IMG/VR virus record: IMGVR_UViG_3300033998_000157
Direction: 5' to 3' (one strand)
Source of the DNA: an uncultured virus (IMG/VR IMGVR_UViG_3300033998_000157)
Lineage: Duplodnaviria > Heunggongvirae > Uroviricota > Caudoviricetes
Length of the DNA: 64,000 nucleotides
This document shows positions 1 to 64,000 of this stretch, piece after piece (positions within the stretch are counted from its first letter, which is position 1; each line of letters opens with the position of its first letter). Both the position numbers and the translations under genes were made by a program. Under the pieces are notes generated by a model. That model did not search any database. It was not told the DNA's origin and was given only the letters and a program-made list of their open reading frames with translations.

Positions 1-86
1 AAAAACCATTTTATGTTCTCTAAAACCAATCCTCCAAAAACCATTTTATGTTCTCTAAAACCAATCCTCCAAAAACCATTTTATGT
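1..86. repeat. 35-bp tandem repeat (2.5 copies visible, may extend beyond window start)
   Basis: aaaaaccattttatgttctctaaaaccaatcctcc at 1-35 and 36-70, partial at 71-86. Confidence 0.9.
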
Positions 87-457
87 GGTGGGGATTATCC
101 CCCCTCGCCGTCTTCATACAATTTTCTGACGTCTCGGAAACACTCATCAATAAAAGGAAACAAAACAAATCTAAAAATAATAGAAGGTGTCTCAACACTC
201 CTGGAAATTTGTGAAAAATTCGATTGCTAACAAAAATTATAGGATGGATCCCTATAGGGGATTATAGAATGGTATAATTTCTCAAAGTCTTTACTTATCG
301 AAGTTTGGTAAATTTAGTTAATTTTTGGTTGTCTGGGCTCTAAAATTTCACAAAGTCTGAGACTGCTAAAAAAATTAAGGTAGCGTCTAAGCGTCTGAGT
401 AAATTGCATAGGTGAGAAATGGAATGGGAACAAAATAAAAAGGGGCTAACGCCCCCA

Positions 458-766
458 TTATAGGAATGAATATAGTTGTTTTAGTTTGCTTTGTGGTGAA
501 TAAGATTCTTCAATCATAAGATCTATTATATAGTTTGCAACTGAGCGAATATCTTCTGTTGTGAGATTATCAATAGTAAGAGAAATGTATGAATTAGTGA
601 ATTCGAATACTAAGTAGTGGCCTTTTTTACCATTCACATTAGCAATGTAGTATTTAGTAAAGTCGGCATAACTTAAATCTTGGGCGGGCAAAACACCTTT
701 TGTGCTTGTCCCTGTTATATTTGCATTTACATCCCTAAATATTTCTATCATATCAGTTAATCTCAT
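458..766 (-). CDS. hypothetical early protein
   Basis: 102-aa ORF, AGGAGG RBS, TAA stop followed by a GC hairpin and T-run. Confidence 0.7.
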   Translation of the reverse strand: MRLTDMIEIFRDVNANITGTSTKGVLPAQDLSYADFTKYYIANVNGKKGHYLVFEFTNSYISLTIDNLTTEDIRSVANYIIDLMIEESYSPQSKLKQLYSFL

Positions 767-932
767 AATAGTCCCCTCCTTTTAAGTATTGATTTTATTT
801 CATTTTCTAATACAAACACACTTGTATTTTCATCATACTTTTTTAGTAATTCGTTGATAAGCTCTTTCAACACATCGTGTGGAATCATATTTAACCCCCC
901 TTAAAATAAATACGCCCGCATAACGCGGGCTA

Positions 933-1214
933 TTAAAATGCTATTTTATATTTTCCTACTTTTTCTAAGTATTCCATTTGTTCTTCTGGTGTGCTACAAT
1001 TCCTATAACCTTGTGGTAAGTTTCCTGATAACTCTTGATACTTTGTTACTATTTCTAAACCTTTCATAACTAATCTTTTGTTGTATCTTTTGGTAGTTTT
1101 TGGTAATTCTTTCTTTGGTACTGGTATCTTATCTAATAACTTCTTCCCTCCTTCTAATATAGTGTTTTTGCTGATAACTTTTACTCCCTTTTTACCTTCA
1201 ATAATAATCCTCAT
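933..1214 (-). CDS. hypothetical early protein, paralog of 1803..2141
   Basis: GGGAGG RBS, conserved upstream motif; shares MxII, LExGxKL, PxxY and ExQxxYLxxxGK pattern with 1803..2141. Confidence 0.75.
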   Translation of the reverse strand: MRIIIEGKKGVKVISKNTILEGGKKLLDKIPVPKKELPKTTKRYNKRLVMKGLEIVTKYQELSGNLPQGYRNCSTPEEQMEYLEKVGKYKIAF

Positions 1215-1403
1215 AACTCTACCTCCCTTATAGATTTTTGGTACAATACACAGGTCGTCTCAACACTTTGTAATCAGGGATAGCTAGTCCTTCGGGATAA
1301 TAAAAGTAATTGTGGTTGGTTATTGAATCGTCCGAGCAACATTCAATCGTCTCCTTACGTCGCCGTTGTAATTAAAAGATCTATAATAAAAAAAGGAGCA
1401 GAA

Positions 1404-1787
1404 TTATCTGCCCCTATATTTTCTTAATATTCTTTTTAAATTAGTATAGTTATAATATGCTTCTTTTTCTACTTCTCTGTCATAATGTTTTCTTACTTTT
1501 GCCCAATAACATCCATCTTCTGGATCGATGCTTGGACCCCAAGTTATATATTCTCCATCTTCCAGACTGGCATCTGGATTGTTTGGATCATCAATTTTTC
1601 TCCAGTACCAGTCTGTGACGTCATCTTCGTATTCTTTGTAGACTACTACTAATGACCCTGAATATTCATCGATGTAATGTTTTACATAATCATCTTTAAA
1701 TTCATTTTTAAGAAACGTTTGAAATTCTTTTTTATACATTTTTATGTATTTTCTTATCATGTTTGATTCTTTTAAACTTGCTATCAT
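1404..1787 (-). CDS. hypothetical early protein
   Basis: ATG at 1787 after GGGAGG; in frame with the upstream ORF across a TAG. Confidence 0.7.
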   Translation of the reverse strand: MIASLKESNMIRKYIKMYKKEFQTFLKNEFKDDYVKHYIDEYSGSLVVVYKEYEDDVTDWYWRKIDDPNNPDASLEDGEYITWGPSIDPEDGCYWAKVRKHYDREVEKEAYYNYTNLKRILRKYRGR

Positions 1788-1802
1788 AATATTACCTCCC
1801 AC

Positions 1803-2141
1803 CTATACTAATTTGATATTATTTTTTCCTATTCTGTATAAATAATTTATTTGCCCTTCAAGATCACCCTTTAACAATATCTCTTTATATTGTAATGGGT
1901 AATCTTTGTATTTTCTGAAATACTGTAACACCTCTTCTCTGCCCTTTTGGGCATATTTGAATTTGTGTTGCATTTCTAAACTGTCTTTCATTTCCTCTAA
2001 TTTTTCATCTACTTCTTTTATTACTTTTTCTGCGAATTCTTTTGCTTTGTCTTTTGCTTTTTTGAATAATTTCATACCTTTTTCCAACATTTTATCTACA
2101 TCAATTTCAGTTCTTTTACCATTATCGAATATTATTTTCAT
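1803..2141 (-). CDS. hypothetical early protein (TAG-terminated), paralog of 933..1214
   Basis: AGGAGG RBS, upstream motif; its C-terminus aligns with the end of the paralog. Confidence 0.75.
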   Translation of the reverse strand: MKIIFDNGKRTEIDVDKMLEKGMKLFKKAKDKAKEFAEKVIKEVDEKLEEMKDSLEMQHKFKYAQKGREEVLQYFRKYKDYPLQYKEILLKGDLEGQINYLYRIGKNNIKLV

Positions 2142-2249
2142 GCTATAACCTCCTTATAAAATTTATTTTCTACGCTACACGTCTCGTCCTCTCGTCGTCA
2201 GGGATAGCTTGCTAGCGCAAAAGAAAAAAATAAATAAAAGAACAGGAGC

Positions 2250-2510
2250 TTATTGCCCCTGTTTATACAAACCAAATAACATTGGATCTACTCTGTTCAA
2301 TATATTATCAAAGTATGTTGCTATGAGTTCAAATTCTTTATTCTTAAACTTATGATATTTTCTAAATGTCATAGCTATACCGTTTTCTTTCATATATGTT
2401 TCTTCTGTGACTTTTATTGTATTACCAAACCATGATTCTTTTATTTTGTACGTTTTAACTACTACTGGATCATCCATAATTTGTTTAGATAAAATTAACT
2501 TTCTACCCAC
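2250..2510 (-). CDS. hypothetical protein
   Basis: GTG start after AGGAGG, TAA stop. Confidence 0.65.
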   Translation of the reverse strand: MGRKLILSKQIMDDPVVVKTYKIKESWFGNTIKVTEETYMKENGIAMTFRKYHKFKNKEFELIATYFDNILNRVDPMLFGLYKQGQ

Positions 2511-2571
2511 AATAAATCCCTCCTTAATGTGATAATAAAAAAATAAAGGGCAAACGCCCTTTATATTTCTG

Positions 2572-2856
2572 TTATTTCGTATATTCTTTTATAGTGTCTT
2601 CTTGTTCACCATCTTCAAACCATTCTGCGAATCCTTCTTTGACAAACACACCTTTTTTTGTTAGTTCTACCATATAGAATTCATCTTTGGAATAATCTCC
2701 ATCTCTTTCTACTTCATGAGAGATTATCCATCTTGTTATTACATCTTTTGGAGCTTCTTCTACTTCTTCTTTTATTAATTCTTTTCCTTCATATATTGCT
2801 TCTACAACGTCATTGAATAAGAATACTAATTTAGGTGATACATAACAATTACTCAT
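2572..2856 (-). CDS. hypothetical acidic protein
   Basis: ATG at 2856 after GGAGG; upstream motif. Confidence 0.65.
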   Translation of the reverse strand: MSNCYVSPKLVFLFNDVVEAIYEGKELIKEEVEEAPKDVITRWIISHEVERDGDYSKDEFYMVELTKKGVFVKEGFAEWFEDGEQEDTIKEYTK

Positions 2857-3073
2857 ACCAACACCTCCACAGAGAATTTTGTACAATACACGTCTCGTCT
2901 TATCTAAAACAGGGATAGCTTAGATCTAAAATAAAAAACGTCCTCTCGTCGTCGGGGATAGCTTAGGTAAATAAATAATAAAATAAAAAAAGAAATAAAG
3001 GGGAATTAATCCCCTATTATTTCTTCTTCATATTCTTCATCTTAAGATTAAAGGGAACCTTTCGGCTCCCTTA

Positions 3074-3394
3074 TTATATTAATCTATATACATGATAGAA
3101 TTTTATTGTAGAACCTTCTGGTAATTCTGTTGCACCTTCTGGTAATCTTGGTCCTATATATTGTGCAACTATAAGTTCATCTGTTGGTTCTAATGTTATA
3201 TTTATTCTATTTACTTGAACTTCTATTCCAAGAATACTACTTACTACATTTGCTGTATCTGCATGACCTATACCACTTGCAAATCCAAATTTACTTAACT
3301 TTGTTTTTGCTTCTTCTGCTGTAATTTCTTTAAATGCTAATTTTGTTGAACCTGTTAACATATTAATACTAAATGCATTTGTTAAATATACCAA
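3074..3394 (-). CDS. acrIII-1: AcrIII-1 / DUF1874 family viral ring nuclease (anti type III CRISPR)
   Basis: family signatures YLxNAFSINML, SGIGHADT (catalytic His), NRINITL and RLPEG; TTG start after GGGAGG. Confidence 0.9.
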   Translation of the reverse strand: MVYLTNAFSINMLTGSTKLAFKEITAEEAKTKLSKFGFASGIGHADTANVVSSILGIEVQVNRINITLEPTDELIVAQYIGPRLPEGATELPEGSTIKFYHVYRLI

Positions 3395-3498
3395 TTTGGA
3401 CACCTCCCTAGAAATTTTTGTACAATACACGTCTCGTCCTCACATCATCAGGGATAGCTTTATGTATAAAAAATAAATAAATAAAGAAGATGACTGGG

Positions 3499-3648
3499 TT
3501 ATTCCCAATCATCATTTATTTCAAATACTTCTGTAAAAACTTTTATTTTATCACCATCCTTTACTATTGTTAGTTCTACTTTTATTTCTTTTTCTTCATC
3601 TCCTTCTTTGATTGTAAATGGTATATAAAACTCACCTAATGTTTTCAA
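3499..3648 (-). CDS. small hypothetical protein
   Basis: TTG start after GGAGG; upstream motif. Confidence 0.55.
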   Translation of the reverse strand: MKTLGEFYIPFTIKEGDEEKEIKVELTIVKDGDKIKVFTEVFEINDDWE

Positions 3649-3770
3649 GTTAAACACCTCCACATTTAGATTTGTACAATACACGTCTCGTCCTATTACC
3701 GTCAGGGATAGTCATAGTTCAAATTAAAAAAAGACATTTAAAAATAAGTAAGGAGTCCTTGCGGACCCCC

Positions 3771-3977
3771 TTATTTTCTTAATCTATAATCCATTATTTT
3801 ATTTTCTACATCAAGTTTCCATTCTAACATTTTAGCAGGGATTGATTGTATTTCCCATTTTATTAACCCTGCTTTTAATTCTAAAATTGTTAGATTTGCT
3901 TTTATAATATCTGTATTTACTTTTGTTGCTGCTATAACCATAATGATTATAACAGCAGCTAATAATAATTTTCTCAT
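3771..3977 (-). CDS. small membrane-anchored or secreted protein
   Basis: N-terminal hydrophobic stretch MRKLLLAAVIIIMVIAA; GGGAGG RBS. Confidence 0.65.
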   Translation of the reverse strand: MRKLLLAAVIIIMVIAATKVNTDIIKANLTILELKAGLIKWEIQSIPAKMLEWKLDVENKIMDYRLRK

Positions 3978-4108
3978 TATCCAACCTCCCTTTCAGTGTA
4001 TGTTTTCTACAATACACAACTCGTCTTAACTATTAGTTATATGGGTTAGTTAATCGTCTAAACAAAATAACGCAAGGGTTAAACACCCTGTATAAAGATA
4101 ATAGCTCA

Positions 4109-4300
4109 TCAGCTTTTTGCTGATGAGCTATTATTTTTTTTGTAAAATCTTTTATTTTCATACAATACCTTAAGCACTTTGATTGTAGCTTCGGCATCTA
4201 ATTCGCCAGCTACAATCATTTTATTCAATTCATATAACACTTTTGTTCTATCGATTCCCCAAAGGGAATCGATTAGAACTTTTAACAATAGTTCATCCAT
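4109..4300 (-). CDS. small hypothetical protein
   Basis: GGAGG RBS, partial upstream motif, TGA stop. Confidence 0.6.
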   Translation of the reverse strand: MDELLLKVLIDSLWGIDRTKVLYELNKMIVAGELDAEATIKVLKVLYENKRFYKKNNSSSAKS

Positions 4301-4854
4301 ACCAACACCTCCACGTAAGATTTGTACAATACACCAATCGTCATAGCGTGTTTAGGAGGGGGTGGGGCAAAAATCTCACGAGTTTTGTCCGAACGGAGAG
4401 AGGGGGACTATCCCCCATCTCCATTTCCGTAAGGTTTGTAGCCATTTCTGTAAGGTTCTTGATATCTTTTCTTGTTTAATCTTGAAAGCTCTTGTTGATT
4501 TGAATATCTTTTGCAAATAGAGCGGTGCTATAATTTTGATATATTATTTTAAAAAGCTTGTTCTTTGTTTGAATATTTTGAAGGATTTTGAAGGATTTTG
4601 GAGGCTTTTGAAGAAGTTTGGTGTTATCTATTTGGATGTTGTTATCTTTTGGAGAAGTTTGGTATATTTAAAGGGGGTGGGGCAGAATAAAAGCTCTTTG
4701 CAATTTGCAAAGGGGGTTAGGCTAAAAATAATATAATAGAATTTTTGGAAACTCTTGGTAAATTTCTTTATATTTTAATGTGTTTGTCAAATACCCCGCC
4801 GCCCCGCTTCGCTTGTTTTAACAAAATAATGTTAAAATAAACCGAGGTGATGAT

Positions 4855-5586
4855 ATGTCTAAAGTAATTGCGTTTTATAATGTGAGAAAAGGTGTAGGGA
4901 AGACTTTTTTAAGTTATTTATTTGGAGCATCTTTGGCATATAAAAACGTGCTTTTGATAGATATGAATCCTCAGGATGATTTAACTAATATGTTATTGAA
5001 TGAACGTGATTTAAAATTTGTTGGTGGATTAAATAGTGGAATGATATTTTCTGACAAAGACTTTTTGTATAATGATATTGTTTTTGATAGTAAAATAGAA
5101 GGGTTAAAGATAATACCAGCACATTTGTCTTTGGTAAAACATGAGATTCCGCAATTTGAACAAAGCGATTCGAGATTGAAGATGTTTATAGAGAGACATT
5201 ATAATGAGTTCGATTATATTTTGATAGACGGGCCATCGACGTTAGGGAATTTGGCATATAATATCATACAAGCTTCTGATAGTATAGTTATACCTGTTAA
5301 GCCAGAAATGCAAGCCGATATAGGTATTATATTGACTTATAATGTAATAAATAGATATACAAATAAGGACGTAGTTTGTGTAATGAACAAAGTGAATGGT
5401 GAAAATGAACGGTATGCGAAAGATCTAAATGCGAAATACGGTAGAGTGTTTATAGATGAAGTTGTTTATGATATGGAAGAAGATTTGAAGGAATGGAAAC
5501 GTAAAGGAATGAAAGACTATGTTCTATTGTCATCGAAAAACTTTACGATTATAAATGGAGTTTTAAATAGAAAAGTATTTGTATAA
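4855..5586 (+). CDS. parA: ParA/Soj family ATPase (divergent, no adjacent partner)
   Basis: NVRKGVGKT Walker A variant, LLIDMNPQ, DYILIDGP, ASDSIVIPV. Confidence 0.85.
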   Translation: MSKVIAFYNVRKGVGKTFLSYLFGASLAYKNVLLIDMNPQDDLTNMLLNERDLKFVGGLNSGMIFSDKDFLYNDIVFDSKIEGLKIIPAHLSLVKHEIPQFEQSDSRLKMFIERHYNEFDYILIDGPSTLGNLAYNIIQASDSIVIPVKPEMQADIGIILTYNVINRYTNKDVVCVMNKVNGENERYAKDLNAKYGRVFIDEVVYDMEEDLKEWKRKGMKDYVLLSSKNFTIINGVLNRKVFV

Positions 5587-5725
5587 AAAGAGCCTCCGTG
5601 TTGGAGGCTTATGCTTTCTAATATGGGGTTTTATATGTTGAGATACTGTACTAAAAAAGCGTCTGGAAAAACCAGACGCTGGGCCGTAAAGGCAATTAAA
5701 TTCAGTTAGGGTCGTATAGACACAG

Positions 5726-6289
5726 TTAAATTTTAGCATACGGGCTTTTATATATTATTTCTAAATAAGGGCTTTCATAGAGATCTTGAGGTGAACACCA
5801 TTCATCTTTTTCGCAAACTGGAAGTCCTATTTCTCTATATACTCTTGCAACTGCTTCTGAACAAATGAGTGCATCTTTATTATCTCCACCCATTTTATCT
5901 TCGAGAAGTTTTTCTAATCCGAAAGCTGTACCTAATTCTGCTACGCCGTTTTTTACTAGTGATGTATAATCATATGGAACATTCCAATATTTTTTCATAG
6001 CTTCTTGAATTTCTGTATAGTTAGATAACTTTGGATGACGTAAAATAGTAAGTTTAGAAAGTGTCTACATATTATGTTCTATAATGTGTGTTCCGGCTCC
6101 TGTGGCTGCTAATACATAGTTAGATGAATAAACTATCTCAGCGTGGATATATTCATTGCGTGATAAAAGCATCTATGTATCTGCTACCCATTTACCGAAT
6201 GTATCCTATACTGTTTGATAAAGATCTAATCTGGTTGGGAATAATAAAATATCTCCTGGTTTTAATGAAAAAGCTTCTATGGTTTTCAT
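5726..6289 (-). CDS. permuted papain-like NlpC/P60 (YiiX/YebB-like) protein; 3 in-frame TAG
   Basis: with TAG as sense: LKPGDILL, YIHAEI, PYDY, ICSEAVARVY; ATG overlaps the upstream TGA. Confidence 0.8.
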
Positions 6290-6678
6290 TTTACCACCTT
6301 CTCTATTAAAACGAATGTTGAAGCAGAGTCTTTGTTTTCGTAGATATCAATTATTTTGAAGTTAGAGAATAAATAGCTTGCATATTTATAAGAAATTCCT
6401 ATAAACTTATATTCTGTATCGACTTTATCGAATTTTAAAATGAAACCTTCTTTATCTTCTGATGTTTTTGTGAAAGGTCTTGAAAAGAAAATAACCACTT
6501 CTTCAACTGTCTAATTTTTAAATATCATTACAGTTCTTTCTGCTTTTTCAGCTTCTTCTATGGTAGCAAATACTGTTTTGCTTTGAGGTTTAAATGTCTA
6601 ATAAGTTATAAATGCACCTACCTAAAGTGCAATCTAAGTTATGATAGCCACCCAGTTGTGCCAGTCAATTTTAATCAT
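6286..6678 (-). CDS. membrane-anchored protein; 4 in-frame TAG
   Basis: MIKIDWHNWVAIIT*IAL*VGAFITY*TF forms one transmembrane helix if *=Ala; AGGAG RBS. Confidence 0.75.
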
Positions 6679-6964
6679 TGATTTTCACTCCTATTTTTTT
6701 AGCAATAGATGCTTTTGCCTAAATAAGTTGCATAATTTCTTCTTCTAATTCTTCATCTTCTATGGTGGTTATAAAATCAATTCCTGCGTCTACTAAATAT
6801 AATCCAAGATTGTTTGAAACTTTATCTGCTTGTTCATCTCCTAATTTGCTTCTTAGCAATTCAACAAGTTTTTTAATATATTTTTCTGGATCTGCTTTAA
6901 CAAGTAAAATTCCAGAAGCGAATGTTAAACCTGCACCTACTATAAACCATAATAATCCTTCCAT
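6671..6964 (-). CDS. small membrane protein, holin-like candidate; 1 in-frame TAG
   Basis: AGGAGG RBS, N-terminal TM helix; TAG read-through ends at a TAA overlapping the next ATG. Confidence 0.65.
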
Positions 6965-7032
6965 GATAACACCTCCTATGATTTTGTTCAAATGTTAATT
7001 AACAAATGAGACTTAAAAAAGAGGTGATTGAT

Positions 7033-7344
7033 ATGGAAGAAATTATAGATATTTTTAACGATATCTCTAATTTTGTATTAAAAGCCGTATATTAGTCTTA
7101 TAATTCTCGAACAATGAAAGAAATGAAGTATTAGTATCAAAATTTAATAAAGGAAGATATTAAGAATATTATTGCAGAAAGGTTGTCTCGTATTTTTGTA
7201 ATTGATAAAATTAAATTGAAACAGTTAATTGAAAATTATATTGTAATAATTATTAACTTTGAAAAGCCTGATGTAATAGTAAAAATCCCATTTGTATTTT
7301 ACGAAGAACTATTGAAAACAACAATAGTTCATGATATAAAGTGA
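7033..7344 (+). CDS. hypothetical protein; 2 in-frame TAG
   Basis: GAGGTG RBS, open to TGA when TAG is sense; absent from the ORF track. Confidence 0.7.
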
Positions 7345-7375
7345 CAAAAAATGGTCTAGCTTATGCTAGACCTTT

Positions 7376-8083
7376 TTAATAACCTCTATCTTGTCTATCG
7401 AAATTTTCGATATTTTTAATTACATATATTTCTAATACCAATGGTTGATAATAGTCCTTCATAGTAGTTGCATACGTAATACTTGCATTATTAAATGAAT
7501 TCAATAACATTAAATATAAAAATCTTATTCTGTTATTTAATTCTTGTGCATCAAATTCTGTATAATTTTTCCAATGTTTCCAATGAAGTTTTTCTAAAAT
7601 ATACGATAGTTGATAAATGTATCTTCTGATTGTAAGTTCGCCATTTAATTTTGCGTATTCAACATTTAATATTTCTTTTGCGTCATTTACAATTTCTTCT
7701 TTATAATTAGCTATTTCGCTTAAATCATAACCCTTTTCCTTTACTACTGATAATAATGCTAATTGTAAAACAAAATGTATAGCATCTACTATTTCAAACA
7801 TTTCTTCAAAAGCAATTTTTCTTATTGTTTCATTGATAGTATTTTTCCATACATCATATTCTATTAATTCGTCCATTATAGATAAAACCATGTTGCTCAT
7901 AAGCTTATCTAATCCGTAATTCCATAATTCTTTTTTGTTAATGATATATACCATAAGATCGAATTGAAGATCTAACATTATTTCTATATCTTTCATGCCT
8001 AATCCTTTCTTTTGTTTTATAATGTCACGAGCTTTTATTCTGTTATTAGCGAACACACTATCCATGTGTTTGGTATCACTCAT
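7376..8083 (-). CDS. dimeric all-alpha dUTPase-like protein
   Basis: DELIEYDVWK and EEMFEIVDAIHFVL motifs, WKHWK, KNIENFDRQ..GY end. Confidence 0.75.
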   Translation of the reverse strand: MSDTKHMDSVFANNRIKARDIIKQKKGLGMKDIEIMLDLQFDLMVYIINKKELWNYGLDKLMSNMVLSIMDELIEYDVWKNTINETIRKIAFEEMFEIVDAIHFVLQLALLSVVKEKGYDLSEIANYKEEIVNDAKEILNVEYAKLNGELTIRRYIYQLSYILEKLHWKHWKNYTEFDAQELNNRIRFLYLMLLNSFNNASITYATTMKDYYQPLVLEIYVIKNIENFDRQDRGY

Positions 8084-8702
8084 TTATTTCTACCTCCTTT
8101 TCTTCACTCAATTGCTTTTTAGTCATTTCGATAGTATAACATTCTAAACAAAGAGGGATATATTTATCTTCTCCACCAACGTCTATAACATTATCGCTAC
8201 CTTCTTTTTTAAATGAGATTGTTCTTCCAATAGCACCACATTTTCTACATACACCTGATATCTTTTCTACTTTATCTGCAATAGCCATTAAATTAGCTGT
8301 AATTTTAAAAGGTTCGTTTTTATAATTCACATCTAATCCAGCTACATATACATTTACATTTGTAATAAGTGCTGTTTTTATTATACCAATAATATGTTCA
8401 TCAAAAAATTGTATTTCATCTATGAAAATTGAATTGAATTTATCTTCTGTTCTGTTTAATAATTTAATTATATCAGACACATGTTCTATGACCATTGCTT
8501 GTTCAGAAGCTCCGTTATGCGTTTTAATTGCACTAAATTTAACGCCGTCTATATCTATAATATCATCATATCTTGTGTCGATTGCGGGTTTTAATAATAT
8601 AACCTTTTTGCCTGCTCTTTTATGCATGTCATAAGTGTTTAATAAAGCGGAAGTCTTACCAGAAAACATCCCCCCTACATACATTGTTAATTGCCCAGCC
8701 AT
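8076..8702 (-). CDS. tdk: thymidine kinase
   Basis: GGMFSGKT, KPAIDTRY, IDEIQFF, VAGLD, zinc cysteines, VGGEDKYIPLC. Confidence 0.95.
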   Translation of the reverse strand: MAGQLTMYVGGMFSGKTSALLNTYDMHKRAGKKVILLKPAIDTRYDDIIDIDGVKFSAIKTHNGASEQAMVIEHVSDIIKLLNRTEDKFNSIFIDEIQFFDEHIIGIIKTALITNVNVYVAGLDVNYKNEPFKITANLMAIADKVEKISGVCRKCGAIGRTISFKKEGSDNVIDVGGEDKYIPLCLECYTIEMTKKQLSEEKEVEINE

Positions 8703-8713
8703 TTTATCACCCC

Positions 8714-9175
8714 TCAGAATAAAGGTTTTTTAGGCATTTGTTTTTTATCGGCAATAATAATATTTTTAGATGATATAGAATCTTTTGCTTGTTTAATAAT
8801 AGCTGTTTTCATGGCTTTTATATTTTCTTTTATATTATCTCTGTCGGCAAATAAATACATAATTTTATATAGCTCATTCTTAATTCTATCTATATGTTTC
8901 TGATCTTCCTCTGTAATTGTAAAGTCTATATTTTCTATATCCTTTTCTAATTCATTTAAATTACCATAGTTAAAATTGCCAATAAATTTATTCATTTCGC
9001 GTGCGTTTAAATAAAAGTTTGTAGCATATCTATCTATTACTTCTGTCACATCTGTTTCTTCTGGTGTGATAACCAATTCAGATAAAATACCTAATAATAA
9101 GTTTGCTACTTGCAATCTGTTGTCAAAATCAGTAAATAGTTGTTGAAAATACATGCCTAAATTGTTTTGATCCAT
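8714..9175 (-). CDS. hypothetical protein
   Basis: ORF with probable ATG at 9175 after AAGGAG. Confidence 0.65.
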   Translation of the reverse strand: MDQNNLGMYFQQLFTDFDNRLQVANLLLGILSELVITPEETDVTEVIDRYATNFYLNAREMNKFIGNFNYGNLNELEKDIENIDFTITEEDQKHIDRIKNELYKIMYLFADRDNIKENIKAMKTAIIKQAKDSISSKNIIIADKKQMPKKPLF

Positions 9176-9268
9176 GCTATCAACTCCTTTTATAAATTTC
9201 ATTATAATTATATATGCAGGAGTCAAAAATAACTAAAAAAGCGAGGCATTAAGCCCCGCTTAGTTTAA

Positions 9269-9538
9269 TTAAAACAATTCTTTTAATGTTTTTGATGCTT
9301 TAAATTTAACAGCTTTGTGAGCAGGAATTACAATTTGTTCTTTTGTTTGTGGATTAACTCCATTTCTTGCTGCTCTTTCTACTACCTCAAATTTACCAAA
9401 ATCTGGCAATGCTACATAATCTTCTTTCTTTAATGCTTCTTTTGTAACTTCAACAAATGCATCTAATACAGCATCTACTTCTTTTTGTGTTATACCTGTT
9501 TTTTCAGAAATTGCCTTTAATAATTCTTTCTTTGTCAT
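9269..9538 (-). CDS. hup: HU family DNA-binding protein
   Basis: MTKKEL, FGKFEV, RAARNGVNPQT, VKFKASKTLK. Confidence 0.95.
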   Translation of the reverse strand: MTKKELLKAISEKTGITQKEVDAVLDAFVEVTKEALKKEDYVALPDFGKFEVVERAARNGVNPQTKEQIVIPAHKAVKFKASKTLKELF

Positions 9539-9553
9539 TTTATCTCCTCCTTA

Positions 9554-9931
9554 TTAATTTTTGCTATAATATTCTTCTAATGTATCTGAATAATAATCTT
9601 TTTTATTAATTATATAATAAGTATTAGTGAAAATTTCGTTATCGATAACATAAAATTCACCATATGCACCGCGAATAATCCAATCATACATTTTCCATTT
9701 TAAATATCCTTCTAACGAAAATACGTGTAAAGTGGCATCAGTAAATTTAACAAATGTACCTCGTTTTCCTCGCCAAATTTTACCTTTGTTTTCTTCTATT
9801 AATTCAGGCGTAATTTGCACTACTTCAATAGCAATCGGTCTTTTGAGTGCACTGTTAAAGTATTTTTTATAGTCTTTATATTCCACATCAACAAAGCTGT
9901 ACTCGCTCACCTTTGCACCTCGCTTATACAA
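9554..9931 (-). CDS. PGDYG-like phage protein (true start may be the GTG near 9910)
   Basis: KRPIAIEVVQ, LEG, DWIIRGAYGEFY, IFTNTY pattern. Confidence 0.6.
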   Translation of the reverse strand: MYKRGAKVSEYSFVDVEYKDYKKYFNSALKRPIAIEVVQITPELIEENKGKIWRGKRGTFVKFTDATLHVFSLEGYLKWKMYDWIIRGAYGEFYVIDNEIFTNTYYIINKKDYYSDTLEEYYSKN

Positions 9932-10004
9932 ATCTCCTGGATTATTATATTATCAAATAGAAAATAACTTATTTATATTAATCTTGAATATTGTGGTTTT
10001 AAAC

Positions 10005-10119
10005 AAGGCAGCATAGATTCGGATATAAAACCGATAATTACTATCAGATAATTTTTAATATTTATAGAATTTTTAATATTTATAGTAAGCAATAAATAAT
10101 ATGTTGCTGTTGCTGCCTT
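10005..10119 (-). ncRNA. candidate small RNA B (terminal stem plus ACAGCAA)
   Basis: AAGGCAGCA pairs with TGCTGCCTT; ACAGCAA directly after the 5' arm. Confidence 0.5.
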
Positions 10120-10136
10120 TAATTACTAAATTGTCA

Positions 10137-10200
10137 AGGCTGACTATTCCCTGCAATTTCTAAACGACTGCAGTATATAAACTTTTTGCTGTTTCAGCCT
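10137..10200 (-). ncRNA. candidate small RNA A (terminal stem plus ACAGCAA)
   Basis: AGGCTGA pairs with TCAGCCT, ACAGCAA after the 5' arm, internal CTGCA/TGCAG hairpin, TGCTATAAT promoter 8 nt upstream. Confidence 0.55.
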
Positions 10201-10208
10201 ACACTTAC

Positions 10209-10217
10209 ATTATAGCA
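10209..10217 (-). promoter_or_regulatory. extended -10 promoter (TGnTATAAT)
   Basis: perfect TGCTATAAT with no CDS start close downstream. Confidence 0.6.
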
Positions 10218-10235
10218 CAGCCTACAAAAGATAAT

Positions 10236-11669
10236 TTATTCTAAAATATGTTCGTACGCTTTTAATATGTCTAACATCATTAAATATGGATTTATTTCTT
10301 CGTCGTTTATGATTTTTTCTACTATTTTTGGATTAAAACCACTAAGCAAAACAGTCCCTTTTTCATCTTTCTTAACTGGCACATTGCCATAATCATTTAA
10401 ATTCCAGAATACAATTTGTGGTAATTGATATCCATGTTCTTTAAACAGTTCCTTGGCGTATTCATATGTCGAATAACCCTCAACACAACTATCAAATTGC
10501 ATATCAGATAATATAATTAGATTTTCTGGTAAATCTTCTTGTTTTAAATTGTTTTTTATAGCAGTCCTTAGAATTAAGTTAAATACTTTGCTAATGTCTG
10601 TGTTTAATCCCCAATCGCTTTGTTTTACAATATTAGCTTTTTCTTTAAATGTACTGCCTTTTATTTCTATTAATTCTGGTTCTTCGCTAAATGTTATAAA
10701 ATAGTTTTTAAATTCTGACGAATTATGTTCAGCAAGATACATTCCAATAGTTACAGCTATATCTATTGCTTCATAATTGCTATAGATTGTAGCTTCCATT
10801 GAAGCAGAAACATCTACTATAGGCAAATATTTTAAATCTGTATTTGGTTTTGGAAGGTTTCTCCACAAAGCGTCTTGTAATGTTTCGTCTCTTATTCTAA
10901 TTACTTCATGAGGATATATTGCATTAGCGTTTACTTTTCTTTTATTATTCTTCAAATCTTCTAAAAATTTATTAAAATGTTCTTCGTCATTTCTCAAGAA
11001 AGCCTTATAATACTTATTCATTGCTTTTGAAGGTACTTGTGAATATTCAATTTCATTGTATGTTCTAAATGTAATATTCCTTTCTACAACCTTTAGATAT
11101 TTTCTTAATTTTGTCAATGTTTTTCTATACTCTCTTGGTGTCATATTAAAATGTTTCATAGTCTTTTTAGCTAAATATTTCGTTCTATACGAAGAAGCAT
11201 TTTCTGACTTTAACCATTTCGCTAATAATGAAATTGATTTGCATTCTTTCATATTCTTAATATCATCAATTAATTGTTGTTTCATAAACTCAAACACATC
11301 GTATTCAACTTCAGTTCCAACAAGTGAATACAAATCGTCCCACCTACCGTATTCTGGAACATATTTAATTAACTTTCTTGTTAATTCTGGATCATCGTTT
11401 CCAACATATTTCAATGCGCATCTAAAACCTTCTCTGATGCCTTGTCCGTTTCTTATATCTCTTAAATAAAACAAAGCTAATATTGCTAATTCTTTGTTTT
11501 CAATATAAGCATTTCTAAACAGATCTAAGAAATCATTTGGACGAGCTATTAATGTGCCACCTCTATAGAAAAAATCCAAAACATAACTCGTTGTACTCTT
11601 AAATGCTTTATCACCATTTAGTGTCGTTGTTTCATTTAATTCGTTTTTTAGCAAATCAATAAAACCCAT
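10236..11669 (-). CDS. DUF2828 family TROVE/Ro-like protein with C-terminal vWA domain
   Basis: TLNGD..F.ST, LFYLRDIRNGQG, YGRWDDL, LAKWLKSE, DVSASM MIDAS-like motif, SDMQFD, IVFWNL. Confidence 0.85.
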   Translation of the reverse strand: MGFIDLLKNELNETTTLNGDKAFKSTTSYVLDFFYRGGTLIARPNDFLDLFRNAYIENKELAILALFYLRDIRNGQGIREGFRCALKYVGNDDPELTRKLIKYVPEYGRWDDLYSLVGTEVEYDVFEFMKQQLIDDIKNMKECKSISLLAKWLKSENASSYRTKYLAKKTMKHFNMTPREYRKTLTKLRKYLKVVERNITFRTYNEIEYSQVPSKAMNKYYKAFLRNDEEHFNKFLEDLKNNKRKVNANAIYPHEVIRIRDETLQDALWRNLPKPNTDLKYLPIVDVSASMEATIYSNYEAIDIAVTIGMYLAEHNSSEFKNYFITFSEEPELIEIKGSTFKEKANIVKQSDWGLNTDISKVFNLILRTAIKNNLKQEDLPENLIILSDMQFDSCVEGYSTYEYAKELFKEHGYQLPQIVFWNLNDYGNVPVKKDEKGTVLLSGFNPKIVEKIINDEEINPYLMMLDILKAYEHILE

Positions 11670-11685
11670 TTAATCACCCCTTTTA

Positions 11686-11985
11686 TTAATCAGTGGAGTT
11701 ATCGGTTTTTAAGTTTGATACAACATCATAATAAGGATTATTAATGTTGTTGTCGTTTTTAAATCCGTTATTATAGTGTATATGTGTAATTACAGTACTT
11801 TCTTTTTCTTTTATTAAATATTCATTTTCTAATTTTAAACGCATATTTTCCTCTTTATATTTATCTAATAAATCTTTTAAATGTTCGCATTTATATTCTC
11901 TTTCAGATTCAAAAAACGGACTTAAAATCATAGTTAATATTGCACCTACCAAAAATCCAGACAAAATATATGCGAAATCAGTCAT
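11686..11985 (-). CDS. membrane-anchored coiled-coil protein
   Basis: N-terminal TM helix, AGGAGGAG RBS. Confidence 0.65.
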   Translation of the reverse strand: MTDFAYILSGFLVGAILTMILSPFFESEREYKCEHLKDLLDKYKEENMRLKLENEYLIKEKESTVITHIHYNNGFKNDNNINNPYYDVVSNLKTDNSTD

Positions 11986-12179
11986 TTTATCTCCTCCTTA
12001 ACTTTGTATTTTTCTAATTGTTCTTTTAATATCTGATTTTCTAATTTTAATAATTCATTTTCAATTTCTTTTAAAAATAATTTAGATGAATATTTAGAAA
12101 AATCATTTACATTAACTAACGCTATAGATAATATTCCACAGGAAAATCCTGCAAAAAAGCTATTATTAAATCAAGCATA

Positions 12180-12767
12180 TTACCATTCCTTTCTGGATTT
12201 AATTTCTTTCTTATTTTCATACATCTGTTTATCAATATTTTCTATAATTTCTTTTAGTGTTTTGTTATTATCATATCTAATTTCGTAATAACCAACCGCA
12301 AATCCATAATCGCTAATTTCACTAAATTGTATTCTTGATTTTTCAATTCTGTGTTTAAAAATAGCTATAGGTATATTCATTGCAAATAGCAAAAATTCAT
12401 CTCCGCCTGTACGAACTATAATATCATCGCTTCTGAAATTTGATTTTAAAATTCTTACAAATTCCTTAATCACATAATCTCCTTGTTTGTGACCTTGAGT
12501 ATCGTTAATTAGCTTTAAATTATTGATATCAAATATTGCTATAACACCGTGTTTATGTTCCTCTAATGCTTTTTGTATATATAGTTCCCCATAGTGCTTG
12601 TTATACGTGTTGGTAAACATGTCTTTAGTCGCTGCTTTCTTTGTTCTAATAAGTTTAAGTTTCATATACAAAATCACTAATACCCATGTTACATATAATA
12701 ACAATGGCTCAGGTAGAAAAAACCAACCTTTTATTATGTAAATTATCGTTGTAGCTATCACCAACAA
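12180..12767 (-). CDS. membrane-bound GGDEF diguanylate cyclase (RBS-led ATG at 12796 is 1 nt out of frame)
   Basis: DINNLKLINDTQGHKQGD, RSDD I-site, RTGGDEF, two N-terminal hydrophobic segments. Confidence 0.85.
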   Translation of the reverse strand: MLVIATTIIYIIKGWFFLPEPLLLYVTWVLVILYMKLKLIRTKKAATKDMFTNTYNKHYGELYIQKALEEHKHGVIAIFDINNLKLINDTQGHKQGDYVIKEFVRILKSNFRSDDIIVRTGGDEFLLFAMNIPIAIFKHRIEKSRIQFSEISDYGFAVGYYEIRYDNNKTLKEIIENIDKQMYENKKEIKSRKEW

Positions 12768-12800
12768 ATGAATTAGAATTTTATAAAAGACTCCATAGTA

Positions 12801-13301
12801 TCACCCCAATAACTTTTTTAATTTTTCTATACCTTCTTGCTCTCTTTCTTGCGATACAACATTTCTATCGATTTCAATTTGCGTAGGTTCTTTTTTGAAT
12901 ATTTCTAATATACTATCTAATTCTTCTTTTGTTATTTCTTTTATATGATTTAAATAATATTTCGTATTTCTGTTTAAATATTTTTCTTTTGTTATATTCA
13001 CAAAATCATCTACAAATAAAGCAAATTTGAAATCATCTTCGTTAATATTATCTATCTTGACCATATCACCAAATTCATCCTCGACAAATATATTTTCAAT
13101 TTTAAAACGATTATCAGCATTTAATATAATAAAAATACCTTCGTGCTGTATATATATTTTTAATTCATAATTATGGAATGCTAATTGTACATTAGTGCCA
13201 TTGATTGTTGTATAATTAAATTCAACCATATCATTTTCAAAAAATAATGAAACCATATCATGTATCCTCATAACATCATCCTTCCACGCCAAATAGTTCA
13301 T
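12801..13301 (-). CDS. hypothetical protein
   Basis: 166-aa ORF inside the operon. Confidence 0.65.
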   Translation of the reverse strand: MNYLAWKDDVMRIHDMVSLFFENDMVEFNYTTINGTNVQLAFHNYELKIYIQHEGIFIILNADNRFKIENIFVEDEFGDMVKIDNINEDDFKFALFVDDFVNITKEKYLNRNTKYYLNHIKEITKEELDSILEIFKKEPTQIEIDRNVVSQEREQEGIEKLKKLLG

Positions 13302-13557
13302 CTAATGCTTTTTTAGAAAATCCAAAGAACGGATACAATCCTTCTTCTGCTGGAATCAAAATAATAGGATATGTAACTGGCAAATTATTTTCTTTAAATT
13401 CTTTTGTTAAATGTCTTTTTAGTTCAATGTTAGCATCTTTAAAATGGATATATAAAAATTGCACTCCTAAGTTTCTGAAATAATTTTTAGCTTTCTCACA
13501 TGCCTCGCAATCTTCTTTACCGAGAATTATGATTATATTATCAACAAGTGTTTCCAT
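13276..13557 (-). CDS. glutaredoxin-like protein
   Basis: CEAC redox motif, TYPIIL cis-Pro region, FFGFS. Confidence 0.8.
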   Translation of the reverse strand: METLVDNIIIILGKEDCEACEKAKNYFRNLGVQFLYIHFKDANIELKRHLTKEFKENNLPVTYPIILIPAEEGLYPFFGFSKKALDELFGVEG

Positions 13558-14180
13558 GCTGTGCCTCCTATTCTATCTAATTCTTTTTTAATATCTTCAA
13601 AACTTTCTTCAGGTGTTTGGTTGCCATTAATCGTATAAACTATACTTAACGTAAAATTCTCAAATACAAATTTGTACCCTTGCCTTACTTTATCTAACTT
13701 ATCTATTACAGTTTGTTCCATTCTATCTAATTTATCTCTTTGAATTATTCTCTTAGCTGCAATTTCAGGTTCTGTATCTATAAAAAATACAATATCTGGT
13801 GTATATCCTTTCAATACCTTACTATTTATTTCCATTACTTTTAAAACATTCATAATACTATGCTTTTCTGGTTTTACATATCCTTGATATACAAGAGATG
13901 AAATTACAGATCTATCGGTTAAAATAACTGCTTTATAATAATACTTTTCATATATGTGTTTAACATTATATGCTCTGTCGGCTGCAAATAATAAAATTTC
14001 CGTATCTAATGGAATATCATTATCTGGATTTAATAATATATTTCTAATTTGATTTCCGAATTCAGTACCTCCTGGTTCTTTTGTTTTTATGACTTTATTT
14101 TTCTTGCTTAAATATTCATATGTCATTTCAAATAATGTACTTTTACCTGAACCGTCTATTCCTTCAAATGCTATTATCAT
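13533..14180 (-). CDS. tmk: thymidylate kinase
   Basis: AFEGIDGSGKST, KEPGGT, LLFAADR, TDRS..SSLVYQG. Confidence 0.95.
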   Translation of the reverse strand: MIIAFEGIDGSGKSTLFEMTYEYLSKKNKVIKTKEPGGTEFGNQIRNILLNPDNDIPLDTEILLFAADRAYNVKHIYEKYYYKAVILTDRSVISSLVYQGYVKPEKHSIMNVLKVMEINSKVLKGYTPDIVFFIDTEPEIAAKRIIQRDKLDRMEQTVIDKLDKVRQGYKFVFENFTLSIVYTINGNQTPEESFEDIKKELDRIGGTAWKHLLII

Positions 14181-14680
14181 CCGATCTCCTCCTGCATTTC
14201 AATAACATCTGTATTAGCTTCTATAATACTTATATTTTTTATAGAATAGCTATAATCTTCTAATTTAATGAAAGATTTTGCTATATATTCAGCATTTTCT
14301 ATTGAGATTGCTGCTCCTACACATATAGAATTATTCAAAACGACTATATATCTTACTTTAAATGGATTTTCGATGATTTGTTTGTATTCGTCTTTAGAAA
14401 CAAGAACTTTTTCCGATACAAAATCATATTTATCATGTTGGAAATCGAATGCTTCAATTGCTGAATTTCTAATTTTTTCTAAATCTTTCATTCTTTTAAA
14501 AATAAAAACCATTGATAAATTATCTTTAACAACATTTGACTGTTTTAACAGCAACATATAAGCATATTTTAAATTATATTTTCGCTCTGGAGATAAAGGA
14601 ATTATATAATTAAGTTCAATGATAATCATAAGAAAAGAAATAACTATAGTAACAAATATAATTACGAGCACTTCTTGCAT
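14177..14680 (-). CDS. hypothetical membrane-anchored protein
   Basis: N-terminal TM segment; ATGA overlap with tmk. Confidence 0.65.
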   Translation of the reverse strand: MQEVLVIIFVTIVISFLMIIIELNYIIPLSPERKYNLKYAYMLLLKQSNVVKDNLSMVFIFKRMKDLEKIRNSAIEAFDFQHDKYDFVSEKVLVSKDEYKQIIENPFKVRYIVVLNNSICVGAAISIENAEYIAKSFIKLEDYSYSIKNISIIEANTDVIEMQEEIG

Positions 14681-14684
14681 GTAA

Positions 14685-14918
14685 TCAACTCCTACATTTT
14701 TTACTTAATCTAATCATATCTATCAAAATAATTACGCCAAATATTGTATACAAATACATATATACATTATCACCAGTTCTTATATAACTAAAAAAAGCAG
14801 TCATGAAAAGTGTTATAACACCAAAATCATACCAAGCAGTGTGTTCTTTAATGTTTTTTTGATAATCGTAAACCATTACAATAATTAACGACACGACAAA
14901 CATATACCAATTAAACAT
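14685..14918 (-). CDS. small multi-pass membrane protein
   Basis: ATG after GGAGG; three hydrophobic segments. Confidence 0.6.
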   Translation of the reverse strand: MFNWYMFVVSLIIVMVYDYQKNIKEHTAWYDFGVITLFMTAFFSYIRTGDNVYMYLYTIFGVIILIDMIRLSKKCRS

Positions 14919-15045
14919 GCAACCACCTCCAAAATTTACTGTTTTTCTGCTACGTTTATATTGTATCAACCTATTGTGATAATAACTTAATTAAAAAAGC
15001 GGTGTCCGCCAGTAAGACGACCACCGCATATATAATCGTGTCATG

Positions 15046-15833
15046 TTATTTAATTTTCTCCTTCAATCTTTTAACTGTCATTTCGCAATACTCTTCATTT
15101 ATTTCTATACCTATCCAACGCCTATTAAGTTTTTCGGCTGCTATTAATGTAGTTCCACTACCACATGTGAAATCTAATATCAAATCTTCTTCATTTGAAT
15201 ATGTTTTGATTAAATATTCCAACAAAGCAAGCGGTTTTTGTGTAGGGTGAATTGATACGCTTGGATGTGGTTTTTGAAATTCAAGAATACTTCTTTGATA
15301 TTTTAATGTTTCTCATTTTCTACTATCATCAGTATGCCCAAATTTTCCATAATTACGGTTTTTATGTTCTTTATTTTTGTATGACACGCCTTTGCTATGC
15401 AATGGCTGTCCTTCCCACATTTGAGGATTATACACACCTGCTTTTTTGTAAAACACAGCTATGTGTTCGTGTTGCCTTAAAGGCATTCTTTTAGCATTCA
15501 AAAAACCGCTTATAAGTTGTTTGTCCCACACCAAATCATATCTAAATTCTTTTTCGTTGCTAAGACATAATTTAAAAAAGAATTTGCTTTGTCCAAATAA
15601 AACTATTGGTGTGTGTCTTTTCTAATTCTTTTAATTTGTTCCCACATATTTTCAAATGGAATAATAATATCCAATTTATTTTGAGTTACTCCATAAGGAG
15701 GATCTGTAATTATAATGTCTATACTATTCTAAGGAAACAATTTCATAATTTCTATAGTATCGCCTTTATATAGTATTCCGTTTTCTGTTTCAAAGTATCT
15801 ATTTTCTTTAGGAAACTAATCTTTCCAATTCAT
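15046..15833 (-). pseudogene. beta-class N4/N6 DNA methyltransferase pseudogene
   Basis: ITDPPYG, HPTQKP, LDFTCGSGTT, WIGIE present; broken by two frameshifts near 15570-15620 and an in-frame TGA at 15313-15315; also two TAG. Confidence 0.85.
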
Positions 15834-15880
15834 TTTACCCTCCTTATTTTTATTAAAAGCATGCCCGAAGGCATGCCGTA

Positions 15881-18800
15881 TTATGCACATGCTGTCCAAC
15901 CGCAATCAGGACAATCTACACAACTTGATTGTGCTCTTAATTTACTCTTACATACAGGACATCTTTTATTTCCTTCTTCGTCTATATAATATCCTTTTGC
16001 ATCAAGTATCCAATTCTTAGTTTCTTCTTCTTTTTGAATTAATTCTTTACGTTTCTTACCTTTAGATGTTGCTATGTTTAATAATTCATTCAATGCTTCA
16101 TACATTATTTGTGTAACTGGTGAATATTCATTTTTCCAATTTTTTACTTTTCTTAATTGCTTAATTGTTTCTTCGATCTTTACGCCAGATCTAATAGATA
16201 CACTTATTAGTCTTCCTGCTGTTTCAAATAATTCGGCATATTCTTTTGTAGTTTGTGTTGCTCTGAAGAATACTTCGAATGGTTCTCCTTCAACCAATCC
16301 TAATTCAACAAACATTCTCTTTTCTTCATCATTAATTTTAAATGTAATGGTTTTCTTCATTGTTTGAATAATAGCAGGTCTTTCTTTTGGAAGTATCTTT
16401 TTTGTTTTCTTATCAATATTAATGTTTAATTGTAATTTTGGCTTATCTGTTTTCTTTTCTTCTTTTTTCTTTTCAACTCTTGATAATATAGGTGTTCTTG
16501 AACCTTCTACATATACGGTAACACCTTTGATTTTGAATAATTGCGATAAGATATAGAAATTATTTACTACATTTACAGTATTTACAAATTTACTATATTC
16601 TTTTGTTTTCACTAATTTATCAAATGTGTCGTGTTTTTCTAAGAATTCTTCTTGTTCTGAATATGGTGCGTATTTTGATACAAAGTTAGCTACAGCTTTG
16701 AAATTATGTTCGTCTTTGCAATATTTTTCTAAGTATTGTTCAACTATTTCTTTATCCATTCTGTATTTTTCAAAATCTTCTAAAATCTTATTCATGTATT
16801 CAGAACCATATATTTTAAATTTATCAAAATCAATACTATCAACATCTGTATCTCTTTGAATATTGAATGTTACTGATGTATTCATATCTATATAAATATT
16901 TGATAAGAATAACATTGCTAATCTATCAATCATATCTAAATCAGATGTAGTAACGATAAAGTCTTTATATACTTCTTCTGGTTTTTCACCATTGATTATT
17001 TTTGTAATAATTTCTTTTGCTTTTTCTTCTCCATAATTTTCAATTAAGTAATCTTCTAATGCTACATCATATACTTCTACTGTATATTCAGAAGGCATAT
17101 CTGGGTTAATTCTTCTTCTATAAGCTAATAAGAATATTGGTTCGATACCAGATGACACTTGAGTGATATAACTTATAGATCCTGTTGGTGCGATTGATAA
17201 TAACCTTGCGTTTGCTATTCCATTATATTGTTCTATTATTTCGCCATTTCTATCAATTAAAGCTATTTCTATTTTTGTGTCTGGATTATCTGTATTTACT
17301 AAATAATATAATTTATAATTTCCTTCTTTATTTTCTTCAGCAACAAAATTAGTATCCTTTGTTATACTTTCGATATCTCCTAATCTAATAAGTGTTCTTG
17401 CTCTATCGAGTGCTTCTTCAAATCCTTCAAAAGAACCTATTATTTTAGCTATGTCGGTTGAATTAACCACAACTGCATTAGAAATATGTTTCATTATATC
17501 TTTAAACAAATCATATGATTCTTTGCTTCCATATCTAAGACCTAATTTTAACAATACAGAAGACAATCCCATGTAACCCAAACCTGTATTTCTATATCTC
17601 CTTGTGTTATATGTCAATTCAGGTAACGGAAATTCATTTGAGAAATTAGAAAGAGTTAAGAATGTGTGTAATAATTTTGTCATGCTATATAAATTGCCGA
17701 ACATAAAATTATTGTTTTTATCAACAAATGAATATAAATTTAAGCTTCCTAATACACATACAGATTGATCGTATCCATTATATTCGGCACAGTCATAAGA
17801 TAGCACTCCGTTTGTTACCCATACAAAATCAGGACCCGCTTCAATATCGAATACTTCTTCTCTTTCAACATTTGTTATTTCAACGATTTCTAACCATTGA
17901 TTTTTTTCTAAGAAATGTTTTGCATTTCTATATAATGGTGTTTCAAATAATATATCAAACAATTTCTTTTTATTAGATCTTAAATGTCTGAATATTTCTT
18001 TTAATCCGTCTCTATATAATGTAGAAATAACTAATCTATAATAATCTTTTTGAGTATAAGTTTTGCCATTTCTCTTATCATAATAACCTTTACCTTTCCT
18101 CGATGTTTTTACGTTGTTTGTGTAAATTCCATACATAGCAAACAATGGTTGTAATTTGGATATAATATCTTCGTATGTAGATGATATAGAAATGTGATTT
18201 CCTTTCTTTGTGAATGAAATTGTTCCGTCACTATCAAAGTATCCTGATATAAATGCACTTATAACTTCTTCTGACGATGTGAATAATTGTTCTGGCAACA
18301 TTTTATTGTCTTTTGTGCTAATATATTCAACTTCATCTATTCCGTCGATTTTTTCATATAATTTGAATACTTGTGAAATCCATTTATTGAATTCATTATC
18401 ATTAATTCTAATTTGAACTGCGTTATAATCTTTGTCATAAACCTTATATGATGTATTTGATTTTTCTAATAATTCTGTAATTGCGTTGTATAAATCTACA
18501 TCTTCTGCATTGATTGTTAATGTTGTTCTAATAAATACATTTGAATGTGTTTTGTTTTTCTTTAAAGTAATTGAACCATCACCAAGTATTAAACCGAGCA
18601 ACCATGCTTTTTCTGTTACGCTTAATTCTGGTTTTATTTCTTTTAACCATTCATCATTTCCAACAATATTCTTTGCTACATTATCTAAAACGTATTGTAT
18701 TTCATCTCCGATTTTTAAATCTTGTGCCATAACCCATTCTTTATCTTTTGTATATAATTTATGTTCGTTAGTTACTCTAATCTTTATTCCGTTTTTAAGA

Positions 18801-19288
18801 ACTATTTCTTTGATATCTTGAACTCCGTTGTTATAGAATTTTTTAATTGGCAAGAATTGTTTTGAAATAGGACTCCATACTTTCATATCTGTTGTTAAAT
18901 CTTTTGCATTTATTAATCCTCTATCTGTTAAAACCTTTGTATCTCCAACAACACATGGATTTACACTTGTTATTTCTGATTTAAACGCTATCGGATTATC
19001 TTTATTTATAGAATCAAAATTAATAATTCCTGGTTCGGCGTGCAATGTAGTATTTACAATAGTGTTTAACCATAAATCTCTTGCTTTTTTTGTAAATCTA
19101 ATTGATTTATCATGTGGATCTACCAATTCATAATCTTCATCTTCTAATACCGCTTTAACAAATTTATCATTAATACCGATTGAAATATTTGCGTATTTTA
19201 ATGTTTGATATCCTTTATCAAAATCCGTTTTCTTATTAATAAAATCTTCTATTTCTGGATGATCAATGTTTAATAAGAACATATTAGC
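15881..19288 (-). CDS. nrdJ: class II (B12-dependent) ribonucleotide reductase, exon 2, contains an intein
   Basis: ANMFLLNIDHPEI, NP/CAE active site, CVLGSLNL, GLGYMG, SIAPTGSIS, KGVTVY, C-terminal Zn ribbon. Confidence 0.92.
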   Translation of the reverse strand, partial: ANMFLLNIDHPEIEDFINKKTDFDKGYQTLKYANISIGINDKFVKAVLEDEDYELVDPHDKSIRFTKKARDLWLNTIVNTTLHAEPGIINFDSINKDNPIAFKSEITSVNPCVVGDTKVLTDRGLINAKDLTTDMKVWSPISKQFLPIKKFYNNGVQDIKEIVLKNGIKIRVTNEHKLYTKDKEWVMAQDLKIGDEIQYVLDNVAKNIVGNDEWLKEIKPELSVTEKAWLLGLILGDGSITLKKNKTHSNVFIRTTLTINAEDVDLYNAITELLEKSNTSYKVYDKDYNAVQIRINDNEFNKWISQVFKLYEKIDGIDEVEYISTKDNKMLPEQLFTSSEEVISAFISGYFDSDGTISFTKKGNHISISSTYEDIISKLQPLFAMYGIYTNNVKTSRKGKGYYDKRNGKTYTQKDYYRLVISTLYRDGLKEIFRHLRSNKKKLFDILFETPLYRNAKHFLEKNQWLEIVEITNVEREEVFDIEAGPDFVWVTNGVLSYDCAEYNGYDQSVCVLGSLNLYSFVDKNNNFMFGNLYSMTKLLHTFLTLSNFSNEFPLPELTYNTRRYRNTGLGYMGLSSVLLKLGLRYGSKESYDLFKDIMKHISNAVVVNSTDIAKIIGSFEGFEEALDRARTLIRLGDIESITKDTNFVAEENKEGNYKLYYLVNTDNPDTKIEIALIDRNGEIIEQYNGIANARLLSIAPTGSISYITQVSSGIEPIFLLAYRRRINPDMPSEYTVEVYDVALEDYLIENYGEEKAKEIITKIINGEKPEEVYKDFIVTTSDLDMIDRLAMLFLSNIYIDMNTSVTFNIQRDTDVDSIDFDKFKIYGSEYMNKILEDFEKYRMDKEIVEQYLEKYCKDEHNFKAVANFVSKYAPYSEQEEFLEKHDTFDKLVKTKEYSKFVNTVNVVNNFYILSQLFKIKGVTVYVEGSRTPILSRVEKKKEEKKTDKPKLQLNINIDKKTKKILPKERPAIIQTMKKTITFKINDEEKRMFVELGLVEGEPFEVFFRATQTTKEYAELFETAGRLISVSIRSGVKIEETIKQLRKVKNWKNEYSPVTQIMYEALNELLNIATSKGKKRKELIQKEEETKNWILDAKGYYIDEEGNKRCPVCKSKLRAQSSCVDCPDCGWTACA
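17792..18955 (-). mobile_element. 388-aa intein with LAGLIDADG homing endonuclease, ending in Asp
   Basis: NP|CVVGDTKVLT start, LGLILGDG and SGYFDSDG motifs, VFDIE block F, NGVLSYD|CAE end. Confidence 0.92.
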
Positions 19289-19642
19289 CATTACCACACT
19301 GTCTTTCGACAGCCACGACACTTTCGTGTTGTGGTCTGGACTATATCTTGACTGATTTGGTTTCCCAAATCAGCCCGCCCCCACTTCGGCTTATCGCCTA
19401 CTCTACTCGGTTCATCATGTATATCCATATCCATTATGGACTTAGGATATACAGACGCCTTTCGATAGTCTCTGAACCTTCTCCATATCCTTACGGACTT
19501 AGGAGCTTGGCTGCTGATTACCCAATCTCCGCAATTTTCGAGCCGTCACGCTTATCCTTTCGGATTACGTTGTGGCTTGCGAAGCTCTAAGGGCTTTCCA
19601 GCAATTCGAGGGCGTTACGTAGCACTGTAATTTCCATTACAT
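19289..19642 (-). ncRNA. group I intron (354 nt, no ORF) in nrdJ
   Basis: P AATTGCTGGAAA, Q AATCAGCAG, R GTTCAGAGACTA, S AAGATATAGTCC; P1 CGUGGU/GCUACG with U.G at the 5' splice site; terminal G; splicing restores KRG|ANM. Confidence 0.93.
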
Positions 19643-20524
19643 ACCACGTTTTAAAGAACTGCTTAGCGCGATTAACTCGGTAGTATCGTTAAATGGTTTC
19701 ATAAAACTAACTGCTCCAGAAGAATTTCCTTTTATTGTACTTACAAAAGCATATTTGCTTCTTAATTTTGAGAAGTTAACTCCAAAACCACCTGCATGTC
19801 TGAATACATGTGCTTGTTTTCTTAGCATATCATAAATATCATTTGTATCATCTTCAATAGAACCCATTGAATAACAACTACCATATGCTGGATCATTTAC
19901 TTCAGATAATACTTGCCAATCATCAAATGTCATTTCCGAATAATCTTTGTACAATAATTTCACTTCTGGTTGATCCATAATTGCTCTTCCTGCGTTAAAC
20001 ATAAATGGCGATGAAGGTAAGAATATTAAGTTAGCAATAGCATCTTCAACTGCTTTTGCAAATGTGTTTAAGAATTCTAACTTCTCTTCTTCTGAAGCAT
20101 ATCTAAACAAATCTAACCATTCAGTTTCTTTTACACCTTGCATGTATGGATTTAATATATTTAAAAATCCAGTCGCAATTCTTTTCGCTGTTCTTCTTGC
20201 AAGCATTCTAAATGTTTCTGCGTAATATTCTTCTCCTATATAATTACCGTCTTTATCTTTAACATTTATTCTTTGAACTTGTTTATCTTGTATCATTTCG
20301 ATACAATACATGATTTTTTCAAATCTATCATCAGTTAATCCCATTTCTTCTGCAAATGCTTTTGGGTATTTGAATAAGTATCTTTCATATAATAATTGTT
20401 TTACGTGTGGTTTTGCTAATACTTTTTGTGAATCATAAACTCTATTTGATAAGATTTCTTTTATTGTATTTTCAAAAGTTGACATGAATAATATATCTAA
20501 ATCATTAGATACAGAAGTTTTCAT
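19643..20524 (-). CDS. nrdJ: class II ribonucleotide reductase, exon 1
   Basis: LYERYL, FLPSSPFMFNAG, GSCY, AGGFGVNFSKLR, SSGAVSFM, KRG. Confidence 0.92.
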
Positions 20525-20537
20525 GCTCTCTACCTCC

Positions 20538-20876
20538 TTAATATATAAATAGTTTTTCTAAATTATCTTCGTAAAAAATCCATTCTTCTTTTTCACTATC
20601 CCATTTTAATACTAATAATCCATTAAAATATACTTCTATATCTTTTTCGTAATCATATACTTCTAAATCAAGCCAATTGCTACCTAAGTTGTATTCAGAA
20701 GGCTCATATATAGAAAATACGTGCATTGGACTTAATTCAGGGTTTTCATTTACATCATACAATAATCTAATGGAATTAACTTTTTCTATTTTAAAATATT
20801 CGACCGTTTGACCATTTTTTATTTTTACTATTAAATCATCAATAAGAGTGCATGTTCCAGTATTTTTGTCGTACAT
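20538..20876 (-). CDS. hypothetical protein
   Basis: 112-aa ORF between thyX and nrdJ, GGAG RBS. Confidence 0.65.
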   Translation of the reverse strand: MYDKNTGTCTLIDDLIVKIKNGQTVEYFKIEKVNSIRLLYDVNENPELSPMHVFSIYEPSEYNLGSNWLDLEVYDYEKDIEVYFNGLLVLKWDSEKEEWIFYEDNLEKLFIY

Positions 20877-20889
20877 ATAATCATCTCCA

Positions 20890-21573
20890 TTATATTTTCA
20901 ATAAATCTCCTCTATACTCATATGTCATAAATGCTTCATATGTCCATGGCAATTTTGTTTTAAATATTTCTGCTAATGCTAAAGCATATTGTTGAATTTC
21001 CCATTGAGCATGTGAATCGGCCCTTAAATTTAAAAAATTCATTAAAGCTCTTGTATTTACAGTCCAATAGAACTGTGTGTATTGTCCTACTGGTAATACC
21101 ATTCGTGCCATTTCTCTTGCAACACCGTGAGACAATAACTCTTTGTAAATCTTGTAAGCATAATCGTAAGCATATGTTATAAGTTTTATATCTTCTTTAG
21201 TTAATTCCTTATTAGTACTAATAATAGAACCTTGCTTATTTTTTGTATCTTGAGTTCTGATGTGATCAGGAACATAAAATTCTTCTGCAAATTTAGTTGT
21301 ATATCTTCTTGAGACTTCGTTGTAGCTTGACACTCTATGCCTCATCCATTGACGAGCTATAAAAATAGGGGTTTTTATATGAAATGTAAATACTTGATGT
21401 TCAAATGGGCTATGATGTTTGTGTTCCATTAAGTAACTAATAAGTTTTTTATCTCTTTCGTCTGTTGATAATTCTTTTCCATAAGAAACTCTTGCAGCTT
21501 TTACGGCAGATCTGTCATCACCCATCAAGTCAACAAGTTTAACAAAACCTTTATCCAAAACATCAATCTGCAC
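20890..21573 (-). CDS. thyX: FAD-dependent thymidylate synthase
   Basis: [47 protein letters not shown]. Confidence 0.97.
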
Positions 21574-21677
21574 ATTACCACTCCTTTCTGTTTATGTATA
21601 TTTATTGTAACTTACTCGGCAAGATATAACTTCAACTGTTAATTTATCATTAGAAATAAAAAAGGAGGTTTTTAAAA

Positions 21678-22181
21678 ATGTAGGAATCTATAGAAGAAAT
21701 TGTTAAAAAGATAAATTCTCTTGAAGAACAGTTCAAAGAACAATTTGCTAAATATGACGAAAGCATGCAGTTGGTTCAAATGGTTGTTGAAGATGAAAGC
21801 TCTAAAAATTTAGGGCAAGATAAAACCATTCAAAGATTAAACGAAAAAATTACCATATTAGAACAAAATGTACGAAGGCTGCATGACAGAATTAACGAAT
21901 TACAAGAACATTTAGATAACGGATGGCGACAAGAATTTATTGATATGTTTAAAAGAGATTTCTATGAAATAACTGTCGATATAGTAAATAACTATAATCA
22001 AATTAATAAAGAACAAATGGAAAAGATGTTTGATAGTATGCACAAAAAATATGAGCAAATGTTAGAGTTAGACAAACTGAAAAAGAAAAGAACCATTATA
22101 GATATAAATAAATTATTATATTATTTGTTCAGTACAGGTGGAATACTTTATTTATTAATAACACGTTGGTTTGGAAAATAA
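21678..22181 (+). CDS. coiled-coil protein with C-terminal TM helix (XhlA/holin-like topology); codon 2 is TAG
   Basis: AGGAGG then ATG-TAG-GAA in frame with ORF 21765..22181; GTTAATTTA upstream. Confidence 0.7.
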
Positions 22182-22254
22182 CTGTCTATTTAGGCAGTTA
22201 TTTTTTTATTTATATGCGATAATAATTATGAATTTGATAAAGGGGGTTGATAAC

Positions 22255-22908
22255 ATGAACAGAAATTCATTAGTATCTTTAACAGAAAAATATTCATCTA
22301 ACACAGTATATTATTATGCAAGTAAATTAGCAGAACATGGATTGATTAATAAGAATTTTAAACAACTCACAAGACAAGAAATAGATTTAGTAGATAAATG
22401 TATAAGTTATACTAAAAATCTTCCAGCATCTATAAAACGAAAAGATAGAGTATTTTATTTTATTAATGAATTCAATACAAAGAAGAATACTTATAATTTA
22501 TTTGATGATAGCCATACAAAATCTATAGAACCAGAAGGAGCAATTATAAGAGTGAAAAGAGTAAGCAATGACAACAACGTGTCTGTTATAGATAAAGAAA
22601 TTACAAAAAATACTATGATAAAAAACGAAGTTAATCAAGAAACAAGAAATGAAAATAAAAACATTATACATCTTGAATTAGAAGCATGGGAAATTGTGGA
22701 ATCATATGCAGTTAATAAAGAGAAAGAAATTAAAGAGAATATAACAATTTTAGAAAAAGAATTAGAAAAATATAATACAGTATCAGAAGTAGCAAAGTAT
22801 TTAAAAGAACAACTAAACAATCTGTCAAAAGATTATTACCATTGGGAAAGAATGTATAATTTAGCAAAAATGAAATTACAATATTTACAAGATAAATTAA
22901 AAATATAA
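22255..22908 (+). CDS. hypothetical protein
   Basis: ATG at 22255 after AGGGGG; terminator hairpin follows. Confidence 0.65.
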   Translation: MNRNSLVSLTEKYSSNTVYYYASKLAEHGLINKNFKQLTRQEIDLVDKCISYTKNLPASIKRKDRVFYFINEFNTKKNTYNLFDDSHTKSIEPEGAIIRVKRVSNDNNVSVIDKEITKNTMIKNEVNQETRNENKNIIHLELEAWEIVESYAVNKEKEIKENITILEKELEKYNTVSEVAKYLKEQLNNLSKDYYHWERMYNLAKMKLQYLQDKLKI

Positions 22909-22935
22909 GAAGTGCCTAATGGCACTTCTTTTTTT
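22907..22935. terminator. intrinsic terminator
   Basis: aagaagtgcc-taat-ggcacttctt followed by a T-run. Confidence 0.7.
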
Positions 22936-22986
22936 ATGGTAGTTTTAGCGGTTCAACTTCAGTTAATCTGTATTTACCGAAGTATG

Positions 22987-23163
22987 TTATTTATCTGTAA
23001 CATAATATCCGTTTCCTTTAAATTTTAAACCAAATGCAGATGAATAGTCTCTTTCCATTTCTACACCGCACTCTTCACATTTGGGTTTTTCCTCTGAAAT
23101 CGACTGAGTAAACACTTCAACTTTTTTATCACACTTAGGACACTTGTAGTTATAAATAGGCAC
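22987..23163 (-). CDS. FmdB family zinc-ribbon protein
   Basis: PIYNYKCPKC, CEECG, FKGNGYYVTD. Confidence 0.85.
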   Translation of the reverse strand: MPIYNYKCPKCDKKVEVFTQSISEEKPKCEECGVEMERDYSSAFGLKFKGNGYYVTDK

Positions 23164-23553
23164 TCTCAAATCACCACCTTGTTTTTATTTTAATTATATA
23201 TTTCATTTGATTATATAACTTCTTATAATATATATACCTTATAAGCAAACATCTATATTATTAAATTGTTTTATATTATAAAATAAATAACGTGTTTAAT
23301 ATTAATGCTCTCATATAGAGTTATCTTATCAAAAATACTCTAATTTTGTTTTGCTTTATTTAAAAGAATTATTGCTAATACAAACTTTATTTAATCGCTA
23401 TCAAATTGAGTAAGCTTTTAATATTGAGTTTATTATACATATTAATATACATATATTATATTGATTAATTACACAAAATGATATAACTTTTTTCATTAAA
23501 CACTTGCATTATTTTAAAAAATGTGTTATTATTTATTATATAACTTAATATAA

Positions 23554-24408
23554 GTGGGGGTGATGAAATTGAAAAATGTAATTTCGGTTTACAATTTAAA
23601 AGGGGGAACTGGAAAAACATTTTTTACATTTTTTCTGGCTATGTATTTAAGCAAATTAAAAATTGAACCTAAAATCCTAGTAATCGATACTGACCAGCAG
23701 GCTAATACAACTACACGTTTTATTCGTAATGATTATAAAAATTATGTAGAAAATTATAATATCAGCTTGCTATATAACACAAAGCTTTACAGTGATGATC
23801 CATATAAAATTATATTACCAAGTAAGTTTAATAACATTAAAATTTTGCCTTCTCATTTAATGCTCGCTCAATATGAAGCTAAATCATATAATAATATTAA
23901 AAGTAGCGACAGACTAATGATGTTTACAAATTCAATTAAAAATCAATTTGACTATATTATTATAGACAATCCACCAGCATTTAACATTTTCACTATAAAC
24001 AGCTTTATGGCTTCTGACTACTTATTAGTACCTGTTGTTCCAGAAATAGATTCTTTATCAGGATTAGAACAACTAATATCTATATTTGATAGTGCAAGGT
24101 CTTTTAATGAAGAATTCGAATTATTAGGCATTATATTAAATAACATTGATAAAAGATACAAATCACATATTACAGGCATAGAAGAAACAATGAGAATGTT
24201 TAAGAATGTTACATTGCATCCGATTATAGCTAAAAAAGCTATTTATCAAACATTATTATCAGCTGAAAATACAGATGAATTTGATAGTATAACTAAAAGT
24301 GCGTATGGTACAGCAAAAGAAAGTATCGAAGATATGCAACAGTTAATTAAGAATATTAAGCAACGTATTGATAAACATATATCATTTAAAAGTTTTGTAG
24401 GAGGTTGA
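23554..24408 (+). CDS. parA: ParA/Soj family partition ATPase
   Basis: NLKGGTGKT, VIDTDQQAN, DYIIIDNPP, ASDYLLVP. Confidence 0.92.
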   Translation: MGVMKLKNVISVYNLKGGTGKTFFTFFLAMYLSKLKIEPKILVIDTDQQANTTTRFIRNDYKNYVENYNISLLYNTKLYSDDPYKIILPSKFNNIKILPSHLMLAQYEAKSYNNIKSSDRLMMFTNSIKNQFDYIIIDNPPAFNIFTINSFMASDYLLVPVVPEIDSLSGLEQLISIFDSARSFNEEFELLGIILNNIDKRYKSHITGIEETMRMFKNVTLHPIIAKKAIYQTLLSAENTDEFDSITKSAYGTAKESIEDMQQLIKNIKQRIDKHISFKSFVGG

Positions 24409-24412
24409 TATA

Positions 24413-25396
24413 ATGAGCGATAAATGGTCTCCTAAAAATTTAATTGGAGAAGTAGCTTCAGATAAAAAACAAACTGAAAATAAAGCAGTTGAGGCAACTA
24501 AAAAGAAGTTCGAAAGTATTCAACAAACATTAAAACAAACACAAGAACAACAAACGGAAGAGTATAAAGAAGTACAGTTAAATCCAGAAATAATTCAGTA
24601 TAACTTTGCATTTTATGTAAATATAAATGGGGAAAGATATAATATAGATTTATTTAAAATTGTAAAAGATATTGAAAAGCCACATGAACTAAAAATTATA
24701 TTAGCATTAATGAGAAACGGACTTTACGGGAAAATATCAATGAGAAAATTTGCAGAAGAGATTGATATTCCTTATGGAACATTGGTAAGAAAAATCAAAG
24801 ACTTATATTATTTTATTGATATTGTAGGAAGAGCCGACGGTACATATTATGATTTATATGATTTTATAAATATATATAGCGATAGAGAAATTCAACTAAA
24901 CTATTTATTTATTAATAAAAACAGAATTCACAATCTTTCACCTATTGATAAAATCGGTAAAAAATATATGGTTACAGACTACGTGACTTTAAGAGGAATG
25001 CTATATTTATTAGATTATATTTCTGTTAAAATAACAGAAGATAAAATGCCTAAGGTTTTACATTTTATTCAAAATGATAGTTTTATGAATGCGATAGCTT
25101 TAATTTTATCAATGAACCCACAGGATAGGGAAAATGCTTTATTTAAATATGCATCAAAAGAAAAAGCATTAAAAAGCGAATATCTTACAGCTATTGGTGT
25201 ATTAGATGCTGTTATATATACTATTTTAAACGAAAAACAATTAGATAACTTAGATGAAAAGATAATCGACAGAATATACAATATATTATCTACAAACAAA
25301 GATGAAGTGAATATTGATGAAAAGAAAATCTTTTTAAAGTCAGTGATACATAAAAGCGATACGCTTTTAGAGAGAGCAAAACCTTTTCTGAGTTAA
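24413..25396 (+). CDS. putative partition partner or HTH DNA-binding protein
   Basis: 4 nt after parA; low-complexity N-terminal tail; HTH-like SMRKFAEEIDIPYGTLVRKIKDL. Confidence 0.6.
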   Translation: MSDKWSPKNLIGEVASDKKQTENKAVEATKKKFESIQQTLKQTQEQQTEEYKEVQLNPEIIQYNFAFYVNINGERYNIDLFKIVKDIEKPHELKIILALMRNGLYGKISMRKFAEEIDIPYGTLVRKIKDLYYFIDIVGRADGTYYDLYDFINIYSDREIQLNYLFINKNRIHNLSPIDKIGKKYMVTDYVTLRGMLYLLDYISVKITEDKMPKVLHFIQNDSFMNAIALILSMNPQDRENALFKYASKEKALKSEYLTAIGVLDAVIYTILNEKQLDNLDEKIIDRIYNILSTNKDEVNIDEKKIFLKSVIHKSDTLLERAKPFLS

Positions 25397-25446
25397 TTTA
25401 GAAATGATATTATATAATTATTAAAAAAGAGAAAAGGAGTGATATA

Positions 25447-26262
25447 ATGATTTATAGTTATTCATCTCTAAAAGCGTATGAAATGTGTAAAAGAAAATTC
25501 TTCTTTCAATTTATTGAGAAAGTACCAGTTGAACAAACAGAAGCATTAAGTTTTGGTTCTGTTGTACATGCTATCTTACAAGAAGCTTATAATAATTTAC
25601 AATCTACTGAAATATTGAGTTATAACACTATTAAACCTTTTATATTAAAACACTCTATGTCTGTAAATAAAGATTTAGGCATTAAAATAGATGAACTGTT
25701 TAAAAATATAGATTATTCAACATTAGTTCCTTTGAAATATAAAAAGATTTCTAAATTCGAAACACAAATTTATTTGGATAAAGATTTCAAAAGAACTAAA
25801 GAATATTACAGAGCTAAATTTATGGGTGTTGTTGATGCGTTATTTGTAGTACCAGAAGAGAGAAAAATTATTATAGTAGATTATAAAACTTCTAATTCTA
25901 CATGGGTTGATTGGACGCAATTAAAATTATATAAATACTTGGCGAATAAATCGTTATTAGAAACTGCTCCGATTGATTATTTTGATACAAGATTTATATT
26001 CTTAAAACATAACAAGGTTGAACAAAGCGTTTTCACAAGAGATGAAATAGACGCTCAAATAGAAAATTACTTAACAAATTTGATTGAAAGTGCTGATGCA
26101 GATTATCAAAAATATTTGGAATTGAAAGAAGAAGGTGTCGAAAATGTACATGAAATAATATATTTCCCAACTAAAAACAAATTATGTGATTGGTGTCCAT
26201 TCAATTCATCATGTCCAGCTTTAAAAGTAAAAGAAGAAAATAACAATCAATGGTTCATATAA
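25447..26262 (+). CDS. PD-(D/E)XK nuclease, Cas4/AddB-like
   Basis: SYSSL..Y..C, FGSVVH, GVVD, IVDYKT, QLKLY, CDWCPF..SC. Confidence 0.88.
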   Translation: MIYSYSSLKAYEMCKRKFFFQFIEKVPVEQTEALSFGSVVHAILQEAYNNLQSTEILSYNTIKPFILKHSMSVNKDLGIKIDELFKNIDYSTLVPLKYKKISKFETQIYLDKDFKRTKEYYRAKFMGVVDALFVVPEERKIIIVDYKTSNSTWVDWTQLKLYKYLANKSLLETAPIDYFDTRFIFLKHNKVEQSVFTRDEIDAQIENYLTNLIESADADYQKYLELKEEGVENVHEIIYFPTKNKLCDWCPFNSSCPALKVKEENNNQWFI

Positions 26263-26288
26263 AAAAATGGGAGCTAAAAGCTCCCTTT

Positions 26289-27614
26289 TTATATTTCTGA
26301 AAAATATTTTCCATTTCTGTTAGTACGTATAAATTCTATTACTCTAATGTCAAGATCTATATAATCTTTATTCTGTTTTAAAGCACTACCTATACGCTTT
26401 CCTATTTGTACATTTGCATATTCTGGCATATTATTCTCTTCAATAGCTTTTGATAATTTAAAATATTCAAATCCATTTTCTTGTTTTCGTTTAAATAAAT
26501 CATAATAATAAAATAAAACTTCTGCATATGCTTGTTGATATAATTTAGAAATAATTTGTATATTGTAATTAAACAACCATTTTTCTAATTCATTTGTGTA
26601 TGTTGAACCGCTAATAACTAAATTCTTTAGTAAAAAGTCTTTATCTAAGATCTTATATATTAAACCATATTCATCTTGGAATAAGATTAAATTAATAACA
26701 ATTCGTAAAGTGTCTTGTGAATAATTATATTCTTTTATAAAATTAAGACTTTTTAATTCTTCTAAACTGTTTTTAATACTATCATATATTTTAGCACCTG
26801 GCTTATTTTTATCGTATGATGGGTTTATTTCGTCCATAAAATTAAAAATATTAAATACGTATTCGGATTTATTTTCTATATCAACAATACCTCTTAAATA
26901 TCTGTATATGATTTTTGAATAATCATTCTTTAATTTATTGTAATAATAAACATCCATTTTTATATAATCTTTTGTTATATCAATAAATTGTTCAATAAGA
27001 ACATGGTGAAATTGTACATAAATTTGTCCGTTTGTTATTTCAGCAGTTGTAAGTAAATTTAAAAATATATCTCCCGCATATTTGCTTTTACTATTTTCTA
27101 TATTTTTAGAAGGTATAATATTAAAAGCGTATATATGTACTCCTTGTAATTTACCTAAAGAATTTCTTAAATTTACAAGTGTCTTACCACCATAGTTTCT
27201 ATGTCCGTACATTCTTTCTACAAAATCTGCCACACTCACAGTCACCGAATATTTGGTTTTATCTCCTCGTTCAAAATAAAATGCTATAAGATTCATAAGA
27301 ATTTGTTGATCGAATGTTGTTATATATGTTGCTGAATGTGTATTTCTTACTAAATATACATAATCTTTACCTTCATCATTTGTTCCTGTTTTTTCTTTCA
27401 AAATATATCCAGTATCCATTTTCAGTGTTTTAGCTATTTCGCTTGTTGATGCAAGTTTTAAATTTTTAGATACTTTAGCACTACTTGGGACTATAAAATT
27501 TAATAAATTACCAAATCTATTGTATTCTTTATATGCAAATTCCGAATCAGCATTTTCAATTAAATTGTTATTGTCGTCAGCAATTGGTAATTTAAATTTA
27601 TTGTTATCAGACAT
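26289..27614 (-). CDS. plasmid-type replication initiator protein (Rep)
   Basis: winged-helix Rep-like segments (TFDQQIL, GGKTLVNLRNSLGKL, YNKLKNDYSKIIYRYL); iteron array directly upstream. Confidence 0.7.
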   Translation of the reverse strand: MSDNNKFKLPIADDNNNLIENADSEFAYKEYNRFGNLLNFIVPSSAKVSKNLKLASTSEIAKTLKMDTGYILKEKTGTNDEGKDYVYLVRNTHSATYITTFDQQILMNLIAFYFERGDKTKYSVTVSVADFVERMYGHRNYGGKTLVNLRNSLGKLQGVHIYAFNIIPSKNIENSKSKYAGDIFLNLLTTAEITNGQIYVQFHHVLIEQFIDITKDYIKMDVYYYNKLKNDYSKIIYRYLRGIVDIENKSEYVFNIFNFMDEINPSYDKNKPGAKIYDSIKNSLEELKSLNFIKEYNYSQDTLRIVINLILFQDEYGLIYKILDKDFLLKNLVISGSTYTNELEKWLFNYNIQIISKLYQQAYAEVLFYYYDLFKRKQENGFEYFKLSKAIEENNMPEYANVQIGKRIGSALKQNKDYIDLDIRVIEFIRTNRNGKYFSEI

Positions 27615-27730
27615 AAATGTCCCTCCTAATATTATTTATATATATATTATTATATAGGAGAAACTTTGTTTTGTCAAATATAACATAATACACATTATAA
27701 AAGAATTTGAACAAACATCAACATTATGTA

Positions 27731-28052
27731 TTCCGTATGAAGTACGTATAAATTCCGTTTGAGGTGCGTCACTTTCCGTTTGAAGTACGTATGCAGTTTT
27801 ATAATTTCCGTTTGCAGTCCGTGTAATTTTGTTTAAAGTATGTCATTTTCCGTTTGAAGTACGTAATTATATAATTATACTCAAAAAAGCCATTTTTATT
27901 ATTCAAACACTCTATTTAAAACACTTTAACGTCATACTAATAACAAAAAGTTCCGTTTGAGGTACGTCAGTTTCCGTTTGTAGTCCGTGCCGTTCCGTTT
28001 ATAGTCCGTATGTTTTCCGTTTATAGTCCGTATAGTTTCTGTTTGTAGTCCG
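27731..28052 (+). repeat. iteron array, probable replication origin
   Basis: about 11 direct repeats TTCCGTTTG(A/T)(A/G)GT(A/C)CGT mostly 21-22 bp apart, in two clusters (27731-27863, 27951-28052) around an AT-rich spacer. Confidence 0.85.
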
Positions 28053-28142
28053 AATATTAATAACAAAAAATGGCCTTGGCATATGCCAAGACCAGAAAGG
28101 AGGGGGAATATGTAAAAGGGGGAATAATACTATGAAACTTAT

Positions 28143-28217
28143 TGGTGGAGGCAGCAGGATTCGAACCCGCAACTGCTTGATTTAGAGTCAAGTGTGTTCC
28201 CGTTACACCATGCCCCC
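28143..28217 (-). tRNA. amber-decoding tRNA (anticodon CUA) with alanine identity elements
   Basis: GGGGGCA-TG-GTGT AACGGGA ACAC-A-CTTGA CTCTAAA TCAAG-CAGTT-GCGGG TTCGAAT CCTGC-TGCCTCC-A-CCA; G3.U70, A73, encoded CCA. Confidence 0.95.
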
Positions 28218-28356
28218 AATTCTTACATCTATATTGTAAAATGTGATGACAAAAATAACTTTCAAATTTTGGTAGATATACCCTGAAAGTAAATTAACAT
28301 CTTTCTATTGACGAAATTAGTTAATTCACATAAGAGTAAATAACGGGGGTGAATAT

Positions 28357-29523
28357 ATGGCGTTTGTTATTGACACATCAGCATTTATTATCGGAGCTCA
28401 CAAAAACTTTACAGACGAATTAAAAACCACATTCCAAGTAATCAAAGAACTAGACGGATTAAAAGAAAACCCACGAACTAGAAGAAGATAGTTAGATTAG
28501 CTACAAGATATTGATGAGTTATTAGACGAAGGACTACTACATATTGATATGTATGAGTATGAGACAACTGATATTTCTGTTATTGAAATTGCTACAGACG
28601 ACGATATTATATTAACAACAGACACATAGTTATATTTAAGGTAGAAAATACTTGGTAAGAAATGTGAGTTATTACAAGAATGTCATCCAGAACATGTTAC
28701 TAACCCTGTTAAAGATGTGTATGTTGATAAAGATTTGAGTGGGAAAGAATTAGAAGTAGATTGGAAAATGCCTAAATATACTTATGTGAAATTATCTAAT
28801 GGAATATCAACAAGATTAGGAAAATATGTTGGTGGCAAAATTGAATATATTGATAAGTCAAGTTTTAGAGTAGGAGATATAAAAGTAGAATCTAAATGTA
28901 TGGAACAAACAATGTTAATAGATTAGTTATTAGATATACGTATTCCGCTTGTAACTGTTATTGGTCCAGCTGGGTCTGGTAAAACATTCATAACATTATA
29001 GAGTGCTCTCTATTTAGTCGAGAAGGGGCTTTATGGAAAGATTATTGTGTAGGTACCACCTGTACAATTAGGAGGAAAAGATAGATACGGATATTTGCCT
29101 GGAAGTTTAGAAGAAAAAACAATAAAACAATTTTCAGGTATTATAGATAATTTAGAAACATTGTTAGGTAAAGAAGCTAAACTTAGAATAGAGGCATAGA
29201 TAAAAGGTGAAGATGAAATATTTGAAATACAATCATTTTAGAATATAAGAGGACGTTCTATAAAAAATTAGATTATTATTGTAGATGAATCCCAAAACAC
29301 AGATCCATTAGAATTAAAAACATTCTTAACTCGTGTTGATTTGGGATCTAAAATAATATTATTAGGAGACGTAGAACAAATCGATATAAAAAACAGGAGT
29401 TTAGAAAATAACGGTTTGTTGCACGTCGCTGATAAAATGTATGATTCTGATGTATAGACAAATATTGTACTTACTAAAACATACAGATCGTAGTTAGCAG
29501 AAGAATAGATAAACAGATTATAA
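28357..29523 (+). CDS. phoH: PIN-PhoH protein; TAG-recoded
   Basis: VIDTS, VIKELDGLK, TTD (PIN); GPAGSGKT, GYLPG, IRGRS, IVDESQN, LTRV..GSKIILLGDVEQID (PhoH); 388 aa with TAG as sense. Confidence 0.93.
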
Positions 29524-29548
29524 AATAACCGCCTTTAAGGCGGTTTCT

Positions 29549-30121
29549 TTATAGTTCTTGATTCACATATATTGTATTCTTTTTGAGAAATTTGATTTTT
29601 GCGTTGAATTCATGTACAAAATCATTTTTATCTACTATTTCAAAAACATTATCTGTTATCCAATCGCCAGTTGAATTATAATCATCATTTCCAAATCCAA
29701 TACAGAATATATTATTTATATCAATACTAATAATGCTAAAGCTATTTAAGAATGTAAAGTTGCCAGCATATGGATATCTTAATTCATAATATTTAAAATC
29801 ATCATCTAATAATTTATATGCTTCGTGCAACCGTTCTACTTCCATATAAAATTGTATAAATATTTGTGCTTTTGTTACTAACTCATTGTTCTTTATTTTA
29901 AATAACAAATCTAACAAATCTTCATCTATATCAAATGTATTAAGTTCTTCTCTAAAAAACTCTTCTCCTATAAATTTACCGCATGTTTCTTTTCGATAAT
30001 ATATAATGATAGAACCGTTTTTATTATAATAATCATACGGAAATTGTATAAAAGCATCTGTGGGAAAATCAAGAATACAATAATCATTTTTCTATAAATT
30101 TGTTGAATAGTATCCTATCAT
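29549..30121 (-). CDS. hypothetical protein; 1 in-frame TAG
   Basis: GAGGTG RBS and ATG at 30121, in frame with ORF 29549..29917 through one TAG. Confidence 0.65.
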
Positions 30122-30215
30122 CCTATCACCTCTTTTTTGTATTTTTATTATATTATAAAACATCAATAGAATAATAAGTTAATTAACAATAAAGTAGGAA
30201 AAAGGAGGTTAAATT

Positions 30216-30941
30216 ATGGCATAGGCTGCTGGACAACAAAGTACTCAAAAATAGTCACGTTTTAAAAAGTTTTAGACAAACACGTTAAGCTTCACATTTA
30301 ATTACGGATTAGGTTTTAAATGGATAAGCGACTATTCTGATTTAAGAAAAAATTATACATTATTACAGGTAATTGGTATGCAATTAGATGATTTAGCTGT
30401 TAATAAATAGGGTAGTGCATAGAAAGAACGTGTAACTAAAAGAGAATACAAGAAAATCAAAAAGTTTAAAGATCAAATACCTGTTGATGTGGAAAAATTC
30501 AAACCTCGAAAATCACACATACCTCGTGAATTTACTAAAGTTGGAGATATTTTACAAGCATATGGTGCTAAAAAAGTCGCAGGTATAAAAACAAATACTC
30601 CTGACAATCTAATTAAAAAGATAAGCAAATTTTTGATTACTCTTGAACATGCAAATCCGAAATCTGTTGAAAAGGTTGCTAATATGGAAATAGGTGAATT
30701 AGTAACCTTAGCAGGTAAAAATACTAAACATTTGTCAAAAGCATTAGGCATTAAATATGCTAAAAGTATAGCACCAAGGGCAATGCTTACTGGTTTAACA
30801 GGGTTTGTAAATGTTTCTGCTGCAATAGGTGCTTATAAAATTGCTAAAATGGCATTATCTGGTGGAGGTTCTTTACAAGACAATGATGAAGTGTATAGAA
30901 AGATAATTACAGGTAAATATATATCAGATAAATATTTCTGA
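30216..30941 (+). CDS. hypothetical late protein, possible ejection protein; TAG-recoded
   Basis: AGGAGG-ATG GCA TAG, open to TGA; hydrophobic Gly/Ala-rich C-terminal segment. Confidence 0.75.
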
Positions 30942-30954
30942 TGAGGTGATATAA

Positions 30955-31797
30955 ATGTAGAGTTTTGTATATAATCTAAACACACAGGAAATTGAGCAAC
31001 CTCAAAACACATCTATTATGAGGTTGGCTGGTAATCTTGTTTTAACAGGTATGTTGTATACAGAATTAGAAGCTTAGGTATCAATGGCTTAGTTATAGCC
31101 ATTTGGATATAAATTAAAAGATAAAGGCATGCTATTAGGAAGAATGAACCGATGGGTTTATGACAAAGTTTTAGATCCAATATATAGAAAAACGATTGGA
31201 ACCAGATTAGGAGATATAACAAAATTAGCAGAAGTTAGCGTTAAAGATTTAGATATGGGATTCTTTGGTTTCCAAAAAGGTGTTTAGGATAAATTTTTTA
31301 GTTTAGATAAATATTTATATGATACGGTAATACAACCATCAGGATTAAAATAGAGTGTTTCGAACTTCTTTGGCGGATAGAAAACATATAATTTATCTGA
31401 TGTATTAAGTGCAGCTAAAAACAAAAATATAAACCTTGGTAAATTGACCGAAAAGGAACTTAAAAAATAGTTAGTTGCTTCTAATATTTAGAGAGGCGTT
31501 GGTTTAATTACACAAACAGTACAAAGATATCAAATGTAGAATATTGCATTCACATTGGGTAAAGCTATATTTGATGCAAGCACTAATTATTATGAGAGAA
31601 ACCAAAGATTAAAGTATTATAGACGATTAGCAGGAATTTCTGGGTAGATAAGTGTACAAAGTAGAAATGAATTGAGTTATTCCAAATAGGAAGAACATAT
31701 CATAATGAGAAATATACAAAATGCAATGGTTACACAAAGAATCATAAATGATTAGGGAGTGTTTGGCACAAATCCTTATATGTCAATATATGGATAA
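30955..31797 (+). CDS. hypothetical late protein, possible ejection protein; TAG-recoded
   Basis: GAGGTG-ATG TAG AGT, 280 aa to TAA; absent from the ORF track. Confidence 0.75.
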
Positions 31798-31810
31798 TGG
31801 AGGTTAAAAT

Positions 31811-34800
31811 ATGGCTAATGTATTATTTGCTGGTTTAGAATCATTTAAAACCTTATTAGATACTTCTATTCAGAATTTACCAGAAATTAATCCGCATATA
31901 GAGTTTTTAGATAAAACATTTCAAAGTTAGGACTGGATAAATCAATAGGATGAAATAATAAAGCACATTGACGAAATTGCTAAAATATAGCAACAAAATC
32001 AATAGAATAAATAGATAGATAGATTTGATAATTTAAAAAACTATATTATCAATTATAAAACATATGCACCGCATTTAGGTGCAATTAAAAAAGTTATAAA
32101 TGATTACGGTGTAGATATAGAAGACTTAGAAAGAGTATTAGTAGAAAAACAAGATTTTCTATACAATATGTTTAATATGAGAGAATTATCTTTTGCAAAT
32201 GATGAAGATGCAAAAAAGATATTATAGATTGCACAATTTGGCGACTTTTTAAGATTACTATATGGAAAAACTAAAGTAAGCGGAATAGATGAATTCAAGG
32301 AAAGAACAATAAATGCAATAGGATAGTTAGGATAGTTTATTGATGACAAGCAACGACGTATAGATTTCCAAGAAGAAATTAAAAATGTTATAGAAAACAA
32401 AGCGAATGATTTATGGAATATCAGAGAAGATTTTATTAAATTCTCTGATATAACTGGTCCTGGAAGAGTAAGTACAGAATTAGAAACAATTTAGAAAAAA
32501 GGGGAAAAAATAAAAAAAGGTGCTAATGGTAAACTTATATCTGTTTAGGATGTTTTAGCATCTACTATCGGTTTAAAATCAAAAGCTATAACTGGTATTA
32601 CAGTTGATACATTAATAGAACCGGGTAAAGCATTTTAGGACTTTACCAACTTTCTTTAGAAAGAACAATAGTTATAGAATGCTTTTGATAAATTCTTAGA
32701 CGGAAAAATTTCATCAAACGAATTAATAGACAGTATAACTAAATTTACACCATATTAGGATAGAATAAGAAATATAGGTTAGTTCAAACAGTAGTTAGAT
32801 ACAATTCAAAAAACAATACCTAATGTAAAAAAACATACTGAAGTTATTATAAATTTATATGATGAAATAGATAGACATACAAGCGGACTTTAGTAGGACG
32901 ATAAAGAATTAGTGCTTAATGTTGCAAAAACACTTATAGGTTCAAAATTAGCATTAGATAATAACATGAATGTAAATATAAAAAATTATTTTGACATGGC
33001 TGAAACAATTAAAGACTTATATGCTCAGATAGAAGATTTGTTGGAAAGTGGTAAAAAACAATCATTAAATCCTGAACAAAGGCAATAGTTTGATGATTTA
33101 AAACAATCTATAAGAGATGTAATAATTGGCAACAATGATTCTGTTGCTAAAGTATAGGAAACAATTTTTCAATATCAAGGTGATTTTATAAAACAAGGGT
33201 TGGATTCAGATGAATAGTTTTTTAAATAGTTAGCAAAATTTGAAAGAGAAAACCTTGTTGATATACAAGTTGTATTATAGAGTGATGCTCAAAAAACTCT
33301 TGATAAATCTAACAAACATGTTGTTATATCTACTATAGTTAATGCTTTAACTTCAAATCAAGATTATACAAAACAACAACATGTATTAGTACCTTCAATG
33401 TATAACGCATTGTTAGATGGTGATATATAGGAATTTAATGAATAGGCTATTCAAGAAATGCTTAAAAGTAGAGTGAATGATTTAGAAGGTTTTGGATTTT
33501 CGCAAGATTTTATACAATTTGTTAGAAACGCAAATCCTCAAGATATAACTCTTAAAACTATAAGGGAAAACTTTTCAACGAACATAAACTCACTTATTAA
33601 TATAATGTTTGATACTATGCAAAGTAATATTTAGACTATTACAAAAAATCAAGATATACCTCAAAGTATTAAAAGTATTGTATAGTACTCAGCTTTATCA
33701 CGTTTTATAAATGTTGGAGAAACATTGGGATTAAAAACCAATGAAGATTTAATGAGAAAATAGTTCGTAACGTTAGGTTATGTAGAAATATAGCAACAAA
33801 AATAGTTTAATTAGTTTATTGATGAGGCAGAATTCAGCAATGTATATAATGAAGTTTTTAGAACATATGATGATATCAATTAGATTTATGATGGCACTAA
33901 ACAATATTTAAATGAAAGAATATAGTACAGAAGACAAATACAAGATATAGCAGGTGTAGATGAATATACAGTAAATGTTGAATAGAGCAAAAAGTATAAA
34001 GCAATTATCAATAAATAGCTTGAACTAAGAGAAAAAGACAAAATTGATTTTAACACTTTTTCTCAACAAATGCTACAAGATTTTAGGTTTTTAGACAATA
34101 ACGAATTAGAATATTTATATAAGTATAATATACATGATTTATATAAGTTATCAAAATAGAAAAAGATTAATATAAACAAAGTAAAATAGATAGATGTAGA
34201 AAAGCTCAAAATAAACACATTGTTTGACATTATAAAAACTAATGAATAGCCACAACAAATTACCCAACTAACAAAAATTAAAATATATAATACTCTTATA
34301 CAAAAAAATGCAAAATAGTTAGACATTCATGCTGGTAGTTATTCTTTAAATTATTTATAGCAAAGGAAATTTAAAGATTATATTGATATATAGATTTATC
34401 CACAAGCACGTATAGGGGCATTAACTGATTTTAGTCCATATAGATTTATAAGGGATCCAAAAGATAAAGAATTGACAAGAGCTTAGAAAACAGGTGCAGG
34501 TTTTGAAAATTAGTTAAAAGGCGGTTTGTACAGAAAAATAAGACCTATGATAGCCGCTGGAATATATGGTCCTGATATAGGATTTAAATATTAGTTACCA
34601 CCTTCAATGGAAAAACATTTACAATATTAGGGCTCTGATACAACACAACAATTACATGCACAACAATACAAACAATCAACAAAAGATAAATTAAATTAGA
34701 TTATCTCAGGAACATATGAGGATGAGGATTTAGAAGAAATAGAATATTCAGCAACACAAATGCGTAAAGGTGAAAGTATAGAGCTATACTACACTGGTTA

Positions 34801-37800
34801 TAATATTCCTTTTAAAGACACATTATCAGGTGGTTTGTTTATAACCCCTGGAAGCGGAGATTATTTTCAAGTTGGTTATGAACAAGCAACTCATTAGGCA
34901 GAAATTATTTTTGAACAACAAAAAGAGGCAATGTCATAGTTTAAATATAAAGTAGGAACATTATAGAAGATGTTCACTGACTATATGTATAAAAACACAG
35001 AAATGGGATTACCAATAGGTCAATATACATTAACTCAGTCAAGAGTGAAAAACGAAGTAATGTATCATTTAAGAAATCAATTATTATATAGAGGTTATTC
35101 ATATACCAAAAAATCATTTGATATTAATACATTCGATATAGGAAGATAGATTTTCTTATCAACAGAAGATTAGAACGTTAGAGATTATAAGTTATATTAT
35201 GTTTTAAATAATGTATTTGAACAAAATAAATTAATTGAATTCCTCGAAGAAAAGCAATTAAATACGAGCAAAATTACAATAAAACATTTAAACGAATTTT
35301 TGCAACAAAGAATACCAACTTTAACTACATAGGAAATATTAAAATTAAAAGAATTATTTGGTGATAATTTTACACATACAGATTTAATTAATTATATTCA
35401 AACATAGTTACCAAAACAAATACGAGATATATATACGTCAAATAAATTATATAGAGGTTTAAAGTTTGATTTACATAAAACAGCAGATTATTTAATAAAA
35501 CCACACTCTTTCGAATATCAAGGTGTAGGATTGCATTTAGTTCCTCACCAATTGGTTGATGCTATATCTACATCATCACCTAACACAACAGGTTCTACAG
35601 TAGCATTAAAACCATATGGTCATTAGGCTACACCAATTCAAGAACAAATAAATTTATTTTAGAAAGCAACAGATAGTGTTAGGGTTGTTAACACATATGG
35701 TTAGAAATAGGCTAATATTTTAATCAACCATGGTTAGATACAAAATAGCGAAATAGTACAACAAATATATGAAATAAACAGACAAAAAAGAGATTTATTA
35801 TTAAAAGGAAATGTGTATGACGGAATACTAAACGAAGAAGCCGCAGGAATTGAATAGGACGGTTTATTAATACCAACTATTGTAGTAGGTAAAGAAAACG
35901 AAGAGTTCTTCAAAAACATACTAGGAACAGAATTAAACCTTGCTGGTGATTAGTACTTTATCAATAAAGATCTTAGACAAGGTTTATCCAGAGTTTAGAG
36001 AGGTAGATTTGGTGGGTTTATATATGAAGATCTATCTGAATTAGTTAAGTTCACTGGTGGTAACAGATCAAAAGGTATGACAACATATAATTTTGAACGA
36101 AGAATAGCAATTAATGTCAATGGAAGAAGAGTTGAAATAGGTCTTGTTATGAACGAACAAGGAAAACGTAAAAACAAACTTGCTGAATTTGGTTAGGGTG
36201 CTTTAAGAGCTTAGAAATATATATATGGTGATAGCTTAGGATATAAAAGCTTTGAAGATGGAGTTGATGTTGTTAACTTACATAAAATCGATAATATATC
36301 TGCAAGAGAAGCAACAGAATAGTTATATGCTAAATAGCAAGGATATTTAGAAATATATGATCCGAAACAACAAAAATGGATAAATACAGGGATAGCTTCA
36401 ACATTAATTATGCATAAGGTATATGCTTACACCGCTAAAAGTCACGATTTTTCATGGGTTTAGATTTCTAACCAATAGGCACAAGTGTTGCCACAATTAC
36501 ATCTATTTAAACAAAATGCTATTGTTAGTTTATTACTATCTGGTGACGATGCAAATTAGGCATCTGAACAAGCTATTCATTTAAATAATATGCAAGTATC
36601 ATTATAGGAAGGTGCATAGGCAGGTCAAATAGCTTAGTTGTTAGAAAAAAATGTTATTAATTAGACTGGTTAGAAAACTGGATATTTAAAGAAAACAGCC
36701 GGTAGTCATTAGCGTAATGTTGGTATTTTAAGAGGCGTTTCTCATTATTTAGATGCTTTTAAATCAGTAAGAACAAAAAATATGTAGTATGATAATGTAA
36801 CTAAACTTAGATATATGTAGGATTAGTTAAGAAGTTAGGGATAGAACGATAGAAGATTAATAAGAACTTAGGAATTATTAGAAACATTATCTGATATTTT
36901 ATCAAATGATAAAATTACATTATCGTCAGGAACTAATGTATTGGCTATTTCAGAAAAACAAGCAAGAATATTATAGGAATTTGCAGGCGATGAAATATTG
37001 ATGCCTTCTATTGCTTCAAACTTTTTCCAACAATTATTTGGTTTTTCACATTCTGTTCAAACAAAAAATAAATGGGGAACAATGTATTTAACTAATCAAT
37101 TAATACAAACTGCTGATTAGGCTGGTAAATATGAGAGAGTAGCTGTTGGAAAAAATAAATATATACAAATGTCAAGACTTATAGTTCCTAAACTATTTGA
37201 TAATTCACAATCACAGTTGTACCTATCATTAGAAGCTGAAACATTTGTTAATGCTTATTAGGGAATTTATTCTATTTTGCAATAGTAGGCACATAAAGAT
37301 TATAGAATGTTAAACCAAGGTATCAAATTCTATTAGCAAAGAATGTTATCATTGGGTGATATACAAACAAGACAACTCACGAGACAAATGTCAAAAAAAC
37401 ACGGTATGTAGATTTACGCTCTACATGCAACTGGTTCGAATAGAATGGGTGGCGTTAAATAGCCTAAAAAATAGTTTATGACTTTATTAAAATCTTAGCT
37501 TATTAATAACTATATAGACGAAAACACTTTAAAAGGAATTGTAGGAGAAGACGAGTTTAATGAAATAATGTAGCAAAAAGATAGCGCTACTTTATTTGAT
37601 AGATGGTCTAAACAAGCATTATTAATCCGTAATAATAAAGGTACTCCTGTTGTATATTATAATCCTGATAGTACTGATTATTAGAATACTCAAGAAATAA
37701 GCGATTTAATTAATTAGAACGTACCTATCTTTAAGAATAGTGTAACCGATGTGAGAACATATTATAAAAATGGAAGATAGTTTAAAAAAGAATTGGCTAT

Positions 37801-38257
37801 TCAAATTGCACAAATGTATAAAGGATATTCAAGCATAAAACGTAATTAGCAACATATTCCAACAATATCAGCAGGATTATAGTCTATTTCACAAATGGAT
37901 TACGATCCTAAATACTATGCTAAAAAATATGGAGAAATGTGGGGATTAATTCAAAGGCATCCTATCATAGGTCATTTACCTCATGCTAGAATTGCAGGAT
38001 TCTCATAGGACAATACAATAGACGTACCATTATTCTTAGCAGAATAGATCGCAGGAGACGATGACGGTGATATGATTAACTTATTGCCATACATACTTAT
38101 CCAATAGGATATATATAAAAAGGGTATGGCTGACATAACACAATTTGGTGTATTTGATTATACAATGGTACGTAAATTCCAACTTAAAAATAGAACAGAT
38201 GAAATTTAGCAAGAGTTGCAAGAATTATATGACCGTTCAAATAGACACCTATTTTAA
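31811..38257 (+). CDS. putative single-chain two-barrel (virion) RNA polymerase, 2148 aa; TAG-recoded
   Basis: GGAGG-ATG; same frame open at all spot checks; VKFTGGNRSKGM near 36045-36080, GLIQRHP near 37942-37965, IAGDDDGD at 38048-38071. Confidence 0.75.
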
Positions 38258-38263
38258 AATAAA

Positions 38264-38295
38264 ATAACCCGCTCAAATTGAGAGCGGGTTTTATT
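38264..38295. terminator. bidirectional intrinsic terminator
   Basis: aacccgctc..gagcgggtt hairpin between convergent TAA stops at 38257 and 38291. Confidence 0.75.
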
Positions 38296-38845
38296 GTTTC
38301 TAAAACAATTTAGCTAAATCGCCAACTATCTATTCAGTGTTTGTTTGAGTTTGCAGTCCTTTTAATTCTTTTAATATTTTTACCTTTCTATTTTCTAATT
38401 GTTCTATCAATGTGAGTACATTATGCAATTTTTTATCATATCTCTTTTTGCCATCTGCTGTTTCTGTGACTACTGTTTGTTGAAAACCTTCTTCCTAAAT
38501 TATAGATTGCTATCTCATTAATTGAACTTCTACCTACACCAATGATACCACCAAATTAGTGTATGTTTTGTTAGAAGGTTCTAATCCAAAACTTGCTATA
38601 TAATCATCAAACCACTTTTCCTAATAATAAATTTCTAACTAACATCTATTTCCAAGTTTAGGTTTATCTAATGGACAATCAATACCATACGGGCATTTAT
38701 CTTTTCCTTTACATTTCATAGCTAATGTCTATAACTGCCCTTTATCAAATTCTTCATGTTCCTCGATTTGCTATATAACTTCTGGTTTTATCTTTTTTTG
38801 TATTCGCTCTGGCAACTAATTATTCTTCACCCTATCTGGAAGCAT
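38291..38845 (-). CDS. putative terminase small subunit with Cys cluster; TAG-recoded
   Basis: AGGAG-ATG, 184 aa to TAA; CKGKDKCPYGIDCP; EEGFQQTVV..KLHNVL..IEQLENRK; divergent from terL. Confidence 0.6.
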
Positions 38846-38910
38846 GTTTTCATCTCCTTTTTCATTGTTAATTTATTTCTGAAAATGAATTAACATAAAG
38901 GAGTGATGAA

Positions 38911-40641
38911 ATGTAGGACGCTAAATGGAGCGATTATTTTTAGGATTACAGCGAATAGATTTAGTATGTTAAGAAAATACTTAAAGTAGACTTTGAACCT
39001 GCAACAATGTGTGTTAATTGTGTAATAAATCAAACAAAAAGAAAAAAGTTATAGTTTGATATTAAATGTACACCGTTAAGAGCAGAAGATTTAGATGATA
39101 GTAATAAAACACCACAAGAACTATTAGAGTTGATTAAAGTAAATCCATATTTCTTTGCAAAACATATTCTTAATGTTGAACCACGTGAATTCCAAAAAGA
39201 AATTATAGCATGTACATAGAATCGTAAAGTATTAAGAATATAGAGACGTTAGGGTAAATCTCATGCCATGGCAATGTATATGTTATGGTATTAGGTAACA
39301 AAACCAAAATCAAAAGTTAGGGTTATTGCACCGAGAGATATTCAAGTAAAAGAATTGTTTGATAAAATGGATGAAATGATTAAAAATTCTAAGGTGCTTA
39401 TTAATTCTGTATATAAGAGCAGCGGAAAAGGAATGCAATTATATAGAAAGGATCCATATGAATTTATGTTTACTAATGAATCTACAATAAGAGGTATTAC
39501 AACTGGCGATGGAGACGGTACTAGTGTTAGATCTCAATCAGCCGACTTATTAGTGTTGGATGAAACTGATTATATTACAGAAGAAGCTTTTGCTGCTGTT
39601 TATCCTTTGATAGCTTCTGATAACGAAACAGAAATGATTTAGGCTTCCACTCCTTCTGGAAAAAGGGGCTATTTCTATAACTGGTGTCATGATAAATCAT
39701 ATAAAGAAGTTCATAAAAGATATCAAGATACAGAAGCATATAATGAATCTACATTCCAAGAATTTTTAAGAAACATGACAAAAGAAAGATTCGAAAGAGA
39801 AGTTTTGGCAGAATTTACATTACAAGAATCTGGTGTATTCAGCAACGATTTAATAGATAGTGCTTTAGAAGAATATACATTCGACAAATTCCCGCCTCCT
39901 CATGGTATTTATACATTTGGTATAGATTGGAATGAATCTGTTGCTGGTGTTCATATAGTGGTTGTTAGATATGAACCACATCACAATAAATATAGAGTAT
40001 CTAATGTAGAGATAGTTCCACCTTCTGAATTTACTCAATTAGTATAGATAGAAAAGATTATTGAATTGTTCGAATGGTATAAACCAAAGAGAATAGTAAT
40101 GGACGAAGGATTTGGAAACACTCAAATACAAGCGCTAAAAAGATGGGGTATAGAAAATGGTAATGAGGAATTTTTGAATTAGCTTATCACTATTCCATTT
40201 GGAGGATATTTAGAACAATATGATAATGTAATTGGAACATATACAAAAGTTCCAGCGAAAGATTATATCGTTCAATTATCAAAACGTTTTTTAGAAAATC
40301 ATAAATTAATTTTACCATTGTCACAAGATACCAAAACAAAACTAGTCGGTCAGATGCGTGATTATGCAGTAGAAAAAGTGCTTGATAGCGGTCACGCAAA
40401 ATATTCAAAAGGAAACGTACATACATTAGAATAGATGATGTTATAGCTTTACGGCATGCATGATATAAAAGAAAGCATATAGAATTTATCTTTAATACCT
40501 TCTGCTGATTCGTATTTAAAACCACGAGAAACAATGTTAACTGCTGCATAGTCTGGTACAATACGTAATGTAAGAAAAAATTCTAACAAATTCAGAGAAA
40601 TAGATAAATTGTATAGAAATATTGGAGGTTGGCGATTGTGA
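38911..40641 (+). CDS. terL: terminase large subunit; TAG-recoded
   Basis: PREFQ, LRI*RR*GKS Walker A, LLVLDE Walker B, STPSG, FGIDWN nuclease motif. Confidence 0.92.
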
Positions 40642-41831
40642 GATTTATAAAAAGAACAAAGAAAAATTAGACAAGTGAAAAAATTGAAATTAAACCAAAA
40701 TAGAAAGAAAGTTTTGTGCCTCCTGAAATAGCAGAATTAGAAAAAGAGGTTGAAGATTTAAAACAGATTGCTCAATTAGCTTTAAATGAATAGTATGATA
40801 AACCTATTAAAAATGTATCTATTGATTAGAATCTATATCAAGCATTATTAGATTTAAGAAAACAAATGAGAGATGATGACACGGATCCAGAAATAAAAGG
40901 TAAAGATTTGATTAATTAGATAGAAATATATAAATAGCAAGTACCTCCTGAAGAATAGGTAATTAGTGGTTTTGAATTAAAAGGCATACCTACTGCTGGT
41001 GGAATTTAGTATCCTTCTAGCGATGGTACATAGGTTTGGGTAAAAAATAAAGACGGTGTATATTTGGTTACTAACATTGATTTAAGAGCAAAACCAGAAG
41101 CTGGTGCTGATCCAGATTATGAAACTCCTTCTTTGCCTGATAACGAAGGCATTACAGTAGCAGATGTGATAAATGGTTTTAAAGAATTCGATGGTGATAT
41201 ATCAGAATATAAAAAACAATTAAAAGGTATTGTAGATGATAAAGTTTTAGAACAAGGCACTAAATAGGTTAAAGTATAGGAAAGCAAAAGTGGTGGTAGT
41301 TTTAAAAATATTGAACCAATGGAAATGCCAGAATTTAAATGCAATTTAAATGTAGATTGGAGAACAATTTTATTCTATAAACTATTAATGGATTTTGAAT
41401 CGAAGTTAGATATTACAAGAATAATACTCGGATATACAATTAAACCAATAGAAATTCTTATTAATTGGTTTTTTTCAAACCTTAGAAAAATAGGGTTCAG
41501 TATTAAAATTGGCTGGGTTAATTTCCGATGGTATCCTTTTGAATGGATACCCTTAGTAACATGGTGGGAAGATATCATTTACTTTTTGGCTGTTAAAGAA
41601 TATGAAAGTATGTGTTCGTTAATGCGTTTTAATAGAAATATGGCATTAGCTACAAACGATGGATAGAATTATTTCTTTGAAAATAAATATGACAATATTC
41701 AAAAACATAGCAATAAACTTACAGTTGATCAGCATAAAGCATTGTAGGTATTATAGTTTGGATACAATAAATTTAATGGAGACAGATTTACAGAAGATAG
41801 AATTAAAGAATTATTAGGAAACGTATTATAA
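40638..41831 (+). CDS. hypothetical late protein; TAG-recoded
   Basis: GGAGG-GTG overlapping the terL TGA; joins ORF fragments 41064 and 41319; TAA stop. Confidence 0.75.
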
Positions 41832-41843
41832 TGAGGTGATAAT

Positions 41844-44120
41844 GTGGCTAAAAATCCATTATTGTGTATTGAGATAGCTAAAAAGAGCCAAACTATTAAT
41901 GCGTATAAGGTTTCTGACAACACAATGTCTGTGTATTCCGATGGTTAGTTATAGGAAAAAAGCACAGCAGATCCTTATGTATAGTAGGCTAATCCAACTT
42001 AGAAAGTATAGGCAGGTGCTATCTTAGGCGAATAGATGAATACGGATTCTAAGGTAGTAAAACAAATATAGTAGTAGAATAATTAGAAAAACATTGAAAC
42101 CATATCTAAAACTGCAAAAGAAGTATAGAAGAAAACAATAACAGATAAAAACGAATATGAACAAGAGAAAGAAAAGCAAAATTTTATACAGAAAGTGAAA
42201 AAGGCTTTCCAAAAAGATGGTGAATAGGAACCTTTGGTTGATGAAAAATACACAGAACCAGTAGTAGAAAGTTTGGAATTTGTAAAAGGGTTTGCAGATA
42301 TTGCTAAAAAAACAAAAAATAGTTTGTAGAGCGATTAGCTCAATATACAAGATAAAACATATCAGTTATTGCTCACATCAGGTCTAACATGTTGTACTAT
42401 CAAATCTATTGCTTTTCCTTTTTATTATTGGTATTTTAATAAATATATTTTAAGTAAAATTCCAAATAAAGAAGAATTATCATCAGATCAAATATATGCA
42501 AAATTTATAGAATTTATACAAAACGAACTTCAAAAAGCAACGACTGATTACACAAAATATTAGAATGATATTTAGTCTTGGTTGGATATTTTACAAGTGG
42601 AAAATCAGAATTATTATAAAGATTTAAGAAAAACAGCTGAAACTATCGATGATGCGTATTATTTTGCAAACTTATTTTAGAGTTCTTATAATTATGCAAC
42701 TGATATTATTAAAAATACAAACGCTGATTTATTAGCAACATTATTCGAACAAATATTAGCAACTGTATATATATAGATTTTAGGCACAATTACTACTTGG
42801 TTAGAAGAAGCATCTGATGACATAATCAATAAATTGGATAATGTTTTAACTGATTAGATTAAAAGTATAATACCTGATTATGAATTCCAAATAAAAACAT
42901 TAAAAAATTTATATTAGATGTTTTATGGAAATAGTTAGCAACAAGAATATATAGAACAACAAGTAATACAAAAGTTAATAGATACATTAGGTCCAGAAAA
43001 AGCAGTCGAGATTTTCCCACATGAAGAAATAGGACAGTTATTAATGTTTGGTAAAACACCAGAAGATAGCACTAGTTTTGTAGTTAAAATTATTAAAAAT
43101 ATTTAGAAAGTATATGACAAGCTTGAAAGTTTTGAATAGTCGGAAACATATTATAGAGCAATGGATTATTTATAGAACACAGCATATTAGTTATAGTCTA
43201 CAGAAGATAAAAATAAGAAAGCTGGTATAAAAATATCAGAACAAACATTGATTGAATTTTCAAAATATATAAAAGATGACGCAAACTATTTATCTAATCA
43301 AACGCAATATAATGAAAGAAGTTTTGCTAAAAGAAGTGAAAAAGAATTAATAGAAGAATTCAAGAATACATTTAAAATATTTGTAGAGACAGAAAATATA
43401 AATGTTTTAAATGCATATATAGATAAATTAATAATAGAATTTTCATATGATAATAATAGTGTATATATAATTTTCAATATATATTAGATCATGATGTTAT
43501 ATTATTTATTTAACAAAACATATAATTATTCAAATCAGTTGTTAAATGTTTTAAAATCTCATATAATGCAAGAATATTCTAATTTCGGATATGTAGAACA
43601 AATAGTATAGGACAAAATAATTTATATGTTTGATTCTAAAATCAACGAACGAAATAAAATTAAACCAAAACGTGAAGCAAATTGTAAAGAAACATTTAAT
43701 GTTGGTTATAGCTTAATTTCAACGATGGATATTAATTTTTGGAAAGTAGTGTAGCAAACTTATATAGAAACTATTTTAGAAGGAGTATATTATCAATTAT
43801 TTTCTTATTTCAATTCTTTTATTAGTTATTCAGAAACACTAGCAGAATTCAAAAAGCCAGAGGAATTAGGCTTAACAGATATTTTAGATTGGTATATTAA
43901 TTAGGTTGATGCACTTCAAGCAATTATTAAAGATCCTGCGTTTCTAAGAAACTTTGAAAAATGTTTAACATCATATAATTCATATCAAGAACTATCTGAT
44001 GATGAAAAAGAAATGTTAGAAGATTTACCAGAAATAGTACAATATCCTTTAAGGTTAATTTTTAAATAGGCAGAAGCAACAACAAATACTTTGGAAAGTT
44101 TTACAAATAATGTTCTTTAA
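41844..44120 (+). CDS. hypothetical late protein, 758 aa; TAG-recoded
   Basis: GAGGTG-GTG; joins ORF fragments 42369 and 43248; TAA stop abutting the next RBS. Confidence 0.75.
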
Positions 44121-44133
44121 GGAGGTAATATCC

Positions 44134-45564
44134 ATGGGTTTATTTGATGTTTTTAGAAGAAAAAATGATGTGCAAGAAGATATATTGTATGCTGATTAGT
44201 CACAACTAATAAACAAAAAAGAAAAAAAGTTATATAAAGGATTAAAAACATTTGGAGAAAATGCTTTTGAAACCAACTCTTCATTATTTAATTAGTATAG
44301 AATTTATAGATAGGATAGTATTTTAAAACAAACTGTTGCAATGTATGTAGAACTTTGTGTTAATAATGGGTTTGATGTTCATAGTTCGGACGAACAAATC
44401 AATAAAAAAATTAAACAAAGAATAAAAGAGATAGAATTTAATTCTAATTCTACAATGTATGAATTAGTAAGAAATGGTCTTAAAAATTTCATATCGTTAG
44501 GTAATTAGATGTTTTTATTTTCTCGTAATGCAAATAATGCTTCTGGTAAACCTTACATGTATAATAATAAACAATTAAATCCTATTTCAGGAATCTTTCA
44601 AGCACATCCTCTTACTTTGTCAATAAAAAGAAATTCGTTTGGAGAAACTACACAGTATAAAATGGACTTATCAATGTTGCAAAGAGATTTTGGATTCTTT
44701 ACTAACGATCCAGAATTCAACGTGTTGGTTGGAGACACTTTCGGTTTAACAGACACAAGAAAGTTTGATAAATATGATGTTGCACACTTTAAATTCGATG
44801 AAGACATAATCACAGGTTTTGGAAGACCATTCTATTTTGAAGCTATTGATGATTTATTAATTTTAAGAAAAATTGAAAGAATAATTGAAGAGCTTATATC
44901 AGAAGGCAAATTGTTCTATGTGTTATATAGAGTAGGTAATGATAAACATCCTTCAAGATCTCAAAAAGAAATAGATCAAATGAAATAGTTAATTGATTCA
45001 GTAAGTCCATATTAGGCAATTGTATAGCCACATAATCATTCTATGGAAATGCATACAGCAAATATCTTAGGCAACATATTAGGTTTTTATGACAAAATTA
45101 GACACAGAGTGTATGGTGCATTAGGTTTATCATCTGTAATGATGGGTGAAGCTGGATAGGCTAATAGGGCAACGGCTGAAACTTCAACAAATTTTGCTAT
45201 TATAAAAGCGAAAGAATTCCAAAACTTATTCTCATAGCAATTCCAACATGAAGTATTAGAACATTTAGTAATTGATTTAGGATATAATCCAAAACAATTA
45301 GGTGATGCTATGCCTAAATTGAAATTTAATGAACCTGATATAGATACATTAATTAAATATCAAAACCAAATAGTTTATATGTATGAACATTCTGCAATTA
45401 CACAAACAGAAATGAGACAAAAATTAGGATTTAATCCAAAAATTGATGAAAAAGACATGTATATTTATAAAGTAAAAATACCAGCATAGATTGCGGGAAA
45501 AAGTTTTGATAACACTGCAGAAACTAATAATAAAGTAAAACCTCAAAATCAACATACTAAATAA
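44134..45564 (+). CDS. portal protein; TAG-recoded
   Basis: 476 aa; HPLTLSIKRNSFGE, VAHFKF, GFGRP, DDLLILRKIE; lies between terminase and protease. Confidence 0.8.
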
Positions 45565-45604
45565 GTTAATTTACTATTGTAGATAATTGAAAGGAGGAAT
45601 TTAA

Positions 45605-46885
45605 ATGCTACATATTAATACAAAGTTGGTGATCCAAGATGAGTTAAAAGATTAGGAGACACCGAGCTAGATTAAAGTTTGGATAGCTGCGACGCATAGT
45701 GATACACCTATAAATTATAGGTTATACACAAAAGAGGAAATGCAAAAGGCTGTAGATAGCTGGACACATCCTTATCAAAAACCTGTATTATTACATCATG
45801 ATGATTTAACAGATGCTATCGGTAGAGTAGTAGATGCTGTATATATTTCTAAAGAAGAATGGAATTAGAAAGTAAAAACATTAACTGGTAGACAAATTGC
45901 TTTACCACAAGATGCAACAGGAGGTATTTTAGTAAAAGCATATATTACAGATGAAGGTGCTATAAAGAAAATTTTAGGTGGCAACTACACAACAGTAAGC
46001 GTAGGATTTAGTGCAGAAGATATGATATGTAATATTTGTGGCAAACAAAAAATGAGCTGGTTGGATGATGATGAAGAAAACTATTGTTCTCATGTTACTG
46101 GAGAAGAGTACGACGGAGTTGTAGCTTATAATGTTCCACTTGGTATAGAATATAAAGAGATAAGCTTTGTGAATAAACCAGCTGATAGTTATGCAGGAAT
46201 AGTAAAATTAGAAAAAACTTCTTTAGAAAATGCATTAAAAGAAGTTAAAACAGAGTTATTTGAACAAAATTAGAATGTTAATTCAGATTTGAGAGATAAT
46301 GAAAATGTTAATACACATAAGGAGGTTATACAAATGGAAGAAATTAAAGCATTAAAAGATGAATTAGAAAAAGCTAAAAACAGCTATTAGGATTTAGAAA
46401 AACAACACAAAGAGTTATTAGACAAATACGAAGCTTTAAAATCAGAATATGATAAATTACATGAAACATTAAAAGAAGAGTATGCTTCAAGAGTTGCTTC
46501 ATTAAAAGGTATACTAATGGAAGCATCAGATGAAGAAATAGAAGCATTAAAAGAAAAGTATAAAGATTTATCAATTGAAACTTTAAAACTTTTAGAAGAT
46601 GAATATAAAGGATTAGTAGAAAGAACATTAGAAGATGAAGAAAAACAAAAGGTTGAAGAAGATAAAGAAGAAACAAAAGAAGAAGTTGCAGAAGAAACAG
46701 AAGAAAAAGAAGAAGTTAAAGAAGATAAAGAAGAAATTGAAGAAATAAAGGAAGAAGATAAAGAAATCGTTGAAAAAGAACAATCAGACAGTGTTAATTT
46801 AGAAAAAGAAAAGGATCCTCAAAAAATGCACAATATTTTATCATTAGAGGATAAAATAGAAGAAATATTAGGAATTAGAAAATAA
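45605..46885 (+). CDS. prohead protease with C-terminal scaffold domain; TAG-recoded
   Basis: KPVLLHHD, AIGRV, TVSVGF, CNICG..CSH, EISFVNKPAD; acidic coiled-coil tail with in-frame AAGGAGG-ATG at 46334. Confidence 0.85.
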
Positions 46886-46913
46886 TTTATATTAATTAAG
46901 GAGGTAAACTAGC

Positions 46914-47744
46914 ATGGCTAAATTTGTACAAAACTCATTACCATTATACAATGTGGTAAAACACGAAAAGATGAGAGAATATTCAGATGGTATCAGAATT
47001 GGCGGAGGTTTAAAGTTCAGACCAGCACCTTACTTACCAATTAAAGAATATGATGAAAACTTACACAAAGGTGTTGTTATCAAAAAAGGTGATTTTGTAA
47101 CATTAGATGAAAACGGATATTTAGTACCTGCATTTGTAGGTGAAAAAGCATTAGATTATACTGCATTAGATGTAGCAGAAGGAGTATATGACATTGATGA
47201 CTTTGGTTAGGGGAATGCAAAAGTTTCAGCTGCTAAAACTTCAACATTAAAAATCGGTACAACTGCAACAGCTGATGTAAAAATTGGAAAACCATTCGGT
47301 ATTGCAATGTACGATGTATATGCATGGGATATGGATGCAGATCCATGGTATCAAGTACAAAATCCTGTAACAGTATTAGCTGACAGAATGATATTATTAG
47401 CAATTGATACAGATCACAACAGTGTTGCTTACGAATCAGGTGACATCTTAGTATTAGATGACAAAGGATTCCCAGTACCATTCAGTTATTCATTAAATGA
47501 TACAGACACAATATCATTAGCAAATTCTGTAAAATCAGCATTAGATAGCTTAAAATATGCAATAGGTAGAGTTGTAAAAGTTATAGATATAAATGCTGAT
47601 CCAGAATGGAGAGGCGGATTAGAATACGTAGAATACAGACCAGAAGACTTTGAAATTGACTTACCTGGAAAAGCAAATGGTGGAGTAACAGATGGTATTG
47701 ATAAAGATACAAAGAAAGGTTTATTAATTCAATTAGAATTTTAA
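46914..47744 (+). CDS. putative head decoration or capsid-associated protein; 1 TAG
   Basis: joins ORFs 46914 and 47307 across TAG 47208-47210; sits between scaffold and capsid genes. Confidence 0.7.
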
Positions 47745-47778
47745 TATAATTTAAAATACAGTATAGGAGGTATGAAAC

Positions 47779-48984
47779 ATGGAATTTAAAGATTATATAA
47801 ACGAAGTGGTAGAAGAAAAAATAAACGAAATTATTGTTGGAGACACAGACGTTGTAAAATAGTTAAAAAGAATTTCAGAAGAAGATTAGAAAGTAGAATT
47901 AGTAAAAAGAATTATAAGAAACAATGGTAAATTATCAGATTCAGTTTCCAAAAAATTTGAATTACAAGACTTAATTACATCACCAGAATTTTCTGGAACA
48001 TTCCCAAAAGTTATAACAAAAATGGCAGCAGAAGTATATGAAAATAAATTAGTTATCACACAATTCTTAGAAGAAATGAATGTAGATCCAGGACCATCAT
48101 TAACAATACAAGTACCACAATTTGTAGGTGCATTTGGACAAGACTTAGATGTAGATGAATCTGGCGAATACCCAGAATTGAACCTAAAAATGGCTGGCGG
48201 AGCAGTAGCAACAGTAACAATTGGTAAAGTAGGTATCGCAGTTTCATTAACAGAAGAAACAATCAGATATTCAAGATTTGACATCGTCAACGCAGCAGTT
48301 AACGAATAGTTAAAAGCTATGGCAAGATGGAAAGAAAGAAAAGCAATTAAAATGTTCTATGAAAGTGCAAAAGTTATTAAAAATGGTGGATCAGGAGTAG
48401 ATGTATCAGGAACAGCTAACGGTGGTTTAACATTAGATGACATCGTAGATGTTGCATTACAATTTATGGAAAAAGGATTCAATGCAGATACAATTATAAT
48501 GCACCCATTAGCATATCCTGTATTTGCATTAAACGGAACATTAAGATCATTCTTCTGGGCATCAATTGGAGAAAAAGGTCAATTCTATAACTGGCCACAA
48601 GTATCTGGCGGACAACCTAAATTCTATGAAAGAATGGGTAAAACATTAGATTTAAACGGACAAAATATTGTTGGATTCGAATTACCAACAGGTATATTAG
48701 GAAAACCAATGAGATTAATCTTATCACCAGCTGTACCATACAACAAAGATACAAAGAAAACAGATATTATCGTATTAGACTCAGAAAACTTAGGTTACTT
48801 AATTACAGCTGAAAAACCAACAACAGATGAATTCAATGATCCAATGAGAGATATTAAACACTTCAAAGTAAAAGAAAGATATGGAATGGCACCAAAATAC
48901 GATGGTTCAGCTATGGGTATCATCAAAGATGTATCTGTAGTAGAAACATTTGACCCAAGACCATTCTTTGTAAAACAATTATAA
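47779..48984 (+). CDS. major capsid protein; 3 TAG
   Basis: 401 aa; ESGEYPE, KVGIAVSLTEETIRYSRFD, MARWKE, IIMHPL, KERYG; strong RBS and following terminator. Confidence 0.88.
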
Positions 48985-48998
48985 TAATAAATAAATGA

Positions 48999-49023
48999 CC
49001 GTGGCTTTTGCCACGGTTTTTTT
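48999..49023 (+). terminator. intrinsic terminator after capsid gene
   Basis: accgtggc-tttt-gccacggt followed by a T-run. Confidence 0.8.
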
Positions 49024-49064
49024 GTTAATTAATTATAGAAAAACTAAAAAGGTAGGTGTGACAT

Positions 49065-50222
49065 ATGAAAGTAATTAGTTCAGTACCAACAAATGGTGGT
49101 GAATTAGAAAAGAACACTAATCTTGTGTTGATATTTGATGAGCCAATAGATAATGTTTCGTTTAATAAAAGCATGTTGTATATAGAACGTGAAGGTAATA
49201 ATGTAGATTATGATTACTCTATTAATAACAACGAATTAACTATTACTTTAAAAAGCTATATATTAGGAAAATATTACTTGTATTTAACTGGATATGATGT
49301 GTTGAATAATTTATATCTAAAAAGCACTTCTGGTAATAATATTTCGTCAGATTTTGCTATGTCATTTGACGTTATAGATTCATAGCAATCTGGTGGCAAT
49401 ACAAACAACGAAACTACTATAACACAAGAATATATAGTATTAGATGACGATGAAGAAATAACTGCTGAATACTCTTCCTTGATTTTATAGAATCAATTTA
49501 GATAGACATTTTCTAGTCAAATACAATAGCCATTTGATATAACAGTTATAATAGAAAATTTTGACGGCTCTTATACAATTAACCAATATAATGTATCTGA
49601 CATATCTACACCAGCATACTTTACAAACAATGTGCTTGTAGTAAATTTCGAAACTCTACAACCAAATTCTATGGTTACAATAGAAACATCAGATATAACA
49701 TTCACTGGTGATATAAAACAATCATTTAATTTTACAGCATTAACTAATTTAAATCCTTATATCAATATGAATGCAATTAAGTAGAAATTAGGAAGTTATT
49801 AGTCTAACATTTCAAGAGAGGAATTATATTATGCTTAGTTATCAGCTATGATAGCATACGAACAAAGTTCTGGTACTTAGATTATAGGACAACAAATAAC
49901 ATAGGAACAAAAAATGTTTATTCAAAAATATTAGTATTTAGAACTATTATAGTTGCTTTTAAACAAAAAAATGATAGATTCTGGTAATAGTATTAATACT
50001 GGAATTGCATCGCTCTCATTTGGCAATGTCACTGGCAATCAGATAGATTATATCAATTAGCAAAAAGATGAATTATTGAATAACTATATCAAATTGAGTG
50101 CAAAATGGTAGGATAAATAGTATAAATATAATTACTCTACAAGCTCACGTGCAATGTTATAGTTAGAAATGCTAAGAAATATAATAGGCGGTGAATACGA
50201 TGATAGACCAATTATTAGATGA
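49065..50222 (+). CDS. Ig-like domain virion protein, possible head-tail adaptor; TAG-recoded
   Basis: N-terminal VISSVPTNG..LIFDEPID Ig-like pattern; open to TGA 50220-50222. Confidence 0.7.
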
Positions 50223-50583
50223 ATTGTTAAATAAAACTGGCGTTTATATATATATAGAATAGGAAGATAAAAAAACGTACATTTTAAAATAGCCAGTAAA
50301 AATATCTAACAACTATTTATCTTTATAGGAACCAAAACAATCGTCTGATGTAATGGTTTTTTCTGATTTGAAATTTTTATAGTTCATTGATAAAAAGTAT
50401 AAAGTTAAACCTGCGGTTGGCAAAAGCATAGGAACTGTTGATTTAAATTAGAACAAAGAAGTATCAGAATTCAAAAACGAATTTGTAATAGAAACTGTAA
50501 TGGAATTAGTATATGAAGGTAAATTTTATGGTTATGTTGTGTATGGCAATACATAGGAGGTAAGAAAATATGCTAAAGACTAA
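50200..50583 (+). CDS. putative head closure/neck protein; TAG-recoded
   Basis: 127-aa frame; function from position only. Confidence 0.6.
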
Positions 50584-51157
50584 TATTCAATCTAATATTG
50601 AAGTAATAGATCTTGTGGCAAAAGCATTTACTTAGTACTTAGAAGCAACAAATAGAGAATACAAAATAGCTATAAAACCATTATAGTCAGAAAAGAATTT
50701 AATATCATAGAATGAAAATGTATTGCTAATATATAAATTATATAAAAAACAATAGGGTAGTGCTAAAAAACCATTTGAAGAACGCACATTTTTAAGACCT
50801 TATTTTGTTAATTCAAATATAGGAGTTGGAGGAATAACATAGTACGAAAATTTTGAGTTCTTTTTTGACAATATGTTTGAATTTCAATTTTATTCCCAAG
50901 ATTATTTTATACTAACAAGATAGGCAGAAGATTTTATTGCATATATGGGTATGCTTTCAACTACTAAAAATGTGTTTTCAGAAAACGGCATTAAGTTACC
51001 TATATTTTGGGAACAAACACAGGATGAAATAGTGGAGGTCGGAAATACATTTTTATATAAATCATCATTATTCTATTAGTTCCAAACAAAACAAACTATA
51101 AGTAAATAGTTAGATGTTATAAGAAAGATTAATACTTATGTAGAATTAAGTCAATAA
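50570..51157 (+). CDS. putative tail completion protein; TAG-recoded
   Basis: AGGAGG-ATG, 195 aa, directly before the sheath gene. Confidence 0.6.
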
Positions 51158-51186
51158 TTTCAACATATTAAAGGAGGTATTTAAGC

Positions 51187-52683
51187 ATGGCAGATTTAAG
51201 ACTTTATCCTAACTTACCTGGAGTAGTATCAAGCATTTCAGCAGAAACATTAGTTCCAGAATTAGATGATTCTAAACCAAAATTCTTATTAGTTGGTTGG
51301 CATTCAGAAGATGCATTTGCAGATGGTACACCAATATTATTCAACGAACCTTACTTCATTTTAAACTCAACAATGCTTTCATCAATGTTCGGTGACACAG
51401 AAGGATTAGGATTACATGCTAAAATTATAGGAACTACATCAAACTGGGAATTATTACCAGTATTAGTAAGAGTAGGTAAAGTAGACATAAAAGCTGGTTC
51501 AGGTGCAGATGTTGATACCGCAAAAGGAGCATTATCTTAGGCAACAGCAGATGGTAATGTAACAGGAACAGTTGCAAAAGTTTCTTGGTCAGGAGAACCA
51601 ACATGGAAAGCTAACTACACATTAAAAGTTGTTGTATCAGGAACAAATATAGATGTTTATTTAAACAATGCAACAGAACCATTAGTATCTGGCGATTCAC
51701 CATTAAATATTGAAGAATTAGGTTTAAAAGTTGAAGGTTTAGCAGACGGAACAGAATATTTTGCATTCCAATATGCTGTAGAACCAACAACTGACGATGA
51801 AAAAATCAGTGCATTAAAATTAGCATTAGACGAATTAATTGGATTAGAAATTAATTACGTATACTCACCATTTGCTGTATTAGATGACGCTGGAACAACA
51901 GATCACTTTGCTACAGTATTAGCTGAATTTGCTGAAAAACAAAGCAGCCAATACAATAACGTATTAGCATATATAGGTGTAAAAGCTCCTTCTAATTATA
52001 CATATTCCGCTATTAAAAAATGGGTAAATGACTTAAAAGCTTTAATGTCAACTGGCGGAACATTTGAAAATGGAATTGTATCATCAGGAGGAGCAGATGT
52101 AGGACACAGACTTGTAATTGTAGCAGGACACGGTATTGTAGAAAATGTATCAAATGTAAAAGTTGATTTAGCTTCATATGTAGGAGCTTACTTACATGCA
52201 AATAAAGTTTATACTGGACCAATTAATTTAGAACTTACAGGAGTAACATTATTAGAATCATTATCATTAAAACAAGTAAATGAATTATCAGGACATAGAA
52301 TAACTGCATTATATAACAAACCAGGATATAATAAAACACCTGTAATATTAGTTGGTAGAACAGCAGCTCCAATCACAACACCATTTACAAAAATTTCAAG
52401 TATAATGGTTGTTAATGAATTTGTAAATGGATTAAAAAATATTGCAGATACATATTTAGGAAGACCTAACAGTGGTACAGTAAGAATGAGCATGCAATCA
52501 ACAATGCAAAACTTTGCAAACTCAATGAAACAAGCAGGAAAAATAGCAGGTGCTGTAGTAACAGTAGAACCTGATGTAACAAGCGGAACAATTAATGCAT
52601 TAGCAGTTAAAGCAAGAGTACAAGCATTTGCAGAAATCGAAGTAATTTCTATTGATGTTACTTTTGAATATCAAATAGCTTAA
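51187..52683 (+). CDS. tail sheath protein; 1 TAG
   Basis: YPNLPGV N-terminus; C-terminal sheath domain (YLGRPN, AFAEIEVI); joined across TAG 51538-51540. Confidence 0.85.
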
Positions 52684-52737
52684 TTGAGTGTTGGCGAGGT
52701 TGCTCGCCAGCACCTTACATCTCGGAGGTGACAATAA

Positions 52738-53328
52738 GTGAGTTTAACATATTCTCCTTCAAATTAGATGCTATTAGCCAAATACGGTGATAAATATATA
52801 ACAATTGGAAATGCCACAAATATTGTTATAGAAACTGCCAGAAGTAAAACACCTATATTTGTGTTTGGTAAAAGCGAACAAGCAGCTATTGCAAGAGGTT
52901 AGCAATTTATTAACGGAACAATTGATATGGTTGTGTTTGATACAAAATTATGGGATGAAATTCTTAAAAGCAACAAACGTATAGTTAGTGCAGTAGAATA
53001 GGAATTAAACGGCAAAACAGCAGAAACAACAGGTAAATCTATATTTGGAATTGACACACTAAGCTATAAAATGGACGAAACAAACATAGATGATATTTTA
53101 TTAGATGAATTATTATTAATTTCTTCTAATCCACAACCTGTTGTAGAAAAAGATGAAAATGGACAAACACATACATATATAGAATATATGAAAGTAACTT
53201 TATATGATGTTTCATTCTTTGACTATAGTTATGCAAAACAAATTTCAGATGTTACGGCATTAGAAAGAGTATCATTTATGGCAAAGAAAATTTCTCCTGT
53301 AAACACTTATAAAGAAGAAATAAAATAA
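52738..53328 (+). CDS. tail tube-like protein 1; TAG-recoded
   Basis: GGAGG-GTG; YSPSN, KTPIFVFG, IARG..FINGTI. Confidence 0.7.
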
Positions 53329-53358
53329 TATTATTAACATATGAAAGGAGCGGTTAAT

Positions 53359-53937
53359 ATGGCTGATATACCATTATCACCAAGTAATGTTGTGATTTAG
53401 TTAAAAGATACAGGTAAAGTTATTGGTTCATAGACAAACTTTATGATTAACATAGATAGAAGAAAATTACCAGTATTAGCATTAGGTAGAACAGAACCAT
53501 TAGGATATGGTAGAGGATTCAGAATTATATCAGGTATGATTGATTACGTTGTATTACAAAACGATTTATTAAAAGAAATATATGATGATTCTGATAAAAA
53601 AATAAGCGAAATTATTTTAGCTAACGACGAATATGAAACATGGAATCCAATAGAAAATGCATTCTATAATGAAACAAGCGATAATGATAAGAGTGTAGAT
53701 ATAGGCGGAGCTAAGTATTACAAAATTATGCCTACAACATTAGATATGTTACCACCATTAGACATAATTGTATATGGTGTTGATGAAAATGGCGAACCAA
53801 GCGGTATGATAATTACAGGATTAGAATTTACATCAAGCTCATTAGTAGCTACAATAAACGACGTAGCATTAGCTCAAAGAGCAGAATTTGTTGCTAAATC
53901 TGTAACTCCATGGATGAAAGGTTAGAAAAAAGAATAA
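53359..53937 (+). CDS. tail tube-like protein 2; TAG-recoded
   Basis: LSPSN, KLPVLALG, GYGRGFRIISG, DMLPPLDI. Confidence 0.7.
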
Positions 53938-53980
53938 CAATAATGCCAAATCGATAATATATAAGAGGTGGTGAAAAAAC

Positions 53981-54742
53981 ATGGCTGATTTTATGGGTAA
54001 TCCATAGAATACGTTAATAACAATATCATTAAACTATAAATATAAAGATGCTGAAGGCAAAATAGCAACAGGAACAGAAACAATAACATTAGGTTAGGTA
54101 CAACAATTCGCTTATCAAGTAAGAAGAGCAAAAGCACCTATTTATGTAATTGGTAGTGTTTCTCCTATAACAATTGCAAAAGGTGCTAGAAGTGTAGCAG
54201 GAACAATGGCTGGTGTTATACTTTCAGAAAGTTTTTAGATGAATTTAATTAAATATTTCTGGGCAAAAACAGCAGATACATCAAAAGTAGATATTTCAGA
54301 CTTAAATGGTATATAGAGAATCTCAGCTGAAAAAGAAATAGAAGACATATATGGAACAAAACAAAACTTTTATGATAAATTTGTAAAACCATTGTTAGAA
54401 AGTTTAGGAGTTTCAGCAAACAATCAAAAAACAAAAGACGGTAACAATCCGTATGATATCGACAACAAATATAAATGGTTCCCAACAGATTCAATTCCAT
54501 TAGATTATGCAATGAAAATACCACCAATGTATTTAGATGAAGTTCCACCTGTAAATCTTAAAATGATTACTCCTATTAAACAAGAATCAGGTGTAATAAC
54601 ATATGAAGAAGTTGAATTTGTAGGATTAGAATTCTTAAACAATGACTTAGCAGTTCAAGCTGGTAGAGAAGCTATATTTGAATCCACAAACTTTATTTAG
54701 AGATCTGTTTCAAAAACAATTAAAACAAAATCATTCTCCTAA
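53981..54742 (+). CDS. tail tube-like protein 3; TAG-recoded
   Basis: KAPIYVIG, IAKGARSVAGT, DEVPPVNL. Confidence 0.7.
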
Positions 54743-54765
54743 TATTGTAAAAAGGAGTTAAAACA

Positions 54766-55422
54766 ATGAATAACAAATTTTTTACACCAAGTAATGCAAA
54801 AATATATGGGATTTAGCAAGTAAAAGAAAACAATGTTCTAAGAACTAAAATTGAAACACTTGATGATGTAGCACAGATAACTTTTAGCTCGCCAGTAGAT
54901 ACAAAACCTGTGCTATAGATAGGAAATAAATAGGTTCTTGGTTATACATATGGATAGAGATTATACGCGGGTACGATGTAGCTACCCGCTAATTCTTATC
55001 CTTCTTTTTATAATCTGTTTTCTGAATGGATAGTAAATATGAATTTGAAATATACAGAACAATTAACCACTTCTAAATTTATATCTGTAAATGCTGAAGA
55101 TTTGCCTCCATTCGATATTGTTATTTTAAGTATGCCAGAAACAATAACTTCTGATATGGATTATGTAAATGTGTTTGTATATATATTGAAAAATGTAAAA
55201 ATTATAGAAACTTCTGTTGATCTTAATACATAGAGCCCTAATGGGCAAGTTATGTTATATAGATTTTCTGCTACATATATAGGACAAAAAATAGCAGTTG
55301 TAGAAAATTCATCTAATATAGGCTTAGATGCCGATGAAATAAATAAAATAACTCAAATGAACACCAACACAATTAATTAGCCTAAGTTTACAGATTTAGT
55401 TCTTTCTAAATTGTACGGGTGA
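54766..55422 (+). CDS. tail tube-like protein 4; TAG-recoded
   Basis: FTPSN, KPVL*IG, GYTYG*RLYAGT, EDLPPFDI. Confidence 0.7.
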
Positions 55423-55426
55423 TAAT

Positions 55427-55888
55427 ATGTTTGATACTAATAATGAAATAATTATAAATTCACCAGATATTATTGTTTTATTCGATACTGTTGGATATAG
55501 TTCAGAAATTCCTTCTGATAGACATTTAATTATGAATAATATATATACAATCCAATTTAATACAACGGGATAGGCATATCCCGTTTTTGCTGTTAATGAT
55601 AAAGTGCCAACTTTCTATAGCAACACAAAAGATATTAAACAAGGATTTATTGCATATAACGCTACTGTTTTTAATATTTATGATATGATAGGTGCTATCA
55701 AAATAAAAGATACTAATTAGTATTATCTTCCTCAAATATTTATTTTATTTAAAGAAGATTAGTATATATGGCTTGGAGATGTTTATGTAAATACTCCAGG
55801 TTTTACATTATTACCAGATTAGCAATCGATACAATTAATTTCATCTTTTGTATAGCATAAATACAAAGTTATAAATAATCGAAGGTGA
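55427..55888 (+). CDS. tail/baseplate protein, divergent tube-like; TAG-recoded
   Basis: 153-aa frame to TGA; YPVFAV pattern; absent from the ORF track. Confidence 0.6.
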
Positions 55889-55892
55889 TATA

Positions 55893-56555
55893 ATGTTTAC
55901 AGGAGTATTAAGAAATGAGTTATTTGAAAATCAAATGTTATATGTTTTAAAACAAAATGCAGAAACCACAGCTTTTAATGGTTTTGATTAGACTATATTC
56001 GCATTAAAAAGTCATGTTCATACTGAAACATTAGAAATGTTAGTTAATAATTTAGAAAACAATTCTGTAATCCTTGATAATGTTTCATTTTTTCAAGCTT
56101 TTCCATAGCAAAGCTTAATTCCAATGGCAAACGTGTTTAATGTATCAGAAGTGCAATATATACCAGCAACACAACAAATAGAAGGTAGAATAGGATTTAA
56201 TTTACCAACTTTTGATATATTTGAGCAATTTGTTGCTACAGGTATTGGTACTTATCAAGGATTAAATAAAAAATAGATTTCTGTTCCTTAGTTAGTTGTT
56301 TTATTTAAAAACGATATGAAATTTTAGCATGTTTCAGCTGTTATATTGTCTGATATAACTATATATGGTTTTGAACACAAATTTGAAGCTGATTAGTTGC
56401 CAGAACAATTTATAGTTAGATTTGTATAGAAAGGAATTGAATATAAAGATTATAAATTTGAAGAATAGAAAAAATATAACCAGTTATTTAAAGATCCAGC
56501 TAAATTAAATATTGAAGATCAATTGTACGTTGAAAAAACAAATAAATTAGCTTAA
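55893..56555 (+). CDS. tail/baseplate protein; TAG-recoded
   Basis: AAGGTG-ATG, 220-aa frame to TAA. Confidence 0.6.
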
Positions 56556-56581
56556 TAGTTTTAATGAGGAGGACTGAGACC

Positions 56582-57049
56582 GTGGGAGATTTAGAATTTT
56601 TAAAAAAGGTAGAAGAAGAAATTAAAACAGAACAAGAAGAACAAAAGCAAGAAGAAAATAGCGATGTTCAAAGCGGTTGGATTGATACAGCAAATATTAT
56701 GGAAGAATTAAAAAAAGCAGCAGAAGAAATATTATACGAAAAAGATCCTAAACTAAAAGATAAGGTTGAAGAATTAAAGAATAAATACAAAGATGTGTAT
56801 GTGTATTTCTTTGATGATGAAGAATTTTATATTTATAGACCATTAACAAGATTCGAATACAAAGATATTACTTCTAAAACAGATAAACAAGATGAAATTA
56901 CAGAAATGATTGTATTAAAAGCTACATTATATCCAGAACTAACAGAAGAAAGATTAGATGGATTGAAAGCAGGAATTGTACCAACACTACTTGAGTTAAT
57001 ATTAAATGCTTCTAACTTTGGAGTTCAAAACCCTGTTGTAAAATTGTGA
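56582..57049 (+). CDS. putative tail assembly chaperone
   Basis: GAGGAGG-GTG; LKNKYKDVY, IYRPLTRFEY, LKAGIVPTL, SNF. Confidence 0.65.
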   Translation: MGDLEFLKKVEEEIKTEQEEQKQEENSDVQSGWIDTANIMEELKKAAEEILYEKDPKLKDKVEELKNKYKDVYVYFFDDEEFYIYRPLTRFEYKDITSKTDKQDEITEMIVLKATLYPELTEERLDGLKAGIVPTLLELILNASNFGVQNPVVKL

Positions 57050-57059
57050 GGATGATAAT

Positions 57060-57680
57060 ATGTTAAAGCCTTGGCAACTTATAAAATTAAAATAGAAATA
57101 CGGAGGAATATACGTTATTAAGCACAATGGATAGTTGTATGTTGCTAGGCAACCTACATTATTAGAAATTACATAGTAGTATGATTAGAAAAAGGTATTC
57201 GAGTTAGACACAGAGGAAATGTTTTTAGAACTTACAAAATCTGTAATGGTATATCCAGAAGACCCTTCTGATATTCCAGAAATATAGATTAAAATGTTAG
57301 CAGAAGCTATGTTGGATGATATACCTCTAACAGAATAGGAAGTAGAAAATAAAATAGCCGAATTAGCATTAGAAAATGATAATGTTTTTAAAGAAATAGC
57401 ATTAGAATTATGGTAGCAAGTTTCGGGAACAACAATACATGAATTCTACAATAGACCTATTAAAGAAGTTCTTGAAATGTATGGAATGTTAAAAATATTG
57501 ACTAGCGTAGCTAAGGAAGGAACTCAACAAGAATCGTATGAAGAGTATGACTATCCTAATATAGAACTAACAGAACCACAAACAACAAATAAACAAAACA
57601 TTCCTACTTAGATACCAAAAGACATGTTTGGAAAAGATTTAGATGAAGTGTTAAAAGCAATGTAGCAAGGAGGCAATTGA
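57060..57680 (+). CDS. second chaperone-like protein, paralog of 56582..57049; TAG-recoded
   Basis: LK*KYGGIY, YVARQPTLLE, VMVYP mirror the upstream gene. Confidence 0.65.
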
Positions 57681-57681
57681 A

Positions 57682-57912
57682 ATGGCTGAAAAGTGGAATC
57701 CTCCTAAGAGTAAAAGCAAAAGAGAAAAAATGCCTTAGAGTTAGTTCCTATTACCTTCTAAAAGAAAATTCCCTTTTAAAAAGAAGGTTAATGGAAAATG
57801 GAAAGTGTCTTGTTAGGGTCTTAGATAGGCAATGAGAAGATAGGCTCAACATGGGTATTAGAATATATATAGAAAAGCCAAAGCTTTATTAAATAAAAAT
57901 TGCAAAAAATGA
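57682..57912 (+). CDS. small basic protein; 6 TAG in 76 codons
   Basis: AGGAGG-ATG; MP*S*FLLPSKRKFP, C*GLR*AMRR*AQHG; TGA stop then terminator. Confidence 0.75.
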
Positions 57913-57940
57913 TGGTGGGGTTTTACCCACCATTTTTTAT
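57913..57940 (+). terminator. intrinsic terminator
   Basis: tggtggg..cccacca hairpin followed by a T-run. Confidence 0.75.
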
Positions 57941-57973
57941 TAGTTAATTTAATATAGAAAGGGGTGTGATTTA

Positions 57974-60900
57974 ATGGTCGATAACCCAATAGAATTAAAC
58001 AGACAAGCTAAAAAACAAGAAGTTGAACAATATAGAGAAGAAGTCGTAAATGAAATAACAAATCCTTCAATGAAAGATATATTTATAGCAGGATTAGCGT
58101 AGACAGCTGCTTCGAGAATGCTCGCTCCTGCTATGAGAAAGTTTTCTAAAATATTAGGTCAATAGATATAGAATGAAGATATTTATAAAAAAGCTATTGG
58201 TACAACAAATGTTTCTCAGTTATTGAGAAACACTTTTAATTTATATTATAAAGACTAGACAGCTGGCGACGAATATTAGCTATCAAATATATTTTAGACT
58301 TTAATAAAAACAAAAGTGAAGGGAAAAGCTGGAGAATTATAGTAGTAGGCTATAAGTTATTAGCCTATGGCTAATATTAATGTATAGTCTTTTTTAACTT
58401 ATGCTTCTGTTCAAAAAATGTTAGATCCTAATTAGAAGCTTAGCATTTCAAATTATTTGCTAGGTATGGGTATGGGAAATGCTGGATATTATGGCAAAGA
58501 AAAAGCCAAAGAAGCATATTAGAAAGTTGACCCAGAAGGTTTTTTAAAATACGAAATGGCTAAAACTAATTTACATAGAACAATTCCATTTGCAATAAAT
58601 CATATCGGCACAGGTATAATCACATAGCTTTTCGGTGCTGGTAGTTATATAAAAGGTACTTTGTTAGAAGATGCAGACAGAATCACACGTAGTAAAAAGA
58701 TGATGACAATATAGTAGAGTATGCTTTCTCCTAAAAGCATAAAATTATCATACCAAAGAATGTTAAAACAATCTGGTGCAGAAGTCGCACAAAATGCAAT
58801 AGGTTTACAAGCTATATAGCAATTTAAACATACTTTTGAAGATACTTTTGCAGGTGCTGAATTATCACATTTAAAACATAATGATATACATAATTCTTTC
58901 CAAAGATTAGCAATAAAAAGAACAAGAACATCTGGTAGAACTAAAAGTTAGGAAGAATAGTATTTATAGTTAGAATATTTTTTACATAATTAGGATTAGA
59001 ACGATCCTAAAATTAAAAGTTTTATTGAAGAAATACATTAGAGATTACCAAAAGAAACTACGCCTAAATAGTATCAAAAAGCTGGTTTAGAATAGGTAAC
59101 TTTTAGAGATATAGCAGAAGGTAAAGTAAATTATACAGATATAATGGGTTATGTAAAATCTTCTGATAAGATAGAAGAAATAAATGTATATAATCAAAGA
59201 ATGAGAAAAATTATAACAGAACTCGGTAAAAAGGGATTAGATTTAGATTTACAAGTTGGATATGGAATATATAGAAAAGGACAACAAATTATATCACTAA
59301 CACCAGGACATTTAAGTGCATTAAAAACGGCTAAATATATTTCAGAAAATATGGTTGTTCCTTATCTTGGTTTCAACCCTATTTCTACTATGCAACCTTC
59401 ATTCTTATTAGAATACAATTATTTTAGACCTTTTGTAGCAACATTTGAAGCGGACAAAAAGGTAGCTACCAAAGAAGGTATGAAAGAAGTTTAGGAAATA
59501 TAGGAAAGCGTATAGTACAGAACAAGACAAAATGAAATTAAAAGAAGAGCAGTATCATATAAATCTGGTTTAGGTGCAATAATAAATGATATTGTAAATA
59601 GATATCAAGGCACTGATATAGATAAAGGTACAGTGTTAAAAGCGTTAAACTCTTCAGTAGCAGATGATGAATTTAAAATTGCAGAACAAAATTTTATACA
59701 AATATAGTCATCATTAGGCATTGATAATACTGATGCTAAGAATATGTTTAATGCGATGAGATTTACAAATTATATATTACAAGACAATGTTAAACCAAAA
59801 ACAAAAACTTTAAAAAGTTTTGTAACAATGGTTAGCGAAACAGATTTTGCTATTAAGAAAATCCAGAAACAAACTGGCTTAGATTTTAGCGAAGATACAA
59901 TAGAACAATTAACTAATTTAGGGAAAGAATTTAATGCTATCAGAAGAACAATAAAAGAACAATAGAAAGAATAGACAATAACCTATATTGGTAAAAAACC
60001 TATATTAACAATAGGAAATAGAAATATAGATATCTCCAATTATGTATATGAACAAATAGTATTAAATAAAAACAGATTAAGCGGTTCTATTGTTGAAACA
60101 TATGCTAAACAAACAGGTACAATGAGATTAAAAGCAGAGGACAAAATAAATCCTAATGCTTTAAGAAATTTGCCATTTTATCAAGATTTTACAGAAGGCG
60201 AAACTTTCTTCGAAGAAGTTCATGATATGATAATTAGTCCATATACATACCACAAAGATTTAGCAGAAGTATAGGATACTTTGCATAGCAAAAAACAATA
60301 TGGAAAAATAATATAGTTAAAAAGAGCATTTTAGAAAAGAATAAATTCAAAAACTTTAAGCAGAACCCTTGGTAAAGGATTGCAAATGCAGGATTATGAA
60401 CAATTAATAGACTAGTTTAGGCAATATGGAAAATTAGGAAATTATTTTAAATATATGTAGGAAACAACAGAAGATGCTAATACCAAAAAATAGTTATACG
60501 AGTTATAGAACTTATTAGAAATGAACAGCTTTGAAAAAGTTGTATATTCTGATATTAATAGAAACATATCATCTGGTATTATGCAATTTACTGATGAATG
60601 GTTAGACGAAGTTGTTGGTAAACACGGTATCACTCGTAGAGATGTGCTTGTCACATTCGGATAGTTTATGCACCAATTAAACGAATAGATAACAGATGAA
60701 TTAGGAAACATAACAAAATCCTTTGATAATATTTCTAAGAATATAAGTGGTAGCGGACAAATTATTGATTTATAGAATAATTTCTTACAAAAGAATATAT
60801 TATCCCAAATAAACGAATAGTTAAAACCATTCACAGATTTGTATGACAATAAAAGGATGGCTTCTTATTTTGGAGATATTATAAAACATTATCCAGCATA

Positions 60901-63900
60901 TAAATTAGATGATGATATGATTAGAGAAACATAGAGAGGAATTATATCATCGCAATTATATAAACAACATATTATAGAAACATAGGTAAATAAATAGGGT
61001 AAAACATTATATAAATCATAGCAAGTCGGCAATTTATCTTTTGACACTTAGGTTAAACAATAGTTAAACGCATATACTCCAGAGGAAGTTGCTAAAAATG
61101 TACATAACTTAATAAGTTCGAAAACTGTAAATCAATATTATGATGAATTACTAACTTTATTTGGTTTTACATATGGTGGTAATTTAGCTAAAAACCATTT
61201 ATATGGAATACCTAAAATAAGAGATGTTAAGAAAATGCTTTTAGATGATATAGATGAAAGTATGTTAATAAATTCTTCCGAGCATGTAGGTAGAATTGAA
61301 AATAAATACGATATAGGAATTAAAGATAATAGATATATCACTATCGGAGAAATACAAGGTACTTCATTTAAAGATTTACTTAAAAAGATTTTTCCTGATG
61401 TATCTAAAGATCAATCTGAAGTTGGTAACGTTACATAGTGGTCTGTTTTATCTCATTGGGTTGTTCAAAGAACAACATCGTTAATAGAAGAATTGGGTTT
61501 AGGACGACCTAATGTATATGAATAGACTAATTAGTGGAAAGAATTTGGTGGAGTATTACAAAAAATTTCATGGATAGCTTAGGGTTTTTAGGCTTTTGGT
61601 GTGTTAGATTAGATAGTAACAACTGCAACAGGTGGAACAATAAGTCCTCGAAGATCTTAGTATTCATTTGCAAATGATGTATAGATTGGTGCAGTATCAT
61701 TATAGAACATTGTTGGGGCTGGCCCATATTTCAGACACCTACACGAAACAATGCCAGGGTATTTGGCTGCCACAGGAGTAATGTTGGGGGCAGCAGCTGG
61801 CGGAGTTCGTGGAATGTTTATTTTTGGTGGTTTAGGTGCAATGGCAGAACATTTGCCACATACAAAAGAATTTGTATTGCAATCAGAAGGAGTTTCTAAT
61901 GTACCAGTATATAGAGCACAAGGATGGGAATTCGGTAGAGAACCATATTATGGCGGTGCTGTTAAAGAATATAGACCTTCATTATGGTATTTGAATAAAA
62001 AGGAATGGCAATATTCTCCATTGTTATATGGATCTAAAATGGAATATCAAATATTTGGACAACCTTATCCAACACCATTGAATTTATTTGGAATTATACC
62101 AGCAATATCAAATCATTATGATAAAAAATTGTTAATGTACAGACCATATATGAGAACTGGAAAACCAGAAGGCACATTTATACCTTAGTTATTAGGAGTG
62201 CCTGGAATATCTGATAATCCAGTAGGATTTTTAGCTAATTTTGCAGTAAGAGCTTTAATGCCAACTGAAAATTTGTTAGATGATTATGTAGCTCAATTGC
62301 AAAAATATCATATAAGCATTATGCAACAACAACCAACAATAGAATAGGTTCAATAGTATATAGTATCTTCATAGCTATAGGATCAACAATTATCTATAAG
62401 AAGAGCAGTAGGGTTTAATAATGAATAGGTAAGTTAGCAATATCAATTGTTAAAATCAAAAGGCGAACGAATGTATGCGGATTATTTAAAAAATTTCGAA
62501 TATTCAATGTATAGAATTGAAAATTTAAGTGAATGGTTCTAGGAATATACTGGTTTTATTGGTTTTGCAGCTTCTATGTTAAACCCATTTGATAGTGGTA
62601 ACGGATTGAGAGAGATAACTATTTAGACATCTGATTTTTATAGATCACCAGAACGAATGTATTATCAACAAAACTTAGGTAACATCTTTGGTTTAACTGA
62701 ATTTTACCGAAGGTTAAATCAAAGTCAGAGAAGATTAGAATATCAAATAAATCCATTGCCAAATGCATATATGACATTAAATTACCCATGGCTCACAGAC
62801 AGATTCTTACAAGGAGATCCTTATTAGAAAATAAATTATGGTGAAATAAGATTGCCTGGACCGGGTTACGAACAATTTAGAGGTTCTGTTGATGGTTATG
62901 GACCAATAGATATTTATAGAATTTTATCTAATGTTTCTCCTTACTCCTCTGCGACAGATGAATAGGAAAAAGCAGTTGAACAAATACAAAAAAATGAAAC
63001 AACTGACCCAAGATTAAGATATATTATACAACAATAGAAAGAAGAACGTAAAGCAGTTCAAGAAGGATTTAAAACAAGAGAAAAGACATTCACTATTGAA
63101 TTAGCCAAAGAAAAATATACAATGGAAAAATATTTAGGCGAAGGAAGATTCCAGACAGCAGAAGGTGAAATTGTCGAATTAAGAGGTTTTACAACAGATA
63201 TAGATGCAGTTGCTAAAAGAATTTTTGAAACTCAAAATGTAAAAATAGAAGAAGCTTATAAAATAGCAGAAGAAGAAATAGCAGAAACAGAAAAACAATT
63301 AAAAGCATTAGAAGGTCAACAAGTAACATTATACGTTCCAGAAGACGAAGGTTTGAAATATAGATATTATGATAAAAATGATATTAGAACACAAGCTATT
63401 TTGCCTAAATTGAAATATTCAAAGCATATGCGGACAGATGATACTTCGCTTGATGTTAGATAGAATCATAGTTCAAACATTATAAATAGAGCATGGGAAA
63501 ATTTCTAGCATATGTTTGGATTTGTGCATGAAAAATTCATTCCAGTTCGTTCTTAGTTTGAAGAATATTCAAGATACTATGCATATGGACAATATAGAGC
63601 ATTGTGGCAAAAGCCAATATCAGATATTCTATTACCAAGTTAGTTAAATACATTACAACTTAATCCTTTCGAATAGTCTGCTCATAGTTAGTTTGTAGGA
63701 TATATGTTAGGTGCTAATTTCCAAACAAAAATTTTCTTTGCTGGTATTAATGCCACAGTTGGTGCAATAGGTTCTATATTAACACCAAGGAGTTTGATAT
63801 TGCCAGATAAAGAACGTAGTAGAGAAATAGAAGAAGAAACTATGTTTATAAAACAACAACAAGGAGCAAAAGGATTTACTGATTATAAACAACTACCTTC

Positions 63901-64000
63901 ATTAAAACAAATGCAGAAATTGTTACCAATGACAGAAAGAAGTATGTTTTCCAAATTGATAAATTAGCCAAAAAGTGATTGGGATAAAATATTAGCAGTG
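57974..64000 (+). CDS. giant virion protein, tape-measure-like, over 2000 aa, runs off the window; TAG-recoded
   Basis: ATG 57974 is in frame with ORF fragments 59144, 59744, 61235, 61751, 63122 and 63704; follows the tail chaperones; Gly/Ala-rich hydrophobic segments. Confidence 0.75.

Follow-up and report, generated by a model that had tools for sequence, protein, structure and literature searches.

In the phage genome analyzed here, two genetic codes are divided by gene class, and the use of TAG as a sense codon tracks a promoter-like motif that is also found upstream of the tRNA expected to decode it. We favor, at a probability of about 0.6, an explanation in which an alanine tRNA is transcribed late, so that transcription would be the primary switch and TAG a second lock. 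The window, i.e., the whole stretch of DNA analyzed (64,000 nt), belongs to a contig of 135,633 bases, a linear fragment without end overlap (CheckV completeness, 66%).

Code 11 gives the window a coding cover of 43%, which changes to 79% when TAG is read as sense and to 47% when TGA is. Twelve named genes for replication, maintenance, and nucleotide metabolism (both parA genes, tdk, tmk, two nrdJ parts, thyX, the nuclease, rep, HU, a dUTPase-like gene, and polC, which sits outside the window) contain no TAG against 242 GCN codons, and all end in TAA or TGA. By gene class, TAG and GCN codons numbered 15 and 441 in the 47 genes of the early block vs 1011 and 1214 in the 58 genes of the late block, only 5 of which are TAG-free. 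The initial annotation had proposed that maintenance genes lack internal TAG and that late-type genes need TAG read-through, and both statements agree with these counts. Termination at TAG is avoided as well: under plain code 11, none of 25 early-block open reading frames of at least 150 aa ends in TAG. In early genes, the TAG triplet is not depleted from the two remaining frames; codon use in the two blocks is alike apart from TAG (RSCU r=0.995); and at the +4 base after TAG, inspected for a read-through preference, C is only slightly in excess. Assembly errors do not account for the TAGs, since contigs from two other runs, one of them from a second study, match the TAG-rich stretches with 0-1 differences. 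The genes from which TAG is kept out, both as sense and as stop, would be those needed before late expression. Functional labels come from Pfam and PHROG scans of 65 and 48 proteins, plus 18 more, of 105; most of the giant late proteins lie outside these scans.

TAG very likely stands for alanine, supplied by the phage tRNA. In a profile test of 91 TAG columns, alanine was the best residue, with serine 27.4 and glutamine 61.9 log units behind; 18 of 18 control codons were assigned correctly, and the margin over serine falls slightly short of the values obtained for GCN codons (31.9 to 59.6). That TAG instead means glutamine, as in code 15, or serine is hardly credible. Serine did lead alanine by 3.2 log units in a cruder per-site test of 40 sites, and database translations of close relatives carry Q at TAG columns. 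However, that Q is how the database renders TAG, as in all 21 of 21 TAGs of the sister contig L108, and it sits on alanine columns: database Q does so in 46 of 118 cells, vs 0 to 8% for most residues and 16% for serine. Close database homologs were thus rejected as proof of a glutamine code. Opposite TAG, terminase relatives show A 89, S 30, and Q 16 times, and true glutamine columns show Q 143 times. The short variable loop and alanine identity set of the tRNA likewise argue against glutamine or serine. Capsid and PhoH queries found no DNA of relatives in viral or genome contigs; a metagenome scan with PhoH gave, among the matches listed, at least 80 distant PhoH loci, all without stops.

The suppressor tRNA (anticodon CUA; 28143..28217, minus strand) is the only tRNA in the contig. 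It carries all five determinants of bacterial tRNA-Ala (G2-C71, G3.U70, G4-C69, A73, and G20; PMC9976931), and this set is also complete in the tRNA of a sister phage. One 75-base gene suffices as a decoder, because alanyl-tRNA synthetase ignores the anticodon. No gene for this enzyme was found in the contig (66% complete), and the host synthetase is predicted to charge the tRNA. We rejected tRNA-Ala(CGC) of a standard-code relative, G003, as the suppressor's ancestor, since it has no G3.U70 and low likeness; GenBank phages held no close tRNA, the best match being 80% over 62 of 101 bases. A terminator-like hairpin with a T run follows the tRNA (28071..28094, minus strand), and the late-class motif WGTTAATTHA (28290..28299, minus strand), a predicted promoter, lies 81 nt upstream, where no sigma70 site of at least 9/12 was found. 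The tRNA is probably not constitutive, and since it carries the same motif as the TAG genes, it is likely a late transcript.

WGTTAATTHA is present in the leaders of 16 of 21 TAG genes vs 2 of 30 TAG-free genes (Fisher 3e-7). With a permissive assignment of operons, those bearing the motif contain 58 of 60 TAG genes and 1022 of 1026 TAGs. At two flanking positions that had no part in their selection, 18 of 18 copies agree, and 20 of the 28 genome matches fall within 100 nt of a start. The motif is short and has no -35 box, and a search of the contig (66% complete) with Sigma70_r2 gave no match, so no sigma factor was found to read it. Its positions are promoter-like, and we predict that it serves as the promoter of the late class; it could also be an operator or an RNA element. 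Sigma70 scores did not separate the leaders of TAG and TAG-free genes overall (P=0.14), and both 12/12 sigma70 sites lie ahead of TAG-free genes. At the left end, six genes of a small TAG-free array (933..4340, minus strand) stand behind GTGTATTGTAC, 34 to 40 nt upstream, which is predicted to mark immediate-early promoters.

TAG genes outside the late block also go with the motif. An island of four TAG genes within the early block (5726..7344) carries the late motif in a palindromic double form at 6994-7003; it encodes a protein with a weak C92 amidase match and two membrane-anchored proteins, a putative lysis set. A coiled-coil protein with a C-terminal hydrophobic segment (21678..22181, plus strand) has TAG at codon 2 and a late motif at 21638, and a PhoH-like ATPase with 13 TAGs (28357..29523, plus strand), divergent from the tRNA, has one at 28320.

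The early genes include a plasmid-type replicon. A Rep3-family initiator (26289..27614, minus strand; PF01051, E 8e-9) has no TAG among its 18 alanine codons and a 12/12 sigma70 promoter at 27677-27649, and ten iteron-like repeats, mostly 21 to 22 bp apart (27731..28052), form a predicted plasmid origin. Also TAG-free are parA, a 327-aa gene with a weak HTH match, and a PD-(D/E)XK nuclease (23563..26262, plus strand); a second parA-like ATPase (4855..5586, plus strand); and, except for a broken methyltransferase at about 15000-15833, the nucleotide-metabolism block (7376..21573, minus strand), with dUTPase-like, tdk, HU, GGDEF, glutaredoxin, tmk, split intein-bearing nrdJ, and thyX genes. Iteron-type phage-plasmids are marked by Rep3 with adjacent iterons, by ParA with ParB and a centromere, and by extrachromosomal maintenance. 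In our contig, the initiator and its adjacent iterons are present, and partition is represented by the two ParA proteins and, after parA, the gene with only a weak HTH match. A tyrosine integrase search of the contig (66% complete) gave no match, and the Rep query matched nothing in PLSDB or in eight related genomes. The replicon thus backs the plasmid-like latent state suggested earlier, and from it we infer that the phage may persist as a plasmid.

Among virion genes, TAG use varies widely. The terminase large subunit (38911..40641, plus strand) has 16 TAG and 25 GCN codons, and the portal and a protease/scaffold-like gene (44134..46885, plus strand) have 10 and 5 TAGs. By comparison with GCN, TAG is sparse in a putative decoration gene (1/22) and the major capsid gene (3/23; both in 46914..48984, plus strand) and in the tail sheath gene (1/47), which is followed by three tube-like genes (11/39; 51187..54742, plus strand). 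A late gene located where a tail assembly chaperone would lie (56582..57049, plus strand) is TAG-free (0 of 6 alanines), and so is its homolog in the sister phage (0/6). The labels "decoration" and "lysis-like" derive from position and hydrophobicity, no family match having passed the cutoff. The single TAG of the decoration gene (starting at 46914) is codon 99 of 276, those of the capsid gene (47779) are codons 28, 37, and 177 of 401, and that of the sheath gene (51187) is codon 118 of 498. The initial annotation's observation that abundant proteins keep few TAGs, all in the first half, is therefore correct; the placement of all five in first halves is weak evidence alone (P=0.064), and their mean position is significant (P=0.004).

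In a set of eight high-copy genes chosen by function, TAG occupies 21 of 180 alanine sites, vs 990 of 2045 elsewhere. Their TAG share falls along the gene (7/18, 3/18, 6/43, 4/64, and 1/37; P=146/20000), while that of 23 size-matched genes is flat. Nonsense errors are predicted to produce such a falling gradient (PMC13271495), and the scarcity and 5' placement of TAG in high-copy genes are consistent with costly premature stops being selected against. The idea that abundant genes have little TAG because their sequences are poorly conserved was not supported: the sheath is 26 to 31% identical to its relatives, with a TAG share of 0.02, and the terminase is 40 to 43% identical, with a share of 0.39.

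The sister phage has the same early/late split and the same type of tRNA. Its nrdJ (0/34 TAG) and polC (0/38; 40% identical) lie on one contig with TAG-rich genes, and its LL-H holin gene has 7 TAG and 4 GCN codons, with the CUA tRNA just downstream. A sheath-like fragment (8 TAG, 9 GCN) runs contrary to a general abundance rule. The strict motif is not enriched in the sister contigs (0.125 vs 0.145 per kb), and a copy 20 nt before the sister tRNA matches in the 7-mer core only. In host-like contigs of the sister's bin, which also contains two release factor genes, 126 of 498 open reading frames end in TAG; co-binning is no proof of a host, and these stops speak against a host that itself uses TAG for alanine. 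The host of our phage probably reads TAG as stop.

The product of 31811..38257 (plus strand; 2148 aa, 101 TAGs) is a predicted two-barrel RNA polymerase, judged from a DPBB fold and the catalytic DxDGD at residue 2083. In structure comparisons, the top nine VIA rows were all RNA polymerase subunits (Z 9.7 to 12.2, rmsd 4.2 to 4.6, 164 to 182 residues aligned; next row, 5.9), for a model with a mean pLDDT of only 49. Foldseek returned only E values above 0.001, and every listed row was an RNA polymerase. Sequence searches against the PDB gave no match, and a single-sequence fold of a piece was unusable (pLDDT 33). Read-through at each codon must be about 98% for genes with 80 to 101 TAGs, and RF1 is therefore likely suppressed by some factor, implying an RF1 antagonist. 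The initial annotation saw no release factor gene in the window, and an RF-1 domain search of the whole contig (66% complete) found none either.

In the explanation that we favor, about half of the likely alanines of late genes would be written TAG and read by the phage's alanine-type CUA tRNA. Since the tRNA and the recoded genes are likely under the same motif, the primary switch is probably transcriptional and TAG a second lock. With late promoters off, in early infection or in the presumed plasmid state, no tRNA would be made, and a leaky late message would thus stop at its first TAG. With late transcription on, TAG would spread largely neutrally in low-copy genes and be purged from high-copy genes, more so toward the 3' end, given that some read-through would likely fail and that an abortion costs more the later it occurs. 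The proposal that the suppressor tRNA acts as a lock stands to this extent, the tRNA being probably not constitutive; its role as the controlling switch is not supported, since it appears to share a promoter class with the genes that it would gate.

It is rather unlikely that selection keeps TAG in virion and lysis genes as a gate, as in the model of Borges et al., whereby the supply of tRNA would set when these genes are translated and would stabilize the plasmid state. Capsid, decoration, and sheath genes each retain at least one TAG, all 5', a placement that a gate would likewise favor; yet five TAGs dealt over the 97 alanine sites land in each of the three genes in 55% of cases, and the TAG share at the start of high-copy genes (7/18 within 30 codons) is not above the neutral rate of 0.48. 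Glutamine (presumed TAG) occupies an alanine column in eight of nine full-length capsid relatives, seven times at codon 28, but shared sites can persist without selection because TAG and GCN are more than one mutation apart. The sister holin upstream of its tRNA and the lysis-like island of the early block bear TAG, in keeping with a gate; against it, a uniform rate predicts one TAG-free gene in the late block, where there are five; one of them lacks TAG in both lineages; and the tRNA carries the late motif as well. As TAG retention in high-copy genes is no greater than chance, selection for a gate is unsupported, and so is a reading of the few 5' TAGs, with a gradient that fits nonsense-error selection, as a designed gate.

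Still less probable is a bistable loop, started by a virion-delivered enzyme or an induced leak, in which the 101-TAG polymerase reads the late motif and needs the tRNA, and the tRNA needs the polymerase. The polymerase fold with its DxDGD, the late motif on both the polymerase operon and the tRNA, the form of that motif, the lack of a sigma factor match in the contig, and the precedent of YonO of SPbeta, which transcribes late genes (PMC5467207), are consistent with such a loop. On the other hand, the size resembles that of the virion polymerase gp66 of phi14:2 (2,180 aa), an enzyme for early genes, middle and late genes there falling to host RNA polymerase; the separate motif ahead of the six left-end genes is a natural target for a virion enzyme; and 101 TAGs would make induction from a plasmid state hard. 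It is an equally long shot that this loop, once fired, is joined by a phage protein that shuts down host RF1 and holds the lytic program in a phage-plasmid family; if true, the two would make a lysis switch that is bistable through the genetic code. A reading without any timing role, in which TAG-free genes are recent gains from standard-code hosts and either the tRNA is made constitutively or TAG means alanine in the host, is very improbable. Some early genes are host-like, as with ThyX, whose nearest solved structure is from Thermotoga maritima (E 3e-85), but neither polC nor nrdJ contains TAG in either of two lineages at about 40% identity or less, codon use is otherwise uniform, early-block islands follow the motif, early genes avoid TAG stops, and TAG serves as a stop in the sister's bin.

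Both the gating idea and the early/late split have been published for phages with TAG as glutamine (Borges, 10.1101/2021.08.26.457843; Pfennig, 10.1101/2022.06.29.495998), and Borges et al. proposed late-gene gating and a role in the lysis-lysogeny choice. As in their crAss-like, Lak, Garnet, Topaz, Jade, and Agate phages, whose hosts use the standard code, reassigned stops lie inside structural genes, early genes fit the standard code, and a low-GC phage encodes a suppressor tRNA. Lysis genes are recoded there; our candidates (8 TAG, 29 GCN) are putative. The pertinent sections of that preprint report only glutamine for TAG and tryptophan for TGA and describe no motif class joining tRNA and recoded genes, whereas here TAG is very probably alanine, such a class is seen, and the latent state would be of plasmid type (Rep3, iterons, ParA) rather than an integrated prophage. 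The split also resembles the dual-coded blocks of Mgcod (Pfennig; Yutin, PMC7886860), where early genes read alike under either code and late genes need the second; those systems pair codes 11/15 and 11/4, and here class follows the motif, across islands and both strands. UAG is read as alanine by an alanine-type tRNA(CUA) in mitochondria of Hydrodictyaceae and Neochloris (PMC6821328) too, but theirs is whole-genome, permanent, and accompanied by an altered mtRF1a; recoding here is partial and apparently stage linked, in a cell that presumably keeps RF1. The polymerase shares its beta-type fold match and DxDGD with the single-chain two-barrel enzymes phi14:2 gp66 (10.1101/2020.03.07.982082) and SPbeta YonO, and its size with gp66, and differs in its TAGs and in having no sequence match to solved structures.

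These results would add a third amino acid meaning to phage stop codon recoding. Public translations of the clade show glutamine where alanine belongs, conserved motifs included, and genes with about 100 TAGs predict an RF1 antagonist that may be of use for genetic code expansion. The motif lets one ask at the sequence level whether recoding sets the timing of late genes or simply trails it; in this phage, the tRNA seems to be induced along with them, and the TAG gradient of abundant genes suggests cost rather than design.

The virus record whose first 64 kb form the window is linear and 135,633 bases long (28.6% GC; completeness rated at 66%). It belongs to a contractile-tailed phage, marked by capsid, portal, terminase, sheath, and baseplate genes, and its capsid protein shares 24 to 27% identity with the capsid proteins of Bacillus phage 0305phi8-36 and related phages. 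Reading TAG as sense raised the coding cover from 43% to 79%, while TGA as sense gave only 47%. TAG-rich stretches recur with 0 to 1 differences in contigs from two additional runs, of which one belongs to a separate study. The gene set comprised 104 called genes and one missed by the caller. CTAG occurs 52 times in the contig, far below the 330 expected, and C precedes 1.4% of TAG codons versus 8.7% of GCN (ordinary Ala) codons.

In close database homologs, Q stands opposite TAG; for the terminase at locus L108 of a sister phage, found as recoded contigs in bacterial bin G001, the database protein shows Q at 21/21 TAG positions. We rejected this as evidence for glutamine, since the close homologs come from recoded relatives whose translations used code 15. 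Twelve close terminases had Q in 46 of 118 cells at columns that are Ala in the 18 next relatives, 3 of which look recoded themselves; the Q share was 16% at Ser columns and 0 to 8% at those of most other residues. In decoding profiles that left out the recoded clade and drew on other homologs, the 91 TAG columns tested (11 genes) ranked Ala first, with Ser 27.4 and Gln 61.9 log units behind, and 18/18 control codons were decoded correctly. A cruder majority test (40 sites) put Ser 3.2 log units ahead, and the Ala-Ser margin of TAG was slightly under that of GCN codons; together, these results suggest that TAG sites lean to positions tolerant of either residue. The only tRNA of the contig (28143..28217, minus strand) has the anticodon CUA and carries the full set of five determinants of bacterial Ala identity given in the consulted portion of PMC9976931. 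A second CUA tRNA, behind an LL-H holin in G001, is identical at 48/75 bases and keeps the determinant set. Among GenBank phages, a search for related tRNAs listed no close one, and none from cultured Aeromonas phages. No AlaRS gene was found in the 66% complete contig, so the tRNA would be charged by the host. TAG is thus very likely alanine, read by the phage tRNA.

The TAG distribution is a real feature. The early block (47 genes at both contig ends) contains 15 TAG versus 441 GCN codons, and the late block (58 genes) contains 1,011 versus 1,214. As the initial annotation had stated, maintenance genes are TAG-free (12 named genes, 0 TAG versus 242 GCN), and under code 11 none of 25 long early ORFs ends in TAG. 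Early genes have normal levels of TAG triplets in their other frames, and the two blocks agree in synonymous codon use (r = 0.995), which excludes base composition as the cause. Recent gene gain does not explain the split either, since on one G001 contig nrdJ (0 TAG, 34 Ala) and polC (0 TAG, 38 Ala; 40% identical to polC of this phage) adjoin genes with 9 to 25 TAG. Judged from these sequence patterns, the split is old and selected.

Several loci have features of their own. The TAG-free block includes a GGDEF-domain gene (12180-12767). At 15881-20524, nrdJ is spread over two ORFs, and a LAGLIDADG intein lies in the second; the sister phage has nrdJ as a single 1,062-aa ORF. An early-block gene at 1404-2141, without the late motif described below, has a lone TAG at codon 113 and may represent two genes or a single read-through. 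A radical SAM gene (contig 107416-109014; L004:116-1711, on a piece of the same contig) has 1 TAG among 18 Ala despite its late-block position; the sister phage has a homolog with 73% identity, much higher than for other genes, and with 0/10 TAG over the part covered.

A predicted promoter, WGTTAATTHA, lies 28 to 66 nt ahead of 16/21 TAG-gene leaders versus 2/30 TAG-free leaders (Fisher P = 3e-7), and flanking positions not used in picking it are conserved in 18/18 sites. Genome-wide, 20 of 28 matches are no more than 100 nt from a start. When operons were assigned permissively, those behind this motif hold 58/60 TAG genes and 1,022/1,026 TAG codons, plus seven TAG-free genes; its presence explains the TAG islands of the early block (5726-7344 and 21678). 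One of the two TAG-bearing ORFs outside these operons is a DNA methyltransferase broken by frameshifts and stops (15000-15833). The tRNA, too, has a copy of the motif on its own strand, 81 nt upstream; a terminator-like hairpin follows the tRNA gene, and no sigma70 site of at least 9/12 precedes it. Support from the sister phage is only suggestive, since its tRNA has a 7-mer motif core 20 nt upstream without the strict motif, and its contigs together showed no enrichment. At the left end, six small genes (933-4340) are each preceded by another conserved motif, GTGTATTGTAC, and have a block in common upstream of it, in what looks like an immediate-early array; the adjacent contig end starts with 35-bp repeats. 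We read these signals as three predicted promoter classes: host sigma70 for maintenance, immediate-early, and late, the last including the tRNA.

It had been proposed that the tRNA locks virion and lysis proteins during a plasmid-like latent state. Such a state is supported by a Rep3 gene whose sigma70 promoter is a perfect match, ten adjoining repeats mostly 21 to 22 bp apart, two ParA genes, and no tyrosine integrase found in the contig; maintenance itself is a prediction. The counts cited for abundant proteins were correct (putative decoration, 1; capsid, 3; sheath, 1), and the 5' placement held for mean position (P = 0.004) more firmly than for "all in the first half" (P = 0.064). "Decoration" and "lysis-like" are labels, the amidase candidate having only a subthreshold C92 match (E = 0.005). 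In eight genes selected by function as high-copy, TAG makes up 21 of 180 Ala codons versus 990/2,045 elsewhere, and the proportion drops from the start of the gene to its end (7/18, 3/18, 6/43, 4/64, and 1/37; P = 146/20,000) but is flat in 23 size-matched genes. The TAG share went down as an Ala-independent expression proxy rose (rho = −0.33, P = 0.026, 46 genes). Capsid relatives show the same lean, with 14 versus 3 TAG in first and second halves, counts that are not independent. Declines with position and expression are described, for yeast data, as a signature of selection against nonsense errors in the portion of PMC13271495 consulted. If TAG had instead been selected as a gate, each gene would retain it beyond chance. 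When 5 TAG are dealt over the 97 sites, however, 55% of draws reach decoration, capsid, and sheath alike; the TAG share at the 5' end is no higher than neutral, and TAG is absent from five late-block genes. Retention beyond chance was thus not seen. In favor of a gate, the sister LL-H holin has 7 TAG versus 4 GCN and lies immediately before its tRNA. Contrary to a general abundance rule, a sister sheath-like fragment has 8 TAG versus 9 GCN. There is a fair likelihood that the lock operates as a by-product.

If each codon were read through at 90%, a gene with 101 TAG would yield almost nothing, and at 98%, 13%. A suppressor tRNA alone is unlikely to reach 98% against RF1, and the read-through needed points to an RF1 antagonist, of which none was identified in the contig, or a very large tRNA excess. 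The 101-TAG gene (31811-38257), preceded by two small genes within one late operon, encodes a 2,148-aa protein, a predicted two-barrel RNA polymerase ending in a conserved DxDGD; RNAP subunits take the first nine places among its fold matches (Z, 9.7 to 12.2; next, 5.9; model pLDDT, 49). In size it resembles the phi14:2 virion enzyme, and it is likely packaged in the virion itself. The phi14:2 enzyme, as described in the available excerpts, transcribes early genes, whereas YonO reads late genes (PMC5467207, in part). That the polymerase reads the late motif, so that it and the tRNA would lock each other, is improbable.

G001 was covered in part (124 contigs). Seventeen contigs were flagged, one of which is a ribosomal operon of the host, joined across TAG stops; at least 16 are TAG recoded (L108, L149, L155, L156, L217, and others; ~94 kb) and may come from two phages. 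The bin has two release-factor genes, and in the other 104 contigs, whose co-binning with the sister phage does not prove that they are its host, 126/498 long ORFs end in TAG. ThyX (20890-21573) is closest, among solved structures, to that of Thermotoga maritima, which, with the subsurface and oil-facility origin of the runs, hints at a Thermotogota host.

An early/late split, dual-coded early genes, and lysis/lysogeny gating are described for TAG=Gln and TGA=Trp phages in the portions consulted of Borges (10.1101/2021.08.26.457843), Pfennig (10.1101/2022.06.29.495998), Yutin (PMC7886860), and work on phAss-1; in those of Borges, only these two reassignments were seen. The Codetta screen passages (PMC8629427) give no bacterial TAG=Ala code, and passages of PMC6821328 report UAG=Ala in green algal mitochondria. 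The listings that our search of openly accessible papers returned contained no TAG=Ala phage. What is new here, beyond published recoding, is the alanine meaning, the plasmid-type replicon, and the promoter-linked tRNA.

Follow-up and report, generated by a model that had tools for sequence, protein, structure and literature searches.

Predicted reading of TAG as alanine in an uncultured tailed phage carrying a tRNA(CUA) of alanine type

The analysis of the window (the whole stretch of 64,000 nucleotides) indicates that TAG is very probably read as alanine in this phage. The claim draws on sequence evidence: profile columns aligned with TAG, identity elements of a phage-encoded tRNA(CUA), codon compensation, and the DNA of relatives. 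The relevant features are as follows.

5726-6289, 6286-6678, and 6671-6991, minus strand, and 7006-7344, plus strand: four small recoded left-arm genes, two with N-terminal hydrophobic helices
21678..22181, plus strand: left-arm gene with TAG as codon 2 (ORF translation)
28071..28094, minus strand: predicted terminator-like hairpin (consensus match only) at 49 nt downstream from the tRNA gene, with 6 G-C pairs among its 10 and a following TTTTTTG
28143..28217, minus strand: suppressor tRNA, anticodon CUA (ARAGORN; Rfam tRNA 66.9 bits)
28357..29523, plus strand: PhoH-like ATPase, 13 TAG, opening the recoded block (Pfam PF02562, 1.1e-37)
30216-30941, plus strand: late gene, 5 TAG, without Pfam or PHROG match
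30955-31797, plus strand: late gene, 13 TAG, one of them codon 2, without Pfam or PHROG match
31811-38257, plus strand: late gene, 101 TAG, without Pfam or PHROG match
38291..38845, minus strand: small recoded gene adjoining TerL, 10 TAG, 33 standard-code homologues
38911..40641, plus strand: large terminase (TerL), 16 TAG, one of them codon 2 (Pfam Terminase_6N, 4e-6)
40629..44120, plus strand: two late genes of no assigned family, 14 and 32 TAG (ORF translation)
44110..45564, plus strand: portal protein, 10 TAG (phrog_9232, 7.6e-25), 75 standard-code homologues
45605-46885, plus strand: head gene, 5 TAG, part of the head block 45605..48984
46914-47744, plus strand: head gene, 1 TAG, part of the same block
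47779-48984, plus strand: major capsid protein, 3 TAG (Pfam Phage_capsid_4, 6e-14)
49065..57680, plus strand: tail and neck genes including the sheath, 0-15 TAG each
51187-52683, plus strand: sheath, 1 TAG vs 47 GCN (phrog_16991, 4.8e-16)
57974..64000, plus strand: giant late protein running past the window end, 76 TAG (ORF translation)

Under code 11, 23.8% of the region 28300-64000 is occupied by ORFs with a minimum length of 100 aa; with TAG as a sense codon the coverage is 81.7%, and with TGA as a sense codon only 27.3%. The gain with TAG lies above the 10% increase in coding density used as the threshold for stop-recoded phages. The 24 complete late genes (the label "late" is inferred from function) contain 294 in-frame TAG in 9375 codons, close to the off-frame rate (531 over two frames), and lack TAA and TGA within the frame; 17 close with TAA and 7 with TGA. 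Over all 58 genes of the window, 42 stops are TAA and 16 are TGA, and TAG terminates none.

The preliminary description, which had frames broken by TAG alone and closing with TAA or TGA from 28.3 kb on, agrees with these counts. Its strings are all recovered by translation with TAG as X, both in PhoH (LIDXLLD, FITLXSAL, IIVXVP, SFXNIRGRS, KNXIIIVDE, YLRXKILG, RSXLAEEX) and in TerL (RIXRRXGKS, LEXMMLX); TAG is codon 2 at 21678, 30955, and 38911, as claimed; and the gene 6286..6678, said to have three TAG in one helix, has four, of which three lie in its hydrophobic N-terminal helix. Assembly errors, a source considered there, do not account for the TAGs, since contigs from three runs of two studies match the stretch with 0-1 differences per piece (one run is possibly the source of the window).

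TAG is distributed unevenly: the 34 left-arm genes contain just 12 TAG in 7374 codons, all within six small genes (the four listed above, 1404-2141, and 21678-22181), vs the 294 of the late genes. Alanine accounts for 4.4% of left-arm codons and is written GCN; early genes for nucleotide metabolism, replication, and partition are TAG-free. The proposed recoding of late genes is retained, but it extends beyond the right arm, and one recoded late gene, 38291-38845, is on the minus strand. From the hydrophobic helices and gene size alone, the cluster 5726..7344 is a possible lysis cassette. The same distribution, with alanine as GCN in the left arm, speaks against a host that itself reads TAG as Ala and a phage that follows the host code, as does the phage's own tRNA(CUA); a bacterial TAG-to-Ala code is also absent from the accessible part of the Codetta paper (PMC8629427), and this explanation is very improbable.

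The profiles used to test seven proteins derive solely from ORFs called under code 11 in 160 IMG/VR loci, with TAG not read as any residue; 42 of the 58 TAG land in match columns. In raw emissions over these columns Ala is best, followed by Ser (−20.1 ln units) and Thr (−29.1), with Gln far behind (−56.0). In background-normalised log-odds, Ala scores 42.1 bits, Thr 5.9, and Gln 1.6, a profile similar to those of GCA (61.9 over 60 columns) and GCT (46.3 over 40). Since the log-odds assigned 18 sense codons wrongly (chiefly those for Leu, Phe, and Ser, but also for Ile and some rare ones), raw emissions were used too, which recovered 36 of 41; TAG is called Ala under both scorings. In control draws (2000 sets of 42 columns per class, for 15 residue classes other than Ala; Cys, His, and Trp, with fewer than 42 columns each, are outside the draws), Ala won at most 0.2%, with a margin of at most 1.0. 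Ala is the top residue in 16/42 TAG columns, 22/60 GCA, 16/40 GCT, and 3/65 CAA columns, and mean p(Q) is 0.040 at TAG vs 0.140 at CAA columns. These column counts uphold the earlier claims that TAG sits at Ala positions and that Gln fits poorly.

Individual alignments show the same trend. Five TAG of PhoH aligned with PDB 3b85 face A, A, T, A, and A (Ala in 4/5), and mid-distance homologues of TerL have Ala at TAG columns 114, 128, 244, 379, 508, and 512. At several TAG columns the homologues have K/E, P, G, I, or T. The Ala margin of 20.1 corresponds to the 2nd percentile of true-Ala column sets (median 29.2), hence specificity for Ala is somewhat lower at TAG than at GCN sites.

An alternative is that TAG means serine or a different small residue. 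Ser ranks second in raw emissions; among the closest relatives about 8 PhoH columns show TAG in exchange with Ser codons, and a single base separates TCG from TAG. However, Ser loses to Ala by the 20.1 units given above; of the draws from true-Ser columns, 99.9% are called Ser and 0.2% Ala; and bacterial tRNA-Ser has a long variable arm, whereas the variable loop of the phage tRNA is 5 nt long. A meaning of serine or another small residue is therefore highly unlikely.

The tRNA(CUA) is the single tRNA of the window; its 3' end, 28143, is the start coordinate of the described region, and the gene goes unmentioned in the preliminary description. Its acceptor stem has G1:C72, G2:C71, G3:U70, G4:C69, A73, and an encoded CCA, so that the acceptor-stem identity features of AlaRS substrates (G3:U70 and A73 with G1:C72, G2:C71, and G4:C69) are present. 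The minimum-energy fold is a canonical 7/4/5/5 cloverleaf. In the control loci, G3:U70 is found in 4/4 tRNA-Ala and 0/57 other tRNAs, and the acceptor ends of tRNA-Ala(UGC) from the loci L165 and L169 are the same as in tRNA(CUA). The D-loop is 7 nt long with three G (numbered by eye), and the D-arm is unlike the usual one of tRNA-Ala; G20 in the D-loop is a minor AlaRS determinant. Overall, the acceptor stem carries the alanine identity set, and charging by the host AlaRS is predicted.

ARAGORN labels the gene tRNA-Pyl, from the anticodon only. tRNA-Pyl has a 6-bp anticodon stem, a 3-nt variable loop, and a small D-loop, and the canonical fold and 5-nt variable loop seen here contradict the label; the PylS and PylBCD families are not found among the window proteins scanned.

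The GlnRS identity set comprises a weak 1:72 pair, G3:C70, and G73. Position 1 is U or A and position 73 is G in the three Gln tRNAs from the control loci, while G1:C72, G3:U70, and A73 of the phage tRNA contradict tRNA-Gln identity. CUA anticodons attract GlnRS, hence some Gln insertion may still occur. If TAG were glutamine, as in code 15, the suppressor would be charged by the host GlnRS through its U35-containing anticodon. This reading has precedent, as Gln is the sole TAG meaning given for phage genomes in the available text of 10.1101/2021.08.26.457843, PMC10607447, and PMC13037316, and 28 of 29 phage tRNA(CUA) inserted Gln in vitro according to the accessible part of PMC12636597. Public database proteins of relatives also carry Q at these sites; however, the cluster representative P0010 has Q at 22/22 TAG codons of the L230 DNA, so that these residues come from translation of TAG by rule. 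Together with the deficit of 56 ln units, the low p(Q), and the three TAG inside a membrane helix, the tRNA leaves glutamine as the main meaning scarcely credible.

Correlation analysis of codon use in 25 late genes shows a negative dependence between the TAG and GCN-Ala percentages (Spearman −0.62, p = 0.001), TAG-rich late genes being poor in GCN. Gln from CAR alone, without TAG, makes up 3.7% of late-gene codons vs 2.7% in early genes. If read as Ala, TAG takes about 40% of Ala positions in late genes; its share is heterogeneous across them (chi-square 106, p = 2.5e-12). Large low-copy proteins have TAG at approximately half of Ala positions; the TAG/GCN counts in abundant proteins are 1/47 for the sheath, 1/22 for the product of 46914-47744, and 3/23 for the capsid. 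The virion proteins of highest abundance avoid TAG. Avoidance of G-C steps as the cause of TAG use is rejected, the GC dinucleotide ratio being 1.22 in the early and 1.25 in the late part of the DNA.

The near-absence of TAG from these three proteins, as well as the TAG margin lying below that of typical Ala columns, might also be expected under mixed decoding, with mostly Ala but appreciable Gln (by mischarging) or RF1 termination, TAG serving chiefly as a leaky gate of late expression. However, the TAG column statistics are close to those of GCA and GCT, and the proteins with 76 and 101 TAG would presumably need very efficient reading of each TAG for a useful yield. Mixed decoding is thus unlikely, albeit the strongest competitor of reading as Ala.

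In three related lineages (loci L195/L230/L252 and L218), an Ala-type tRNA(CUA) adjoins PhoH. For TAG in relatives' PhoH, Ala is best both over 18 columns (S −8.4, Q −21.2) and over 14 columns (L −12.2, Q −23.3). Among relatives, TAG and GCN replace each other at 7 alignment columns, despite at least two base changes being needed; TAG and CAG do so at 2 in the closest relatives. Outside these lineages, an unrelated IMG/VR phage with an Ala-type tRNA(CUA) has Ala best over 11 TerL TAG columns (S −6.2, Q −10.9). At L221, also with an Ala-type tRNA, Ala leads by just 1.8 ln units over 16 TerL TAG columns, three of them conserved D, C, and Q, and L215 has 2 TAG columns only. Four 20-kb loci (L162, L164, L165, and L169) gave almost no matches in the local standard-code set. 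The sheath protein retrieved no close relatives from IMG/VR, and the protein P0006 yielded one distant match in phage records and none in genome contigs.

The Ala-type tRNA pattern occurs in at least 120 stretches of metagenome contigs. Among the matches listed, 81 of 119 loci have a tRNA(CUA), with G3:U70 in 46 of 49 distinct sequences, and of the 25 such loci that span 5 kb or more, 17 are TAG-recoded. In IMG/VR the pattern has 9 matches, with true CUA tRNAs at 4 loci. An acceptor-blind pattern (anticodon loop and T-loop of the window tRNA) yields 65 IMG/VR tRNA(CUA) loci with 43 distinct sequences, none of these 43 with G3:U70, hence the Ala type is a minority in IMG/VR; with a strict Gln-type acceptor pattern, just 5 stretches come up in IMG/VR, which is not enough to compare rates. 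The balance tilts slightly toward TAG-to-Ala being a recurrent phage genetic code with more than one case; such a code would arise easily, as AlaRS ignores the anticodon.

In the model that we favor, the tRNA(CUA) with its alanine identity set would be charged with Ala by the host AlaRS, the anticodon not being read by this enzyme, and UAG in virion, packaging, and probable lysis genes would then be decoded as Ala. With no TAG in them, the early genes can be translated in a naive host. TAG would serve as an AT-rich fifth alanine codon, providing 40% of late-gene Ala. The timing of tRNA expression and the out-competing of RF1 are parts of the model that we infer.

Chlorophycean mitochondria read UAG as sense, either Ala or Leu; the meaning is the same in some lineages, but organelle-wide, while in the phage it differs between early and late genes. 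As in the TAG-recoded phages (crAss-like, Lak, Garnet/Topaz/Jade/Agate clades, and the phAss-1 group), TAG here is concentrated in structural and putative lysis genes and does not occur in early genes, is not used as a stop, and is accompanied by the phage's own tRNA(CUA) requiring a host synthetase. Laboratory amber suppressors with G3:U70, tRNA-Ala(CUA), are classical work. In the accessible text of PMC5389517, UAG is efficiently translated in E. coli by a tRNA that combines G3:U70 with the anticodon CUA, and allo-tRNAs inserted serine, alanine, or cysteine according to the identity element; such suppressors, as well as tRNA-Ala(CUA), are engineered, whereas the phage tRNA(CUA) is natural and serves hundreds of codons. 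In code-15 phages, TAG aligns with Gln, as far as the available parts of 10.1101/2021.08.26.457843 and PMC10607447 go; the TAG of this phage aligns with Ala instead, and its tRNA bears the determinants for AlaRS, not those for GlnRS.

The code had been proposed as undescribed. A full-text literature search revealed no paper showing a phage genome with TAG as Ala, although, among 29 phage tRNA(CUA) assayed in E. coli extract, one placed Ala at UAG, with "biological relevance unclear" (PMC12636597, 2025 preprint, [quoted passage not shown], as far as its accessible text goes). That tRNA, tRNACUA-151, is likewise phage-derived and works with E. coli enzymes; it is one tRNA in vitro, with the genes of its source phage not analysed in that text, whereas the evidence here is at the level of a genome, from sequence. 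The present finding gives genome-level relevance to this single Ala-inserting tRNA.

Work on recoded phages, gene callers, and databases treat TAG as Gln, which here would place a wrong residue at 370 positions in 25 genes; if the code is recurrent, deposited phage proteins would carry thousands of wrong residues, as databases put Gln at every TAG. A second natural meaning of TAG in phages would imply that the choice of residue depends on which synthetases of the host disregard or accept a CUA anticodon. Such phages may be a source of natural, efficient Ala amber suppressors and offer a testable case of a codon whose use drops as protein abundance rises. If recurrent, TAG in AT-rich phages would be a cheap Ala codon that also holds back late proteins until the tRNA is made.

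The window (28.7% G+C) has a two-part organization. Its left arm, the ~28 kb preceding the recoded block, reads ordinarily under code 11, the standard bacterial code. In the remainder, starting at 28357, coverage by ORFs of 100 aa or more is 23.8% under code 11, 81.7% with TAG as sense, and 27.3% with TGA as sense; once TAG is sense, the genes here, called late by their functions, form a tight plus-strand array.

Left arm: genes for thymidine kinase, thymidylate kinase, ThyX, ribonucleotide reductase with an intein, two ParA-like ATPases, a Rep3-type initiator, a PD-(D/E)XK nuclease, and a GGDEF protein
28143–28217, minus strand: tRNA with anticodon CUA, the sole tRNA in the window
28357 to the end, plus strand: recoded region, with PhoH, large terminase (TerL), capsid, and a weak sheath match (Pfam), and portal and sheath (PHROGs)

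TAG terminates 0 of 58 genes. In-frame TAG occurs 294 times in 9375 codons of the 24 complete late genes (370 times with the open-ended last gene), and 12 times in 7374 codons of the 34 left-arm genes, confined to six small ones. A host-wide code reading TAG as Ala is unlikely. The TAG-containing peptide strings quoted in the preliminary description are all found in the translation, and the coding-density comparison that it proposed yields the gain in coverage given here. Assembly errors, raised there as an objection, are contradicted by contigs of three public runs (two studies) that contain the recoded region, with at most one difference in any piece; one run may be the source of the window itself.

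Several genes have features of their own. The ribonucleotide reductase large subunit (15881–20524, minus strand) is divided into two ORFs, 19637–20524 and 15881–19321, ~315 nt apart; an intein carrying a LAGLIDADG endonuclease (Pfam) lies in the larger one, and an intron or a further insertion may account for the gap. The ParA-like ATPases and Rep3-type initiator (4855–5586, 23554–24408, and 26289–27614), found alongside virion genes, suggest plasmid-like maintenance and a possible phage-plasmid. The GGDEF diguanylate cyclase domain protein (12180–12767, minus strand) has a hydrophobic N-terminal stretch, and a STIV B116-like family homologue (PF08960, 2.6e-16) lies at 3074–3430, minus strand. 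The late protein encoded at 31811–38257, plus strand (2148 aa, 101 TAG), matches no Pfam or PHROG family; its C-terminal Asp-rich motif GDDDGD by eye recalls the metal site of multisubunit RNA polymerases, and the protein is a candidate virion RNA polymerase.

To have homologues of certain code, we took only stop-to-stop code-11 ORFs, TAG-free by construction, from 160 IMG/VR loci fetched around relatives of PhoH and TerL. Profiles for seven late proteins were built from homologues alone (33 to 80 each, E < 1e-5), and the window protein was then aligned to each; 42 of the 58 TAG codons fall in match columns. Raw emission probabilities at these columns (the logic of Codetta), a test of the kind proposed in the preliminary description, are best for Ala, with Ser 20.1, Thr 29.1, and Gln 56.0 ln units lower. 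The same procedure correctly assigns 36 of 41 sense codons with at least 10 columns each, the miscalls being Phe, Met, and Trp as Leu, and CAC as Lys. Log-odds against background at TAG are 42.1 bits for Ala, 5.9 for Thr, and 1.6 for Gln, similar to the Ala values at true Ala codons (GCA, 61.9 bits, 60 columns; GCT, 46.3 bits, 40 columns). Ala is the top residue in 16/42 TAG, 22/60 GCA, 16/40 GCT, and 3/65 CAA columns. Opposite five aligned TAG codons, the solved PhoH-like protein 3b85 has A, A, T, A, and A; the sixth falls in a gap.

Resampling (2000 draws of 42 columns per residue class; Cys, His, and Trp, with fewer than 42 columns, left out) returns Ala as the winner for 100% of the Ala sets, for 0.2% of the Ser and 0.2% of the Thr sets, and for no set of the 13 remaining classes. 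In non-Ala sets, the margin for Ala reaches 1.0 at most, compared to 20.1 for TAG, and Ser is an unlikely meaning of TAG. Compared with true Ala sets (median margin 29.2), TAG ranks low, at the 2nd percentile, hence its sites are somewhat less Ala-specific than GCN (ordinary Ala codon) sites. This fits an origin of TAG at positions that tolerate substitution, where a codon for Lys, Glu, Ser, Gln, Leu, or Tyr is one change away; it would also agree with a minor second reading, a small share of Gln or of termination beside Ala, which is possible.

The window tRNA(CUA) has a canonical cloverleaf fold, with a terminator-like hairpin on its 3′ side. Its acceptor stem shows G1:C72, G2:C71, G3:U70, and G4:C69; the discriminator base is A73, and the CCA end is encoded. 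Alanyl-tRNA synthetase recognizes its substrates mainly through G3:U70 and makes no contact with the anticodon (textbook knowledge; also stated in PMC5389517). Among 61 other tRNAs found by ARAGORN in the 160 control loci, this pair is present in 4/4 tRNA-Ala and 0/57 others. Gln tRNAs from neighboring loci differ from the window tRNA, having U1 or A1 and G73, which, together with the column margin, makes Gln an unlikely meaning. The ARAGORN label "Pyl" reflects the anticodon alone.

Codon usage in the 25 late genes shows compensation: the TAG share is inversely related to the GCN share (Spearman −0.62, p = 0.001), and their total is 6–10% in 24 genes and 3.7% in the single gene without TAG; there is no depletion of Gln encoded by CAA and CAG. 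TAG writes 370 of 921 Ala positions, with a strong dependence on the gene (sheath, 2%; 46914–47744, 4%; capsid, 12%; large proteins, ~50%; chi-square 106, p = 2.5e-12); avoidance in abundant proteins would fit the minor share of Gln or termination. Two late genes start with Met-TAG, and eight with Met-Ala. One hydrophobic helix holds three TAG codons, as previously described. The sequence does not shun the G-C step (GC dinucleotide ratio, 1.22–1.25), which rejects such avoidance as a cause of TAG use in this phage.

Public-database full-length relatives (PhoH, 42–63% identity; TerL, 50–60%) are rich in Q (5–12%) and poor in A (2–5%), and carry Q, otherwise A, opposite the window TAG columns. 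Scored collectively on standard-code profiles, their Q residues favor Ala in 15/37 TerL and 13/14 close PhoH proteins; in the remaining 22 TerL proteins and in each of the 26 more distant PhoH proteins examined, they favor Gln (Glu or Lys in two cases). A pattern scan of metagenome contigs for tRNA(CUA) genes with an Ala-type acceptor stem provided DNA of relatives. Such a gene adjoins PhoH, as in the window, in loci L195, L230, and L252 (PhoH 55% identical) and in L218 (44%), all strongly TAG-recoded (e.g., L195 coverage rises from 26% to 92%). Outside TAG, the database protein P0010 matches the L230 product at 99.2% identity, and it has Q at 22/22 TAG codons; thus, database Q residues are translations by rule. 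On the standard-code PhoH profile, TAG is again best scored as Ala in L195 (18 columns) and L218 (14), with Gln 21–23 ln units lower. In the PhoH codon alignment, TAG is kept at at least eight columns and exchanged with GCN at seven, despite the two or three base changes required, as well as with Ser codons (~8 columns) and CAG (two). The nearest standard-code terminase relatives (L081–L084, IMG/VR, 41–43% identity) have 44–53% G+C, compared to 28.7% in the window and 38% in L195, hence recoding and low G+C occur together within this group.

The Ala-type pattern occurs in nine IMG/VR stretches, with a true tRNA(CUA) at four loci; at two of these, reading TAG as sense raises coverage by 27–33 points, and the suppressor adjoins tRNA-Ala(UGC). 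One of them, an unrelated 115.7-kb phage, has 15 TAG codons in TerL; at 11 match columns (profile of 113 full-length among 150 homologues returned), Ala is best, followed by Ser (−6.2) and Gln (−10.9). Metagenome contigs contain the pattern in at least 120 stretches. Among the matches listed, tRNA(CUA) is present in 81/119 loci (49 distinct sequences, 46 with G3:U70), and in 17 of the 25 loci that span 5 kb or more, coverage rises by at least 10 points once TAG is sense. An acceptor-blind pattern found 65 IMG/VR tRNA(CUA) loci (43 distinct sequences), none with G3:U70, which counts against dominance of the Ala type among phage tRNA(CUA). These 43 (L296–L372) show 23 combinations of 1:72, 3:70, and N73, hence TAG may have several meanings among phages, beyond Gln and Ala. 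At L221, a TAG-recoded minus-strand TerL lies by an Ala-type tRNA(CUA), and three of its TAG codons align with columns in which Asp, Cys, and Gln are conserved; this reflects either misalignment at ~30% identity or a reading of TAG that is looser or different. A tRNA-like gene at 10000–10075 in both L166 and L167 is given by ARAGORN an enlarged anticodon loop with the four-base anticodon "tcta".

Profile columns, tRNA identity, codon compensation, and relatives together support the initial interpretation that TAG very probably encodes Ala in the late genes of this phage. This is phage stop-codon recoding, a known phenomenon, with a different amino acid. TAG-to-Gln and TGA-to-Trp are the only reassignments that Borges et al. 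(preprint) report for phages with a code unlike that of the host; Gln is the assumed meaning of TAG in a 2026 survey of jumbo phages and in the phAss-1 paper; and 28 of 29 phage tRNA(CUA) tested in an E. coli extract inserted Gln (2025 preprint, PMC12636597). The earlier claim of an undescribed code holds insofar as full-text literature searches found no paper showing a phage genome with TAG as Ala, but the remaining tRNA of that preprint, tRNACUA-151, the nearest prior art, already inserted Ala in vitro, an observation to which that preprint attached no clear biological relevance. We propose that a phage-borne Ala-type amber suppressor would be charged by the host AlaRS, and that TAG would thereby join the four GCN codons as an AT-rich fifth codon for alanine in genes whose expression follows accumulation of the tRNA; the charging, the timing, and the fate of RF1 are the parts that we infer. 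Public translations of this phage lineage would then be wrong at every TAG.

Follow-up and report, generated by a model that had tools for sequence, protein, structure and literature searches.

For phages with a genetic code unlike that of their host, Borges et al. (10.1101/2021.08.26.457843) record only two changes, TAG-to-Gln and TGA-to-Trp. The searchable literature also describes TGA-to-Gly in phages where the host itself uses TGA-to-Gly. The closest described systems are the crAss-like and Lak phages that read TAG as Gln (Borges et al.; Peters et al., PMC9523058). The stretch of DNA analyzed in the present study comprises 64,000 nucleotides of an uncultured tailed virus (IMG/VR record IMGVR_UViG_3300033998_000157) and is referred to below as the window. 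As in those phages, a tRNA(CUA) is encoded by the virus itself, TAG is abundant in frame in the late, structural, and probable lysis genes, and the early genes can be read in the standard code, with no phage synthetase seen and a low GC content. The window thus shares with code-15 suppressor systems the CUA anticodon and the TAG-recoded genome. Unlike them, it lacks the Gln acceptor end and the Gln columns, because the residue found at TAG columns is Ala and the acceptor end carries G1-C72, G3.U70, and A73 in place of the U1-A72 and G3-C70 pairs of the TAG-to-Gln phages. The theta-ribozyme paper lists 180 suppressor tRNAs that are predicted to be of Gln, Trp, Ile, and Tyr isotypes, with Ala absent from that list, and the phAss-1 paper assigns Gln to TAG. 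Two phAss-1 suppressors that we examined lack G3.U70.

Alanyl-tRNA synthetase (AlaRS) reads the acceptor end of its substrate (G3.U70, A73, G2-C71, and G4-C69) and disregards the anticodon. Hou and Schimmel, and also McClain and Foss, are said to have used tRNA-Ala(CUA) amber suppressors and G3.U70 transplant experiments in 1988, and in 1996 Hayashi-Ishimaru reportedly described the reassignment of UAG to alanine, by a tRNA with G3:U70, in some chlorophycean mitochondria. When G3.U70 and A73 are engineered onto a non-Ala body with a CUA anticodon, an Ala-inserting amber suppressor results in E. coli, and the tRNA of the window looks alike. In contrast to the engineered suppressors, that of the window is natural and conserved and would serve hundreds of codons.

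Among related cases, allo-tRNAs with G3:U70 have been given a CUA anticodon (Mukai et al., PMC5389517), CUG is translated as alanine in Pachysolen by means of a G3:U70 tRNA (10.1101/037226), and CGG has been proposed to encode alanine, again through a tRNA with G3:U70, in a genus of Clostridia (10.64898/2026.04.02.715157). Because AlaRS ignores the anticodon, a codon comes to mean alanine once the anticodon of such a tRNA is altered, and this would apply to the mitochondria, Pachysolen, the Clostridia, and the window alike. However, the first three cases are cellular or organellar and genome-wide, whereas the one in the window is virus-borne and block-wise, with a host that presumably reads TAG as stop. 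An experimental counterpart is a phage-derived suppressor, tRNACUA-151, which carries G3.U70 and A73 and which, alone among the 29 phage tRNA(CUA) screened, placed Ala at UAG when expressed in a cell-free E. coli extract (Seki et al. 2025, 10.1101/2025.10.30.685624, PMC12636597). It has the acceptor end of the window tRNA in common, but its sequence and body are unrelated. In the available text of that study it occupies one line of a screen, without analysis of TAG = Ala use in its phage, and reassignment is called infrequent with reference to algal mitochondria and allo-tRNAs. A full-text literature search, with subscription journals outside its coverage, returned no report of a phage TAG-to-Ala code, and TAG-to-alanine as the meaning of a phage codon therefore appears to be new with respect to the searchable literature.

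A CUA tRNA with an alanine-type acceptor end beside a TAG-rich gene block

By using ARAGORN, we detected a single tRNA in the window, located on the minus strand (Table 1), a detail that was not given in an earlier note on this DNA. The gene matches Rfam RF00005 with 66.9 bits (gathering score 29, E 2.2e-12), and the cloverleaf is both the minimum-energy fold (-24.1 kcal/mol) and the centroid. The folding energy as such is not significant (z -1.35, with 16 of 200 shuffles equally stable). In the predicted molecule the anticodon stem has 5 bp, the variable loop has 5 nt, the T loop is normal, and a long variable arm is absent. Its acceptor stem, GGGGGCA/UGCCUCC, provides G1-C72, G2-C71, G3.U70, and G4-C69, followed by A73 and an encoded CCA. 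The cloverleaf, anticodon, acceptor stem, G3.U70 pair, discriminator, and CCA had all been noticed previously from the letters alone, and each is confirmed; the D arm, GUGU-AACGGGA-ACAC, likewise reads as it had been written. If the GGGA at the end of the D loop is taken as G18 G19 G20 A21, a numbering that would supply G20, then the entire AlaRS identity set (G3.U70, A73, G2-C71, G4-C69, and G20) is present. The AlaRS, GlnRS, and amidotransferase identity rules applied here are those of the established literature. A search of the surrounding region with Rfam at permissive thresholds returned the tRNA only and no adjoining ribozyme.

The G3.U70 pair is rare among the phage CUA tRNAs of IMG/VR that we sampled by pattern. 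The exact anticodon-arm pattern yielded three unrelated suppressors, none of which has G3.U70. A pattern for an Ala-type D arm combined with a CUA loop yielded 14 CUA tRNAs (11 distinct), of which two have both G3.U70 and A73, and no G3.U70 pair occurs among 18 distinct CUA tRNAs that share the D-arm type of the window.

Table 1. Positions of the tRNA, its parts, and the surrounding genes in the 64,000-nucleotide window
Feature	Position	Strand	Evidence or remark
tRNA gene, anticodon CUA, encoded CCA; candidate amber suppressor	28143..28217	-	ARAGORN; Rfam RF00005; cloverleaf is the minimum-energy fold
Anticodon CUA within loop CUCUAAA (U33, A36-A37-A38)	28183..28185	-	
G1-G4, 5' half of the alanine identity pairs; G3 at 28215	28214..28217	-	invariant in 9/9 aligned Ala-type tRNAs
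C69, U70 (28149), C71, C72, and discriminator A73 (28146)	28146..28150	-	
tRNA positions 8-26, D arm GUGU/AACGGGA/ACAC; stem of Gln type, GGGA kept in loop	28192..28209	-	
Intrinsic terminator-like hairpin, 10 pairs and T run, about 50 nt past the tRNA 3' end	28071..28094	-	
Five direct repeats of 21-22 bp (iterons), between the tRNA terminator and the rep gene	27951..28058		
Rep3-type initiator gene	26289..27614	-	
Late block, an uninterrupted series of 24 ORFs with a total of 360 TAG codons in frame; genes for PhoH, large terminase, portal, capsid, and sheath, and two ORFs of about 2000 aa	28357..64000	+	PHROGs, Pfam
PhoH-like ATPase, 13 TAG codons; start 140 nt from the tRNA 5' end, on the opposite strand	28357..29523	+	
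2148-aa late protein, 101 TAG codons	31811..38257	+	no Pfam or PHROGs family
Terminase large subunit, 16 TAG codons	38911..40641	+	
Three small ORFs, 8 TAG codons in all, inside an early block that is TAG-free elsewhere; possible lysis cassette	5726..6991	-	one weak amidase-like match below the Pfam cut-off; two with hydrophobic stretches

The layout of genes in the window depends strongly on how TAG is read. Under table 11, 54% of the window lies in ORFs of at least 100 aa, and this figure becomes 93% on read-through of TAG and 57% on read-through of TGA. Coverage also rises to 88% when TAA is read through, which is expected at 29% GC and occurs without comparably long genes. TAG makes up 3.2% of the codons in the late block and, under TAG = Ala, it would be the commonest alanine codon there (360 TAG versus 285 GCA and 228 GCT, or 39.7% of Ala codons). 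The early block (1-27614) lies mostly on the minus strand, is almost TAG-free in frame, and encodes the Rep3-type initiator, two ParA-like ATPases, ThyX, ribonucleotide reductase (RNR), and thymidylate and thymidine kinases. Only 2 of 33 early ORFs end in TAG under table 11, and both fuse into longer frames on TAG read-through. The three small TAG-containing ORFs of this block may form a lysis cassette that is itself recoded, a situation also described in other phages with an altered code. A comparison of amino-acid composition between early and late genes does not discriminate between Ala and Gln, and the base following TAG shows no clear bias for avoiding termination.

The tRNA is flanked on one side by a plasmid-like origin/rep module and on the other by the beginning of the late block, and we propose that it forms a small transcription unit of its own with its own terminator. 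A hairpin with a T run likewise directly follows the tRNA in related loci. A perfect TTGACA-17-TATAAT sequence is present on the minus strand between the iterons and the rep gene, and, at the thresholds used, neither the window nor its relatives show a sigma-70-like promoter ahead of the tRNA.

Several other features of the window were observed. The two ParA-like ATPase genes (23554-24408 and 4855-5586) and the Rep3-type initiator with its iterons constitute a plasmid-like replication/partition module, and the tailed-phage genome that carries it may be a phage-plasmid. The gene for the RNR large subunit (15881-19321 and 19637-20524, both on the minus strand) contains an intein with LAGLIDADG endonuclease domains, and the N-terminal RNR domains are encoded in a separate upstream ORF. 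A gene with a GGDEF diguanylate cyclase domain (12180-12767, minus strand) is also present among the early genes. The C-terminal part of the 2148-aa late protein includes the sequence GDDDGD, which we take to resemble the metal-binding motif of two-barrel RNA polymerases.

The residue at TAG codons

An alignment of 120 PhoH homologs shows Q at the TAG columns in the 14 closest sequences, among them P0001-P0010 with 55-63% identity. This is not evidence for Gln because two of the close homologs, P0010 and P0013, are letter-for-letter TAG = Q translations of metagenome loci (L097:3959-5134 and L085:316-1509, with 22 and 23 TAG codons, respectively). Similarly, 'DEQQN' appears in 5 of 12 aligned relatives, and the others have DEAQN, as does the PDB PhoH entry 3b85. 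For this reason, we prepared profiles from distant homologs only. The PhoH profile was made from 106 sequences (P0015-P0120) with the 14 closest left out, and the terminase large subunit (TerL) profile from 96 of 141 matches (P0140-P0280) after sequences of at least 720 aa were dropped and the 9 closest were left out. In the resulting test, the log-odds of each residue are summed over the HMM match columns for each codon. Any hidden code-15 mistranslations among these 'distant' homologs would bias the outcome toward Gln, not Ala.

With the window alone (PhoH and TerL, 21 TAG columns), the profile test gives +12.8 nats for Ala, +4.3 for Ser, +4.1 for Thr, and -5.6 for Gln, and under a flat prior the posterior for Ala is 0.9996. 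As a control, the same test correctly decodes 32 of 33 sense codons with at least eight columns. The earlier note had held that the tRNA identity and the protein evidence predict the same residue, and this agreement is upheld by the full Ala acceptor set together with the presence of TAG at Ala columns of distant homologs. Ala ranks first in the profile (0.22-0.68) at TerL columns 128, 244, 379, 508, and 512, and it is also the prevailing residue of relatives P0134-P0138 at these columns. PhoH alone permits a weak call in the window (Ala 3.4 versus Thr 3.2, n = 10), and for the 13 clade members taken together the scores over 54 TAG columns are Ala 12.2, Thr 6.7, and Gln 4.2. In the alignment with 3b85, TAG codons of the window face Ala at four of five positions and Thr at one, and a sixth TAG falls in a gap.

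A codon-level tally was obtained from the 27 non-identical alignments among 32 BLAST alignments, with counts that are inflated by near-identical relatives. In this tally, TAG codons of the window face TAG 149 times in the relatives, Ala 54, Ser 50, Thr 25, and Gln 11 times. Viewed from the other side, Ala codons of the window face TAG codons of relatives 65 times, second only to Ala codons (127). The near-equal count for Ser perhaps arises because TCG is a one-step neighbor of both TAG and GCG.

Gene callers that apply code 15 put Gln at each TAG codon. If the Ala reading is true, up to 4.7% of the residues of a protein would be wrong in such translations (101 of 2148), and the mistranslation would distort alignments, structure predictions, and profile models.

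Related loci and the body of the tRNA

Relatives of the window were identified by using a DNA pattern for a clade-specific PhoH motif, which located 16 metagenome loci. A tRNA(CUA) is present in 10 of these, always on the opposite strand and 837-1086 nt from the PhoH motif (839 nt in the window). These ten tRNAs represent four distinct sequences, all of which have G1-C72, G2-C71, G3.U70, G4-C69, A73, and CCA. Among the six loci that lack the tRNA, the upstream sequence is too short in two (385 and 667 nt) and borderline in three (918-1044 nt); the remaining locus, L094, offers 1562 nt upstream of the motif, in which ARAGORN detected no tRNA. The clade-specific PhoH pattern had no match in the species-genome collection, and a nucleotide search with 7.9 kb had none in the phage collection. 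Close relatives were also not found in IMG/VR with protein searches or the PhoH DNA pattern, and among the matches listed there were only distant PhoH proteins of at most 42% identity. Of three sequencing runs examined, two, both of one study, contain the stretch that constitutes the window, without variants, and one of these may be its source; no RNA run with the stretch is listed.

We next consider an alignment of nine tRNA sequences, in which the clade members are joined by two more CUA tRNAs of the Ala type and by two tRNA-Ala(UGC) from phages. Pairs 1-72 to 4-69 are invariant in this alignment, and pair 3-70 is G.U in all nine sequences. Pairs 5-68, 6-67, and 7-66 vary in both partners, and pairing holds for 97.4% of cells. 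Thus, the G.U pair is fixed while neighboring pairs covary, which is a signature of selection on 3-70.

The D arm of the relatives' tRNAs, including those of loci L084, L087, L092, and L093, is that of canonical tRNA-Ala (GCUC...GGGAGAGC). The best full-length E. coli match for one of them is tRNA-Ala, and for another the annotated full-length matches in the phage collection are tRNA-Ala if suppressor labels are set aside. The window tRNA departs from canonical tRNA-Ala, which combines an NGC anticodon with the GCUC...GGGAGAGC body, in its CUA anticodon and in its GUGU/ACAC D stem. Over tRNA positions 8-26, manual counts give 16 of 18 matches to tRNA-Gln of Azobacteroides phage ProJPt-Bp1 and 15 of 18 to that of Caulobacter phage CcrBL9, and the D segment agrees with the Ala-type relatives at 9-12 of 19 positions. 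The best annotated matches to the whole tRNA in the phage collection are tRNA-Gln, tRNA-Asp, and tRNA-Asn, all of them weak. The 18 distinct IMG/VR CUA tRNAs with the same type of D arm, a resemblance that is partly imposed by the search pattern, have U1-A72 in 13 cases, and one of them matches the window tRNA at 17 of 17 positions of the T arm. These comparisons with phage tRNA-Gln and with Gln-type suppressors devoid of G3.U70 agree with the previous impression that the D arm is Gln-like, and after they were made we dropped the notion that it is merely a diverged Ala arm.

Overall identity, at 71.6% to the clade tRNAs versus 72.6% to the CcrBL9 tRNA-Gln, is not decisive. The acceptor strands of the window tRNA are identical to those of the clade at six of seven positions, and GGGA in the D loop is likewise shared. 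In addition, a phage tRNA-Ala(UGC) with G3.U70 has a D stem of GUGA/GCAC. Judged by its sequence, the window tRNA is a mosaic in which an alanine acceptor end is joined to a body that looks Gln-type. This body might have originated by divergence in place, through three compensatory changes in the D stem, by recombination, or by replacement with a re-addressed Gln suppressor, and these three routes seem almost evenly balanced. The origin suggested in the earlier note, that a Gln-type body acquired an Ala acceptor stem, is given here only as plausible, since in the closest relatives this site is occupied by a tRNA with a canonical tRNA-Ala body. The occurrence of two different bodies at one locus with the same identity set and the same anticodon strengthens the functional reading of the tRNA. 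Partial charging of the window tRNA with Gln may nevertheless occur via C34 and U35.

The mosaic tRNA resembles a natural version of the classic identity-transplant experiment, and natural alanine suppressors are of interest for synthetic biology. If an identity swap did take place, then the meaning of the codon would have been held fixed by selection while the body of the tRNA was interchangeable.

A similar insertion of 19-25 nt is located between the anticodon arm and the T arm in 14 of the 18 distinct Gln-type CUA tRNAs (L162-L188). It could represent a long variable arm or an intron.

Decoding, alternative readings, and a second lineage

The tRNA of the window is very probably an amber suppressor that is charged with alanine by the host AlaRS and that causes late-gene TAG codons to be read as Ala. 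The host enzyme would recognize the acceptor end and would be indifferent to the anticodon, which in turn would pair with UAG and permit the 360 late-gene TAG codons to be translated as alanine. The genes for replication and nucleotide metabolism, nearly TAG-free, would be readable by the standard code of the host, and full-length virion proteins and probable lysis proteins would be producible only once the tRNA is present. The features of the tRNA, the recoding, the Ala residues at TAG columns, and the conservation of the identity set in relatives are established, and from them we infer the charging by AlaRS, the timing of expression, and the role of this tRNA as the decoder.

The use of TAG differs among late genes. 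TAG accounts for 40-58% of Ala codons in most late genes, with 52-58% in PhoH, in the 2148-aa protein, and in several small ORFs. Much lower shares occur in the sheath gene (51187-52683; 2%), in the ORF at 46914-47744 (4%), and in the capsid gene (12%), which together with that ORF, its upstream neighbor, spans 46914-48984. Our reading of this distribution is that TAG is avoided by selection where expression is highest, and therefore that the decoding of TAG would be less efficient than that of GCN, probably because of competition with release factor 1. Together with the 101 TAG codons of a single ORF, this suggests that the decoding of TAG is costly and that release factor 1 must be handled by something not seen in the window. 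Scans with Pfam and PHROGs revealed no release factor or synthetase genes in the 64-kb window, and the contig in one sequencing run is 84,993 nt long. The description of the tRNA in the earlier note as a one-gene device, such that the tRNA alone would be sufficient, is doubtful because a single ORF contains 101 TAG codons, because the most highly expressed structural genes avoid TAG, and because the window is part of a genome.

Other explanations fit the data less well. A reading of the tRNA as a plain suppressor that inserts Gln, of the code-15 kind known from crAss-like and Lak phages and with an incidental G3.U70, is very unlikely to be correct. The D arm is of the Gln type, tRNA-Gln is among the annotated phage matches, genes of the relatives are translated with TAG = Q in public protein databases, and 28 of the 29 phage tRNA(CUA) in the Seki et al. 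screen (PMC12636597) inserted Gln. However, Gln scores -5.6 nats, versus +12.8 for Ala, at the TAG columns of the window, and G1-C72 and G3.U70 occupy the places of G3-C70 and of the U1-A72 pair that prevails among Gln-type suppressors. A canonical tRNA-Ala body is found at the same site in relatives, and the insertion of Gln would put the late genes at 7.0% Gln versus 2.8% in early genes. A pyrrolysine tRNA, or a decayed and non-functional tRNA, is scarcely credible. ARAGORN does label the gene 'tRNA-Pyl', but this label goes to every CUA tRNA and reflects the anticodon only. A tRNA-Pyl has an atypical fold with a long anticodon stem and a 3-nt variable loop, whereas the window tRNA forms a standard cloverleaf with stem and loop of ordinary size, and no pyl genes were found in the window by Pfam and PHROGs scans; the label was rejected on both counts. 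Decay is at odds with the extent of pairing across the tRNA family.

CUA anticodons attract GlnRS in E. coli. For this reason among others, a reading in which TAG is ambiguous (Ala with Gln or Ser), or in which the tRNA is not the sole or main decoder and a further factor is encoded outside the window, deserves somewhat more weight than the two preceding alternatives, although we still regard it as unlikely. It is favored by the near-equal Ser and Ala counts in the tally of close relatives, by the avoidance of TAG in highly expressed genes and the 101 TAG codons in one ORF, and by the limited view of the genome, of which the window shows 64 kb from a contig that measures at least 84,993 nt. 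Conversely, Ala and Ser are separated by 8.5 nats in the profile test, and the tRNA lacks the long variable arm that SerRS would need. Moreover, the identity set for alanine is kept in the tRNAs of all syntenic relatives. Reading of TAG as Ala by an AlaRS-charged tRNA remains the preferred explanation.

Evidence for the same reading was also found in a second lineage. A complete IMG/VR record of 115.7 kb (G001) carries one of the two G3.U70 tRNA(CUA) located with the Ala-type D-arm pattern and a terminase gene with 15 TAG codons. Terminases of named phages of Erwinia, Serratia, Pectobacterium, and Vibrio that use the standard code are among the homologs of this protein at 43-57% identity. With a profile of 110 homologs, from which the 10 closest were left out, the test yields Ala +9.0, Ser 2.9, Lys 2.5, and Gln 2.3, and 28 of 29 controls are decoded correctly. 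The alignment of this terminase with that of another record, G002 (21% identity), and its alignments with PDB entries show mixed residues at TAG. An identical tRNA is located within a tRNA array of Aeromonas phage Akh-2 (Demerecviridae, Shenzhenvirus; MK318083.1, 64060-64131), where it is labeled 'tRNA-Sup-CTA'. The Akh-2 terminase gene has 14 in-frame TAG codons, and the GenBank record annotates it as fragments. Its profile test gives Ala +14.4, Ser 3.3, and Gln -0.1. Where a TAG is not shared between the terminases of Akh-2 and G001, the other sequence has GCN five times, Ser twice, and Lys, Gly, Asn, and Val once each. The terms stop codon and suppression do not occur in the main text of the paper on Akh-2.

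As far as these sequences indicate, the combination of a G3.U70 tRNA(CUA) with TAG at alanine columns is thus also present in an unrelated, cultured lineage. Because Akh-2 is cultured, has this tRNA, and has 14 TAG codons in its terminase gene, the claim is directly testable by virion proteomics. With less than even confidence, we advance a broader proposal that TAG-to-Ala is a recurrent and unrecognized phage code in at least two unrelated lineages, including cultured Aeromonas T5-like phages, and that it is mistranslated as Gln in databases. The same tentative proposal holds that, in the lineage of the window, changes at 1:72, 70, and 73 re-addressed a Gln-type suppressor body to Ala, or the two types recombined, and that the resulting tRNA replaced a canonical tRNA-Ala-derived suppressor, which relatives retain at this site. 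If Ala at TAG holds, then the choice of amino acid in phage recoding would be open, and synthetases that are blind to the anticodon, of which AlaRS is the textbook case, could be hijacked.

Three additional observations concern related tRNAs. A tRNA identical to that of the Aeromonas phage is also found on two short contigs (L157 and L159) of a metagenome-assembled genome (MAG) titled Phocaeicola sp., and the binning is therefore a doubtful guide to the host. A third contig of a MAG (L158, 29% GC) has a CUA tRNA that starts with GGGG and ends with CCACCA, and a parse of its segments gave no G3.U70. Finally, G002 (L150 and L155), a 135 kb record classed as a provirus, carries a G3.U70 tRNA(CUA) beside a tRNA-Ala(UGC), and its terminase gene is free of TAG, so this record may represent a suppressor without recoding of the terminase gene.
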